Positions 1-54,603 of a DNA stretch of 54,603 nucleotides are shown piece after piece. The stretch is from a virus. Taxonomy: Duplodnaviria; Caudoviricetes. The translations under genes and the position numbers were made by a program. Below the pieces are notes generated by a model. That model saw nothing but the letters and a program-made list of their open reading frames with translations. It searched no databases and was not told the origin of the DNA. The stretch is taken from IMG/VR virus record IMGVR_UViG_3300017754_000846, positions 1 to 54,603 of that record; one strand, 5' to 3'. Every line of letters starts with the position of its first letter. The first letter of the stretch is position 1.

Positions 1-2
1 GG

Positions 3-1628
3 AAATTCTTATCTGAGTATGCAGCTTTCTTAAATGAGCATACAGCTTGGTACCGTCCTATGTCACCAGACAAGGTAATGATGTGGCAACAAAAAATTGA
101 GGTAAGAAAAGGAGACAGAAAAGCTGAGGTAGGTCTTAAAGGAACTATACAAGGTATGTCTTTTGAAAAAGATCCTACTAATGGTGTAGGGGGACCGGTT
201 AAGTACTTCTTCCATGAAGAGGCCGGAATTGCTCCTAAGATGAATACTACCTTTGGATATATTAAGCCAGCACTTAAGTCAGGTTTAATTACTACAGGTA
301 TGTTTATTGCAGCAGGATCTGTAGGGGATTTGGATCAATGTGAGCCATTAAAGAAAATGATCCTTGAACCAGAGGGTAATGATATCTATGCAGTACAGAC
401 TGATCTTATAGATGAGAATGGTACAATAGGTATGTCAGGTTTATTTATTCCTGAGCAATGGTCAATGCCTCCATACATTGATGATTATGGTAACTCACTA
501 GTAGAAGAAGCTCTTAAAGCTTTAGATGAGTACTTTGAGAAATGTAAGAAAACAATGGATCCTGAAGATTATCAATTAGAGATATCTCAGCACCCAAGAA
601 ATATTGCAGAAGCTTTCAAACACAGAAAGGTTTCTAAATTCCCATCTCACTTAGTAACTGCACAGATTAAACGTATTGAAGAAAAAGAGTATGCATATGA
701 ATACTTAGATATCTTCCGTAATGAAACAGGTCAGGTAGCTGTTAAGGAAAGTAGAAAATTACCTATTGCAGAGTTTCCTATTAGTAAAAAGACAGAGGAT
801 AAAACTGGATGTCTTGTAGTATGGGAGAGGCCAGTTAAAGATCCTAGCTTTGGAATGTACTATGCATCTATTGACCCTGTGGCTGAGGGAAAGACAACTA
901 CCTCAGAATCACTATGTTCTATATATGTAATGAAAGCTCCTGTAGAAGTTACTAAGGTAACTATGGGAGAAACAGAAACTTATATTGAACAGGACAAGAT
1001 AGTAGCAGCATGGTGTGGCCGCTTTGATGATATCAAGCAAACACATGAGAGACTAGAGATGATCATTGAATGGTACAATGCCTGGACAGTAATTGAGAAC
1101 AATATATCACTCTTCATAGGTTATATGATTTCCAGAAAACGTCAGAGATACTTGGTACCTAAAGATCAGATAGTATTCTTGAAAGATCTTGGTGCCAACA
1201 AAAGTGTGTATCAGGATTACGGATGGAGAAATACCGGTGTATTATTCAAACATCACTTACTAAGTTATGTGATTGAGTATACTAAGGAAGAACTAGATAC
1301 TGTAACTAAGGACGATGGAACTATTGTAAAGACCCATTATGGTGTAGAAAGGATTCCGGATATCATGTTACTAAAAGAAATGCATGCATATGTAGATGGA
1401 CTCAACGTGGATAGACTAGTGGCATTCTCAGCACTTGTTGCTTTCATGAGAATACAGCAAGCAAATAGAGGATATACTAAGAGAGTCATCATGGATGATG
1501 CAAGTAAAAACTTGGAAAAGTCAAAAAATTTGTATAAATTAAATAGTAGTCCTTTTCGTAATATGGGAAAGGCTAGAAAAATCAATGGAGAGGTATTTAA
1601 GAAATCACCATTTAAAAACTTTAAATAA
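3..1628 (+). CDS. terL: Terminase large subunit (5'-truncated)
   Basis: Frame is open from position 3 (KFLSEYAAFLNEHTAWYRPM...). Walker B-like YFFHEEAG, coupling motif AAGSVG, RNase H-like nuclease motifs YYASIDPV, VIENN and NVDRLVAF. Lies directly upstream of the portal. Confidence 0.92.
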   Translation, partial: KFLSEYAAFLNEHTAWYRPMSPDKVMMWQQKIEVRKGDRKAEVGLKGTIQGMSFEKDPTNGVGGPVKYFFHEEAGIAPKMNTTFGYIKPALKSGLITTGMFIAAGSVGDLDQCEPLKKMILEPEGNDIYAVQTDLIDENGTIGMSGLFIPEQWSMPPYIDDYGNSLVEEALKALDEYFEKCKKTMDPEDYQLEISQHPRNIAEAFKHRKVSKFPSHLVTAQIKRIEEKEYAYEYLDIFRNETGQVAVKESRKLPIAEFPISKKTEDKTGCLVVWERPVKDPSFGMYYASIDPVAEGKTTTSESLCSIYVMKAPVEVTKVTMGETETYIEQDKIVAAWCGRFDDIKQTHERLEMIIEWYNAWTVIENNISLFIGYMISRKRQRYLVPKDQIVFLKDLGANKSVYQDYGWRNTGVLFKHHLLSYVIEYTKEELDTVTKDDGTIVKTHYGVERIPDIMLLKEMHAYVDGLNVDRLVAFSALVAFMRIQQANRGYTKRVIMDDASKNLEKSKNLYKLNSSPFRNMGKARKINGEVFKKSPFKNFK

Positions 1629-1633
1629 GGATT

Positions 1634-4384
1634 ATGCAAGTATATAACGCACTGCAACTCAAAAAGGGAGCAAAAGTAGAACATAACAGATTGGGCAGTA
1701 TAACCCAACCGTTGCAATTTTTGCCAAAGTCTGAAAAAGATGAGCAATGGGCTGCTTGGAACCTTGACTGGTTAGAATGGAATGGTCTTAAGCAGATCAA
1801 GAGAAATGCAAGAAGACTGATGAAAAATTACAAACTTGCAAAAGGAATCATTGATAAGACTGATTACATTGTAGAAGAAGACAATGACTATAGAGATATT
1901 ATTGAAACTCTTACTCAAGAAGATCAATCAGCTTTAGAGTTAAAGTTCTATCCTATTATACCTAATGTAGTTAATGTACTAGTAGCAGAATTTGCTAAGA
2001 GAAATACTAAGCTTACATATAGAGCTGTAGATGAATTCTCCTACAATGAAATGATGGAGCAAAAGAGAGCCATGGTAGAAGAAGTTCTTATGGCAGATGC
2101 TCAAACTAAAATACAAAGTGCACTTATGGAGCAAGGATTAGATCCTCAATCAGAAGAAGCACAACAACAATTAAGTCCAGATAACCTTAAGAGTTTACCA
2201 GAGATAGAGATGTTCTTCAAGAAAGATTACAGATCTATGGTAGAAGAATGGGCTAATCACCAACATAAAGTAGATGTTGAGAGATTCAAAATGGATGAGT
2301 TAGAAGAAAGAGGTTTCCGTGATATGCTTATTACTGACCGTGAGTTCTGGCACATGCGTATGATGGAGGATGACTATGAAGTAGAATTGTGGAATCCTGT
2401 ATTATGTTTTTATCATAAGTCTCCGGATGCAAGATATATTTCTCAATCAAACTGGGCTGGTAAAACAGATATGTTAACTGTAGCTGATGTTATTGATAGA
2501 TATGGTTACTTGATGACTGAAGAACAGATGGCAAGTCTTGAAGCAATTTATCCTATCAGATCCGCAGGTTACAATATCCATGGTACTCAGAATGACGGGA
2601 GTTTCTATGACGGGACCAAGTCACACGAGTGGAATACCAACATGCCATCTTTGGCAATGCGTCAATTCACTACTGCAGCTGCCAATAGTATTTATCAAGG
2701 AGGAGATATTGTTAATTACATCTTATCTGAAGGAGAGGACTATTATGATCAAGGAACTGCTTACTTGTTAAGAGTAACAACAGGTTACTGGAAATCACAA
2801 CGTAAAGTAGGTAACTTAACTAAGGTAGCTGATAATGGTGAGGTGACAACTGAATTGATCACTGAAGATTATAAGATTATAGACAAACCTATCTATGATA
2901 CTAGATTGTTCAAGAACAGAACTAAGGAGAACTTAGTGTACGGAGAACACATAGACTGGATATGGATTAATGAAGTATGGGGTGGTATTAAGATTGGACC
3001 AAATATTCCTTCTTTCTGGGGTATGAATAATCCAGGTGGATTCACTCCTATCTACGTAGGTATAGATAAACCTATGGTAGCTCCATTAAGATTCCAGTTC
3101 AAAGGTGATGCAAGTATCTATGGATGTAAACTTCCAATTGAAGGAGCTGTATTCTCAGATAGAAATACTAAGTCTACAGCACTTATTGATTTGATGAAAC
3201 CATATCAAATTGGATATAACATTGTAAATAATCAGATTGCTGATATCTTAGTAGATGAGTTAGGTACAGTAATCTTACTTGACCAAAATACATTACCAAG
3301 ACACTCATTAGGAGAAGACTGGGGGAAAGGTAACTTAGCTAAAGCTTATGTTGCTATGAAGAATTTCCAGATGTTACCTTTAGATACTTCTATTACTAAC
3401 ACTGAGAATGCACTTAACTTCCAGCATTTCCAAAAACTTGATCTAGAACAGACTCAAAGGTTAATGTCTAGAATCCAGTTAGCTAACTACTTTAAGCAAC
3501 AAGCTTATGAGGTTATTGGAGTTAACCCACAACGTATGGGTCAACAGATTGCACAACAAACAGCTACAGGTGTAGAACAGGCAGTTAATGCTTCTTATGC
3601 ACAGACAGAGACTTACTTTATTCAGCACTGTGATTATTTAATGCCAAGAGTACACCAAATGCGTACTGACTTAGCACAGTTCTATCATAGTACAAAGCCT
3701 TCATCACGTCTTACTTACATGACCACGGCTGATGAGAAAGTTAACTTTGAAGTACATGGGACAGATCTTATGCTTAGAGATATTAATATTTTCTGTACAA
3801 CTACAGCTAATAACAGAGCAATACTTGAGCAGTTAAAGTCTATGGCTTTACAAAACAATACTACTGGAGCTTCTGTATATGACTTAGGTAAGATTGTTCA
3901 GTCTGATTCTATTGCACAAATGAATCATGCTCTTAAAGAGTCTGAAGAGAAAATCAATAGACAAAAACAAGAAGAACAACAGCATGCTAAAGAAATGCAG
4001 GATCAAATGCTTGCATCACAAGAGAAGCAAAGACAAATGGATATCCAAGCTAAAGCTGAAGAACAAGATAAACAACTTCAAAACAATGTTGTTGTTGCTG
4101 AGATCAGAGCTGCTGGATACGGTGCTGCTGTGGATGTTAATCAGAATCAAATGTCTGACTATCAAGATGCTATGAAAGACATCAGACAGGAACAACAATA
4201 TCAAGATCAATCACAGTTAGAAAGATTAAAGGAGTCTAATAAACAGATGAACAATAATCAGAAGACACAGATGGAAAGAGAGAAGTTGCAGACTCAAAAA
4301 GAGATAGCAGATAAACAATTACAAATTGCTAGAGAGAATAAAAATAGATTTGATAAAGGTGGTTCAGATAAGAAGAAGAAGTAA
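1634..4384 (+). CDS. Portal protein (crAss-like)
   Basis: 916 aa between terminase and capsid genes. FYPIIPNVVNVLVAEFAKR, LIDLMKPYQIGYNIV and GVNPQRMGQ resemble crAss-like portals. Long Q/E/K coiled-coil C-terminal barrel. Confidence 0.88.
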   Translation: MQVYNALQLKKGAKVEHNRLGSITQPLQFLPKSEKDEQWAAWNLDWLEWNGLKQIKRNARRLMKNYKLAKGIIDKTDYIVEEDNDYRDIIETLTQEDQSALELKFYPIIPNVVNVLVAEFAKRNTKLTYRAVDEFSYNEMMEQKRAMVEEVLMADAQTKIQSALMEQGLDPQSEEAQQQLSPDNLKSLPEIEMFFKKDYRSMVEEWANHQHKVDVERFKMDELEERGFRDMLITDREFWHMRMMEDDYEVELWNPVLCFYHKSPDARYISQSNWAGKTDMLTVADVIDRYGYLMTEEQMASLEAIYPIRSAGYNIHGTQNDGSFYDGTKSHEWNTNMPSLAMRQFTTAAANSIYQGGDIVNYILSEGEDYYDQGTAYLLRVTTGYWKSQRKVGNLTKVADNGEVTTELITEDYKIIDKPIYDTRLFKNRTKENLVYGEHIDWIWINEVWGGIKIGPNIPSFWGMNNPGGFTPIYVGIDKPMVAPLRFQFKGDASIYGCKLPIEGAVFSDRNTKSTALIDLMKPYQIGYNIVNNQIADILVDELGTVILLDQNTLPRHSLGEDWGKGNLAKAYVAMKNFQMLPLDTSITNTENALNFQHFQKLDLEQTQRLMSRIQLANYFKQQAYEVIGVNPQRMGQQIAQQTATGVEQAVNASYAQTETYFIQHCDYLMPRVHQMRTDLAQFYHSTKPSSRLTYMTTADEKVNFEVHGTDLMLRDINIFCTTTANNRAILEQLKSMALQNNTTGASVYDLGKIVQSDSIAQMNHALKESEEKINRQKQEEQQHAKEMQDQMLASQEKQRQMDIQAKAEEQDKQLQNNVVVAEIRAAGYGAAVDVNQNQMSDYQDAMKDIRQEQQYQDQSQLERLKESNKQMNNNQKTQMEREKLQTQKEIADKQLQIARENKNRFDKGGSDKKKK

Positions 4385-4429
4385 CTAGCTATATAGTGCC
4401 AAAAATGAATTCTGAAAATACCTAGATTT

Positions 4430-4468
4430 TAAATTTTAGAAGTTTATTTGTATAATAATTTGTATATT
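4430..4468 (+). promoter_or_regulatory. 17-bp imperfect palindrome TAAATTT-tag-AAGTTTA plus TTTGTATATT promoter-like motif
   Basis: The same palindrome/TATATT arrangement recurs at 29071 and 35366. Intergenic, upstream of the scaffold/capsid genes. Confidence 0.55.
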
Positions 4469-4495
4469 AAAATAAATAACCAATATAAAACCAAC

Positions 4496-5728
4496 ATGAA
4501 TACAGAAGAAGAAAAAGCTCAAGATCTCACAACGGTGAGTCAAGTAGATGTTAACTTGGATGAGCTCTTTGGAATGCCTGGTGCAGAGAACATTATGACT
4601 CCTGAAGATGGCAAAGAACCAGAGAAGCCTAAGACTATGTTTACTAAAGAAGAAGTAGATGTATCGTTCATTGACAAACCTACAGATACAACAACTGTAG
4701 AACAGAAAGAAGAGATTAAGGAAACTATAGATGAACTTAATGATCTTATCACTCAAGAAGAGGATGCTGGTAATAAAGGCAGACCTAAAGTAGATAAGTC
4801 AGGTCTTTATGAGTTAGCTCAGAAAATGATTGAAGAGGGAAGCCTTTTTGCATTTGATGATGATAAACCATTAGAGGAATATACTACTAAAGACTTCAGA
4901 GAATTGTTTGAGGCAAACTTTGAAGAAAGAGAGAATAAGATTAAGGAATCAGCTCCGCAAGAATTCTTTAAAGCATTACCTGAAGAACTACAAGTTGCAG
5001 CTAAATATGTTGCAGATGGTGGTCAGGATCTTAAAGGATTATTTAGAACTCTTGCACATGTTGAAGAGATCTTTGAATTAGATCCAGCTGAAGAAGGTCA
5101 CCAAGCAGAGATTGCAAGACAGTATTTGTATGCAACAGGTTTTGGTACTCCAGAGGAAATTGAACAAGAGATCCAAGACTGGGATGAAATTGGTAAGCTT
5201 GAACAAAAAGCTAAGCAGTTTAAACCAAAATTAGATATGATGCAAGAAGAGATTGTATCTAGACAGTTAGCAGAACAAGAGCATAAGAAACAACAACAAG
5301 CTGCTCAAGCTAAAACTTATATGGATAATGTATACAATGTATTATCTGCAGGAGAGTTAGCAGGAGTAAAACTTGATAAGAAAGTTCAAGGGATGTTATA
5401 CTCAGGATTAGTACAACCTAACTATCCTTCTATCTCAGGTAAACCTACAAACATGTTGGGACATCTCTTAGAGAAGTATCAGTTTGTAGAACCAAGACAT
5501 GATCTGATTGCAGAAGCATTATGGTTATTAGCGGATCCAGCAGGATATAAGTCTAAGATCCAGGAACAAGGTGGTAAAGTAGCTACAGAAAAAGCAGTAA
5601 GAATGCTTAAGACTGAAGAGGCTAGAAAGATCACTTCTTCTAATGCTCAAGAAGATGAACCAACTACAAGAAAAACAACACAAAGAACTATCAGTAGAAA
5701 TACTGGTGGAAGTATATTTAAAAGATAA
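4496..5728 (+). CDS. Conserved acidic protein upstream of the capsid gene; putative scaffolding/head assembly protein
   Basis: Highly acidic N-terminus, helical/coiled-coil body, basic C-terminal tail, position between portal and MCP. ATG 4496 (after AAAACCAAC) is preferred over the track's TTG at 4448. Confidence 0.65.
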   Translation: MNTEEEKAQDLTTVSQVDVNLDELFGMPGAENIMTPEDGKEPEKPKTMFTKEEVDVSFIDKPTDTTTVEQKEEIKETIDELNDLITQEEDAGNKGRPKVDKSGLYELAQKMIEEGSLFAFDDDKPLEEYTTKDFRELFEANFEERENKIKESAPQEFFKALPEELQVAAKYVADGGQDLKGLFRTLAHVEEIFELDPAEEGHQAEIARQYLYATGFGTPEEIEQEIQDWDEIGKLEQKAKQFKPKLDMMQEEIVSRQLAEQEHKKQQQAAQAKTYMDNVYNVLSAGELAGVKLDKKVQGMLYSGLVQPNYPSISGKPTNMLGHLLEKYQFVEPRHDLIAEALWLLADPAGYKSKIQEQGGKVATEKAVRMLKTEEARKITSSNAQEDEPTTRKTTQRTISRNTGGSIFKR

Positions 5729-5754
5729 AATAATTATTAATTAACAAACAAACA

Positions 5755-7371
5755 ATGGCAACTCCAGTTTTAAACAATGGGATATTCCTACGTGATACAG
5801 CTTACCAAGCTTCTTCACACTTGGATTCATATCACCTTGTGAACATGTTGAAAGATGCAGAACCAATGGATTTAGGTCCGGTTGATCTTTGGGCAATGGC
5901 ACAAAAAGTAGAAATGCCTCTTTATCAGCTATCTAGCTTTGGAGGTAAGAACATTATTAATGTGGATAATGCACGCGGTGAATACCGTTGGCAAACTCCA
6001 GTATCTATTGACCTACCATATATCGTAGAAGATATTGAAGCTGAGAATGACTTCAAAGGTGTTGAGGGTACAACATTTAAAATTAAAATCAACAAACGTG
6101 AGTTTGGACATGGTGATATCATTACCTATGACAAATACAACGGTGTTGAGATGTACATTACAGCTGATGACATTTTACCTATTGGTGATGGATTCATCTA
6201 TACTGTACAATTGGTAAACAATGACAACTACAAATACTTGGATAACAAGTACTTGGCTAATGGTACAAAAGTTTTCCGTAAAGGTTCTGCACGTGGTGAG
6301 TATGGTGAAAGATTCTCTGACATCCAAACTAACACAGGTTTCCGTGAATTCTACAATTATGTAGGAGGTGCTGAAGCTCACGTACATTATTCAGTATCAT
6401 CTCGTGCTGACTTGATGATCAAAGGTGGAATGAATGCAGATGGTACAGTTCCTGTAACTGAGATCTGGCGTACATTTGATAAAAACATTGACCCTGCTGT
6501 ATCTTCTTTAGAAGACATGGTTAAGGTTATGGGTAAAGATAAAGTTAAAAAAGCATTTGATAACGGAGACTTATCACGTACTTTCTTGACTAACATGGAA
6601 GCTGCTCACTTAACTAAGATTGCTTCTGACATCGAGACTTACTTGATGTGGGGACATGGAGGTAGAGTACGTCAAGACGGACCAGATGATGTAAGATTGT
6701 CAGTGGGTCTTTGGAAACAGTTGGATAACTCTTTCAAAAGAATCTACAACAAAAACAACTTCACATTAGATTTATTCCGTGGAGAGATCTACAACTTCTT
6801 CAATGGTAAAGTTGAGTTCCAAGGACCAGATCCAAAACGTTCACTAGTTGTACAAACTGGTATGGGTGGTATGCGTATGGTTAATGAGGCAATTAAACGT
6901 GAGGCTATCTCTTCAGGTTTATTGATTCAGGCTGCTGATATCGGTGCTATCACAGGTAAAGGTATGGACTTGAACTTTGGATTTGCTTATACATCTTATG
7001 TTATTCCTTTCTTGGCTAACGTTAAGTTTGTATTGAATCCTGCATTTGACAACGTACATACTAATGATATTGAGAACCCTATCATTGATGGTTTCCCATT
7101 ATCTTCTTACTCATTCATTATTTTTGATATCACAGATAATACTAATGACAACATCTACATGTTGAAATTATCTTGGGATAATCAATTGAAATGGTGGTAC
7201 CAAAACGGAACAATGGATTACATGGGTCGTACTCAAGGATTCCAGTCTTCAGGACAGTTCAACGGATACCGTGTGATGATGTCTCAAACAATGCCAGCTA
7301 TCTGGGTTAAAGACCCTACTAAAGTGTTGAAAATTGTTATGAGAAACCCAATCACTGGTGGATCATTCTAA
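5755..7371 (+). CDS. Major capsid protein (crAss-like, HK97 fold)
   Basis: 538 aa with strongly biased, high-expression codon usage (CGT, AAC, TTC, ATC). YRWQ, VVQTGMGGM and IWVKDPTK resemble crAss-like MCPs. Followed by a terminator. Confidence 0.9.
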   Translation: MATPVLNNGIFLRDTAYQASSHLDSYHLVNMLKDAEPMDLGPVDLWAMAQKVEMPLYQLSSFGGKNIINVDNARGEYRWQTPVSIDLPYIVEDIEAENDFKGVEGTTFKIKINKREFGHGDIITYDKYNGVEMYITADDILPIGDGFIYTVQLVNNDNYKYLDNKYLANGTKVFRKGSARGEYGERFSDIQTNTGFREFYNYVGGAEAHVHYSVSSRADLMIKGGMNADGTVPVTEIWRTFDKNIDPAVSSLEDMVKVMGKDKVKKAFDNGDLSRTFLTNMEAAHLTKIASDIETYLMWGHGGRVRQDGPDDVRLSVGLWKQLDNSFKRIYNKNNFTLDLFRGEIYNFFNGKVEFQGPDPKRSLVVQTGMGGMRMVNEAIKREAISSGLLIQAADIGAITGKGMDLNFGFAYTSYVIPFLANVKFVLNPAFDNVHTNDIENPIIDGFPLSSYSFIIFDITDNTNDNIYMLKLSWDNQLKWWYQNGTMDYMGRTQGFQSSGQFNGYRVMMSQTMPAIWVKDPTKVLKIVMRNPITGGSF

Positions 7372-7383
7372 TATGTCAAAACT

Positions 7384-7413
7384 AGGGAGAGGGTTAAGGC
7401 TCTCTCCCTTTTT
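7384..7413 (+). terminator. Rho-independent terminator after MCP
   Basis: AGGGAGAGGG-ttaagg-CTCTCTCCCT hairpin followed by a T tract, 12 nt after the MCP stop. Confidence 0.85.
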
Positions 7414-7442
7414 ATTTTAATAACCAATAAAAACCAACAATT

Positions 7443-8456
7443 ATGAGTTACACACACATTGAAGTAACAAAAACAAACAAGTCTAGTGCTATTAGCATTA
7501 AACCTTATTTTGACAATTCAGCATCTAACATGGGATTAGAAAGTTATGGTCTATCTTTATTTGATGGAGTTAAGCACCATGAGCAGTTAGGATGTACTGA
7601 GAAAAATGGAGTAGTAAGATATCTTACTGGTCTAAATGAATTTGCTCCAGAGATTAAGTTAATCCGTGAGCCAGAAGCAAAAGAAGCAAAGATTAAAGAG
7701 ATCAGAACTGCAGTAGCTGAGTTAGAACAAGAGTTAGCAGCTAATGTAATTGATATTGATGATCCACATTTTTGGAATAAAGTAGTATTGTTAAAACCTG
7801 ATAATGGAGATTTCTGGAATAAGATATCTATATCATGTGGTAATGATCCTGTATTCCTAGACCCAAGTGATCCTTATGACAGAATCAAACTATATGCAAT
7901 TGAAAACGGAGGATTCTCTATTGTTGCAAGAAGTTATGATGATGCAAGATCAAAAGCTGTTCCACCTAAATTTTACTTAGATAAGGTTGAGGAGACAGTT
8001 ACTATTAAAACTGAATACAAAAAACTTAGAAATAAAGCACTTGCTGAGTTACAAAAATTGTTTGATAAGAACAGCACTAAGTTGTTATATGTTGCTAAGG
8101 CAGTAGATACAGCTAGTACACAGTACAAGAAAACAACACCAAATGATATCATCTATGATATGATGGATAGACATATCAACGGTGAAGGTACAGAAGGTAA
8201 CAAAGAAAGAGCTGCAAAAGGATTCTTAGAAGCTGCTGCAATGGACATGGAGTCATTAAAAATTAAAGCAATTGTTAAAGATTCCGTATTTTTTAAGTAT
8301 ATTATAAATAAGGCAGATGGACATATTTACCATGCATCATCAAGTACATTGATTGGTAGAAATGTTTCTGATGTTATTGAGTTCTTGAAGAATCCTATGA
8401 ATGAAGATATTTTAAAAGATCTTAACGGGAAAATTGAGAAGCTCTGGAATATGTAA
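7443..8456 (+). CDS. Conserved crAss-like protein downstream of MCP (function unknown)
   Basis: 337-aa ORF; FWNK...LDPSDPYD and KFYLD motifs; synteny typical of crAss-like head modules. Confidence 0.6.
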   Translation: MSYTHIEVTKTNKSSAISIKPYFDNSASNMGLESYGLSLFDGVKHHEQLGCTEKNGVVRYLTGLNEFAPEIKLIREPEAKEAKIKEIRTAVAELEQELAANVIDIDDPHFWNKVVLLKPDNGDFWNKISISCGNDPVFLDPSDPYDRIKLYAIENGGFSIVARSYDDARSKAVPPKFYLDKVEETVTIKTEYKKLRNKALAELQKLFDKNSTKLLYVAKAVDTASTQYKKTTPNDIIYDMMDRHINGEGTEGNKERAAKGFLEAAAMDMESLKIKAIVKDSVFFKYIINKADGHIYHASSSTLIGRNVSDVIEFLKNPMNEDILKDLNGKIEKLWNM

Positions 8457-8477
8457 TTTTTATAAACTATATAAGTC

Positions 8478-9089
8478 ATGACTAAGAAACCTAGAGTTAC
8501 TAGAAAACAAAAAAAAGCAGATGCTATGTATAAAGCAAATCCTACATGGGCTGCTGAAGATAACTACACACCAAAAATGAAAACTGGTGGTATGGTAAAT
8601 TCTAATGCTAAAGTATCTGCTGCTAAAGCTGCAACAGGTAAAGTAGGTGGAGTAAGTAAAGCAATTTCTAAAACTGCTGTTAACAGTGCATCTCCTAAAG
8701 GAAATGTAGGTGGTATATCTAAAGCTCCTACAAAAGCTTTACCAAAAGCACAATTAGGTGCAATCATTAAAACTGCTAAAACTGCAGGAAAAGCTATTAC
8801 TACTGCACAAAGAGATTTAAAGGCAGCTAATTATGTTAAACAACTTGATAAGGCAAGAGGAGTTAAAGCCACAGCAGAAGCAAAAAAAGTTAATACTCTT
8901 TCAAAAATTGCAAATGCTCCAGGAGGTAAAACAGTAATTGGAGGTACATTAGCTTCAGGTATAGCTGGTTTAAATAGACTAAGTACACCTGGTAATGCTA
9001 AAGTTGCTGGTAAAGGTATGGCTTCTAAAGTAGCTTCTAAAGCTAATAAGCAAAAGATGGGTGGTTCAATGAAAGGTAAATCTTGCTAA
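8478..9089 (+). CDS. Lys/Ala-rich basic protein (histone H1-like composition) with xxGG motifs
   Basis: 203 aa, almost no acidic residues; KMKTGG, KAQLGA, KQKMGG; internal repeat GKVGGVSKA/GNVGGISKA. Confidence 0.75.
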   Translation: MTKKPRVTRKQKKADAMYKANPTWAAEDNYTPKMKTGGMVNSNAKVSAAKAATGKVGGVSKAISKTAVNSASPKGNVGGISKAPTKALPKAQLGAIIKTAKTAGKAITTAQRDLKAANYVKQLDKARGVKATAEAKKVNTLSKIANAPGGKTVIGGTLASGIAGLNRLSTPGNAKVAGKGMASKVASKANKQKMGGSMKGKSC

Positions 9090-9100
9090 TACTTTAGATC

Positions 9101-9601
9101 ATGGGACTTATAAGTAATGTTAAAACTGCAGTTAAAGCTGGTAAAAAAGCCTATGATGCATCAAAGGTAGCCAGTGTTAAAAAAGCAGCTGATGCTGCGG
9201 CTGCCGCTAAAAAAGCAAAAGATGCTGCAGATTCAGCTAAGAAATTAGCTAAAGCAGATAAGATTATTGCCAGAAGTAAAAAAGTAAAAAAAACTGCTGC
9301 AGTAGCTGCTGTTAGTGGTGGAGCTGGTGCTTACGGTTATAAGAAAGTTACTGAAAAAGGAATGTCTGGTGCATCTAAAGGTACAGCAGCTAAAGTTGCA
9401 GGAAAAGCAATAGCTAAAGCTACAACAGAAAAACTTACACCAAGCTGGATGAAAAATGCTACAAGCAATAAGAAAAAGTTTGGAGGACCTGTAAATGTAC
9501 AACCTGGTAAACCTGGTAAGATCAGATCTTCTGAAGATCAAGGTTACACAGCTATTGGTAAAAGAGAACCTAGTAGAACTAGTTTTAAGAAAGGTAAATA
9601 G
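9101..9601 (+). CDS. Lys/Ala-rich basic protein
   Basis: 166 aa; KKAADAAAAAKKAKDAA, KKKFGG; shares AKVAGK and KGM segments with the upstream ORF. Confidence 0.72.
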   Translation: MGLISNVKTAVKAGKKAYDASKVASVKKAADAAAAAKKAKDAADSAKKLAKADKIIARSKKVKKTAAVAAVSGGAGAYGYKKVTEKGMSGASKGTAAKVAGKAIAKATTEKLTPSWMKNATSNKKKFGGPVNVQPGKPGKIRSSEDQGYTAIGKREPSRTSFKKGK

Positions 9602-9606
9602 TTATT

Positions 9607-9756
9607 ATGGCAACAACTAAGAAAGATAAGAATTGGATTCAAAAAGCAGTTAACCCTAAACACAAGGGTTACTGCACTCCAATGTCTAAACCAACTTGTA
9701 CACCAAAGAGAAAAGCTTTGGCAAGAACATTTAAAGCAATGGCTAAAAATAAGTAA
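9607..9756 (+). CDS. Small basic protein (49 aa), not in the ORF track
   Basis: MATTKKDKNWIQKAVNPKHKGYCTPMSKPTCTPKRKALARTFKAMAKNK; fills the gap between neighbours (5 nt after one stop, 1 nt before the next ATG); phage-like codon usage. Confidence 0.8.
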   Translation: MATTKKDKNWIQKAVNPKHKGYCTPMSKPTCTPKRKALARTFKAMAKNK

Positions 9757-9757
9757 G

Positions 9758-10183
9758 ATGGCAAAACAAATGCTTAAACGTAAAGATGGTAGTGTATCTC
9801 AAAGAGGTCTTTGGGATAATATCCGTGCTAATAAAGGTTCGGGTAAAGCACCCACTAAGGATATGCTTAAGCAGGAAAAAAAGATCAAAGCCACTACAAA
9901 AATGAAAACCGGAGGTTCTACTCCAGCTTGGACAAGAAAAGAAGGTAAGAATCCTACAGGAGGCCTTAATGCTAAAGGAGTAGCATCTTATAGAAGAGAA
10001 AACCCTGGTAGTAAATTGCAAACTGCAGTTACTACAAAACCTTCTAAGTTAGCTCCAGATAGTAAAGCAGCTAAGAGACGTAAGTCTTTTTGTGCTAGAA
10101 TGTCTGGAATGCCAGGACCTATGAAGGATGAAAAAGGAAGACCTACAAGAAAAGCTCTTTCTTTAAGAAAATGGAATTGTTAA
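9758..10183 (+). CDS. DUF6321-like small basic phage protein with an N-terminal extra module
   Basis: PAWTRKEGKNPTGGLNAKGVASY...RRKSFCARMSG...SLRKWNC matches my recollection of DUF6321. The N-terminal GLWDNIRA module is separated from it by KMKTGG. Confidence 0.72.
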   Translation: MAKQMLKRKDGSVSQRGLWDNIRANKGSGKAPTKDMLKQEKKIKATTKMKTGGSTPAWTRKEGKNPTGGLNAKGVASYRRENPGSKLQTAVTTKPSKLAPDSKAAKRRKSFCARMSGMPGPMKDEKGRPTRKALSLRKWNC

Positions 10184-10195
10184 AAATTATATATC

Positions 10196-10666
10196 ATGGC
10201 AAAGAAATGTATGAGTTGTGGAGGCTCAATGAATAAAATGCAAAAGGGAGGAACAGCTGTTGAAAAAGCTCAAAAAGTTGTTGACCAAAGAAAATTAGAA
10301 AACATACGTAAGTACGCTAAGATGAAACAAGATAAAGGCCTTGTTCCGCCTCCTCCTCCACCGTCTAAAATGTATAAACAAGGAGGATCAGTAAAAATGC
10401 AAAAAGGTGGTACAATGAAAACTACAGTAGGAGGTCCTGCTAAGAAACCATTTGCTGCTGGAATTCCTTATTATACTGGTGCTGGTCAAACAGGTCCTGA
10501 ATCAATGCAAGTTGGGGGTGCTCTAAAAGGAGTTAAAACTTTATATAAAGGTAGTAAAATCTTAAATAAAGCTAAGTCTTTAGTAAATAATAAAATTACT
10601 AAAGGAGCTACAGGTCCAATGACTAAAACGGCTATGCGATTAAGAGCTACTGGTAAAAAGAAATAA
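10196..10666 (+). CDS. Basic protein with N-terminal CxxC and four xxGG motifs
   Basis: 156 aa; MAKKCMSCGG, KMQKGG twice, MYKQGG, SMQVGG, a Pro6 run. Confidence 0.72.
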   Translation: MAKKCMSCGGSMNKMQKGGTAVEKAQKVVDQRKLENIRKYAKMKQDKGLVPPPPPPSKMYKQGGSVKMQKGGTMKTTVGGPAKKPFAAGIPYYTGAGQTGPESMQVGGALKGVKTLYKGSKILNKAKSLVNNKITKGATGPMTKTAMRLRATGKKK

Positions 10667-10669
10667 GAT

Positions 10670-11371
10670 ATGTTAAATAGTGTATTAACAATAAAGATTA
10701 AACAAAGGCTTAATAAGTTAGATAGCCAAGACTATGACAACATTGAATGTTGGCAAGTAGTTGAGGCATTTAACAAAGCTCAAGTTGAGTGGACCAGAAG
10801 ACAACTTCATGGTATCAATCTTGTCAAAGAGGGTGATGAGCAATCAACACGTAGAATTGATGACTTACAAGTATTGTTAACTACAGATGCTTTAACAACT
10901 ACTAAGAAAGATATTTATTCTACTGCAGCATTACCTGTAGACTACTTACAATGGAAAAGACTAGATGTATTTGCAACTAGTTCTTGTTGTCCAGATAAAC
11001 GTAGAATGGTGGTATATTTAGCAGAAGAAGCTAATGTCAATAACTTATTAAGAGATGTAGCTAAGAAACCTAGTTTTGAATGGGGAGAAACTTTTGCTAC
11101 TCTTATTAATAACAATTTAAACATCTATACAGATAATGAATTTGCAGTTGAAAACTCAAACATTATTTACTATAGACAACCTAGAAAAATACAGATCTTA
11201 AATTGTGTAGATCCTTATACTGGTGTAGCATCAACTTCTGATATTACATGTGAGTTTAAAGATGATATCATTGAAGTTATCATTGATGAAGCAGCAAGTA
11301 TTCTTGCAGGAGATATAGAATCAGGAAATCAGTTCTCAAGAGGTACAGAAACCGCAGAACGCAATAACTAA
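10670..11371 (+). CDS. Tail ring/adaptor protein (crAss-like)
   Basis: 233 aa; FNKAQVEW and YYRQPRKI...CEF...IIDEAA pattern resembles crAss-like ring proteins; synteny. Confidence 0.65.
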   Translation: MLNSVLTIKIKQRLNKLDSQDYDNIECWQVVEAFNKAQVEWTRRQLHGINLVKEGDEQSTRRIDDLQVLLTTDALTTTKKDIYSTAALPVDYLQWKRLDVFATSSCCPDKRRMVVYLAEEANVNNLLRDVAKKPSFEWGETFATLINNNLNIYTDNEFAVENSNIIYYRQPRKIQILNCVDPYTGVASTSDITCEFKDDIIEVIIDEAASILAGDIESGNQFSRGTETAERNN

Positions 11372-11376
11372 TAAAA

Positions 11377-11826
11377 ATGGACAAACCTAAATTATTAAAA
11401 AGAAGTGCTGAAGCTACAGCAAGTTATTCTGCACCGGCAGGAGGTAATTGTGATTCAATGACTTCAGCTTGTGTAAGTGAGTTAATGAATGCTGCAACTA
11501 GCTTTCATAAGTTACACTTAAAAGTAAATGGTGCGGGATCATATGCTGCACATAAAGCTCTTAATGAATTATATGATGCATTACCAGGACATGCTGATGA
11601 TTTAGCTGAAGGATATCAAGGGGCCTCAGAAAAACTATTAAGTTATACTGAAGTAGCACCTAGATCATTAGGAACAGTTGCAGATGGTCTAGCTTACATA
11701 CGTGAGATGTATCAAATGGTAAACGGATTACAGGCTAAGATGCCTTACTCAGAGATAGTAAATGATCTAGATACTGTAAAAAGTACATTAAATTCAATCA
11801 AGTATAAACTATTATTCTTGAAATAA
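11377..11826 (+). CDS. Dps/ferritin-like protein (DUF5856-like)
   Basis: HKLHLKVNGAGSYAAHKALNELYDALPGHADDLAEGYQG matches the Dps ferroxidase-type H..H...H..L...Y......D..AE pattern; C-terminal KYKLLFLK. Confidence 0.75.
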   Translation: MDKPKLLKRSAEATASYSAPAGGNCDSMTSACVSELMNAATSFHKLHLKVNGAGSYAAHKALNELYDALPGHADDLAEGYQGASEKLLSYTEVAPRSLGTVADGLAYIREMYQMVNGLQAKMPYSEIVNDLDTVKSTLNSIKYKLLFLK

Positions 11827-11844
11827 TTTTGAAATACTAAAATA

Positions 11845-11858
11845 TTTCACTATATTAA
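11845..11858 (+). promoter_or_regulatory. TTTCACTATATT promoter-like motif
   Basis: Recurrent intergenic T-rich + TATATT motif upstream of structural genes. Confidence 0.45.
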
Positions 11859-11888
11859 ATATATATTTATTAATTAAAACTAAAAACT

Positions 11889-13418
11889 ATGAGTTATTTT
11901 AATCATGCGTTCCAGAAGACCTTTGTTGGTACTAATGGATTCACAGGTTTAAATGAAGGTAAGTTAGGTACACCAGGAAACATCTTGGATGGTGGTTACT
12001 TTGCCTTTGTTGATGCAAAGACTTGGAACGTTTATGCTACAGATGCAACACCAGGATGTTGTAATCTTGTATTAGCTGCAGGTTCAATTTATTCAAAAGA
12101 TAAAATTGGTCCATTCCACGGAGGTTATTTAGAGTCTAACAAGTCTAAAGAAATTAACCCACGTTATGTAAACCGTTTTTACCGTGTAGATCCATGTGGT
12201 CCATCAGCTAACGTTATCAATATTGGTAAAACTCCTTATACTTCAGATGCTGCGTTGTCTTTGGCAATCACAAATGATGGTGCAGATATTGAAGATGGTG
12301 TATACACTGATATTCCATTAGTAGATACAACTGCTCCAACAGGATCAGGATTAGTTGCTACAATTACTGTAGTAAACAATGCAGTTGAATTTGTACAAAT
12401 TACTAACGGTGGTACTGGATGGAACACTGGTGATGTAGTTACAACATCAGCAGAATTACTTCCTTCTATTCCAGGTGAAACAGCTGTACAACCTACATTT
12501 ACTGTTACTGCAGGTGTTGGTGCTAATTGTTGCAAAGAGTTCTTATGTGGTGAAACTTACAACTTACGTTTAGATGTTAAAGGTTCTCCTGCATTACGTT
12601 TCTTAAATCACAATGCATACTTAACAGTTACTGCTTACACAGGATGTTGTCCTGATGGAGCTATTGCACCAGTTGCAGTTGACTCTACAGAAGTTATGAT
12701 TAAATGGGCTCAACAAATTGTTGATTCTCCATTGATCAAACCATTCATTATGCCAGTAGTTATTGATGAAGCAGGTGTTGCTTGGTATGCTCCAGGAACT
12801 GATGCTGGTTTCTTAGCTAACTACGGTGTTGATACTTGGGATCACTATGTATCTCCAGGACACGTTGACGGAGAATGCGCAGGTTTAATTTTAAACGGTG
12901 CTTATGTAGATACTAAATTTGGAGATTGTACTTTCCAAGTTTCTGACTTCTATGAAAAAGAGCCAGTACGTTTATATGCATCTGAAACTGATTTAAATGG
13001 AGATCCATGTACATTTGATGGCATCTGTGTTATTACTGAGTGTCAAGGACGTCAAGCAATGGGTCTTGGAGAATCTGTAGCACGTGATGTAATTTTGTCA
13101 GAATCTTACAGACAAAACTTCTTTGCTACTGATCTACGTATCCGTGAGATTACTCAAGGTACTTCAGTATGGAACTACATTGACCGTCAAAGTTTGTATA
13201 CAAGATATTACTTACAACACAATGTACCACGTTTCAATAATCCTTCATCTACATTTGATAATGATCAATACTTGTTAGAAATCATTACTGAAGAACAAGA
13301 TGTTGCTTTTGAAGCTTTTGTAGAAGGATGGTTAGAGAATTGTTCTCAATGTTCAGGATTAGAAGTTGTAGGATGTGAAACATCTTGCTCACCAATTGTA
13401 CCTTATCCAGTAGCATAA
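11889..13418 (+). CDS. Abundant structural protein; putative auxiliary capsid/decoration protein
   Basis: 509 aa with high-expression codon bias like MCP, its own promoter motif and terminator, and a position matching crAss-like auxiliary capsid genes. Contains a GSGLVATITV...ITNGGTGW beta-insert. Confidence 0.55.
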   Translation: MSYFNHAFQKTFVGTNGFTGLNEGKLGTPGNILDGGYFAFVDAKTWNVYATDATPGCCNLVLAAGSIYSKDKIGPFHGGYLESNKSKEINPRYVNRFYRVDPCGPSANVINIGKTPYTSDAALSLAITNDGADIEDGVYTDIPLVDTTAPTGSGLVATITVVNNAVEFVQITNGGTGWNTGDVVTTSAELLPSIPGETAVQPTFTVTAGVGANCCKEFLCGETYNLRLDVKGSPALRFLNHNAYLTVTAYTGCCPDGAIAPVAVDSTEVMIKWAQQIVDSPLIKPFIMPVVIDEAGVAWYAPGTDAGFLANYGVDTWDHYVSPGHVDGECAGLILNGAYVDTKFGDCTFQVSDFYEKEPVRLYASETDLNGDPCTFDGICVITECQGRQAMGLGESVARDVILSESYRQNFFATDLRIREITQGTSVWNYIDRQSLYTRYYLQHNVPRFNNPSSTFDNDQYLLEIITEEQDVAFEAFVEGWLENCSQCSGLEVVGCETSCSPIVPYPVA

Positions 13419-13438
13419 CCCTAATTAATTATCATACT

Positions 13439-13473
13439 AAAAGGAGAGGAGTTTAACTCTTCTCCTTTTTTTT
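13439..13473 (+). terminator. Rho-independent terminator
   Basis: AAGGAGAGGAGT-tta-ACTCTTCTCCTT hairpin followed by a long T tract. Confidence 0.85.
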
Positions 13474-13484
13474 ATATTAAAGCT

Positions 13485-14027
13485 ATGGCAAATCACGTAT
13501 TAAGTTTAGAAGTACCTACAGTAATGAATTCTTGTATATTAAGAATTGTAGATACTAGTGTCTATTCAAATCTTGTACCTTTAACATGTGCTACATTAAA
13601 TGTTACTGTACCGGGATTTGCATACTCAAATCAAATAGATGTCACTGCAGGGTTTACAGAGACCTTAACTGCATGTGATTTAAATTTACAAACTGTGGAC
13701 TGTGGTACAAAGTATGTTGATATTCCTGATGGAGTATATATCATTAAGTACAGTGTATCACCAAATGATGTTGTATATGTAGAATACAATCATTTAAGAA
13801 TTACAAAAGCATTAAAGATTTACAATGATCTTTTATGTAACTTAGATATTGCAGCATGTGATCCTCCAGCTACTATTAAGAAAAAACTTAATGAGTTGAA
13901 TATGATCCGTATGTATTTAGAAGCTGCTAAAGCTAAAGTAGAGACATGTTTAGAACCAGATAAGGGAATGACACTCTATAATTATGCACTTAAGTTACAT
14001 AAGAAACTAGATTGTAAAAGTTGTTAA
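13485..14027 (+). CDS. Putative tail hub/fibre-docking protein
   Basis: 180 aa; DTSVY and IPDGVYIIKYSV beta domain plus a C-terminal helical part ending CKSC, resembling crAss-like tail hub proteins. Confidence 0.5.
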   Translation: MANHVLSLEVPTVMNSCILRIVDTSVYSNLVPLTCATLNVTVPGFAYSNQIDVTAGFTETLTACDLNLQTVDCGTKYVDIPDGVYIIKYSVSPNDVVYVEYNHLRITKALKIYNDLLCNLDIAACDPPATIKKKLNELNMIRMYLEAAKAKVETCLEPDKGMTLYNYALKLHKKLDCKSC

Positions 14028-14048
14028 CCATTTCAAAACCAATAGATT

Positions 14049-14237
14049 ATGGCAAATTGTTTAAATTGTAAAAAAGCATTATCATGTGGATGTCAGAAAA
14101 GAACAGCATCAGATGGTAAGTCAGTATGTTCAACATGTCTTCAAGGATATGAAGCTAGATTGAAACAAACACCAAAACCAGCAGCAACTACACCTACACA
14201 GGTATGGGGACCAAATAGATATAAAAAACAAATATAA
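14049..14237 (+). CDS. Small Cys-rich (Zn-binding-like) protein
   Basis: 62 aa with CxxC-x5-CxC-x11-CxxC. Confidence 0.7.
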   Translation: MANCLNCKKALSCGCQKRTASDGKSVCSTCLQGYEARLKQTPKPAATTPTQVWGPNRYKKQI

Positions 14238-14242
14238 GTACC

Positions 14243-15982
14243 ATGGCATGTTTATGTACTAGAGCAACCAATTTACAAGGAGCTGCACATGTCACAGGAT
14301 ATAGATATATAGACTGTGATGGACAACTTCAATATTATACACCTTTAGCTCCAGGTGAAACTGGTCCTAAGATTTGTGTAACTACTTGGATTCCTGTAGG
14401 TTTACCTGCTGGTACATTTGAATATTTTGGTGATTGTGTTAATGGAGAATGCCCTACTACAACACCTTACACATTCTACTCATGTCGTGAAGATATACCT
14501 CCTTTTTGTGTTGAATTAACAGAAGCTATAATAACTAAAGCTGAACAATTACAAACTAATTGTTTTAAGATTAGTTCAGAACTTATCAATGGTGTATTTA
14601 CTGGATTTCCTAGTTATGAAGGATGTGCAGAACCAATTAAAGTTACTGTAGAACCAATAAATAGTGTAGAGTGTGAAAACGCATGTCCTGTACAGTGTTA
14701 TTCTATTAGTGGAGGAACAATTACATACGTAGATAGTTTTGGAGACCTTACTACTCAAGTAGGTCCTGCAGAGATTTGCTCTAAGACTTACCCTTATGTT
14801 GAAAGCGTTGATCCAGTAACTATTGAACTGAATGGTTTCTGTGTAGATGAAGTATGTACACCTTATTGTTTTTTACTTAGAGACTGCCAAGGAATAGAAG
14901 ACCCAATTACAAGTACCTCACAAGAATTAGTATACTACTATTTATCTGGTGAAGTTATTAAGATTAATGGTTATGATACTTGTTGGACAGTAGGTCTTAG
15001 TGATGATTGTAGCTGTGCTATTGATATAACTATTACTCAGTTCTATGCAGACTGTAAAACATGTGTTACACCTGTAGCTTATAAAGTAACAGATTGTAGT
15101 AATGCAGCAATAGTAAAATACACAACAGATGACTTATCTGCTTATGTGGGTAAAGTTGTAGAATTAGATTGTGGAGGATGTTGGACAGTTGAATTGATCA
15201 ATATAGTTCCGCCATCTGATGTAACTATAACTGTATTATTTTCATATGATACATGTGATGCATGTAGTCAAGAATACTGGAGACTTGTAGATTGTAATGA
15301 AACTGAAGCAGATATAATTACTATTACAGATCTTTCTGTATATGAAGGTAAAGTAGTTACATTGACATGGTGTCCTAAAATATGCTGGACAGTAGAAAGT
15401 ACACGTGAAGCAACAGATGCTACTATAGTATTTGTAGATGTAGAGTATCAAGAATGTATAGAGTGTATTGCAGCAGTTAATCCTTGTCTATGTTCTACTG
15501 TAACTAACTTAGGTTCTTCTCCAGCAACATTTAGATATTATGATTGTGAAGGTAAGTCTGAAACAACTCCTTTATTACAACCTGGAGATATTTCACAAAA
15601 AGTATGTACAAGATCCTGGGTAAATGTAGATGAAAGTTACATTCTTTATTATGGAGAATGTTTATCACCTGAACCAAGAATATATGAATGTCCTGCAGTT
15701 CCTTTACCAAAAAGAAGTGTAACACCAGGATATAATACACCGGCATGTACAACAGAATACTTTGATAAAGTTTCTTGTGCATATGCTGAAGTAATGTATT
15801 CTATTGCTTTAGAACAAAGATATGGTATAACATCTTGTTGTGCTGAAGACTTAGAAAAATGGGAAATTAAATATGAGTTACTTATGATGGCAGCAATGCT
15901 GGATCCAGATTATGTATGTACACCTAGTAGCACATGCTGTGAACCAGGTTTACCTAAATCTACTGGAACTTGTAATTCTTAA
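14243..15982 (+). CDS. Cys-rich repeat structural protein (putative tail hub/fibre component)
   Basis: 579 aa with about 47 Cys; internal repeats (see findings); lies in the tail module. Confidence 0.6.
   Translation: MACLCTRATNLQGAAHVTGYRYIDCDGQLQYYTPLAPGETGPKICVTTWIPVGLPAGTFEYFGDCVNGECPTTTPYTFYSCREDIPPFCVELTEAIITKAEQLQTNCFKISSELINGVFTGFPSYEGCAEPIKVTVEPINSVECENACPVQCYSISGGTITYVDSFGDLTTQVGPAEICSKTYPYVESVDPVTIELNGFCVDEVCTPYCFLLRDCQGIEDPITSTSQELVYYYLSGEVIKINGYDTCWTVGLSDDCSCAIDITITQFYADCKTCVTPVAYKVTDCSNAAIVKYTTDDLSAYVGKVVELDCGGCWTVELINIVPPSDVTITVLFSYDTCDACSQEYWRLVDCNETEADIITITDLSVYEGKVVTLTWCPKICWTVESTREATDATIVFVDVEYQECIECIAAVNPCLCSTVTNLGSSPATFRYYDCEGKSETTPLLQPGDISQKVCTRSWVNVDESYILYYGECLSPEPRIYECPAVPLPKRSVTPGYNTPACTTEYFDKVSCAYAEVMYSIALEQRYGITSCCAEDLEKWEIKYELLMMAAMLDPDYVCTPSSTCCEPGLPKSTGTCNS
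14867..15466 (+). repeat. Three tandem ~63-66-aa repeats [YF]x[LV]xDC...CWTV...YxxCxxC
   Basis: LRDC..CWTV..YADCKTC; VTDC..CWTV..YDTCDAC; LVDC..CWTV..YQECIEC. Confidence 0.85.
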
Positions 15983-15986
15983 TTAA

Positions 15987-15998
15987 TTTTAGTATATT
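15987..15998 (+). promoter_or_regulatory. TTTTAGTATATT promoter-like motif
   Basis: Identical 12-mer at 19215-19226; intergenic. Confidence 0.55.
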
Positions 15999-16016
15999 AT
16001 TAATATATATAAAAGT

Positions 16017-17645
16017 ATGAAACCTGTAAATTTAAATACAGCTCCTTGTGCACCAATATCATCTAATTGTGTGATATGGCAAGGTCCTAATGTTCCTTGT
16101 ATTAATCTATGTAATGGTGATACAGTATCTGATGTAGTTTTTGCATTAGCTACTGAGCTATGTACAATCTTAGATACTCTGGATGTAGCAAACTATGATT
16201 TGACATGTTTCAATCTTACAGCTTGTGCACCAAGTAATTTTCATGATTTAATACAATTCTTAATTGCACAGATTTGTGCAGCTAATGGAATCACTGTAGC
16301 TCCAGATAAGACAACAGGATGTCCAGATTGTTTAGTATCAGTTGCACCTTGTTTTGTAGAAGGTGGTGTAACTACTATGAACTTAACAGACTATGTAAAT
16401 GCTATTGCTAATAAGATCTGTAATATTATTGATGAGATTGCTGTAATAAATAATGCTCTTAATGTATTAGATATCAGAGTAACTGCTTTAGAAAATGAAC
16501 CGGATCCTGTATTTGAGATTCCTTCTTTTATAGTAGAGTGTGATATTGATACATTAAATGAAGGAGATACTTATCAGATTGATGTAATCTTAGAGGCTTT
16601 CATTAATAATGTATGGTGTTCTTTTTATTCTGCTACAGGTACAGCATCTGAAATACTAGCAGTATTAGAACCAAACTGTACATTAAGTACAGATATTACT
16701 ACAGATCCAAACTGGATTGCAAGTCCACAGAATTTAGCTGATGCTATTAATAATATCTGGGTGGCTTTATGTAATCAAGTAAGTACAACAGTTGCTGTAG
16801 AAAATACATCTTCAGTTGAAATGTTTATTACTGCAGGACCTGATTATACAATCAGTGCTAAAGTAATTGATACTGGTTGGATAGACTTATTAGGTTTTGG
16901 ATATTATAATACATCTTATACAGGTACTGCTTCTTTTAAACCACAATGTAGACGTATTGGAAATGTAGTGCATTTTAGAGGTTATCTTGTAGTACCATTA
17001 GCTACATCAAGTGTAGATGGAACACCTATAACTTATTCATATCAGTCTTCAGGAGGATCTATAGACTCATATTTTTTAGTTGATCATCCATTTACAGCAG
17101 ATTCTGGAGCTGGTTCTTGTCAAGTTAACTCTTCAGGATTTATTAATTTTAATCAAGGTTCAAGTGTAATTCCTCCAGGAATATTATCTGTAGGTGAAAC
17201 ACTAGATCAAACATACGGATTTGGTTATAGAATAGCTTATAGACCAATTTCGGCAGGAAGTGCTAGTACTATGTTGACTACTTTAGGTAGTGTTGCAATT
17301 CTTTCTACAGGTATTTTACAATGGGGTACAACTACAAATTCTGAAGAAAGTATTATACTAGGTGGAACTGCAGCATTTAATACATCTCCTATAAATTACA
17401 TTCAATCAATTGTAACAGAAGGAGAGTTTGTTCCAAAGTTTTCTGCAGTTGGAAGTACATTTGATTCATCTGCTGCACCAGGAGTTGTTAATACAGCCCT
17501 TGATTATCAAGAAACTTTAGTTTATCCATTTAGTGCAAATTCTACTCTTCCTGAAGAAATAGGTGGTCACGGAATGAGACTTGATGGTTTAACAGCATTT
17601 ATTAATCCATGTACAACATCAACTATTGTTGGTACACCATGTTAA
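16017..17645 (+). CDS. Tail fibre / receptor-binding protein
   Basis: Cys-rich N-terminal adaptor, heptad coiled coil (IIDEIAVINNALNVLDIRVTALE), then the DTGW...RRIGNVVHFRG motif typical of phage fibre tip domains and a Ser/Thr/Gly-rich beta C-terminus. Confidence 0.68.
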   Translation: MKPVNLNTAPCAPISSNCVIWQGPNVPCINLCNGDTVSDVVFALATELCTILDTLDVANYDLTCFNLTACAPSNFHDLIQFLIAQICAANGITVAPDKTTGCPDCLVSVAPCFVEGGVTTMNLTDYVNAIANKICNIIDEIAVINNALNVLDIRVTALENEPDPVFEIPSFIVECDIDTLNEGDTYQIDVILEAFINNVWCSFYSATGTASEILAVLEPNCTLSTDITTDPNWIASPQNLADAINNIWVALCNQVSTTVAVENTSSVEMFITAGPDYTISAKVIDTGWIDLLGFGYYNTSYTGTASFKPQCRRIGNVVHFRGYLVVPLATSSVDGTPITYSYQSSGGSIDSYFLVDHPFTADSGAGSCQVNSSGFINFNQGSSVIPPGILSVGETLDQTYGFGYRIAYRPISAGSASTMLTTLGSVAILSTGILQWGTTTNSEESIILGGTAAFNTSPINYIQSIVTEGEFVPKFSAVGSTFDSSAAPGVVNTALDYQETLVYPFSANSTLPEEIGGHGMRLDGLTAFINPCTTSTIVGTPC

Positions 17646-17657
17646 AAATAAAAAATT

Positions 17658-18308
17658 ATGAGTTGTTCAACTTGCAAAAATAAAAACTGTAATAACAGTT
17701 CATTATGTGGATGTAAAGATACTTATCTTACATCACCATTACCATGTCCTACACCAGCACCATGTCCTGCTGCTCAACCTTGTGGAGAAACATTTGATTC
17801 ACAATGTATCATATATACTGCAGCAAACTATGCATGTGGTTTAGATGATGTTGTTATGCAAGGAGATAGTGTTGAAACATCTCTACAAAAAATTGTAGAT
17901 TACTTTTGTACAAGATTAACTGAGATACCGGTATATACAGTAGAAGCTGGAAACAACATTGATGTTACTGAAACAACTGTAGGTATTACAACAACATATA
18001 CTGTATCTTATACAGGTGCTGTAAAATTTGTAAAAGAGTTTACATCAGCTCTAGATGGTTCATCTGTAACTATCTTAGGAACTGAATTAGCAGCATGTGG
18101 TATACCTAATACTTCATGTAATAATGAAACAAATAGAGGAGATTATACATACAATGTATCTTATTTAGATGGAGGTACCTGGTATAATATTACTAATGTA
18201 CCTACAGTAGAAATTAGTGTAGTAGACGCTACTGGAGATACAACAATCATTTTAGCGGCTCCTTCATCAGGAGACCCATTAAGAGTAAGAATAACAATTA
18301 TAGGATAA
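17658..18308 (+). CDS. Short fibre/spike-like structural protein
   Basis: 216 aa; Cys/Pro-rich N-terminus paralogous to that of 16017..17645; VEAGNNIDVT...TYTVS fibre-shaft motif; beta C-terminus. Confidence 0.55.
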   Translation: MSCSTCKNKNCNNSSLCGCKDTYLTSPLPCPTPAPCPAAQPCGETFDSQCIIYTAANYACGLDDVVMQGDSVETSLQKIVDYFCTRLTEIPVYTVEAGNNIDVTETTVGITTTYTVSYTGAVKFVKEFTSALDGSSVTILGTELAACGIPNTSCNNETNRGDYTYNVSYLDGGTWYNITNVPTVEISVVDATGDTTIILAAPSSGDPLRVRITIIG

Positions 18309-18341
18309 TGTCGCAGTTTGTTGGTTTCTGTGGCTAACAAC

Positions 18342-18377
18342 AAGACCCCGGTTTACAGCAGTATTCCGGGGTTTATT
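18342..18377 (+). terminator. GC-rich hairpin/terminator
   Basis: GACCCCGG...CCGGGGTT stem followed by TTATT. Confidence 0.65.
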
Positions 18378-18393
18378 ATTTAAACTATTAGAT

Positions 18394-19176
18394 ATGATAA
18401 CAAGAAAGAGATTATTTTTTGATATTGAAACAAGTTTTAATATTGGAATCTTCTGGAGAAGTGGTTATGGCTTAAACATAAATCCTGAAGATATAATTCA
18501 TGAAAGAGCAATTATTTGCGTAGCATGGAAATGGGAGGGAAAAGATAAAGTACACAGTCTTCACTGGGATGAAGATCAATCAGACAAACAGTTGTTAAAA
18601 GATTTTCTCAAAGAGTTAAATAAAGCAGATGAAATCATAGCTCACAATGGTGATAGATTTGACATCAAATGGCTACGCACAAGATGCTTAATTAATGATG
18701 TACCTATGTTCCCTACCTATCAGACCATTGACACTCTTAAATTAGCTAAGGCACAGTTTAATTTCAATTCTAATAAGCTAGACTATATTGCTCAAGTATT
18801 AGGTGTCGGAGCTAAGACTAAACATGAGGGTTTAGATATGTGGAAAAAGATTGTACTTGGTAAAGATCCAGTAGCTTTACAGAACATGATTGAGTACTGT
18901 AAAAATGATGTAGTGGTTCTAGAAAATGTTTATCACAAACTTAGACCTTATAGTAAAGGTAAAGTTAATTATGCAGTACTTAGAGGAGGTGATAAGTATG
19001 AATGTCCTAACTGTGGAACAGATCAAGTTAAGCTAAATAAAACATATACAACCTTACAGGGAACTATTAAGCATCATATGCGTTGTAGGGATAAATCATG
19101 TGGGACTAGTTATAACATTAATAATAAAACCTTTACAGATTTTCTGAAAGACAAAGTAAGAAAGAACATAAAGTAG
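18394..19176 (+). CDS. DEDD (RNase H-fold) 3'-5' exonuclease with C-terminal Zn ribbon
   Basis: ExoI FFDIETS, ExoII HNGDRFD, SNKLD, ExoIII YCKNDV; CPNC...CRDKSC. Confidence 0.85.
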   Translation: MITRKRLFFDIETSFNIGIFWRSGYGLNINPEDIIHERAIICVAWKWEGKDKVHSLHWDEDQSDKQLLKDFLKELNKADEIIAHNGDRFDIKWLRTRCLINDVPMFPTYQTIDTLKLAKAQFNFNSNKLDYIAQVLGVGAKTKHEGLDMWKKIVLGKDPVALQNMIEYCKNDVVVLENVYHKLRPYSKGKVNYAVLRGGDKYECPNCGTDQVKLNKTYTTLQGTIKHHMRCRDKSCGTSYNINNKTFTDFLKDKVRKNIK

Positions 19177-19214
19177 TATATTTGCTAGAGTAGAGATTTT
19201 CTAATCTTGATTTT

Positions 19215-19226
19215 TTTTAGTATATT
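19215..19226 (+). promoter_or_regulatory. TTTTAGTATATT promoter-like motif (a host-type TAnnTTTG also occurs at 19177-19184)
   Basis: Identical to 15987-15998. TATATTTG matches the Bacteroidota -7 consensus. Confidence 0.5.
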
Positions 19227-19237
19227 AACTATATAGT

Positions 19238-19822
19238 ATGAGTAAAGTATTTAATAAACCCAATTTAACAGATCCTAGATTTAGACCAGAAGTACACGAG
19301 ATGATGAATCAGGATTTTTTTAAAAGGTTCAAGGAGAAATATCCTAGATATAAGGATGTAGACAACGGGACCTTGAAAAAAGTTATTAAAGAGTTTAATA
19401 CTAAATTTTGGGAAACTGTAATAGATCATAGAGATGGTGTACAGTTACCAGAAGGATTAGGTTATTTATTTGTTGGAACATGTCAGACAAGCAAGAAGAC
19501 AAACATTGATTTTGGCAAGTCTAATAAATATGGAATAACAGTTACTAATACTAATTGGAATACAGATGGCAAACTAGCTAAGATATTCTACACTAATTAT
19601 GCTAATAAGTATCAGTTTGTAAACAGGGACTGTTGGGCATTTGTAGCTTGTAGAAACTTTAAAAGAACTTTAGCTAAAACTTATCCAGAGACTTGGATGA
19701 ATTATGTACAGGTAGATCCAATGAAGAAGATACGTAAGATGTTTCAAGGAGTAGTCCTTAAAGATATGAGAAAAAAGGCCGAGAGCAAAAAGCTTGAGGA
19801 CTATAATGAGTTTGACTTATGA
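19238..19822 (+). CDS. IHF/HU-like DNA-binding protein (crAss-like)
   Basis: Helix-helix followed by DGVQLPEGLGYLFV (HU/IHF V.L..FG.F pattern); basic; located before the ring and muzzle genes as in crAss-like phages. Confidence 0.65.
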   Translation: MSKVFNKPNLTDPRFRPEVHEMMNQDFFKRFKEKYPRYKDVDNGTLKKVIKEFNTKFWETVIDHRDGVQLPEGLGYLFVGTCQTSKKTNIDFGKSNKYGITVTNTNWNTDGKLAKIFYTNYANKYQFVNRDCWAFVACRNFKRTLAKTYPETWMNYVQVDPMKKIRKMFQGVVLKDMRKKAESKKLEDYNEFDL

Positions 19823-20490
19823 CAACAATAGCAGAAGCAATATCCAGAGTTAGAAATTCTCTGAAAGCTGTTAAGGAAGATCCTTTCTTAACTGATAGAA
19901 CTATTTACTTTTCTTTACTGAAGTATGGTAAGACCTTACTTAAGAGAGAAGACAATCAGAATAGACTCATGAAGATGAGCTCCTTATTTCATGCTCTACC
20001 TTATGTAGAGTTAGTTGATGTGGATAGAATTGAAGCTGGATGTACAGGTATTGCTTCAGGATGTACTATTAAAAGAACTGCAGAGAAAATACCTACAATC
20101 TTTGATGGTATGTTTGGACCTATTATTAGAACAGTTAGTTCTATTGATGGGACTATTGAATTGTTCAGAACTGAACCTGGTACATATGTCTCAATGACAA
20201 AGACAACTAGCTTTAAGTATAATAAGAGAATTTACTTCTGGTATCTTAATGGGTATTTGTATTTACCTAATGCTCAATGGGATGCAATTAAGGTTGAAGC
20301 AATCTTTGAAGGTAGCACTGGAGATTTTATGTGTGAACCAAATGACTCTTGTAGTCTTAAACAAGATCAGCAATTTGCTATTCCGGAATACTTATTTTCT
20401 GAAGTAGAGCAATTTGTAATTAAAGAATTAACTATGACTGCACAGATTCCATCTAATGGTTCTGATGACAATCAAAATATACTTAGATAA
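19819..20490 (+). CDS. Tail ring / tubular protein
   Basis: 223 aa; YFWYLNGYLYLP, VEAIFE, FAIPEYL and C-terminal DDNQN resemble crAss-like ring proteins; ATGA overlap. Confidence 0.65.
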   Translation: MTTIAEAISRVRNSLKAVKEDPFLTDRTIYFSLLKYGKTLLKREDNQNRLMKMSSLFHALPYVELVDVDRIEAGCTGIASGCTIKRTAEKIPTIFDGMFGPIIRTVSSIDGTIELFRTEPGTYVSMTKTTSFKYNKRIYFWYLNGYLYLPNAQWDAIKVEAIFEGSTGDFMCEPNDSCSLKQDQQFAIPEYLFSEVEQFVIKELTMTAQIPSNGSDDNQNILR

Positions 20491-21524
20491 TGGATGTTAA
20501 CTACACTTTGAAATATAGAACTTTTGACCAGTTACTAGAAGATGTAACTGTAGACTTTAGTTCTTATGCTCTTGAGAATATGATAGAGCCTCAACAACTT
20601 ATTAAAGTTGCTAAGAGAGTTACCTATGATTTAGGTTTGAGAATTAATCAGACTAAAGAAGTTATGTTGGAAGTATGTCACGGTAAAGTAAAATTACCAG
20701 ATGACTTTTACACTTTTAACTTTGCTTTTATTTGTGGAAACTATGAAGTAAGAACAGGTTATGATATTGGTGGTACTAATGTACAGGAAGTAAGATATCA
20801 AGAAGTACCAAGTACAGTTGATCAATGTACAGCTCCAACAGTTAACTGCAGTACATGTAATGCTAATCCATGTAATCATACTGCAGCTTGTATTGATCAT
20901 AATACTGATTGGAGTATTCCAACATCATATGATCCAAACAATCCATATGGTGATACATGCATTAAACCAAGAGTATTCTTGAACTGTAAGAATGAAGCAT
21001 ATGAATTAATTCAAGTTGTAAATAACTCACAGACAAGAGTTTACAAAATATTGATTCCGTTAAGAATGAGAGCAAGTAGAGAGATTGAAGCAGACTGCCC
21101 AAATCTTTATTATAATGCATTAGATCAAGGATACATTAAGAATGGATTCTTGTATACTACAGTTACTGATGCAAAAATCTATTTGAACTATCAAGGTGCA
21201 ATGGAAGATGAAGATGGTAACTTATTAGTACCTGATCATGACATGCTTAATGAGTATTATGAGTATGCTCTTAAACAAAGACTGCTTGAGAACCTTTATA
21301 TGAATGGTGAAGATGTTTCTCAAAAACTTGGTTTAATAGAACAGAGATTAAAAGTGGCTAGAAACAATGCATTGAATATAGTCAACATGCCAAACTTTGC
21401 AGAGATGAAGAAGTTATGGTGGGCTAATAGAAAAGCAATGTACGGTAAGTACTATGATATGTTTAAATCATATCCTATTAATAGCATCTACACTAGAAAT
21501 TACGGACCAACAACAATAATGTAA
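20490..21524 (+). CDS. Tail ring / head-tail connector protein with Cys-rich insertion
   Basis: 344 aa; KVKLPDDF and IYLNYQGAMEDEDGNLLVPD (tubular-protein-like); TAATG coupling. Confidence 0.65.
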   Translation: MDVNYTLKYRTFDQLLEDVTVDFSSYALENMIEPQQLIKVAKRVTYDLGLRINQTKEVMLEVCHGKVKLPDDFYTFNFAFICGNYEVRTGYDIGGTNVQEVRYQEVPSTVDQCTAPTVNCSTCNANPCNHTAACIDHNTDWSIPTSYDPNNPYGDTCIKPRVFLNCKNEAYELIQVVNNSQTRVYKILIPLRMRASREIEADCPNLYYNALDQGYIKNGFLYTTVTDAKIYLNYQGAMEDEDGNLLVPDHDMLNEYYEYALKQRLLENLYMNGEDVSQKLGLIEQRLKVARNNALNIVNMPNFAEMKKLWWANRKAMYGKYYDMFKSYPINSIYTRNYGPTTIM

Positions 21525-24500
21525 TGGCAAATAACATGCAGGATACTAATAAGAATCAGACTAATAGTTTCTTAAAAGGTCTTAATAAAGATTCTGACCC
21601 ATCCTTTGTAACAGAGGGTATGTGGACGCATGCGCGTAATGCATCTAATAATACACGTGAAGGGGATTTAGGTTCTATCTCAAATGAGATAGCTAATGTT
21701 GCTTGTGCTTATGCCGGACTAACACTAGGTACACCTACATCTAAAAAATACATTATAGGTACTATTTATCTATATAGTGACAAATGGGTTATCTTTACTG
21801 TAGCTTATAATGCTACAGGTATTGGTGCAGCTATAGGTCATGAGATTGGATTGTTTGAAGAAGACACATGTTCATATAGACCTATTGTACAAGATGCATG
21901 TTTAAACTTTAGCAAGTATCACTTGATTACCGGATCTTCTAGAGAAGTAGAAGACTGTTCATGGCAAGTATACTGGGCTGATGAAAGAAATAATCCTGAT
22001 AGAGTTTTAAATATTGGTGATCCTAATACATGGCCTACTTCAGATTTTATCTGGAACAATAACAATACATATATTAATCCTTTAGGAGAAAGTATGCAGT
22101 GGCCAGGAGTTGCCTGGAACCAAGACTGTAATACAGTTAACTCATGTATTATATGTACTGACTTAACAACTTTGAATTGTGATGCTATAAGACTAGCTAG
22201 ATTAGTTGACACACCATGTGTAAAAACTTCATTAGCAGTAGGTGCTGGAACATTAAGAAATGGTTCTTATGCTGCTTGTATTGCTTACAGTATTCAAGGA
22301 CAGAAAGTAACTGATTATTATTCTATTAGTAATCAGCAACCTATATTTACAGATAATGACAATGAAGGTTCTTTAAATATTGAAATAAAAGCGGACTCTA
22401 CACACTTTAGTGAGTTTATATTAGTAGTTATTCAAACTGTTAACCAAGGTACTGTAGCTAAACAAATTGGTATTTATTCAACTAAAACAACTTTAGTACA
22501 TCTAGATCAGATTAAAGAGGATCTTATAACTGTACCTATTAGAGAGATTCCTATTCAGACTCCTGTTTTTGAGAAGTCAGATCAAATCATTGAGGTAAAT
22601 AATTATCTATTAAGAGTAGGGCCACAGTCTAAATTTGATTTTAACTATCAACCTTTAGCTAATCTTATTCAAACAGAATGGGTATCTACTGAGTATCCAG
22701 CTAATTACTATGTTAACGGTGGTTCTAACACTAGTTATCTAAGAGATGAGGTGTATGCTTTCTTTATTAGATGGGTATACAACACAGGAGATAAGTCTGC
22801 ATCATATCATATTCCGGGAAGAGTAGCTACAAACTACCAAGTACCTGGGGGTATTAGTTCTTATGAGGCCGGTCCTTATGCAGGAGATATTAATATTCTA
22901 CCTGGAGATAATAAACTATTTCAAGTATACAACACAGCTAGTGTAACTTCTTTAGCTACTACAACTTTAGCTGATGGAGGTGTTGTTATTGGTAGAGGAA
23001 AGATGGGGTACTGGGAGTCCACTGAGACTTATCCAGATGACCAAGATAATGTTTGGAATGCAACATCACAATGTTGGACAGGAATGACAATACCAAGTCA
23101 AGCATATGACTTATGTGGTTTGAACATTAGACATCATAAATTTCCAGATAATGCATTACATCCAGTAACTAATCACTTCTCACCAGGAGGTGACAAGATT
23201 AGATTAATGGGTATAGACTTTAAGAATATTACTTATCCAAAAGATAATGATGGATATGATATCCCTGGTATTGTTGGTTATGAAATCTTAAGAGGTTCTA
23301 GAGAAGGTAACAGATCTATTATTGCTAAAGGTATGATCAACAACTATAGACCATATCATATTAAAAATAATCCTAGTAAAAAAGGATTGTATGCTAACCA
23401 TCCGTTTAACACTATCTTACCTGTTAACGTTGCAGGATATGATGATCCATATTTTAAAATTGTAGATGATGATAATGACACAATACATATACAGCAAACT
23501 GATATTCCAAAAGATATTGTTAGCTTTCACTCACCGGACACTAGTTTTAGAAATCCTTATTTGTCTGTTACTGAATTAAAACTCTATGGACATTTACAAG
23601 GTACAGCTACTGAGCAATTTATTGAACCTAATAAACATCCACAAGCTAAGTTAATTGCTGATGCTGCATTGTTTCCTATGATCTTAGGAGGTCTTGTGGA
23701 AGCTATTATTAGTTTACTTGGTAAGAGAACTATTAATACCCCAGGTGGTGCCTACCAAGATCAATACGGTATGGAAATAATTGAGGGGACATCCGTACCT
23801 TTTACACCTGGTTGGAACTTAGCAACTGTAGATGCAGGTTTATATGCTACAGGAAGTTTTGCATTTAATCAAGCTCTTAATGCTTATTTTGGTGGAGGAG
23901 GTTCAATAGCAGATATCGTAGCAGGAGGTAATATCTTAGAAGGTATATATAATACTTTTAAAGGTACAGGTAATGTTAAAGAGGCTACTGTATTATCTAC
24001 AGAATTAGGACCAGGTCAATTATTAGGATTAGTTCCTACTCTTGCTCAGGCTGCTTATTATTTTTCTGAAGGTGCTGCAACAACATTAAGATTGATTTAT
24101 GCATTAATACCTTATAGACAATATGCACTACAAATGGTAGCGCATGCTTACTATAATTTATTTAGTGCACCGTTAGGCACACCTGCTCAAGGTAGTGTAA
24201 GAAAAAGATTTAATGTTGAAGATTCTTTTTATTTAAGAGACACACTTCAAGATATGAGTGGACAACCATATAGAATTAATAACTTAAAGAGATCTCATAA
24301 TGTTACTGTAAGAACTTCAGGTGGTGTTAGTAGAGCTGTTGACGGTCCTAGATTTTTATTAAATCCTGGTGAAAGAGATGATACCTTAGTAACTGTAGGT
24401 ACGGCAATTAATTCTGGAAGTAATCTTGACTTTGATGGTAATTTAGCTAATCCTTTTTTAAAGACTGCTACAAGTCATTATGCTGGTCTTAAAGTACAAT

Positions 24501-26743
24501 TAGATAATCAATACGGTCAACTTAATTCTATTAAGCAAATTCCAGCTACACCATGTGAACAAAAACTATCTGACTCAGGTATATCAGAAATAACAACTTC
24601 TGTATTCTGTCAAAGAGAGGTAGACGGTATTGTACAAACTTACCAGTTGAAGAAAAAAATAATTAGTCAGACTCCAGTATTCTTTGGAGGAGATACTTAT
24701 ATAAACAGATACACTGAGAAGAACAGTACATTTATGTTTTATGATTGGTTATATGATCAACCAGATGGTTTTGAGTTTAACTATAAACTAAGACAAATGA
24801 TACCGGATCCTAGATTCTGGTTAAACAGCATTCAGTATGAGGCTAGTGATTTGTGGAATAACGGTCTACAAGATATGTTTAATAACATTTCTACACCTGG
24901 TACAGGAGCAACACCTAGAAGATTTTATCAGTTAGATAATGAGAACTATAATTATTTTACAGATGCTGAAGGTAACTATCCAGGATTCTTTGGTGTTAAA
25001 CAATCTTTCTTTTACTTATCTACATCAGGTGTAAGAGACTTCTTTGTAGAGAGTGATGTTATTGTTGACTTTAGAGAATCAGGTATTCCTGAATGGGAAA
25101 AGAATTATGATGCAAATAAATACACAGATCTTATATCTATGTTTGATAGCAATCCTCAAAACATTACAAGAGGTAACTACTTTGCATATGATTATTCATT
25201 AAGTGTATCTAAAATCTTTACTCAGTATTTCTCACAGGGTAATCTACAGGATAGATATTATGATCCATTTGTAGCTAGCCTATGTTATTCTTATTATCCA
25301 GATAGAATCATCTATTCTTTACCTCAGCAAATTGAGTCAACTAAAGATAGCTGGTATATTTATTTAGCTAATAACTATAAAGAATTCAAAGCACAGATCA
25401 GCGGAGTTAAGAATTTTGCTAAGACCGGTATCTTCATTACATTTAAAAACTCAAGTCCTTTAGTAATACAAGGAGTTGATACACTAGAGACAGATGCAGG
25501 TACTAAGATTACTATTGGTGATGGAGGATTATTTAATCAGACACCACAGAGTATTGTTGTAGCAGATGCACCATATGAATATGGATCATCTCAGAATAAG
25601 TTCAGTGTAATTTCTACACCGGCTGGTATGTTTTATATGTCTCAGAATCAAGGTAAGATATTTTCTTATGCCCAAGGTTTAAGTGAGATTTCACAAGAAG
25701 GTTTGAAATGGTGGTTTACATTATTCTTACCATATAAGTTACTAGAGGATTTTCCTGATTATCCATATCAAGATAATCCAGTAGCTGGTATTGGATGTCA
25801 ATCTATCTATGACAATCAGAACAGTATCTTATATTTCTGTAAGAAAGACTTTAAGTTAAAACCTCAGTACATTGATAGAGTTGTATTTGATAAACGTAAA
25901 AGAGCATTTATATTAGATGGTAAGTCTAAGTTTGATATTGGTGATCCATTAATATTTAATGATGCTTCTTGGACAGTAAGTTATGACCCTAAGAGTAAGT
26001 TCTGGATATCATTCCATGACTGGCACCCTGAATTAGTAATGCCATCTAAGTCTACTTTCTTGACTATTAAGAATAATGGTATATGGAGACATAACTTTAT
26101 TTGTGATACTTACTGTAGATATTATGGTATAGATTATCCATTTGAAGTAGAGATGCCTTTAGCTACTGGTCAAACAGTAACTACATTAAAATCTATGGAG
26201 TACATCTTAGAGTGTTCTAAGCGTGCACTTAACTGTGTGGATCAATATCAAGTATTAGATTATAACTTTGATAAGGCCGTTGTATTTAATACAGAGCAAG
26301 CATCTGGATATCTTAATTTAAATCCATTCCCTAAAAATAATGTGACTCTAAGTTTAGACTATCCTAAGTTAAATACAGCTAACCCTTCTTTTGATATCTT
26401 ATTCTCTAAAGAGGAAAACAAATATAGATTTAATCAGTTCTGGGATATTACAAGAGACCGTGGTGAGTTTCCTATTGGAGATACTTATCCTAATACTCTT
26501 CCTGTAATACCGGGTACAACTATTTTACCAGGAGCTCATGAAGAACAAAACATCTGGGTAACTGAGTACAATGGTTATATTAAATCTCTTAATGCAGTTA
26601 ACTTAGATTATGCTAAACCTGCATTACAAAGAAAAAAATTCAGACATTACTTGAATTTCTTAAATTTGAGAAAAGATTACTCAGGTAATGTGAATATGAT
26701 TCTTAAGTTAGTAAATAGTAAAAATCAAATATCACCAAGATAA
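21524..26743 (+). CDS. Muzzle / tail stabilisation protein
   Basis: 1739 aa; KGLNKD...NA.N N-terminus, YLRDEVYAFFIRW, GGDTYINRY, WTVSYDPKSKFWISFHDWHP beta-propeller motifs typical of crAss-like stabilisation proteins. Confidence 0.8.
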   Translation: MANNMQDTNKNQTNSFLKGLNKDSDPSFVTEGMWTHARNASNNTREGDLGSISNEIANVACAYAGLTLGTPTSKKYIIGTIYLYSDKWVIFTVAYNATGIGAAIGHEIGLFEEDTCSYRPIVQDACLNFSKYHLITGSSREVEDCSWQVYWADERNNPDRVLNIGDPNTWPTSDFIWNNNNTYINPLGESMQWPGVAWNQDCNTVNSCIICTDLTTLNCDAIRLARLVDTPCVKTSLAVGAGTLRNGSYAACIAYSIQGQKVTDYYSISNQQPIFTDNDNEGSLNIEIKADSTHFSEFILVVIQTVNQGTVAKQIGIYSTKTTLVHLDQIKEDLITVPIREIPIQTPVFEKSDQIIEVNNYLLRVGPQSKFDFNYQPLANLIQTEWVSTEYPANYYVNGGSNTSYLRDEVYAFFIRWVYNTGDKSASYHIPGRVATNYQVPGGISSYEAGPYAGDINILPGDNKLFQVYNTASVTSLATTTLADGGVVIGRGKMGYWESTETYPDDQDNVWNATSQCWTGMTIPSQAYDLCGLNIRHHKFPDNALHPVTNHFSPGGDKIRLMGIDFKNITYPKDNDGYDIPGIVGYEILRGSREGNRSIIAKGMINNYRPYHIKNNPSKKGLYANHPFNTILPVNVAGYDDPYFKIVDDDNDTIHIQQTDIPKDIVSFHSPDTSFRNPYLSVTELKLYGHLQGTATEQFIEPNKHPQAKLIADAALFPMILGGLVEAIISLLGKRTINTPGGAYQDQYGMEIIEGTSVPFTPGWNLATVDAGLYATGSFAFNQALNAYFGGGGSIADIVAGGNILEGIYNTFKGTGNVKEATVLSTELGPGQLLGLVPTLAQAAYYFSEGAATTLRLIYALIPYRQYALQMVAHAYYNLFSAPLGTPAQGSVRKRFNVEDSFYLRDTLQDMSGQPYRINNLKRSHNVTVRTSGGVSRAVDGPRFLLNPGERDDTLVTVGTAINSGSNLDFDGNLANPFLKTATSHYAGLKVQLDNQYGQLNSIKQIPATPCEQKLSDSGISEITTSVFCQREVDGIVQTYQLKKKIISQTPVFFGGDTYINRYTEKNSTFMFYDWLYDQPDGFEFNYKLRQMIPDPRFWLNSIQYEASDLWNNGLQDMFNNISTPGTGATPRRFYQLDNENYNYFTDAEGNYPGFFGVKQSFFYLSTSGVRDFFVESDVIVDFRESGIPEWEKNYDANKYTDLISMFDSNPQNITRGNYFAYDYSLSVSKIFTQYFSQGNLQDRYYDPFVASLCYSYYPDRIIYSLPQQIESTKDSWYIYLANNYKEFKAQISGVKNFAKTGIFITFKNSSPLVIQGVDTLETDAGTKITIGDGGLFNQTPQSIVVADAPYEYGSSQNKFSVISTPAGMFYMSQNQGKIFSYAQGLSEISQEGLKWWFTLFLPYKLLEDFPDYPYQDNPVAGIGCQSIYDNQNSILYFCKKDFKLKPQYIDRVVFDKRKRAFILDGKSKFDIGDPLIFNDASWTVSYDPKSKFWISFHDWHPELVMPSKSTFLTIKNNGIWRHNFICDTYCRYYGIDYPFEVEMPLATGQTVTTLKSMEYILECSKRALNCVDQYQVLDYNFDKAVVFNTEQASGYLNLNPFPKNNVTLSLDYPKLNTANPSFDILFSKEENKYRFNQFWDITRDRGEFPIGDTYPNTLPVIPGTTILPGAHEEQNIWVTEYNGYIKSLNAVNLDYAKPALQRKKFRHYLNFLNLRKDYSGNVNMILKLVNSKNQISPR

Positions 26744-29073
26744 TGTATAATAAGAAAGCACTCAGAACTATTGTAAAGAACTTAGACAAAGCAAAAGCTC
26801 CTGCTAAACCTAAAGACATTATTGTAGATCCCATGGGTCAATGGAAATATCCTGGGCAAAAGACTAGAATACCTGGAGGTGATATTACTATGCAAGGTGT
26901 ATCATATCCAGTATGGGCACAACCTAATGTAGGTACAGGACAACTTATGCAACCAGGTCAGGATTATAAATTTCCTGGAGCAGATTATGTTGATGAAACT
27001 CCTATTGCTAAGAAAGGTGGAAGTCTTAAAAAGTATTCAAGAAGTCTAGAGGCTAAGAATAAAATATTTGCTGATAACCCACTTACTAAGAAACCTAAGT
27101 CTAAAAAGATCTTTGATCCTACATCCAAGAATTATAAAAATGGTGGAGTAAACCAGACACCTAGTCTTCCTTTAAAAGCAGGTCGAGAGGTGTATGAAAC
27201 ATTTGCATATGGTATGTATGACAGACCAGGATGGCAAAAACAAGATGGTGGAGAAGCATGGGATGCTGAACTTACAGATGAAGAAATCCAAGCATATAGA
27301 GATGCAGGATATGAAGTAGAAGATCTAGAAGATAATACTTTCCAACAAGGAGGTTATTTTTCTTATGGCGACAAGAAGTACATGAAGAAAGATGGTAAGT
27401 GGTTAGTTGAGTCTAATGGCAAGTATATACCCCTATCTAAGAATGTAGCTGAGAGAAGTGCTGTACTTAATAAACAAGCTAAGTATGTTAAACCTTCAGC
27501 TTCAGCTAAGTCACAATATGAGTTAGATCAAGAAGCTAGAAAAGCTAATTATTTTAATCCGGACTATTCTGTATTACCAAATATTAAACAACAAGTAGCT
27601 GAATCAACAGTACCTGCTATTTCATATGATAAACAATTACAAGCAAATAGAACAGGTAGTGATGCTAGAAAATCTAAAGAAGCAGCCAATTTAAGAGAAG
27701 AAACTATACAAGCTGTAAAATATAATAGTGGGTTACCTCAAGATCAAATAGATGATATTCTTATGGACCCTAGAAAACTTGCTAAGTATAAATATTTAGG
27801 AGAACAAAGAATGTATGGTAATCCTCAAGAAACTGAAATTAATAATAGATCTAAGACAGCACCTCAAGGATTATTTAGTAAAGGTTTAGATGTATTATCA
27901 AATCCTTTTACTGCTATTACTACAATGGGAAGTGGTGAAGGTTTACCTGATTACATGCAGAAAAATCTAGATAGAGGTACATTTGCATATACTAAAAATG
28001 CTGCTGTTCATACTGAAAGAAATCCCTTAGACTATGTTGTAGATTTTACTCCACTTGGTTTGATCAATGATGCAAGAAATGTTGTAAACGGAATTGCAGA
28101 AGGAGACTGGGGAAAAATAGGTTGGGGATTAGCTGGTGCAGTACCCGGTGTAAGTGAGCTAAGAAGTGCAGGTAAAGCTGCTAATCTTGGATCTAAAGCA
28201 AGCAAAGTTGTCAAACCAGTTTCTAAAAATGTTAAACGTGCAGTAGATATTGGATACTCTGGATTAGGCAAAGGTATCATGAATAAATATAATCCTCTTA
28301 ACTTAGTACCTAATTATGGTAAAGCAGTAAATAATCCTAGAATAGAATTAGGTAATGTATTAGAAGATGTTGTACGTTCAGGTAATGCAACTGTATCACA
28401 AGGACCTTTGCAAAAAATGACTAATACCATAAGAAGAACACCTACGCCTGTTATGAAAGCAGGTAAAAATACAAGTAGGAATAATGCAAAGTCTATATTT
28501 CAGTTAGAAGTAAATCCTAATACGGTTGGTTCAAATGTAAAATATGCAAATGATCCTATAAAAAGAACTGGTCAAACATATAGAAATGTTAGGAAAGCAA
28601 TTAATCCAAAATATGATGTAAATAATAAGGCTGCTTATGAATTAAAATATGGTAGAAACCCGGCTACACAAATTCCTTTATCAGATCCTGGAGTTGCTTT
28701 ACAAAGAAGATTACCTTTCTCAAATAGGTATGTTAAAGTAGATCCCGCAAAATTAGCTAATAATCAAGTTCAATGGGCAACTAGAGGAACGGGTTTACAA
28801 AACTTAGCAGAAAAATACGGATCCACTGCATTAACCCTTCCAGCAATAGCAGCTTTATTATCAGGTCATGAAAAAGGTTATGGTAATGTATTTAGTAATA
28901 CAATAAGCAAAATTGATCCTTATAGTTTTGTAAAAGACTATAATCCTTATTATGTAAAAGATATTTATAAAGGTTTAATAGAAAAAGACGGTGGAGAGAT
29001 TGAAATGGATGCAGATGAAGATATGATTAACTACTTAAGATCTCAAGGGTATACGGTAGAGGACATTGACTAA
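26743..29073 (+). CDS. Virion cargo (internal/ejection) protein, modular, xxGG-punctuated
   Basis: 776 aa immediately after the muzzle; ITMQGVSYPV...QPGQDYKFPG module, AKKGG/YKNGG/KQDGG/FQQGG/EKDGG motifs, hydrophobic helix pair. Confidence 0.6.
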   Translation: MYNKKALRTIVKNLDKAKAPAKPKDIIVDPMGQWKYPGQKTRIPGGDITMQGVSYPVWAQPNVGTGQLMQPGQDYKFPGADYVDETPIAKKGGSLKKYSRSLEAKNKIFADNPLTKKPKSKKIFDPTSKNYKNGGVNQTPSLPLKAGREVYETFAYGMYDRPGWQKQDGGEAWDAELTDEEIQAYRDAGYEVEDLEDNTFQQGGYFSYGDKKYMKKDGKWLVESNGKYIPLSKNVAERSAVLNKQAKYVKPSASAKSQYELDQEARKANYFNPDYSVLPNIKQQVAESTVPAISYDKQLQANRTGSDARKSKEAANLREETIQAVKYNSGLPQDQIDDILMDPRKLAKYKYLGEQRMYGNPQETEINNRSKTAPQGLFSKGLDVLSNPFTAITTMGSGEGLPDYMQKNLDRGTFAYTKNAAVHTERNPLDYVVDFTPLGLINDARNVVNGIAEGDWGKIGWGLAGAVPGVSELRSAGKAANLGSKASKVVKPVSKNVKRAVDIGYSGLGKGIMNKYNPLNLVPNYGKAVNNPRIELGNVLEDVVRSGNATVSQGPLQKMTNTIRRTPTPVMKAGKNTSRNNAKSIFQLEVNPNTVGSNVKYANDPIKRTGQTYRNVRKAINPKYDVNNKAAYELKYGRNPATQIPLSDPGVALQRRLPFSNRYVKVDPAKLANNQVQWATRGTGLQNLAEKYGSTALTLPAIAALLSGHEKGYGNVFSNTISKIDPYSFVKDYNPYYVKDIYKGLIEKDGGEIEMDADEDMINYLRSQGYTVEDID

Positions 29074-29113
29074 ACTTTTTAAGTTTATTTTTTAAACTAA
29101 AATTTATTATATT
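29071..29113 (+). promoter_or_regulatory. Perfect palindrome TAAACTT-ttt-AAGTTTA plus TATATT
   Basis: Palindrome 29071-29087, extra TAAACT half-site at 29093, TATATT at 29108-29113. Confidence 0.6.
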
Positions 29114-29131
29114 TATATATAACACCTTATT

Positions 29132-32100
29132 ATGAAAAGACGTGTAAGAATATATAAAGCTGGTGGAGAACACTCAGCTGATTTAACAAGAGCCCAACAA
29201 GGAATGGAGATGCAACCAGCTCAAGAACAAGCTCCAGCTCCTACAGCACAAGATGTAATGACTTACATGTTACAAGTTATTAGTCAAGGTTCTACATTAG
29301 ATGAAGCTACACAAGCTGTTGTTAGTCAAGGTATTCCGATGGATCAGGCTACAATGATAGCAAATCAAATTGATGAATATGTTAAGCAACAAGCAGATGC
29401 TAACATGGCTCAAGAGACTGATGATGAAGACTCTGCTGAAAAACTTGCTATGCAACAAGAAGCTGAAGAAGCTGCTGCTGCAGAGGAAGAAGCACGCGCT
29501 GCAAGAATGCAACAAATGTATACACAAAATGAATCTGACTATACAGGAAGTACTGAAGATGACTCAGATCTTTATATGAAGTTAGGTGGGGTAAAAAGTA
29601 AAAGAGACTACATAAAGAATTATATGAGTCTTGCTAAGAAACAAATGGGTGGAGGAACTGAACAAGTTAAACCTGATCTTAGAACTGATGTACCTATTAA
29701 TGGTAGAACTGAACACTTACAAAAATTCTTAGGAGCGGTTAAATCAACTGCTCAAACTGCTGCATTAAAGAAACAAGCAGAAGAAGCTTATAATCAAGAA
29801 ATGCAAGCAATGGCTCAAGAAGGTGGAATGTATCCTAATGCTGATGAAGATCCGGAGAATCCGATGCATCACTTAGGTTTATACTCACAAGGTTTGAACC
29901 AGGTATTTGATAATGATATGATTACACAAGCTCAATTTGGTGGTGGACTCTTTAATGGAAGAGGTCAACAAAGAAGAGCAATGAGAAGAATGAATAGAAT
30001 GTTCCCTGTAGGAATGGTTCCACAAGGAGCTATGTTCCCACAAGGATTTAATATAAATAACTTAAATGCATTTATTCCACAGAGTGGTTTACCTAATGGA
30101 CAATCAACAGCAACTCCTCAAGGTTTTGGTGGATATGGTCTTGCTAATATTGATGTAAGAAGAACTGGCCTATTTGGTAGACCAAAAGAATATACTATTA
30201 ACTTTAATACTGCTGCTCCGGTTCAACCAAAAGAAGCTGAAGACTTAATTGAACAAGCAACAACTAATGCTGAAGCAACTGCAAAAGAAGAAGCAGAAAC
30301 AGCTAAAGCAGCTGAGACTAATACAAGTAGCACAACTAATGCTAAAGTGCAGGAGGAAGCAGCTAAGACAGCTGATGTACAAACTGCAGATGGAGTTACA
30401 GCAGAAGTAAAAGCTAAAGATAAAAGTAATACTGGTAAAGCAAAACCTGTAGAAAAAATAAAAGAAATAATAGAAGAAGAAATTATTCCTGTTGGTTCAC
30501 CTGTTAAAAACACTTCAAATACTAAAGTTGGACCATATAACTTTTCTGGTGTAGCTGATGCAGGTAAGGCTTTTGGACAAGCTTATCTTGATAATCAAAA
30601 AGCAGCAAAAGTTGCTAAATGGAAAGAGTATCAAAGACAACAAAAAATTGATGCTTTACCTTGGTTAGAAAAACAAATGTGGTATGCAGAACACCCTGAA
30701 GATAAACCTTCAGTTAAAAGTAATGCAAAACCAAAAACTACTTCAAATAAAACTAAAGCTAAAAATTTAGTAGGTGATATGATGAATCCAATTGCTGAAA
30801 TACCTAGTTGGTTATTTTCTCCTAGTGATTCTGGAGGAGGTGATAATATTGGATATCAAGTAGGTGGTTTTACAGATCCTGAATCAGGACTTTATAAGTT
30901 TTTTGCTGGAGGTGAAGATCCTTCTATTCCACAATTATCTCAAGCTGATATTGACTACATGCACAGTAAGAATACTACGGACCCTTATTTTGCATATGGT
31001 GGTTATTTTCAAGATGGTGGTGATAATACTCCTGTAGATATTTTAGATGCTAAGGGTAATGTAGTAAGACGTGGTACTCAAGCTGAAGCAGAAAGAGCAG
31101 GACTTAATCATAGATTAGTTGAAGAGGAAGACAACCAAACAACTAATGAAGATGTAACTACTGAAACAAATACAAATCCATATATTCAACAATACAACAA
31201 TAGATACAATCAATATCCAGCAATGTATCCAAGAGCTTATGGAGCAGGAAGAGCAATTCAACGCGCTGGTTCATGGGATAAACAAAAAGGTTCTCCTTAT
31301 ATGACAGGAACTAATAATCCATATATGGGTCAATTAGGTCCGGGTTCTGCTATTAGTAGTATTGATGTTAAAAGATCTGGTATGTTTGGTGCACCTAAGA
31401 AGTACACTATAAACTATTCTGTACCGGGGCAAGCAGGTATTAATGCAAACAAAACTCAAAGCTATAAAGGTTCTGATGGTCAAATGCATTTTATGAATAA
31501 TGCAAATGCTAATCAACAAGCTCCAGGTACTGCAGATGGAAGAGAGTCTAGACTTAAAAGCATGTATAGAAGAATGACTGAGAAAGGATTCTCCACACCG
31601 GAAGAATCTGGATCAACAGGTTTACATGATAAGAATGACGAGAAGTACAAAAAAATCTATGGACATTATCCAGGTGAACAAGCTAATGGTAGACCAGAGT
31701 TACCAGAGATGGGTAAACTAGCTACTAAACCATTAGAAGAAGCAACACCTCTTAATAATCAAGTTATTAGAAATCAGGCTGATTTAAATCCAGAGATGTA
31801 CAATAACTTACCTAACATGCAGACTAAAGGTCAAGGTATGTTAAACTTACCTGAGATTCAGAATGAAAGAGTTGCACAAACTTTTCCATCTGCAAATCCT
31901 CAGCAAGCACCAGAGAATCTTTCTCCTGTAGTTAATACAGCAGGACCAAGAGCTGGTATGGAAGACTATACAGGTTTTGGTGATTATCAAAATCCAGTAA
32001 TGCCTGAAGCAGATTATATGCAAGATTCATTACAGATACAAGGTAATCCTTATAACTTTGGTATGGACACAGCTCCTAATGAAGAGGAGATGGCCGCGTA

Positions 32101-33199
32101 CTTACAAAATAATTTAATGCCTGGGGTACCTGGTTTTGAATATCCTGCTTATCCTCATTTTAATGATGCTGGTCAATATATTAATATGCCTAAAGAAGTA
32201 TATAATAGTAGACCTACTAGAAGATCATATAATGTTAATCCGGTTAATACTTCTCCTAGTAGAAATACTAATCCTATTAACACAAATACTTTTTCAAAAA
32301 AAGAAAATAAAGAAGCAGAAGGTCAAGCTTATAACCAGTTACTAGATATGCGTAATCAAGCATCAGGAGATGATCCAGCAACTTTTAGAAAATCAGCACA
32401 AAAAATTGATGCTACTGGTAAAAGAATGTTCCGTAACATGTCTAATTCTCAAAAATTAGATTACTTAAAGAAACTTAAAAAATTAGATTTAAATCAGTAC
32501 AATAGTTATCTTACTCTTTTACAAGATGGAGGATCTTTACCTCAAGCTCAAAAGCTAGGTGAGTTTAATTACTCAGGTAATGATATTCCTTTTGGTTATT
32601 TTAAAGATCCTACAACAGGTTTAATTAAAAATCTTGCAGGAGACATTTATAAACCAACTACTAATTTACAAGGTAATGCAGATAAGTTAATGAATACTAA
32701 TGACTTAGTAAGTCAAGGTAATGGTTTAACTACTGATAAATCTATGGGTTTTGATGCATCTGGAGAACAATACAGAAATGATGGTTTATTATCTGATGCA
32801 GAAAAAGAAGCACAAGCTAGACAAAATGTATCTGTAGATGTTAAACGCAAAAACATGTGGGATGTAAATGGACCATTACTTAATGATAAGATTAATCGTG
32901 GAGTTAACTTTGCATCAGGTATCTTAGAAAAACTAAATGCGGCTAAAGCAAATAAAGGCATGTATGATAGATATAATGCTGATGAGTTATATGCTGTAAA
33001 TCAAGATAAGGACAGAGGTACATATGATATTAACTCTGGATTATTTAGACCTGATGAGATGGGCTTTACAGGAGTTGCTGCATTAGGTGGTTACATGCAA
33101 GAGGGTGGAGCTTCCTATGAAGAAGGTGGTGACACTTATATGTCAGAAGAAGAAATCCAACAGTTCCTTGCAGACGGTGGTGAATTAGAATTTATTTAA
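29132..33199 (+). CDS. Virion cargo protein, largely low-complexity, xxGG-punctuated
   Basis: 1355 aa, Q/M/N/P-rich, with more than a dozen xxGG motifs and an internal duplicated motif. Confidence 0.6.
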   Translation: MKRRVRIYKAGGEHSADLTRAQQGMEMQPAQEQAPAPTAQDVMTYMLQVISQGSTLDEATQAVVSQGIPMDQATMIANQIDEYVKQQADANMAQETDDEDSAEKLAMQQEAEEAAAAEEEARAARMQQMYTQNESDYTGSTEDDSDLYMKLGGVKSKRDYIKNYMSLAKKQMGGGTEQVKPDLRTDVPINGRTEHLQKFLGAVKSTAQTAALKKQAEEAYNQEMQAMAQEGGMYPNADEDPENPMHHLGLYSQGLNQVFDNDMITQAQFGGGLFNGRGQQRRAMRRMNRMFPVGMVPQGAMFPQGFNINNLNAFIPQSGLPNGQSTATPQGFGGYGLANIDVRRTGLFGRPKEYTINFNTAAPVQPKEAEDLIEQATTNAEATAKEEAETAKAAETNTSSTTNAKVQEEAAKTADVQTADGVTAEVKAKDKSNTGKAKPVEKIKEIIEEEIIPVGSPVKNTSNTKVGPYNFSGVADAGKAFGQAYLDNQKAAKVAKWKEYQRQQKIDALPWLEKQMWYAEHPEDKPSVKSNAKPKTTSNKTKAKNLVGDMMNPIAEIPSWLFSPSDSGGGDNIGYQVGGFTDPESGLYKFFAGGEDPSIPQLSQADIDYMHSKNTTDPYFAYGGYFQDGGDNTPVDILDAKGNVVRRGTQAEAERAGLNHRLVEEEDNQTTNEDVTTETNTNPYIQQYNNRYNQYPAMYPRAYGAGRAIQRAGSWDKQKGSPYMTGTNNPYMGQLGPGSAISSIDVKRSGMFGAPKKYTINYSVPGQAGINANKTQSYKGSDGQMHFMNNANANQQAPGTADGRESRLKSMYRRMTEKGFSTPEESGSTGLHDKNDEKYKKIYGHYPGEQANGRPELPEMGKLATKPLEEATPLNNQVIRNQADLNPEMYNNLPNMQTKGQGMLNLPEIQNERVAQTFPSANPQQAPENLSPVVNTAGPRAGMEDYTGFGDYQNPVMPEADYMQDSLQIQGNPYNFGMDTAPNEEEMAAYLQNNLMPGVPGFEYPAYPHFNDAGQYINMPKEVYNSRPTRRSYNVNPVNTSPSRNTNPINTNTFSKKENKEAEGQAYNQLLDMRNQASGDDPATFRKSAQKIDATGKRMFRNMSNSQKLDYLKKLKKLDLNQYNSYLTLLQDGGSLPQAQKLGEFNYSGNDIPFGYFKDPTTGLIKNLAGDIYKPTTNLQGNADKLMNTNDLVSQGNGLTTDKSMGFDASGEQYRNDGLLSDAEKEAQARQNVSVDVKRKNMWDVNGPLLNDKINRGVNFASGILEKLNAAKANKGMYDRYNADELYAVNQDKDRGTYDINSGLFRPDEMGFTGVAALGGYMQEGGASYEEGGDTYMSEEEIQQFLADGGELEFI

Positions 33200-33208
33200 C
33201 TTTGTGTT

Positions 33209-35368
33209 ATGTACTATAGAGTAAAAATTAAAAAGCTTCCAGGTAAAGCAACTGGAGGTGCAGCAGGAAACAAGATTGTTCCTAATCAGACATTAAGTTT
33301 TGGTGGAGCTGATATGAATATGGGCCCTGCAAAACCTCAACTTAGAAAAACAATGACAGCTATTCCTAGAGATAAGGCTAACGTTGAAGTTGAAGACAAT
33401 GAAGTTATTGTAGGTGACTTAGCTGGAGACGGTATGATTGGTACTGCTGTAGCTAAAGGAGAGAGACATAGTAATGGTGGGATTCCTTTGAACTTGCCGG
33501 ATGATACTTTTATCTTTAGTGATACAAGATCAATGTTGATTAAGGATCCTGCAATGTTGACTAAATTTGGTAAGGGTTCCATTGACGGGAAAAAGTCTAA
33601 GGGTTATACTCCTGCTGAACTAGCTAAGCCATATGATGTTACTAAGTATAGAAAAATTCTTCAAGATCCACAATCAGATGCAATTGATAGAAAGACTGCA
33701 GAGATGATGATCAAGAACTATACTATGAAATTAGGAGCTCTTGCTATTGCACAAGAAAGTAAAAAAGGATTTCCTCAAGGTATTCCTTCATTGGCTAGAC
33801 CATATATGGAAGCTAATAATATTAAGGATGAAGATTTAATTCCTCAGTTACCTCAGCAACAGAATCCACAAGAGGAAATGATGGAAGTAGGTCCTGAACA
33901 AAACTATCAAGAAGAAATGATGGAGGCACCTCAACAGATGCCTAATGGTCAACCTATTGCTATGCCTCAAGAAATGGAACAAGGTATGATGCCACCAATG
34001 GCAGCATATGGATATGAGATGCCTTCTTATATGGCTTATGGTGGTTATCTTCCTGAAGCACAAGAAGGTGTAGTAATTAATCCATATGAGAATGCTAGAA
34101 CGGCACAAGGTAATGTTACTCCAACAGGTAAATCAAATAAGTATAGTACAAGAGACCAAAACATTAAAGAATACTTAATGCAATGGGAAGGTCTTATACC
34201 TGGTATATCTAAAATGAGTGAAGGTAAAGCACAAGCTGCTATCTATGATTATAACTTAGAGAATAATCCAGATGCTATTAAAGCAATGTGGCAAGAGTAT
34301 GGTCTTACAGCAAAAGGTAAGAAGAATGCTACGTTACGTAAGTTAACTAAGAATGGTGTATTTGATGATGAAACATTAAAAGATCCGGAAGTACTTAAAC
34401 AATTAAAAGATGCATATGTAGACAACTACTTTGGTGCAAGACAGATGGAACCTGCAAAAGCTAAACCAGCTCCTGCAGAAGAAGTACCTGTAGAAGAAGT
34501 TGTAGCAGAAGAAGAAGAAGTACCAGCTAAAGAAGTAGAACGTCCAGATGATGGATCTGACTTTGAAGTTACTCCTGATCAACCTTATACAACTAATGCT
34601 GATTGGATGACACCTGATAGAGTTAATTATTATGGAGCTCTTAAGGATAAGTCAATGATCAAAAAGTATATGCCTTGGGCTCCTCAGTACAATCCTGAAA
34701 TAGCACAAGCTGTATATCTAGATCCTACAAGAGAGTTAGGTGCACAGTCTGAACAAGCTAATATGATCTTACAAGGTTTAGGTCAATTTACTGGACCACA
34801 AGCAATGTCATCAAGAGCATCAAGTGTACAAGGTACAGGAGCTGAACAAGCTGCTAATACATTGTCTAGAATTAATAATGCTAATGTTCAACTTGCTAAT
34901 CAATTTGCAGCTAATAACGCAGCTACAAGAAATCAAGCTCAGCAAATTAATCAGGCAAGTGCACAAAGATTATATGATCAGAATACAGCAGCTAACCAAG
35001 CATATGATAATGCAAGAGCTATGGCTGATCAAAATGTAAGACAAAGCTTTAACACAGGATGGAACAATGCTTCTAGACTAGCACTTACTAATGGTTTGTA
35101 TGAGCAATATGATATTGATCCTGTAACAGGTAATGTGGTATTTCAAGGAGGTAAAGAGGCAACGCCAGTTAATAGCAAGTCTATCTCTGAAAGAGCAGCT
35201 GAATTAAGACGTGAAGGTTGGGACCAAAAGATAGCTTATCAAATGGCTAAAGATGAAATAACTGGTAGATCTAATATTGGTGTTGACCCTGAAGCAGTAA
35301 TGGAAAATTATGCACAGAAAGGTGGTTACGTTTTAGGGGATAACATATTCCCATTCATGTTCTACTAA
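33209..35368 (+). CDS. Virion cargo/ejection protein
   Basis: 719 aa; NVEVEDNE...GERHSNGG...FIFSD module resembling crAss-like cargo proteins; Q/N/A-rich helical C-terminus typical of ejection proteins. Confidence 0.62.
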   Translation: MYYRVKIKKLPGKATGGAAGNKIVPNQTLSFGGADMNMGPAKPQLRKTMTAIPRDKANVEVEDNEVIVGDLAGDGMIGTAVAKGERHSNGGIPLNLPDDTFIFSDTRSMLIKDPAMLTKFGKGSIDGKKSKGYTPAELAKPYDVTKYRKILQDPQSDAIDRKTAEMMIKNYTMKLGALAIAQESKKGFPQGIPSLARPYMEANNIKDEDLIPQLPQQQNPQEEMMEVGPEQNYQEEMMEAPQQMPNGQPIAMPQEMEQGMMPPMAAYGYEMPSYMAYGGYLPEAQEGVVINPYENARTAQGNVTPTGKSNKYSTRDQNIKEYLMQWEGLIPGISKMSEGKAQAAIYDYNLENNPDAIKAMWQEYGLTAKGKKNATLRKLTKNGVFDDETLKDPEVLKQLKDAYVDNYFGARQMEPAKAKPAPAEEVPVEEVVAEEEEVPAKEVERPDDGSDFEVTPDQPYTTNADWMTPDRVNYYGALKDKSMIKKYMPWAPQYNPEIAQAVYLDPTRELGAQSEQANMILQGLGQFTGPQAMSSRASSVQGTGAEQAANTLSRINNANVQLANQFAANNAATRNQAQQINQASAQRLYDQNTAANQAYDNARAMADQNVRQSFNTGWNNASRLALTNGLYEQYDIDPVTGNVVFQGGKEATPVNSKSISERAAELRREGWDQKIAYQMAKDEITGRSNIGVDPEAVMENYAQKGGYVLGDNIFPFMFY

Positions 35369-35408
35369 ACTTTATAGGTTTAATAAACTTATAAAATTTT
35401 AATATATT
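35366..35408 (+). promoter_or_regulatory. Palindrome TAAACTT-tat-AGGTTTA plus TATATT
   Basis: Palindrome 35366-35382, extra TAAACTT at 35384, TATATT at 35403-35408 (same spacing as at 29071). Confidence 0.6.
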
Positions 35409-35431
35409 TACAATATAGATAAACATTAACT

Positions 35432-38400
35432 ATGGCAACGTATCTACAAGGTGTCACCGATTATATACCACAGTTCCAGCCTTTTCAGCCGGACCTGAAT
35501 TTCTATAATAATGTGTTGCAGACAAAGCAAACACAGTATGATAGTAACTATAACTCATTGAATAAGATTTATGGACAGTACTATTATGCAGATTTGACAC
35601 ATGGTGATAATGTAAAAAGAAAAGAAGAACTACTTAAGAATATTGATTTTAATTTAAAGAAAGTTTCTGGTCTAGACTTATCACTTGAACAAAATGTAAC
35701 ACAGGCAACTCAGGTATTTAAACCATTTTATGAGGACAAGTATCTTATGAAAGATATGGCCTTTACTAAGAATTTTAATAATCAATTAAGTAGAGCTCAA
35801 GGTTTGAAGAATTCAGATGATGAGAAACAAAGAGCTCAATACTGGGATGATGGTGTAGCAGCATTGAATTATCAAAGAGAAGAATTTGCTGAAGCAGATG
35901 TAGCAGATACTTTAAGTTTTGGAAATGCTGAGTATACTAACTATGTCAATGTTCAAGAGAAAGCAATGAAGCTTGCAAAAGAGTCAGAGTTATCAATTGA
36001 GTCTGTTGACTTTAGTCCTGATGGTAAATGGTTAGTAAAGACTAAGAATGGTGAACAGTTAATGGAACCATTAAGTAAATTATTTGAATCTCAATTAGGT
36101 TCTGATCCTGCTATTCAAGCTGTTTACAAAACACAAGCTTATGTAAATAGAAAGAATTATGCATCATCTAATGCTGCACAATTTGGAGGAGATAAGAATA
36201 AAGCTGAGATGAAATATCTTGAGACAAACTTTAACATGTTAAAGGATGCTCAACAAAAAAGATATAAAGACTTACAAGAGTCATCTACTAGTTATGATGC
36301 TAAGATCCGTGATATTCAATCTAGAATTGATAAAGGAGATAAAAGCCCAGATCTTCCAAAATTCTTAGCTAAGTTACAAGAAGGTAAAGCTATTAACCAA
36401 AGTGTTCTAGATAGAATTGAGTCTGATGTAAAAGCATTGGAGCCAGAATCTAAAACTGCTACTACATCTACAGGTTTTGTAAACCCATATGGGGACATTA
36501 AGTCTCTAAGATGGAAAGTAGATAGTGCTATGGCTTCTCAATTAATGGAGAAAGACTTAGATGAGTCTGCTCAGATCTTTGCATTCAGAAATGCTAAACA
36601 AGATATGGAAGCTAATCCATATGCTGTTAATGCACAGAACCATGCATTTAGAATGCAAGAGGTTGCATCTGCTAATGCAAGTAGAGAGCGCGCTGCTAGA
36701 ATCCGTAATGCGGGTGAAGCTAAAGCTAATATGGATAAACATATGGTTGAATCAGGAGCTTATCATTATGACACAGATCCTGAAAGTCCAACTTATGGGC
36801 AAGCTGTATTAAACAGAGCTTACCAAGATACTTTTGTAGAAACTAAAGATACAGGATCTACAGGAGAGGTAAACTTAAAAGCTCTTAGTACACAAATTGG
36901 TAAAAAATATACTGCTGATTATGCAGTACCTTATATGCAACAATCATTAGCTATTATTGATAAAATGGTTGCTACTGGTAAAATGACTCAGAAAGAGGCA
37001 AATCATATCCTGAGCTATAATCATAAAGGGACAACTACAGTTGGAAACTTTAAAGCTAGAATGGATAAAGACTCATATTACTTTTTATCTAGAGAAGTAG
37101 GTGATAAAGGAATGGGTTATATCAAAAAGAAACTTGATTACTGGGTTAAAAATAATAAAGATCTTAAAGAGATTGCTGATGGTATCCCCGGATATTCTGA
37201 AGCTTCAAATAACTTTAACATGTACATTGGACATGTAACTGCAGAAGAAGATTGGAGAAAAACAACCTCAACTATGGTTGAGCAAAGCTTAAAAGCTAAA
37301 GGTGGAGACCTTGGTAAGTACGCTAAATACTTATATGATGATAAAGGAAGATTAAGATCAGAAGCAGAGTTTTATAAGATAATTAATAAAACTGCTCCTA
37401 GTAAACAATCCTTTATGGACCAAGTTGGTTTTGGTAAAGGTAATAAGTGGGGAACTGCAACAGGTGAAGGTATTCAACATGCGGCTAATATGCTTGGATC
37501 TCCTGCAGCTGGTATGGGTATTAGAGCAGTAGGTCCACAAGGTGTTGTTAAAGCATTATCTTATTTACCTGGTTTAGAAAATTTAGGAGTGGTAGCAAAT
37601 GCTCCAGCAAAAGGTATCTATGATGACTTAGTAGCAGCAGCAGGTAAAGCTTATGCTTCTAATAAAATTAAGAAAGCTCCTCCGGGAATTAGTACTATGG
37701 GTAATATGAATGGTGCTGGTTTATTTACACCGGGTGCACAATCTATATTTGTATCTCCAAAAGCATTTGACACAAAAGGATATGCATACTTCCATGAATT
37801 TGCAAGAGACTTTAGAAAATTAGACTTTGGTGATAGTGATAAGAATGTTATTACATTCATGGGACCTACAGCTACAGGTATGTCAAAAGACTATAGAAGA
37901 AATGATATTGGTAAACAACTTGTTGATGCAATGATTGCAGAGATGAATAACTCAAAAAGTAAGTTTACTAATTTTAAAATGAGCTCACAGAATGTTGCTG
38001 CAGGTAATGCAAATACAGGAGCTATGATTCTATACCCTGATGCAGAATGGTTAGCTAACTATAAGTCTACTAATAAAGAGAATAACAATAACATGTTAAA
38101 CTCTGATCAGTACAATGCTATTATGAAAAATGGTATTACTGTAATGAGTAACTCTAATAACTGGACTAATGGTTTATTCAGTTCAAGTTATCTTGATCCT
38201 GTTCAAGCTCAAGTAGAATATTTTGGACAATATGAATATAGTGATCCATACGGTAATCATACAGCAACTGTTAAGAAAAATACTTTAGGTACAGGAGATT
38301 ACATAGTTGATCAAAGATGGAATATTTTAGATCATAGCACTGGGCAATACGTCCAAGGTAATAGTTATGAAAATATGAGTACGCTAGGAAATAACCTATC

Positions 38401-38473
38401 TCAAGTAGTAGGTACATTCCCAGGATTTAGTGAACAAGTACAACAATATAATACAGGAGCATATGGCTACTAA
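35432..38473 (+). CDS. Virion cargo/ejection protein
   Basis: 1013 aa; N-terminal QFQPFQPDL...KQTQYD helical region; Gly-rich hydrophobic segment near aa 680-720. Confidence 0.6.
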   Translation: MATYLQGVTDYIPQFQPFQPDLNFYNNVLQTKQTQYDSNYNSLNKIYGQYYYADLTHGDNVKRKEELLKNIDFNLKKVSGLDLSLEQNVTQATQVFKPFYEDKYLMKDMAFTKNFNNQLSRAQGLKNSDDEKQRAQYWDDGVAALNYQREEFAEADVADTLSFGNAEYTNYVNVQEKAMKLAKESELSIESVDFSPDGKWLVKTKNGEQLMEPLSKLFESQLGSDPAIQAVYKTQAYVNRKNYASSNAAQFGGDKNKAEMKYLETNFNMLKDAQQKRYKDLQESSTSYDAKIRDIQSRIDKGDKSPDLPKFLAKLQEGKAINQSVLDRIESDVKALEPESKTATTSTGFVNPYGDIKSLRWKVDSAMASQLMEKDLDESAQIFAFRNAKQDMEANPYAVNAQNHAFRMQEVASANASRERAARIRNAGEAKANMDKHMVESGAYHYDTDPESPTYGQAVLNRAYQDTFVETKDTGSTGEVNLKALSTQIGKKYTADYAVPYMQQSLAIIDKMVATGKMTQKEANHILSYNHKGTTTVGNFKARMDKDSYYFLSREVGDKGMGYIKKKLDYWVKNNKDLKEIADGIPGYSEASNNFNMYIGHVTAEEDWRKTTSTMVEQSLKAKGGDLGKYAKYLYDDKGRLRSEAEFYKIINKTAPSKQSFMDQVGFGKGNKWGTATGEGIQHAANMLGSPAAGMGIRAVGPQGVVKALSYLPGLENLGVVANAPAKGIYDDLVAAAGKAYASNKIKKAPPGISTMGNMNGAGLFTPGAQSIFVSPKAFDTKGYAYFHEFARDFRKLDFGDSDKNVITFMGPTATGMSKDYRRNDIGKQLVDAMIAEMNNSKSKFTNFKMSSQNVAAGNANTGAMILYPDAEWLANYKSTNKENNNNMLNSDQYNAIMKNGITVMSNSNNWTNGLFSSSYLDPVQAQVEYFGQYEYSDPYGNHTATVKKNTLGTGDYIVDQRWNILDHSTGQYVQGNSYENMSTLGNNLSQVVGTFPGFSEQVQQYNTGAYGY

Positions 38474-41400
38474 TGATATACCTTTTGATTCTTTAGGTTC
38501 TTTAGGTTCAGGGTATGGTAAATTTGAATCATCAGATTTAGATAGACAAAGCATGATGCCTTTTGAAGGTGAAGGTTTGTCAATGCCTAAACCTGATTTC
38601 TCTAGAGATCAGCAACCAAACTTTGTACCTATTGTTCCAGGAACAGCAAGTTTAGATAATCAGCAACAACCTGTAAGACAATTAGTTGGAAGACCTGGTC
38701 AAAAACCTGGAGGTAAAAATATGTCTGCACAAGACTTTAGTAAAGCTTTATCAAGTTACTCTAAAGCAATTGTACAATCTAATCAGGATACAAATGAGTA
38801 TGCGCGAATCTATTCCTATGATGCCGGCCCAAGTGGTAATGCATTCTACAATAGATATAAAGCATATGGTCAAGAGACTTTTGATAAGATAGGTTTCCAT
38901 CCTTTTAGAGATAATGAAGCTGTCTTTAATGCAGGTACTACAGCATGGGATGATACAAAGAGAATGATGACACATGCTTTTGTTCCTTTGTTCACTAGAG
39001 GTTTTGTATCAGGACCTAAGAGTTTTGCAAAGATGTTACAAGGTGACTTCTCAGCAGACACAGAGGATGCAGAATTTTACAGCAACGCGGCAGCTATTGG
39101 ACAGTCTACAAAAGGTGGCCTATCTGGTATGTTGAACAACACTGCAATGAGTTTTGGTTATACAGCAGGTATTATTACAGAAGCTATTCTAGAAGAAGCA
39201 GCGGCAGCATTAATCACAGCAGGAACTGCAGGTGGTGGAGCTCCAGTTTTATTTGGTGCTACTGCTAATAATCTTAGAAAGATCCCAACTTTATTAAGAG
39301 GCATTAAAGCTGTTGACAAAGGTGTTGACGGAATGCGCGCAATTAATACAACTCTAAGAGGATTAGACAATGTAAATAATGCAAGAAAGTTTTGGGAAGC
39401 AACAAAAGTTGAGAAAGCTTTATCTACTTCAGCAGGAAGATTCTTAAATCCAGTTGAGCACTTAACTCAAGGATTCTTTAAGATCGCTAAGAATGAAGAT
39501 AACTTTACAGGACTAGCAAGAATTTATGATGCGTCTAAAACTACTGTAGGTTCTTTTTATAGACAAGCTAAAGATATAAATGTAGCTTTATCTGAAGCGC
39601 GCCTTGAAGGAGGTATGCAACAGAATGAGGTATATGAGCAATTATACAATGACTACTATGATAAGAATGGTCATGCTCCTTCTGATAAAGAACAAGAAAT
39701 GTTTATCAAAACAGCTAAGGAAGCTGGGATGACAGATCTTGTTTGGAATACAGGACTTATCTTTATGTCTAATAAGATTGTATTTGATAATGTTGTAGGT
39801 GGTAAAGCTGGAGCTAAAAACTGGCTTGCAGGTAAGACACGCGAAATATTAAACTTAGAGACAGGTAGTATTGTTAAGACTGCTGAGAAAAAAATATTGT
39901 CTACGGGTAAAGAATTAGTTCTACCAAAAGTAAACTGGAGAAAAAATAGTTTAGGTAATACACTAAGAGGTTTTACTAAAGATCCAATTAGAAAAAGTAT
40001 TAAAGGAGGTATTGGTTATTTCAAAGCTAATATTACTGAAGCTATTCAAGAGAATGCTCAGGATGTAATTAGTGAGGTAACTAAGAATTACTACATTGAT
40101 TCTTTCTCAGATCCAAGTAGATCTACTTATAACTATGCTGCGGGTTTAACAAAAGCTGCAGTTAAGAACCAATTCTCTGCACAGGGAGCTGAAACATTTA
40201 CTTCTGGTTTAATCATGGGTATGTTTGCATCACCATTGAATGCAGTACCTAAAGCTTTTAGTATTGGTTATAATAAGATTTTTGATAAAGAAGCTTATAA
40301 CAAATATAAGGAAGCAAGAGATACCTATGGAACAAATCTAGTTAATCAACTATCTAGTGTAGATGTTGCTGATTTCTGGAATCATAGAATGTTTACTTTA
40401 GGTGCTCAATCTAGTGCCGCAGATACAATGCAAAACGCAGATGAGAAAGCTGCTAGAGATGCTGCAGATGTAGCTTTCATTCAAGGTATGGGAACTGCTG
40501 CTGAAAACAATATGATGGATCTTTATATTGATCAATTAGAATCATTCAGACAGTTAACAGGAAAAGAATTAGAAGAAGCAGTACCAACTATTCCTCCTGG
40601 ACAAGGTGATGAGTACTTGGAAAAACTACCTCAAGCAATTGAGAGAGCTAAAAAGATTGAAGATAAGTACAACTACTATAAGAAGAACTTTCCTAATCCG
40701 GTTAATTTAGATGACTGGAAAAATGCTAAGGATAGTCCTGACTATGAAGATGCTGTGACTACACATCATGCTTGGAACATGGCTACAAGAAATGCTGTGC
40801 TATTAAATGAGACTTTTGATAACACAGCAAAAAGAATGGTAAGTATTACTAATGATATAGTAAATAATGGACCATTAAAAAATATTCCTTCAACAGATCT
40901 TAATTTATTATTTGACACTAAGAAGATAGTAAATGAAACAGAGATCTTGAAGACAGAGATTGAAACATTAAAGCAAGCACCAAAAGGATCAGTACCTGCA
41001 GGTGAGATTGCTAATAAAGAAAAGAAACTAAAAGCTCTTGAAGAGTATAAAGATGGTTTAGCTAATTATATGCAACTTACAGCTAATAGAGCTTATATGA
41101 TTGCTGAGATTAAAAAAGCTGAACCAGATGCTACAGATGAAGATATTGAAGAAGCATTAGATAAAGTTTTTGCAGAGGCAAAAGAAAATTTTGAAAAGGC
41201 TTATAACAACTATTTAAAAACAATTGCTAAAGTATCTGACCAACATATCTTTAACAATGATATTGATGAGTCTTTCTTAAAGTTAATTGACTTCTATAAA
41301 CTTGATAATGAATCTAAGTCTATGGTAGAATACATTAACTTATTACATAATCCAAAAGAATTTGTTGATCACGTTAAGAGAAACAAAGTCTGGATGAAGG

Positions 41401-44400
41401 AATTGTATAATAACCGTAGAGATTACTATGAAGCTCTTAAAGAACAAGAGTTCCAAAAGAAAGAAGGTAATGACTTGCTTAATGCATTGGCTGACAGAAA
41501 CTTATATATTAGTGAAGATGATTTTCAGAAGTGGCAGATGTATGGAGTATATCCTGAAGAAGTTTTTGATAATAGCAATAAGACAGTAATTAGAGATACT
41601 AATCCTAAGTATGATGAGATCATCATGTTGTTTAAAATGCTTTCTGATATTCAAGGTGCTAAGTCAACTTTAGAAGTTAAGAATGAAGCATTAGCAGGAG
41701 AACTTGCTAAACTTGATAATCAATTACAAGCTGAGTTAGAAGCTTTAGATAAATTTGAAACTAAGAAAGAACTAGGAGAGATTGCTAAAACTAATCCTGT
41801 TACACTTAAACAAGTAGAAAAAGCATTAGAGGTTGGCGAGTCTGTAGATTTAACTTATGAGCAGAATAATGCTGAGACTGTTACTACTATATATAAAAGT
41901 GAAGAAGGTCTTAAGTTTGATAATGAAGATGGTGACTTGATTGATCCAGCTAGTGCAAAAGCATTATTTGGAACTACTAAGTTTACTGCTAGTCAAAAGT
42001 ATAAGATTGTTGAAGAAGCAAATCCAGATGAGGTAAAACAAATTACTGATAAGTATGAGAAGTTAAAAGCTGAAGCATACCAAAGAAATATTGAGTCAGG
42101 TACACAACTAGGTGAGGAAGAACAAGTAGAAGCTAAAGTGCTTACTGCTGATACACCTGTAGATAGTATGCCGGCTGAATTACATAATCAGTTAATGGAA
42201 GCCTTTGCTAAGTATGGTGAAGATAAAGGTATTAATGAACTTAATGAGGATGACTACAATGAAGCTTTTGATTCTTTTGTAAGAACTAACTACATTGCAT
42301 CAAAGATCATTGATGATTATAATAAAGAACAAGAATTAGCTGCTGCTACAAAAGTAGCTCCAGGTGAAGAAGTTGTACCTAGCATTAAGGTAGGTGATAA
42401 AGTATATAGCCTAGATGATTTATCTGAGAGTGAAATAAAATCATATCTTAAAAGCTATGAACTAGGTTTAAAACAACTTGAAGAAAAAGAGAATCCTACT
42501 CCGGAGAATGAAACTCAAGCTATTTATTATAGAGCAAACATTAAAACTATTAATGATTACTTTACTAAGAGAAAGCAAAAAGGATTTACTCCTGAGCAAA
42601 AGGCTACAGTAGATGCTCTTAAAGATTTAATGGATGTTCAAAGTAAAATCAGACGTGGTAAAAAAGGTTATGAAGTAGACGGTGTATTGATGCAACGTGT
42701 TACTAATGTAATCCGCCAGTTTGAGGATGAGTATGAATATAGAGACACTGTTAAAGTAAGAGCGGCATATTATTCTACTATTGGAGCGGTAGGTCTTACA
42801 CAGGACTCTATTGAAGCATTCATGGATAAGTTAAAAGCACAGCCTTTAAAAGGTTTCAGTGACTTTACTTATAGTGAAATTGAAACAGAGTTAGATGCAC
42901 TATTAGAAGGTGTAGCAGAACCTATTGATATTACTACTCAAGAAACTTTATTAGAAAGTTTAGAGAAAGACTTAGAAACTGAAAAAGGAGAATTTGGTGA
43001 TCCAGAAAGAGCAGCAGAGATTCAAGATCAGATTAATAAGTTAAACAAAAAAATAGAGAGAAAGAATAGACTAGCAGCTTCTGCAGGAACTAATGAACTT
43101 ACTGGAGCAGATGAGTCTATCCTAAACTATGTACTTAATGTAGTTGGTGAAACAACATACCAAGCATCAAGAGATGTAGGTAATTACCTGGATGATCAGA
43201 TCAGAAATATCTTTGATGGTAAGAATGCTACATTTAATGATACGTATATTACTCAGGAAGCTTTTGATCAGTTGTTCAATAGAGAAGTTGGTAAAGAAGG
43301 CTATGTAACTGCAGTAAAAAATACTATTGACAAAGAAGGCCTTTACATTATATCTAGAGGTTATAAAGATAATGGTGTCATTCTTTATGATAAAGATGCT
43401 AAGGTTGCTGGAGAGATGGACTTACTAGCTGTAGATAGATCAGGTAATGTATTCATTATTGATGTTAAAACAGGTAGAGGAGACAAATGGAGTGGATTCT
43501 TTAAAGAGAATAATAGATATTCTAAAAAGGATAACTATACACTTCAGCAAACAGCATATGCAAACTTGTTATACAACATGACAGGCCTTAAAGCTAAGGT
43601 TAGTTTGTTACCTATTCAAGTAGACTATAATGATAATACTAGTATCATTAGTGAAGGTGGAAGACCAAAAGCTAAAGATGTTCTTGAGCCAGGTAAATTC
43701 AGAATCCCGCTAGAGATAACTGAAGACATTCAGGCTAAGATTGACTCAATCATTCCAAGAAAAGCTGAAGAAGAAACTGTAGAACAAGCACCACGTGAAT
43801 CTTCTGATGAAGAGACATCACCTGCAGTAGAGTATGAAGGACAAGAACCTGCACCACAAAATGCTGTAGAGATTGATCCTCAGTTACTTGTAGCAATTTC
43901 AAAAGCAAGTCAAGAACAACTTGATAAAGTAAATACAGGTTTAGCTAACAAGATTAGACAAGGAGTATTCAAAGCAGAAGATGTTATTGAATTACAAAAT
44001 GCTGTTGATGAAAGACAACGTGAATTAAGTGCCGGTGCAATATCAAAATTATCTGAAAATAATATATCAGTAGGAACACAACTTGTTGCTAATGCTACTA
44101 TCTTTACAGGTAAAAATGACGCAACACCATTTGCTACAAGTAATACAGTAGTTAGAGTTACTAAGGTTGATAATACAAATCAGAAAATAGTAGTAAAAAC
44201 TATTGGTGTTGGACCAAAACAAAAGACAATAAGTTTTGAAGAGTTAGATAAATTGTTTAAATTAAAACAAACAGTTATGGATTTAGAAACAAATCAAGGT
44301 CAGCCTGATATTCAATTAACTAAGACAGAGCAAGATCACATTAGTGAGTCCTCTGATAATGTAAGAAACTTACTAGTAAGTGATACTAGAAAAGAAGAAT

Positions 44401-44477
44401 TGAGAAAAGAAGCTGATACTGTTCCTGTTTCTGAGTTAGATAATATGTTGTTTGAGGATACAACTTCAGACTGTTAA
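38463..44477 (+). CDS. Large virion cargo protein with membrane-like helices and a PD-(D/E)xK nuclease domain
   Basis: ATG 38463 (MATNDIPF) is preferred. Hydrophobic FGYTAGIITEAILEEAAAALITAG segment; GEMDLLAVD...FIIDVKT...QQTAY nuclease motif at about 43410-43560. Confidence 0.72.
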   Translation: MATNDIPFDSLGSLGSGYGKFESSDLDRQSMMPFEGEGLSMPKPDFSRDQQPNFVPIVPGTASLDNQQQPVRQLVGRPGQKPGGKNMSAQDFSKALSSYSKAIVQSNQDTNEYARIYSYDAGPSGNAFYNRYKAYGQETFDKIGFHPFRDNEAVFNAGTTAWDDTKRMMTHAFVPLFTRGFVSGPKSFAKMLQGDFSADTEDAEFYSNAAAIGQSTKGGLSGMLNNTAMSFGYTAGIITEAILEEAAAALITAGTAGGGAPVLFGATANNLRKIPTLLRGIKAVDKGVDGMRAINTTLRGLDNVNNARKFWEATKVEKALSTSAGRFLNPVEHLTQGFFKIAKNEDNFTGLARIYDASKTTVGSFYRQAKDINVALSEARLEGGMQQNEVYEQLYNDYYDKNGHAPSDKEQEMFIKTAKEAGMTDLVWNTGLIFMSNKIVFDNVVGGKAGAKNWLAGKTREILNLETGSIVKTAEKKILSTGKELVLPKVNWRKNSLGNTLRGFTKDPIRKSIKGGIGYFKANITEAIQENAQDVISEVTKNYYIDSFSDPSRSTYNYAAGLTKAAVKNQFSAQGAETFTSGLIMGMFASPLNAVPKAFSIGYNKIFDKEAYNKYKEARDTYGTNLVNQLSSVDVADFWNHRMFTLGAQSSAADTMQNADEKAARDAADVAFIQGMGTAAENNMMDLYIDQLESFRQLTGKELEEAVPTIPPGQGDEYLEKLPQAIERAKKIEDKYNYYKKNFPNPVNLDDWKNAKDSPDYEDAVTTHHAWNMATRNAVLLNETFDNTAKRMVSITNDIVNNGPLKNIPSTDLNLLFDTKKIVNETEILKTEIETLKQAPKGSVPAGEIANKEKKLKALEEYKDGLANYMQLTANRAYMIAEIKKAEPDATDEDIEEALDKVFAEAKENFEKAYNNYLKTIAKVSDQHIFNNDIDESFLKLIDFYKLDNESKSMVEYINLLHNPKEFVDHVKRNKVWMKELYNNRRDYYEALKEQEFQKKEGNDLLNALADRNLYISEDDFQKWQMYGVYPEEVFDNSNKTVIRDTNPKYDEIIMLFKMLSDIQGAKSTLEVKNEALAGELAKLDNQLQAELEALDKFETKKELGEIAKTNPVTLKQVEKALEVGESVDLTYEQNNAETVTTIYKSEEGLKFDNEDGDLIDPASAKALFGTTKFTASQKYKIVEEANPDEVKQITDKYEKLKAEAYQRNIESGTQLGEEEQVEAKVLTADTPVDSMPAELHNQLMEAFAKYGEDKGINELNEDDYNEAFDSFVRTNYIASKIIDDYNKEQELAAATKVAPGEEVVPSIKVGDKVYSLDDLSESEIKSYLKSYELGLKQLEEKENPTPENETQAIYYRANIKTINDYFTKRKQKGFTPEQKATVDALKDLMDVQSKIRRGKKGYEVDGVLMQRVTNVIRQFEDEYEYRDTVKVRAAYYSTIGAVGLTQDSIEAFMDKLKAQPLKGFSDFTYSEIETELDALLEGVAEPIDITTQETLLESLEKDLETEKGEFGDPERAAEIQDQINKLNKKIERKNRLAASAGTNELTGADESILNYVLNVVGETTYQASRDVGNYLDDQIRNIFDGKNATFNDTYITQEAFDQLFNREVGKEGYVTAVKNTIDKEGLYIISRGYKDNGVILYDKDAKVAGEMDLLAVDRSGNVFIIDVKTGRGDKWSGFFKENNRYSKKDNYTLQQTAYANLLYNMTGLKAKVSLLPIQVDYNDNTSIISEGGRPKAKDVLEPGKFRIPLEITEDIQAKIDSIIPRKAEEETVEQAPRESSDEETSPAVEYEGQEPAPQNAVEIDPQLLVAISKASQEQLDKVNTGLANKIRQGVFKAEDVIELQNAVDERQRELSAGAISKLSENNISVGTQLVANATIFTGKNDATPFATSNTVVRVTKVDNTNQKIVVKTIGVGPKQKTISFEELDKLFKLKQTVMDLETNQGQPDIQLTKTEQDHISESSDNVRNLLVSDTRKEELRKEADTVPVSELDNMLFEDTTSDC

Positions 44478-44488
44478 AAAGATTTACT

Positions 44489-47400
44489 ATGATAAAGTGT
44501 GCACTTTCAACTGAAACAGTTGAACTTTTATATAAAAACGTATATGCCCACATGGCTGAAGCAGCAAAAGCTAAAGGACCATTTGACTATAAAGCATATA
44601 TGAAGTTTGTCTATACTAACAAAGCAGAAAGATCTACTCCAGAACAAGCCGCAAGAATAGTTCAGCATATTCCTAGAATGATAATTGACTTAGACAACAC
44701 TGACTTCTTTGACATGGAAGACTTTGTTGACTTAACTGCTGTTAAGAAGATGGGTCAAAAGTTTTTGAATGCAGTTGATGGTATTCAAAATGTAATAGAT
44801 GAGTTTAAGGAAGTTGATAATCTTAAACCATTAAAGAGTACTGTAGTTACAAAAGAGCAAGAAGCATTTAATCCTCCTACAGTTGATCCAGAGATTGGAC
44901 AATTTGCAGAGAGATTTGTGCCTTATAGTGCTTTTACTAGTACGCTTCAAGAGTTTGTAACTATCAATCCTACAACAAAGGAGATCACTTATGATGAGAA
45001 AGCTGAAGAGTCTAAGAAACATATCTATACAGCACTAAGAGCAATTAAGGATTCAGTATCTGAAGATACACCTATTATTGATTCTGTAGTGTACCAAGGA
45101 AAAGTTCTTAAGTTAAAAGCAATACGTCTTTCATCAATTCCTCAAGGTGAACTTGATACATACACTAAAAATTTACTTGTTAAAGCTAGAGCTATTGATA
45201 AAGCTGGAAATACTGCAGAAGGTGTTACTCCGGCTGATCAGATAATTGCATTAGTACTTAGTGATGGTACTACAGGTGAAGCACTACGTTTTGATAATGA
45301 AGGTAACATTTCTCAAACAGATGGTAAACTTGTGTATCAGTTTTTAAGAGATGCAAGAAAAACTGGAAACAGATATGAGGTGACAAATATCTATGGATAC
45401 GAAGACAATGTACTTAATCCAGAGACTATTGCATCAAAGCTTTATGATAAAGACAGTGGTTTAACTTTTGAACAATTTGTAGAAAAAGTTAAAGAATATC
45501 AGCAAGCAGACTTCAAAGCATTATATGATCTTAAACAGTCTGTGATTAAAGAAAATAAAACAGAGACATTACCTTTACTAGGAATTAGTGAAGGTGTTCC
45601 TGATTTCTTGGTGGGTAGTACAATTATGTTAAATAACCTGAGTACTTTCCCTAATATCAATAGAGATACCTTCAAGACTATTAAGACAGTACAAAAGACT
45701 AGAGGTATTTATAATAAAGGTTTTGCAACTATTACTATTAATGACTCAGAGTTTGTCATAGATAGAGCAGATGCAACTGATGATGTTGCTAGACAAGTAG
45801 CTAGTGTACTTACTAATAAGAATATTGATTTCTCTGATAGAGTAGATTTCTTTAAACAGTTCTTTAGTAATGAGTTACAAGCTACAACAAGAAGACATGA
45901 GACATCTGGAGAGTATTCTAAAAAAGAATTCTGGTTTAACTATTCTAATTTAACTTCACAGGAAAGCAAGTTTAGAAACTTCTTAGATAATAGTATTGAC
46001 TTATCTGATGCTGCAGTACAAAAGAAAACAGCTGAAGAGTTAAAAGCTGATGCTGATAAGATCTATGATGTATTGATGACTGGAAAAGGTAAAAGTACCA
46101 AGTATCCGGCTAAGATGATGTTCAACTCTGACTTACTTAAGAAAGAGCGTTACATGACTTATAATGCAGATACGGATGAGATTGTCTACCAAGATTATAT
46201 CAACTTTGTACAGTCATTAAAAACACCAATTAGTATTTTCTCTGGAGACCCTGGAGTATTTAATACATATATGAAATTTGGTATGCCCTTACCTATCTTA
46301 GATCAGGTAAATGCTGCTGAACAAAGAAATCAAAATAACACACCATCAGAGACTAAAAGACTTAAAGATCAGATTGTAGATAAGTTAAGAACTGAAGGTG
46401 TAAGTGATGCTGATGTAGTATCAGTATCAAAAGGATTTGCATTTGGTAAACACTATGCAAACTTTAAAGTTGCTGTAGCAGGAATTGAAGGTGAGGTAAA
46501 AGTATACTTCCCTAACAAAACAGCTCTTATCTCAGTTGATGGTAAGACATTCCAGGATCCAACATTCCCAGCTAAAGGAGATTTAGTTAGAGTAAGTTAT
46601 AGACCTGAGTTAACTACTGAGGACGGTAGAGTAATCAATGATGTACTTGAAGTATTTGGTATTGGAGAAGATGGAACAACACAATCTTTCATAGGATATG
46701 TTGCTGAAACAGATTTCTCTCAACCAAAAGAAACTCCAAGAACAGAACCTGAGATTGAAGAACAAGAGATTGAAGAAGTAATTGAAGAAGAGCCAGCAGT
46801 AGAAGATGCAAGAATCATTAATACTGGACCGGCACCAACTGAAAACAATACTGCAGTTAGTGATTTATTAAGCAGAGGCTTTGAAGGATTAGACAGATCA
46901 GGCCTGTTAAATAACAATGTAACTAAAGAAGAAATTAAGAAAGCTAAAGAATGGTGGGCAAACTCACCTTTGAATAAAGTTATTGAACTTACTCATGCAG
47001 CTAACTTAGTTAACTCAAATGTATATGCTAGATTTACAGCTGATGCTAAGACCTTACTAGAACCAGATGCACCAATGGCTAAAATTACCATTTACAAAAA
47101 AGGTACAATGGTTGATGTCTATCATGAAGCATGGCATGGTTTCAGTCAGTTGTATTTATCTCCTGAGCAAAAACTTAAACTATATAACTCTATTAGAGAG
47201 TATAAAGATAAAAACGGTAACACACCTTATGCTAATAAGAAATTCAGAGACATTGAAGAGATGTTAGCTGAAGACTTCAGAACATTTGCTAAGGACCCTA
47301 AGAAGTTTAATGAAAAGACTAAAGTACAAAAGAGTTTGTTTAGAAAGATCTTAGACTTCTTACAGAACTTATTCTTTGGTAAGACATTTGATCCAGCTAA

Positions 47401-50400
47401 GGCTGCTAGCAAAAACTTTGTAACTGATAACTATCCTGCTAATGTAGAGGCATTATTCACTAAGTTATACTATGCTGGTAAAGCCCCGGCTTTATTAAAT
47501 AACTATACAGCTAAGATTGATAATGTTTCTTGGGATATACTTAACCGTGGTGTAGAAAAGATAGACAATAAACAAGAGGATGTTTTAAGTAAACAAGACT
47601 CTACTTTAGTGACTGCTAGTTTTGATTCTGTATTGTCTGAGACTATTGATGAGATCAATGATGCAAACAATGGAGTTAAATCAGGTACATTAAGATTGTT
47701 ATCTGATAAACCTTTCATTGATAAGGTTACAGGTTTACCTACATCTAATAGAGAGAAAGTATATGGTATTATAAAAGAAAAATTTGATACTAGATTAAAA
47801 GCATTAAGAGAGGAGCTTGGGCCAATTACTGATAAGTCATTTGATTCATTTGATAGTTTAAAAGATCTTGAAGATAATGCTGTAGCAATTATACGTACAA
47901 AGTCTGGTAAGGATAAGTATATATTCTTATCATCTCAAGTTGATAGCTTTAAGAATCTTACTCCGGAGTTAAAGAATGGAGAACTTGTAAAAGGTGAAAG
48001 TTATAAAGGTGCAATTAAGATTGTAGCTGACTTCTACTTACATGACACTATTGGTAATGACACTGAACCTAATATAGAAGTACTAGTTGTTAATGACGCT
48101 AGAGATGCTAAGGTTCAATTTGATGCATTTGTTAAAGGTGGTCAAGATGACTTTACTGAACTTGTACAAAAAGAGATTCCGGAGTTAATTGATTTGACTA
48201 ATGAACAAGAAGATCTATTGAATAACATTAGAATTCTTGAGACAACATTAAAGAACTGGGGTGACCTTAATTCAGGATTCTTAAAGTACTACACAGAGAA
48301 CAGTAGATATGATTTTGTACGTGATACAGAAACAGATGTTGAGTATGTAGAGTATGATGAGAACGGTGAAGTTATCTCAGATGAAACAGATGTAAACAAT
48401 GGTAAAGATAGTGCAGACTTATTTGACAAACAAGTAGGTAAGAAATCTTCTGATCAATTAGCTGGTAAAGAAACTAGATACATTGTAAATAGTTTATTCA
48501 AAGTTAACAAAGAAGGTGGTAAAAATACTTATGTCTATAACTCATTAGGTTTCAAAGAGTTAGCAGACTTTAGTAAATCTTGGAGCATCTTGTTAAGAGA
48601 GATTGGTGGTGTTAAAAATAGAGAAGTAGCTTTTGCTAAATTAGTTGCTGCATCTAATGACTATGCTCCTGAATTAAAACAACTAGTAGAGAAGAAACTT
48701 CCAGATCCAACTAAGGTAACAACTGAAGCTGAGTTTGATGTGAGTGCTTCTTTCTGGAGAGACTTTAGTTTGTCTAATATTCCTTATGATCAGTTGACAC
48801 TTTTCCCGGTTATGGGTACAGATGAAAGAGGTCAAGAAGTTATTGGTGGTTTTTCAATGGAAGTTACTGATGCATCTTATGAAGCTAGTAACATCTTAAG
48901 AAAGTTCCAAAATAGATTTAAAGCTTTACAAGAAGGTGAAAACCCATATATCAGTAAAGTTAAGAATGTTACTATGATTACTGAGTTAGATACTTTAGTA
49001 AACAGATTTGAGAACAAGAAAAAACCAGGGACTTTTGATACTAATAAAGCAATTGAGTTCTTAAGAGCAATGGGTATATATGTAGATGATATACCTGCAA
49101 TTAAAAGAGAGTTGAATAAGAATATTGAATACTACGGTGTTCAGTACTTATATGATATTGTTAAAGATCTAAATGACATTAAACAGAATCCTTTCCAGAA
49201 TTCTACTCAGGCTCAAGAGATCTTAAATAAGTTTGTAGTAGATCCTATTGGACTATTCAAAAGTAAAATTCCACCTAAAGTATTAAAGAGCTTAGGTGAT
49301 AAAGAAGTTTACCAAAAGAATATCATGGATAGACTTGCTAAGCTACAAGCTACATATGGTTTAGAAACAAGTAACTCAGGTGTTATTAATGCTGCGGGTG
49401 ACATGGTATTTACCTATGTAAAAGACTTTAGTATTTCTAAACAAGTAGATGCTTTAAATACAGTAAAGAACTTATCTGATGTATGGGCTAAATTAGAAGA
49501 TGGCACTCCAGCAAATAATGATTATAAGTTTATGAAGTACTTAGATCCTGCAGTAAATACATTTACTATGAGATCTCAGTTACTACGTAGTGTCTTTAAC
49601 TTTGAGAGTGGACAATTTGATAGAAGAGGTGATAAAACATTTAGACTATCAATGGTTTCCGGGACACAGATTGCTGATTTGAATCAAGGTACAAATACTA
49701 TTGACTTAGATCCTTCAGGTAAATTCTTACAGGAAATGCACACAATGCTTAAAGGTGGACTACAAGAGTTCATTAGAGCAGCAGGTAAGAAAACATCATT
49801 AGGTCTAAGAGTTAATGGAGGCTTGATCAAAGATAAAGGTGTTGATGAAAAACTATACGTGGATATTGAATCATTGGTTCCAAATGGACAAGGTGAGAGA
49901 TATGCAGTGAATAGTATCTTGATTCCTTATATAGCATCTGAGTATGATAGAATTCAGAAGTTTAAAAACAATAGAGAAGAGTTTAAAAAGTATTCTGGAT
50001 ATAATGATAAAGTAGGTGGGACTAAAGAAAATCCTATCTATGCCGGTGAAGTATTTACAGCATTTGATAACATTCTTACTGAAGATACTAAAAAAGAATT
50101 GCTTAGTGAAGAAACAGTAAAAGCTGTTGAGGCTTCAGGAGGAGATATTGCATTGTATATTAAAAAGACTCCTGCATTAAGAGCAAAGGTAGAATCAGAT
50201 ATTATTTCTTATTTTGGTGAACAGACTTCAGCTAATCTTGATTTCTTAAAAACAGCTGAATACATTGATCCAGCATTGTTAGAAAAACTAGATAACACTG
50301 AGTTAGATGAGTTAGAAAAAATAGCTACTCTAGTTAAAGCTTTTACTTATAACTCATGGATACATAACTTTGAGACAGTAAACTTATTCTTGAATGATAT

Positions 50401-53400
50401 TGCTCAGTATGGACATGCAAAAGAAAACTTGCATAAAAGAAATACAGGTGCTCAATCAGGAGGAAATGGGTACCCAACAGATATTTATGCACAGAACTTT
50501 ATCAATAACATTTGGAATAAAGAAGGTAAGACATATGCTTCAACATTAGGTGCAGAGTATCCTAATATCAATTATGACGGTACAATAACTACAGCTATCA
50601 TTGAAGATGTTGAAAGACCATCTGAATACATGCCTCAGATTGAAAAAGGTTTAAGAGAAGACTACGAGAAAAGTTTAAAGGATACTGGTTTATCTAAAGA
50701 ACAAATAAGTGACATCATTGAAAAACGTATTAAAGCTGAGCTTAAAGTATATGCTGAAATGAATGAAGCAGATGGTGCCGGATATATTACTTTTGATGCA
50801 TACCGTACACTTAGAAAGCTTGAGCAAAACTGGAGTCCGCAACAAGAAGCTTTATTCCAAAATATCATCAATGGTAAAAAGGTTAAGACTTCAGATGTAG
50901 TTGAGTACTTCCCTGTATATAAGTTACAGAACTTTGGACCTTTAGCTAATAACACTTTAGCTCCGGTTACATCTATGCATAAGTTTGCCTTGGCTCCACT
51001 AATCCCAACAGAGATTGCTGGATCAGAACTTGAACACTTACATAAACAAATGATTAAAAGTGGTACACACTACTTAACATTTATATCAGGTTCTAAAGTA
51101 GGTAATGTTACATCTAATGGTAAACCTGATCAAGTGTTTACTGATGATACTATGACTAAGTTAAAAGATACACTTGAACTTACTCCTAATATTCTTAATC
51201 TTGAGTATGTCAAAAATGTAACTGAGGTTAATACACATTTTAAATCTAAAATTACTTTCCCTACTCAAATGAGAGGTATCATCTTAGATGGTCTTTATGA
51301 GAAGGGTGATATTGCTGATGCTCACAATGCTCCAATTGCAGAAGACTATATAACATCTGTAAAACAGTATAGTGATGTTTTAAAAATGGAGTTGTTAAAT
51401 GAGATTGACTATAAATATGTAGATGGTAAATATCAGGGTGACCTAGCTAAATTCTTGAAGCTAGTACAAAAAGAGTTGAGCAAGAGAGATATGCCTGAGC
51501 ATCTAGTAAATTTCATTGGAGTTAATCCGGATAAGACTTTAAAGACAGACTTATCATTACACTTAGAGGCTGAGACAATTGAGAAAACTTTACTTGCTAT
51601 TATCAATAAGAGATTGATCAAACAAAAAGTAAATGGTGAAGCCTTAGTACAAGTACCTAGTACAATGTACAATGGTTTGTGGGATAAGATGGTTAAAGTA
51701 GATAGAGCTGACAAAGATCAAGTAAGAAAATACTTGGGTTCTAATAACTTACCTTTCTACAGACCAGGTAAAGATGGAAAGACTGTACCAATGAAGATTG
51801 CAATATCGCTTCAAGGTCAGTTTGTTAACTTATTGGAACTTAATTACTTAGGAGAAAAAATTGGTACTATTGATAGATTGAATGAAGCTATTAAGAATGA
51901 TGCTTGGATTAAACAAAATCAAGAAGCTATCACAGTTACTGGAGCACGTATTCCTATTCAAGGTTTGAACTCCTTAGAGGTAGCTGAGATATGGCATTTC
52001 TTACCAGCTGAATCAGGTAATAAAATTGTGGTTCCATCTGAACTTGTAGCAAAAGCAGGATCTGACTTTGACGTTGATAAGATTTATTGGATGATGCCAA
52101 ACATCAATTCAAGAGGAGAACATATTAAATCATCTGTGACTAATGAAGAATTAACTAAGGATATTGATTCTTTGGAGGGGAAACCGGCTGACGCTAAATC
52201 AGCTGTGAGACCTGCTGTCTTAATTAAAAAACAGAAAGCAGCATTAGAGAATAAACTTATTTCAGCTACAAGAGCAATCTTAGAGTTAAAAGAAAACTAT
52301 GCTACTCTAGTTAGACCTAATGAGACTTACTTGGTTAAACCTATTGCTGATGAACTTGAAGAACATGTTATTGAATATAACCGTTTCAAGAGAAATCATA
52401 ATGAGCCTATTCAAGTTTCAACTGACGGTAAGAATAAGAAGTTAATTTCTCCTACAAGAACATTAGAGATTGGATACAATATCCATAAGCATGATGTAAA
52501 TACTACATCTAAGAGTACATTAGGTATTGATGCATTGGATAATAAATTGAGTCCTATCTGGAACTCAGTAGGAGCTAAGATGCCTGCAACATATAAGGAA
52601 TCATACTTTGATGATTACTTAAACAAATATGTTGATGGTACAGTAGACTATGAAACAAGATTGTTAATGCCTCACAATACTATGAAAAATAGTAAAGGGG
52701 AAACAGTAATTTCACTGTCTGCTAGATATAATCAAGCTGGAACACGTATTGCTGACTTACGTTCTCATAAACTTAATGGATTATTAGATGCTGAGAAAGA
52801 TGCATGGGTAGCATTTATCCAAGCAAATTTAGAGGGTACTCCTGTTATGAACTACTTAATGGATGCAGGTGTACCAGAAAAAACAATCTTTGCATTTGTA
52901 TCTCAAGGTATAACAAGAGACTATTTTGCTAAACAAAGAAACTTAAAAGGTACTTTTACTACAGCAATTAATAAAGCACCTATTGATCCTAAGTTTATTA
53001 AGTATAAAGCAGCATTAGCAGCAGAGAAATCAATACCTTTTAAATTAAAGAATAATATTATTAAAGAGGGTAGTGACTTGTATTTTAATGCAAAAGTAGC
53101 TAGTCTACCTAAAACTCAAGAAGTTTCAATTACAACAATTGATAGAACCAAATATGTAATGTCAGTTGGTGAGTTATTAGATGCAATAAAAAGTGATAAA
53201 CTACCTTTTGATCAGATTAAACTTGTAACTGGTCAAGAAGAATATTATAAGAAACCAGCTTCACTTACCGGTGCAAAACACTATTATTATATGTCATTGG
53301 CTGCAAGTAAAATTGCAGGTATCAGTAAAGACCGTATGTTTAATACGGATGAGTTAATGGAAATAGTTAAAGATCCAGGTAAACCTGAAAATGCTGCAAA

Positions 53401-54603
53401 AGAAGTAGCTGCTTTTATGCACTTCATTGAGTTAGAGAAATTAATTAGAGGAGTTGGTGCAGTTAAGAAGTCATCTAATCCTGATACTAAGATCTCTAAA
53501 AACTTACAACAAGTTAAAGCAAGAGAAACAGATTACTTAGATGTATTAGATTCATCTAAAGTAGACCGTGAATTACCTGCAGACTTGAGAAATAAGTCAG
53601 TATTGAGCTCATTCTATGTTAATGACTTATCTATAGACTTAATTGAACCATTGTTCCCATTAAGACTAAACAAAGATATATCAAGTTACTTAACAGATAA
53701 ACAAAGAGAATTCTCATCTACAATAGCTAATAAGTTTGGTGAGGGTATAGATGGCCAAGCTAAGTTTATTACTCAGTTTAATAATGGTGTGATTAACTAT
53801 ATCTTCCAGAACTACATGTCAAACTTTGTTAATACCAAAGGAGAGATAGTAGCAATGCCAGATAACTATAGAAAATTTGATGTTGTAGAAAGTAAAGAAG
53901 CAGTAAATGGAGCAGTACTGAAAGACGGTAAGATGTTAATCAATACAGCAGTACTTGAAAAAGACTTTAAGGACAAAGCTTATATTGATGGTTATGGTGG
54001 TGAAGATGGTTATGCTAGTAGAGGTTTAGTAGGTTTTTCACCACAGGATAACCCATTCCCAACTCAGTCATCATATAACCGCTATGTTCTTGAAAGAGAA
54101 TACTTAAGACATACATATGCAGATACTGAAATTAAAGAAGGTCAGAAAGAACTATTTGAGAAATTCTTAAATAAGAAAGCTTTAATGAATGTCTTTAATC
54201 AAAAAGCTATTATGGGTACAGATGCCTATTCATATACTGATCAAGTAATGGATATCATTGAAAAACATCCTGATCTAAAAGATAGATTCCCAATTCTTGG
54301 CCAGTTATCTCAAGCTCCTTATAAGAATAAGAAAGATGAGAATATCAAAGTCATGCAGTTGAATGACAAAGATATGGTTACAGCTGATCTTGCTGGTGTG
54401 TACAGACAAAACTTAAGACAACTTGCTGATGTAACAGTACGTAAAATTAAGAGTACAGAACCTAATGGTGATGTTGAGAACAAAAGAATCAGTGATATAT
54501 TTAATGTATTCTCATTAATGATGTTGTATCAACATGGTGTAGGTTATAGTAAGTTTGGTTTCCCTAAAGTATTAGATGAAACAGATTACGTAGCTGTTAT
54601 GAA
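44489..54603 (+). CDS. Giant virion RNA polymerase polyprotein with zincin-like domain (3'-truncated, >3370 aa)
   Basis: ATG 44489 (MIKCALS...). The ORF track reports no closed ORF in this frame, consistent with it being open to the end. In-frame HEAWH (47123), ADGAGY (50768), RIPIQG (51947), GSDFDVDK (DFDVD 52064-52078) and DAEKD (52787) are crAss-like two-barrel RNAP motifs. Confidence 0.9.
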   Translation, partial: MIKCALSTETVELLYKNVYAHMAEAAKAKGPFDYKAYMKFVYTNKAERSTPEQAARIVQHIPRMIIDLDNTDFFDMEDFVDLTAVKKMGQKFLNAVDGIQNVIDEFKEVDNLKPLKSTVVTKEQEAFNPPTVDPEIGQFAERFVPYSAFTSTLQEFVTINPTTKEITYDEKAEESKKHIYTALRAIKDSVSEDTPIIDSVVYQGKVLKLKAIRLSSIPQGELDTYTKNLLVKARAIDKAGNTAEGVTPADQIIALVLSDGTTGEALRFDNEGNISQTDGKLVYQFLRDARKTGNRYEVTNIYGYEDNVLNPETIASKLYDKDSGLTFEQFVEKVKEYQQADFKALYDLKQSVIKENKTETLPLLGISEGVPDFLVGSTIMLNNLSTFPNINRDTFKTIKTVQKTRGIYNKGFATITINDSEFVIDRADATDDVARQVASVLTNKNIDFSDRVDFFKQFFSNELQATTRRHETSGEYSKKEFWFNYSNLTSQESKFRNFLDNSIDLSDAAVQKKTAEELKADADKIYDVLMTGKGKSTKYPAKMMFNSDLLKKERYMTYNADTDEIVYQDYINFVQSLKTPISIFSGDPGVFNTYMKFGMPLPILDQVNAAEQRNQNNTPSETKRLKDQIVDKLRTEGVSDADVVSVSKGFAFGKHYANFKVAVAGIEGEVKVYFPNKTALISVDGKTFQDPTFPAKGDLVRVSYRPELTTEDGRVINDVLEVFGIGEDGTTQSFIGYVAETDFSQPKETPRTEPEIEEQEIEEVIEEEPAVEDARIINTGPAPTENNTAVSDLLSRGFEGLDRSGLLNNNVTKEEIKKAKEWWANSPLNKVIELTHAANLVNSNVYARFTADAKTLLEPDAPMAKITIYKKGTMVDVYHEAWHGFSQLYLSPEQKLKLYNSIREYKDKNGNTPYANKKFRDIEEMLAEDFRTFAKDPKKFNEKTKVQKSLFRKILDFLQNLFFGKTFDPAKAASKNFVTDNYPANVEALFTKLYYAGKAPALLNNYTAKIDNVSWDILNRGVEKIDNKQEDVLSKQDSTLVTASFDSVLSETIDEINDANNGVKSGTLRLLSDKPFIDKVTGLPTSNREKVYGIIKEKFDTRLKALREELGPITDKSFDSFDSLKDLEDNAVAIIRTKSGKDKYIFLSSQVDSFKNLTPELKNGELVKGESYKGAIKIVADFYLHDTIGNDTEPNIEVLVVNDARDAKVQFDAFVKGGQDDFTELVQKEIPELIDLTNEQEDLLNNIRILETTLKNWGDLNSGFLKYYTENSRYDFVRDTETDVEYVEYDENGEVISDETDVNNGKDSADLFDKQVGKKSSDQLAGKETRYIVNSLFKVNKEGGKNTYVYNSLGFKELADFSKSWSILLREIGGVKNREVAFAKLVAASNDYAPELKQLVEKKLPDPTKVTTEAEFDVSASFWRDFSLSNIPYDQLTLFPVMGTDERGQEVIGGFSMEVTDASYEASNILRKFQNRFKALQEGENPYISKVKNVTMITELDTLVNRFENKKKPGTFDTNKAIEFLRAMGIYVDDIPAIKRELNKNIEYYGVQYLYDIVKDLNDIKQNPFQNSTQAQEILNKFVVDPIGLFKSKIPPKVLKSLGDKEVYQKNIMDRLAKLQATYGLETSNSGVINAAGDMVFTYVKDFSISKQVDALNTVKNLSDVWAKLEDGTPANNDYKFMKYLDPAVNTFTMRSQLLRSVFNFESGQFDRRGDKTFRLSMVSGTQIADLNQGTNTIDLDPSGKFLQEMHTMLKGGLQEFIRAAGKKTSLGLRVNGGLIKDKGVDEKLYVDIESLVPNGQGERYAVNSILIPYIASEYDRIQKFKNNREEFKKYSGYNDKVGGTKENPIYAGEVFTAFDNILTEDTKKELLSEETVKAVEASGGDIALYIKKTPALRAKVESDIISYFGEQTSANLDFLKTAEYIDPALLEKLDNTELDELEKIATLVKAFTYNSWIHNFETVNLFLNDIAQYGHAKENLHKRNTGAQSGGNGYPTDIYAQNFINNIWNKEGKTYASTLGAEYPNINYDGTITTAIIEDVERPSEYMPQIEKGLREDYEKSLKDTGLSKEQISDIIEKRIKAELKVYAEMNEADGAGYITFDAYRTLRKLEQNWSPQQEALFQNIINGKKVKTSDVVEYFPVYKLQNFGPLANNTLAPVTSMHKFALAPLIPTEIAGSELEHLHKQMIKSGTHYLTFISGSKVGNVTSNGKPDQVFTDDTMTKLKDTLELTPNILNLEYVKNVTEVNTHFKSKITFPTQMRGIILDGLYEKGDIADAHNAPIAEDYITSVKQYSDVLKMELLNEIDYKYVDGKYQGDLAKFLKLVQKELSKRDMPEHLVNFIGVNPDKTLKTDLSLHLEAETIEKTLLAIINKRLIKQKVNGEALVQVPSTMYNGLWDKMVKVDRADKDQVRKYLGSNNLPFYRPGKDGKTVPMKIAISLQGQFVNLLELNYLGEKIGTIDRLNEAIKNDAWIKQNQEAITVTGARIPIQGLNSLEVAEIWHFLPAESGNKIVVPSELVAKAGSDFDVDKIYWMMPNINSRGEHIKSSVTNEELTKDIDSLEGKPADAKSAVRPAVLIKKQKAALENKLISATRAILELKENYATLVRPNETYLVKPIADELEEHVIEYNRFKRNHNEPIQVSTDGKNKKLISPTRTLEIGYNIHKHDVNTTSKSTLGIDALDNKLSPIWNSVGAKMPATYKESYFDDYLNKYVDGTVDYETRLLMPHNTMKNSKGETVISLSARYNQAGTRIADLRSHKLNGLLDAEKDAWVAFIQANLEGTPVMNYLMDAGVPEKTIFAFVSQGITRDYFAKQRNLKGTFTTAINKAPIDPKFIKYKAALAAEKSIPFKLKNNIIKEGSDLYFNAKVASLPKTQEVSITTIDRTKYVMSVGELLDAIKSDKLPFDQIKLVTGQEEYYKKPASLTGAKHYYYMSLAASKIAGISKDRMFNTDELMEIVKDPGKPENAAKEVAAFMHFIELEKLIRGVGAVKKSSNPDTKISKNLQQVKARETDYLDVLDSSKVDRELPADLRNKSVLSSFYVNDLSIDLIEPLFPLRLNKDISSYLTDKQREFSSTIANKFGEGIDGQAKFITQFNNGVINYIFQNYMSNFVNTKGEIVAMPDNYRKFDVVESKEAVNGAVLKDGKMLINTAVLEKDFKDKAYIDGYGGEDGYASRGLVGFSPQDNPFPTQSSYNRYVLEREYLRHTYADTEIKEGQKELFEKFLNKKALMNVFNQKAIMGTDAYSYTDQVMDIIEKHPDLKDRFPILGQLSQAPYKNKKDENIKVMQLNDKDMVTADLAGVYRQNLRQLADVTVRKIKSTEPNGDVENKRISDIFNVFSLMMLYQHGVGYSKFGFPKVLDETDYVAVM

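Follow-up and report, generated by a model that had tools for sequence, protein, structure and literature searches.

Why would proteins that are otherwise unrelated, encoded at two loci in a phage genome, carry the same short peptide ending in Gly-Gly (GG)? This question is raised by the window analysed here, the whole 54,603-nucleotide stretch of IMG/VR virus record IMGVR_UViG_3300017754_000846, in which the original prediction listed 29 such pentapeptides in small basic proteins and in large cargo-type proteins, and read them as a processing or loading code for the virion.

The window represents a virion module of a crAss-like phage, and every gene is on the + strand. The crass-type major capsid protein (PF23898, E 4.9e-31, 5755-7371; Pfam) is of the HK97 lineage, and the tail ring proteins R1 and R2 and the muzzle are found in that order (PF25702, 1.1e-23; PF24228, 2.5e-9; PF25731, 8.9e-21; 19819-26743). 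A giant virion RNA polymerase polyprotein ORF (44489-54601) extends to the end of the window and contains, at motif level only, DFDxD as DFDVD at residues 2526-2530. Between the portal and capsid genes there is an acidic 426-aa protein (4448..5728, +; DE 19.5%) with no family match in Pfam or PHROGs, which by position and composition only is a candidate scaffold and a possible docking partner. In a complete relative of 129 ORFs, G002, the capsid protein is 94% identical, the cargo-type proteins A, B and C are 30-58% identical, and three of the four basic proteins have no match. Gene position, together with the virion of crAss001, makes it most likely that the basic and cargo proteins are located within the virion.

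Distribution and grammar of the motif

Each of the 29 pentapeptides was found among the proteins to which they had been assigned: the four basic proteins hold 8, the 776-aa protein 5, the 1355-aa protein 13 and the 719-aa protein 3. The half-sites AQLG (203-aa protein), AQQG (1355-aa) and AQEG (719-aa) are also there, and the two loci, predicted to be 16 kb apart, are separated by 16,077 bases. The pattern proposed with this list, [MFYKA][QKAE]xGG, does not fit four of its members (QKMGG, EKDGG, LQDGG and LADGG), which means that the pattern count is 25. The predicted enrichment is seen in the seven named proteins (3516 aa), with 25 matches against 3.0 expected (2000 per-protein shuffles: 3.03, sd 1.7, maximum 10, none reaching 25), and not in the other 21 proteins (14,387 aa), with 3 against 3.6. 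A stricter pattern, [MFYLIVW][QK]xGG, gives 14 against 1.2 in the seven and 0 against 2.0 in the rest.

Because the pattern had been defined on these same proteins, it was tested on relatives. Their cargo ORFs have 122 matches against 22.0 expected (0 of 200 shuffles), while the ORFs downstream of these have 12 against 17.7. With the stricter pattern, the seven equivalent ORFs of G002 have 11 against 1.7, and its other 122 ORFs 10 against 8.2. Shuffling within 12-residue blocks would lead to 2.5, 32 and 27 matches in the three sets where 17, 295 (basic) and 122 (cargo) are observed, and the reversed pattern is scarce (2, 30 and 8), a forward excess of 8- to 15-fold.

Relatives show the same grammar, Phi-[K/Q/A]-x-G-G-x-[V/I/T], in 48 cargo ORFs and in 306 distinct ORFs for small basic proteins, the Phi of the full motif being Met, Tyr or Phe. 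Of the 706 GG contexts in the 306 basic ORFs, 225 have Met at -3 (8.2 times background) and 393 have K or Q at -2. The hydrophobic residues peak at -3 from the first Gly (P5), and the register shifted by one residue, Phi-[QKA]-G-G, has 17 and 14 matches against 295 and 122 for the real one. On the other side of GG, all three sets favour V, T or I as the second residue, at 3-4 times background. Immediately after GG, the basic set prefers a small residue (S, A, T), and Lys is there at 0.07 times background. The GG pair follows general glycine codon usage and the flanking codons vary, so this is not a codon-level signal.

Copies of the motif are dispersed, mostly internal and several to a protein, although 42% of ORFs, against 28% expected, have their first site in the opening 25 residues. 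The original prediction placed the sites at module boundaries and near termini, which is confirmed only in part: across the three large proteins, 13 of the 28 sites examined are kept in position by half or more of the orthologues, the remainder being mostly in lineage-specific inserts. Homology breakpoints of basic ORFs are within 5 residues of GG in 47% of cases against 26% at random, a statistic biased by the shared motif itself.

These results establish the motif, the direction in which it reads, its confinement to these proteins and its conservation, as well as the acidic tag described below, and support one peptide grammar that small basic and cargo-type proteins have in common and that is nearly absent from the rest of the genome. 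The pattern is genuine and apparently undescribed, no account of it having been found in searchable papers.

The small basic protein locus

The first protein of the basic locus (8478-10666) is Lys-rich, of 203 aa (8478..9089, +; KR 20%, DE 3%), with six GG, including MKTGG at residues 33-37 and QKMGG at 192-196, plus an LPKAQLG element; orthologues are present at 36 of 80 related loci, with 36-74% identity. The 166-aa Lys/Ala-rich protein (9101..9601, +), with KKFGG at residues 125-129, has orthologues at only 8 of the 80. In the 141-aa basic protein (9758..10183, +), MKTGG (residues 49-53) is ahead of a C-terminal DUF6321 (residues 63-139; PF19846, E 7.6e-25, Pfam). The NPTGGL within DUF6321 is the domain's own; pelagiphage and cyanophage homologues have it too, without the motif.

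The 156-aa basic protein (10196..10666, +) has an N-terminal CxxCGG followed by MQKGG, YKQGG, MQKGG and MQVGG, 4 pattern matches against 0.38 expected. Its alignment has a conserved peptide, PFAAGIPYYTGAGQTGPES, between two motifs; none of its 51 database relatives is named. In 48 relatives with capsid proteins at least 90% identical, the region between the same two flanking genes holds 3-10 ORFs of changing length, which supports the locus acting as a hypervariable cassette locus. The motif is almost the sole survivor of this rapid turnover in the Lys-rich mini-proteins.

Cargo-type proteins and the acidic module

Cargo-type protein A (776 aa; 26743..29073, +) is directly 3' of the muzzle gene and has GG at residues 45, 92, 134, 169, 203 and 750, of which 92 is kept in 5/8, 169 in 4/8 and 750 in 7/8 orthologues. 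It carries an internal acidic tag (27112..27327, +; ..QKQDGG-EAWDAELTDEEIQAYRDAGYEVEDL, then FQQGG), found with the tag profile (hmmsearch, domain E 2.4e-10) and kept in the alignment consensus, for which AF2 predicts, at low confidence, a strand at 164-166, GG at 169-170, a strand at 173-175 and a helix at 179-187. A second tag is C-terminal (28897..29067, +; ..IEKDGG-EIEMDADEDMINYLRSQGYTVEDI; domain E 1.4e-10, tag profile), and the tails of 8/8 orthologues read Phi-x-K-G-G-x4-L[TS]xxEIxxYxxxGY[IV][IV]E. Relatives of the protein A family have SLT, VanY, lysozyme and amidase domains.

Protein B (1355 aa; 29132..33199, +) has 19 GG and 11 matches to the originally proposed pattern, against 0.97 expected. 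Sites 152, 173, 1319, 1325 and 1349 are conserved in 11-14 of 14 orthologues, and the rest are in lineage-specific inserts. The MKLGG...KQMGG pair (29576..29653, +), its GG kept in 13/14 and 14/14 orthologues, brackets about 20 residues that make up a basic amphipathic segment, which reads xxKKKQFVKNVMSLLKKQx in relatives. The GG of the basic N-terminal head (29132..29167, +; MKRRVRIYKAGG) is conserved in 0/14, and the C-terminal tag (33056..33196, +) is AALGG-YMQEGG-ASYEEGG-DTYMSEEEIQQFLADGGELEFI (domain E 5e-17, tag profile).

Protein C (719 aa; 33209..35368, +) has GG at residues 16, 32, 90, 278, 647 and 705. Its basic head (33209..33259, +; MYYRVKIKKLPGKATGG) is paralogous to that of B, and the head GG is kept in only 1/20 orthologues, where TGY is mostly found. 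Over the first 12 residues, the heads have a net charge of +2 to +7 in 15 orthologues of B and 18 of C. The tail (35309..35365, +) is YAQKGG-YVLGDNIFPFMFY, and in orthologues ..KKGGxxxxxGG[FY][VI]YxDxxxPF[IL][LM], with GG within 8 columns in 20/20. In the AF2 model (mean pLDDT 53.7), 6/6 GG are in segments with pLDDT below 50 (51% of the protein), and two of the six abut confidently predicted domains. Proteins A, B and C have no Pfam family match.

The tag is an acidic mini-module of about 30 residues, (E/D)L(T/S)xEEIxxYxxGGY(I/V)VE(E/D)(L/I), which in cargo-type proteins is opened, and often also closed, by the motif. In 1026 representative proteins, some with cell-wall hydrolases, the module is repeated between domains and behind them. 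Of 332 tag copies, 279 have a GG no more than 14 residues upstream of the core and 125 are C-terminal; among 206 internal tags, 108 have one no more than 14 residues downstream. When 35 tag-bearing proteins were scanned against Pfam, 14 had at least one domain (SLT, lysozyme, VanY, Amidase_2, PG_binding_1, ART-PolyVal and SET), with no peptidase besides VanY and no zincin-like MPTase. The tails of A and B have a net charge of 0 to -3 over the last 12 residues.

Possible functions of the motif

The preferred reading, held at a probability of about 40%, is that the motif is a docking or packaging seam of modular, particle-internal, ejected proteins. It may form a short strand-turn-strand, and the tag module is placed between functional domains and at C-termini. 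As a docking or address element, many weak copies would recruit the proteins and hold them, uncleaved, in the procapsid. The partner might be a putative common receptor, or the binding might be mutual, between acidic tails or tags and basic heads or mini-proteins; GG could also be the joint that lets modules unfold and thread through the tail. The restriction of the motif, its survival under turnover, its association with the tag, the complementary charge and the predicted flexibility all argue for docking, for which the bound C1 segments of crAss001 and the T4 internal proteins are precedents. Constraint on both sides of GG would be expected of a folded or bound element more than of a protease site read on its non-prime side only. 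As the AF2 models are poor (mean pLDDT 53.7 for protein C and 39.7 for the model used for the internal tag of A), the strand-turn-strand reading rests mainly on sequence statistics. Against docking, the directionality of the motif and the concentration of its strongest constraints N-terminal to GG are also features of a protease site.

In the main rival explanation, the seams are cut after assembly by a phage protease within the capsid, which might be the polyprotein's HExxH domain or an enzyme not recognised as such; anchoring tags would be removed and modules and small peptides freed, as in T4, adenovirus and ASFV maturation. This is possible, at odds clearly below even. It would suit the direction of the motif, with its strong preferences from -4 to -1 and S, A or T after GG in the basic set, and the conserved pairs of sites that bracket the amphipathic segment (14/14 B orthologues) and the 156-aa family peptide. 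The C-terminal tags sit just past GG, like cleavable anchoring tails, and close relatives differ freely in which ORFs are fused and which are split. However, Phi is at P5 here, and at P4 in the adenain, PLpro and C39 consensus; that of adenovirus is (M/I/L)XGG, its hydrophobic residue one position nearer to GG. Pro immediately after GG is tolerated in the basic set (13/295, 0.84 times background) and in representatives (0.72 times), being low only in cargo (1/122), and tandem sites 8-15 residues apart are frequent (39 of 160 spacings). There is no conserved motif site in the RNA polymerase polyprotein, the 2015-aa protein or most of the 1013-aa protein, and the polyprotein is the one expected to be cleaved according to the literature.

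One protease originally suggested was a zincin domain in the polymerase polyprotein, which is taken to be packaged. Its HEAWH motif (residues 879-883; 47123..47137, +) is indeed conserved, as YHE[AS][WF]H.F[ST]QL, in 8/8 relatives long enough to show the region and in G002, but this motif is the candidate's only basis, and with E values of up to 10 allowed the region still has no Pfam or peptidase family match. The selectivity of zincins is usually for the residue that follows the cut and not for GG before it. A Pfam scan of 124 of the 129 ORFs of G002, and a PHROGs scan of 37 of them, found no protease family of the clan-CE, C39, papain-like or prohead kind, the only papain-like match being Peptidase_C92, which is NlpC/P60-like; a clan CE cysteine protease was absent at E up to 0.01, and S78, U35, S80, S49 and assemblin-type families were absent from the same 124 ORFs (Pfam) and from 37 ORFs searched with PHROGs. 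Published hypotheses do have zincin-like peptidases process crAss polyproteins and polyvalent proteins, while N4 vRNAP, with a similar peptidase domain, is described as packaged unprocessed.

A protease inside the capsid that is unrecognisable by sequence, perhaps the HExxH domain of the polyprotein, might truly cleave at the seams, although this is on the unlikely side. If true, an HK97-lineage phage would have an adenovirus-like maturation system, in which the protease would clip docking tags and free effector modules and small cationic peptides for delivery to the host, for example the segment of about 20 residues between two conserved sites in protein B. The original interpretation is supported for the shared grammar, the hypervariable cassette locus and the motif often flanking conserved short modules, and has several points against it as a simple "cut after GG" code.

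GG with a neighbouring hydrophobic residue may instead be a passive turn or hinge between small folding units, in proteins that have to unfold on their way through the tail, with no partner and no cleavage. This is doubtful: GG is found in low-confidence segments beside predicted helices or strands, the second residue past it is beta-branched and many sites are in lineage-specific inserts, but such a joint leaves unexplained both the Met at -3 (8.2 times) and K/Q at -2 kept in near-unstructured Lys-rich mini-proteins whose remaining sequence changes and the pattern-free muzzle and polymerase subunits of the same phage.

The DNA of the junction peptide might also provide short homology for the swapping of modules, as has been proposed for the VENN junction of CdiA toxins as a comparable recombination seam. 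Module content between seams does differ among close relatives, and the tag is repeated within and between genes. This is nevertheless very improbable, as GG codons follow general usage with varying flanks, fifteen bases are too few for homologous exchange and selection is at the level of amino-acid class, one site reading YMKL, EFKM or DYKT. Chance or low-complexity composition, suggested by proteins rich in G, K, Q, M and Y and by a pattern defined after inspection, has practically no probability left, being refuted by the shuffles (0/2000, and in blocks), by the 8- to 15-fold direction of the reversed-pattern control and by the independent relatives.

As a docking or packaging seam, or as a maturation site, the motif is a concrete candidate in a field where the choice of cargo and its exit through the tail are known for few tailed-phage models, such as T4, P22 and T7. 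The only crAss-like cryo-EM virion atlas found, that of crAss001, resolved only short bound pieces of one cargo protein. The signature could predict the internal, ejected proteome of a very abundant group of uncultured aquatic phages, of at least 3168 capsid-protein clusters, and would be a handle on fast-evolving injected effectors and probable anti-defence proteins. Capsids of this kind could also be loaded with foreign proteins if the tag works as a portable packaging signal.

Comparison with known systems

In phage T4, the signal is a single N-terminal peptide cut by the prohead protease at Leu/Ile-x-Glu. The likeness to IPI, IPII and IPIII is in a variable locus of small proteins among head genes, with only a short signal shared; a review gives the T4 internal proteins only a capsid-targeting sequence in common. 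The motif differs in having several copies anywhere in the chain and in extending to the large cargo proteins, and the scans of G002 (124 ORFs with Pfam, 37 with PHROGs) gave no prohead protease. A T4-type single N-terminal signal was rejected on the dispersal of the copies, at a median spacing of 33.5 residues.

Adenovirus and ASFV have basic DNA-associated precursors and large internal proteins with a hydrophobic residue and then Gly-Gly, which resembles the arrangement here. The differences are the hydrophobic residue at P5 and not P4, the absence of a clan CE protease from the 124 ORFs of G002 scanned and the HK97-lineage capsid. A double-glycine leader for C39/PCAT export was also rejected, the motifs being mostly internal and the 124 G002 ORFs scanned having neither a C39 protease nor an ABC transporter. 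Encapsulin cargo-loading peptides and the C-terminal capsid-binding tails of P22 and herpesvirus scaffolds are short terminal peptides that dock cargo or scaffold to an HK97-fold shell, the herpesvirus tail being clipped off after assembly. Those peptides are single and terminal, whereas the element here is also internal and repeated.

The large, injected, multidomain polyvalent proteins of phages and conjugative elements (Iyer et al. 2017, PMC5512222) have a parallel in the tag proteins of relatives, 14 of the 35 scanned having at least one Pfam domain. Zincin-like peptidases are proposed there to process polyvalent proteins. As "linker", "glycine" and "crAss" are absent from the main text, a description of the seam or tag was not found in it. 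A, B and C of the window have no Pfam match; the 35 tag proteins have no zincin-like MPTase, and the conserved HExxH of the polymerase polyprotein matches no family.

Comparable in gene position is cargo protein C1 (gp45) of Bacteroides phage crAss001. There is no significant sequence relation between it and the cargo proteins (hhalign probability 0.1), with a language-model (Atlas) hint only (score 0.93), and the portal-binding crAss_CARG1 domain (PF25725) was rejected as their family, having no match in A, B or C at E up to 10, against 2.3e-66 for gp45 itself. In crAss001 there is no cluster of basic mini-proteins after the capsid gene, and the main text of PMC10172136 has no word starting with cleav-, proteoly- or protease. 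Like the cargo genes here, that of gp45 follows the muzzle gene, and its 842 residues contain 20 GG, including FAEGG, FAYGG, KAFGG and a double-GG C-terminal tail. C1 is described by Bayfield et al. (2023, PMC10172136) as having short ordered segments bound to the portal and tail rings, and these segments are near GG, at a mean distance of 8.5 residues, but not significantly nearer than by chance, 10.7% of random placements being as close.

Occurrence of the Gly-Gly motif in the window

All 29 of the pentapeptides listed in the original prediction were found in the window. Its pattern, [MFYKA][QKAE]xGG, occurs 25 times in the seven proteins that had been named, four small basic proteins (203, 166, 141 and 156 residues) and cargo proteins A, B and C (776, 1355 and 719 residues), against 3.0 expected from per-protein shuffles, none of 2000 of which reached 25, an excess that was taken as a hypothesis and tested in other data, since the pattern was derived from these same proteins. 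The remaining 21 proteins of the window have 3 occurrences where 3.6 are expected, and the stricter [MFYLIVW][QK]xGG is found 14 times in the seven proteins (1.2 expected) and not at all in the rest (2.0 expected). When blocks of 12 residues were shuffled, 2.5, 32 and 27 occurrences were expected in three data sets where 17, 295 and 122 are observed, and the reversed pattern is found 2, 30 and 8 times in the same data sets; these two controls therefore exclude low-complexity composition.

Gene order and divergence along the window

All long ORFs of the window, a contig of 54.6 kb, are on the + strand. Family scans identified the terminase large subunit, the portal, the Crass-type major capsid protein (5755-7371; PF23898, E 4.9e-31), tail ring proteins 2 and 1 and the muzzle protein (PF25702, PF24228, PF25731). 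Downstream of the muzzle gene there are six large ORFs, of 776, 1355, 719, 1013, 2015 and more than 3371 residues. Since it has HEAWH (residue 879) and DFDVD (residue 2526), the sixth is a fused polymerase polyprotein of crAss type. The four small proteins, with 20-26% Lys+Arg and 3-6% Asp+Glu, are encoded in an interval that has the capsid-region genes on one side and a conserved virion gene on the other, and a DUF6321 domain forms the C-terminal end of the 141-residue protein (9758-10183). The starts of two ORFs are uncertain: at 4448-4520 that of the acidic 426-residue ORF, listed from TTG, where orthologues align only from residue 14-28, and that of the 2015-residue ORF (38430-38473), listed from GTG and overlapping the end of the 1013-residue ORF by 44 bases.

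Other genes lie among these. A 62-residue ORF with seven Cys (CLNC...CGC...C..C) is present among the virion genes at 14049-14237, without a match in family scans, and a DnaQ-like 3'-5' exonuclease gene (18394-19176; phrog_403, E 5.4e-65; RNase_H_2) is found midway along the structural operon, flanked by tail-type genes and the ring protein genes. The DUF5856 protein inside the virion module (11377-11826) is labelled 'starvation-inducible transcriptional regulator' in PHROGs (phrog_858, E 4.3e-22); in crAss001 a DpsA-like gene is annotated elsewhere in the genome. The 2015-residue protein, a polymerase-associated giant, has a PD-(D/E)XK or exonuclease-like stretch at residues 1649-1723 (43374-43598; phrog_298, E 2.4e-8), and its orthologue in the complete relative G002 has a weak PDDEXK_1 match.

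Between the window and G002, which is 121,494 bases long with terminal repeats, identity is 94% for the capsid protein, 80% for the portal, 78% for the terminase and 57% for the muzzle protein, then 58%, 30% and 52% for cargo proteins A, B and C (partial alignments) and 42%, 34% and 43% for the 1013-residue protein, the 2015-residue protein and the polyprotein. No BLAST match was found in G002 for three of the four basic proteins. There is a steep gradient of divergence inside one operon, in which the products that are likely to enter the host evolve far faster than the shell. G002 also encodes a homologue of ClpS (E 1.8e-10), an NlpC/P60-like protein of the Peptidase_C92 family and several homing endonucleases (GIY-YIG, LAGLIDADG) that interrupt replication genes (L113:12681-12929, L112:451-942 and L108:2740-8727 in the pieces of this genome); none of these is present in the window.

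The motif in relatives

The capsid protein has 599 confirmed IMG/VR relatives, the best 80 at least 90% identical, and matches 3168 clusters (90% identity) at E up to 1e-10 from sources that include JGI, ENA and Tara, the best 120 of these all being at least 86% identical; among 50,697 deposited phage records there are only two matches, both weak. This phage group is very abundant. Of the related capsid-region loci, 48 have the genes on either side of the basic-protein slot, and 3 to 10 ORFs of variable length fill it; the four basic proteins of the window are each matched in only 5 to 46 of 80 loci (26-91% identity). In relatives, the first Met was taken mechanically as the start of each ORF. 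Among the 706 Gly-Gly contexts of 306 distinct slot ORFs, position -3 is Met in 225 (8.2 times background) and Tyr in 58, position -4 is Lys in 304 and position -2 is Lys or Gln in 393.

For the cargo proteins, 27 loci were collected with the 1013-residue protein as anchor, giving 48 distinct ORFs that are complete and lie upstream of it. Gly-Gly is found 1.06 times per 100 residues in these and 0.33 times in the ORFs downstream, and of the 512 contexts in the upstream set 187 have Met, Phe or Tyr at -3 and 252 have Ala, Gln or Lys at -2. The predicted enrichment holds in these relatives, where the upstream ORFs have 122 occurrences of the pattern against 22.0 expected by shuffle and the downstream ORFs 12 against 17.7, counts that overstate the number of independent events, as the relatives are not independent samples. 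It holds also within G002, with 11 occurrences against 1.7 expected in the seven equivalent ORFs and 10 against 8.2 in the other 122. The 1355-residue protein had no match in an IMG/VR search, nor protein C in a search of the phage collection, and the 27 ORFs examined of Leptolyngbya phage Lbo-JY46, a distant cultured relative with a capsid protein 27.9% identical, include no basic cluster and show no excess of the motif. A second Atlas look-up likewise gave nothing.

Residues around Gly-Gly and the conserved protein ends

At the second position after Gly-Gly, Val, Thr or Ile is found 3-4 times as often as in the background, in each of the three data sets; the residue that directly follows Gly-Gly in the basic proteins is Ser, Thr, Ala or Met, with Lys nearly absent. 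A subset of the window sites is conserved in position in orthologues of only 30-50% identity, these being residues 92, 169 and 750 of protein A, 152, 173, 1319, 1325 and 1349 of protein B (in 11-14 of 14 orthologues) and 32, 90 and 705 of protein C, while the non-conserved sites are in lineage-specific inserts. At conserved sites the residues change within their class, as in YMKL, EFKM, DYKT and DFAK before one Gly-Gly. The motif, which can be written Phi-[K/Q/A]-x-G-G-x-[V/I/T], marks one functional class of proteins, holds its register amid change all around it and is constrained on both sides of Gly-Gly.

The C-termini of the cargo proteins are Phi-x-K-G-G-x4-L(T/S)xxEIxxYxxxGY(I/V)(I/V)E in A, YGxYGG-YMQDGG...MTxEE(L/I)xxF(L/M)AxGG(Q/E)(V/I)E(Y/F)(L/I) in B and ..KKGG..GG(F/Y)(V/I)YxDxxxPF(I/L)(L/M) in C, and the N-termini of B and C share a basic head, MxxKVRIKK.., with a net charge of +2 to +7. 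In protein B a segment of about 20 residues, basic and amphipathic, is bracketed by two conserved motifs, as is a conserved Pro/Gly-rich peptide in the 156-residue family by two motifs. Among the related capsid-region loci, 27 distinct ORFs for basic mini-proteins start M-x(2-5)-C-x-x-C-G-G, followed directly by the first K-M-x-K-G-G (10196-10240 in the window), and a second Cys pair (SCKxGMVRxExGRC) is frequent in homologues of the 156-residue protein, absent from the window copy; these pairs could form a small metal-binding knuckle.

A widespread acidic tag

The tail tag of protein A, an acidic module of about 30 residues, has a second, internal copy within A, which in the low-confidence AF2 model is a strand, Gly-Gly, a strand and a helix. 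A profile of it (26 sequences, 48 positions), searched in 1.84 billion sequences, matches 1026 representative proteins at E up to 0.001, of which 102 reach 1e-10. The unit is GG, 3-6 residues and (E/D)L(T/S)xEEIxxYxxGGY(I/V)VE(E/D)(L/I), commonly followed by SVPxLxxAQxG(G), PKAQxG or xxYQxGG. The best 150 proteins have 332 copies, with two or more in 122 of the 150; 125 copies finish no more than 5 residues before the C-terminus, Gly-Gly is just upstream of 279 of the 332 and just downstream of 108 of 206 internal copies, and outside the tag envelopes there are 199 forward motifs, against 31 reversed and 51 expected. No Pfam family covers the tag in the 35 best matches, 14 of which carry at least one Pfam family, including SLT, phage lysozyme, Amidase_2, VanY, PG_binding_1, ART-PolyVal and SET. 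The N-terminus of protein A is present in most tag-bearing proteins, so all may come from the single fast-evolving phage group studied here, and no wider range is claimed. The motif frames this small acidic module, which is repeated, as well as terminal tails whose charges are opposite.

Possible functions of the motif

The most likely function is that of a docking or packaging seam, to which we give a probability of about 0.4; the proteins that bear the motif would then lie inside the particle and may dock there through it.

The main rival, possible and less probable, is a site of maturation cleavage. Fused polymerase polyproteins of this type are described as 'likely cleaved' in the preprint of Drobysheva et al. 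(bioRxiv 10.1101/2020.03.07.982082), where the roles that the zincin-like domain 'might' have are activation of the polymerase or digestion of peptidoglycan, and Iyer et al. 2017 (PMC5512222) proposed that polyvalent proteins are processed by zincin-like peptidases, also describing the N4 vRNAP as packaged without processing. The zincin domain of the polyprotein had been put forward as one candidate protease: its HExxH is kept in all 8 relatives that are long enough and in G002. No Pfam family matches the region at E up to 10, and E 0.36 was the lowest value reached in PDB sequence searches with it and with the protein C profile. In G002, proteases of the prohead, clan CE, C39 and papain types were looked for and not found (Pfam on 124 of 129 ORFs, the five that span locus borders being left out, and PHROGs on 37 of them), the sole peptidase-type matches being Peptidase_C92, a DUF2201 metallopeptidase-like/VWA protein and ClpS. 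Pro directly follows Gly-Gly at 13 of 295 sites in the basic proteins (0.84 times background) and 19 of 464 in the representatives (0.72 times), and is rare only in the cargo (1 of 122); 39 of 160 spacings between sites are of 8-15 residues. In the polyprotein and the 2015- and 1013-residue proteins together, 6 of 19 Gly-Gly are conserved between the window and G002, and only AAQFGG, in the 1013-residue protein, fits the original pattern. The protease, Pro, spacing and polyprotein results all make cleavage less likely.

A passive hinge ranks next and is doubtful. All six Gly-Gly in the AF2 model of protein C lie in segments that have pLDDT below 50 and account for 51% of the chain, in a weak model (mean pLDDT 53.7, and 39.7 for protein A).

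That the motif is a seam for recombination, and so a matter of DNA, is very unlikely, because the codons of the Gly pairs (GGTGGT 11, GGTGGA 7, GGAGGA 4 and GGAGGT 3 of 27) match overall glycine usage; the motif is therefore a peptide signal. Internal Shine-Dalgarno sequences or start sites were ruled out on the same codon usage, and since Tyr or Phe can stand for Met. Chance is wholly improbable, given that no shuffle reached the observed 25 and that low complexity is excluded.

Comparison with known systems

No description of the motif or the tag was found in the literature searched for Crassvirales with Gly-Gly, and no paper on DUF6321, subscription papers and supplements being outside both searches. 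DUF6321 is found in 542 deposited phage records, mostly of T4-like cyanophages and T7-like pelagiphages, and in the pelagiphages its gene, with the scaffold gene on one side and the capsid gene on the other, has tiny Lys-rich ORFs next to it; this suggests that small basic head proteins form a class that is widespread and unstudied. A 35-residue ORF of pelagiphage Eistla contains KMLKGG. The motif as a general trait of DUF6321-associated head proteins of aquatic phages was ruled out, as the HTVC119P homologue has KKMLTKKQ and a 936-residue cyanophage DUF6321 protein is without it.

The proposal that protein C is an orthologue of cargo protein C1 (gp45) of Bacteroides phage crAss001 came from an Atlas hint alone and was rejected, Pfam, hhalign and Foldseek against the PDB all being without a match; the likeness of NLEAEGGETVYGD...FIFSD in protein C to NLVEQGEVVYDDYVFSD in gp45 was judged by eye only. 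In the crAss001 particle, residues 214-245 of gp45 are docked in the tail barrel and 425-552 on the portal (PMC10172136), and the main text of that paper has no word starting cleav-, proteoly- or protease. Gly-Gly sites are 2-18 residues from the boundaries of the docked segments, which 10.7% of random placements match and which is therefore not significant. There are 20 Gly-Gly in the 842 residues of gp45, among them those at 209, 263, 427, 562, 821 and 828, with several of the form Phi-A-x-GG and a double-GG tail; crAss001 gp46 has one.
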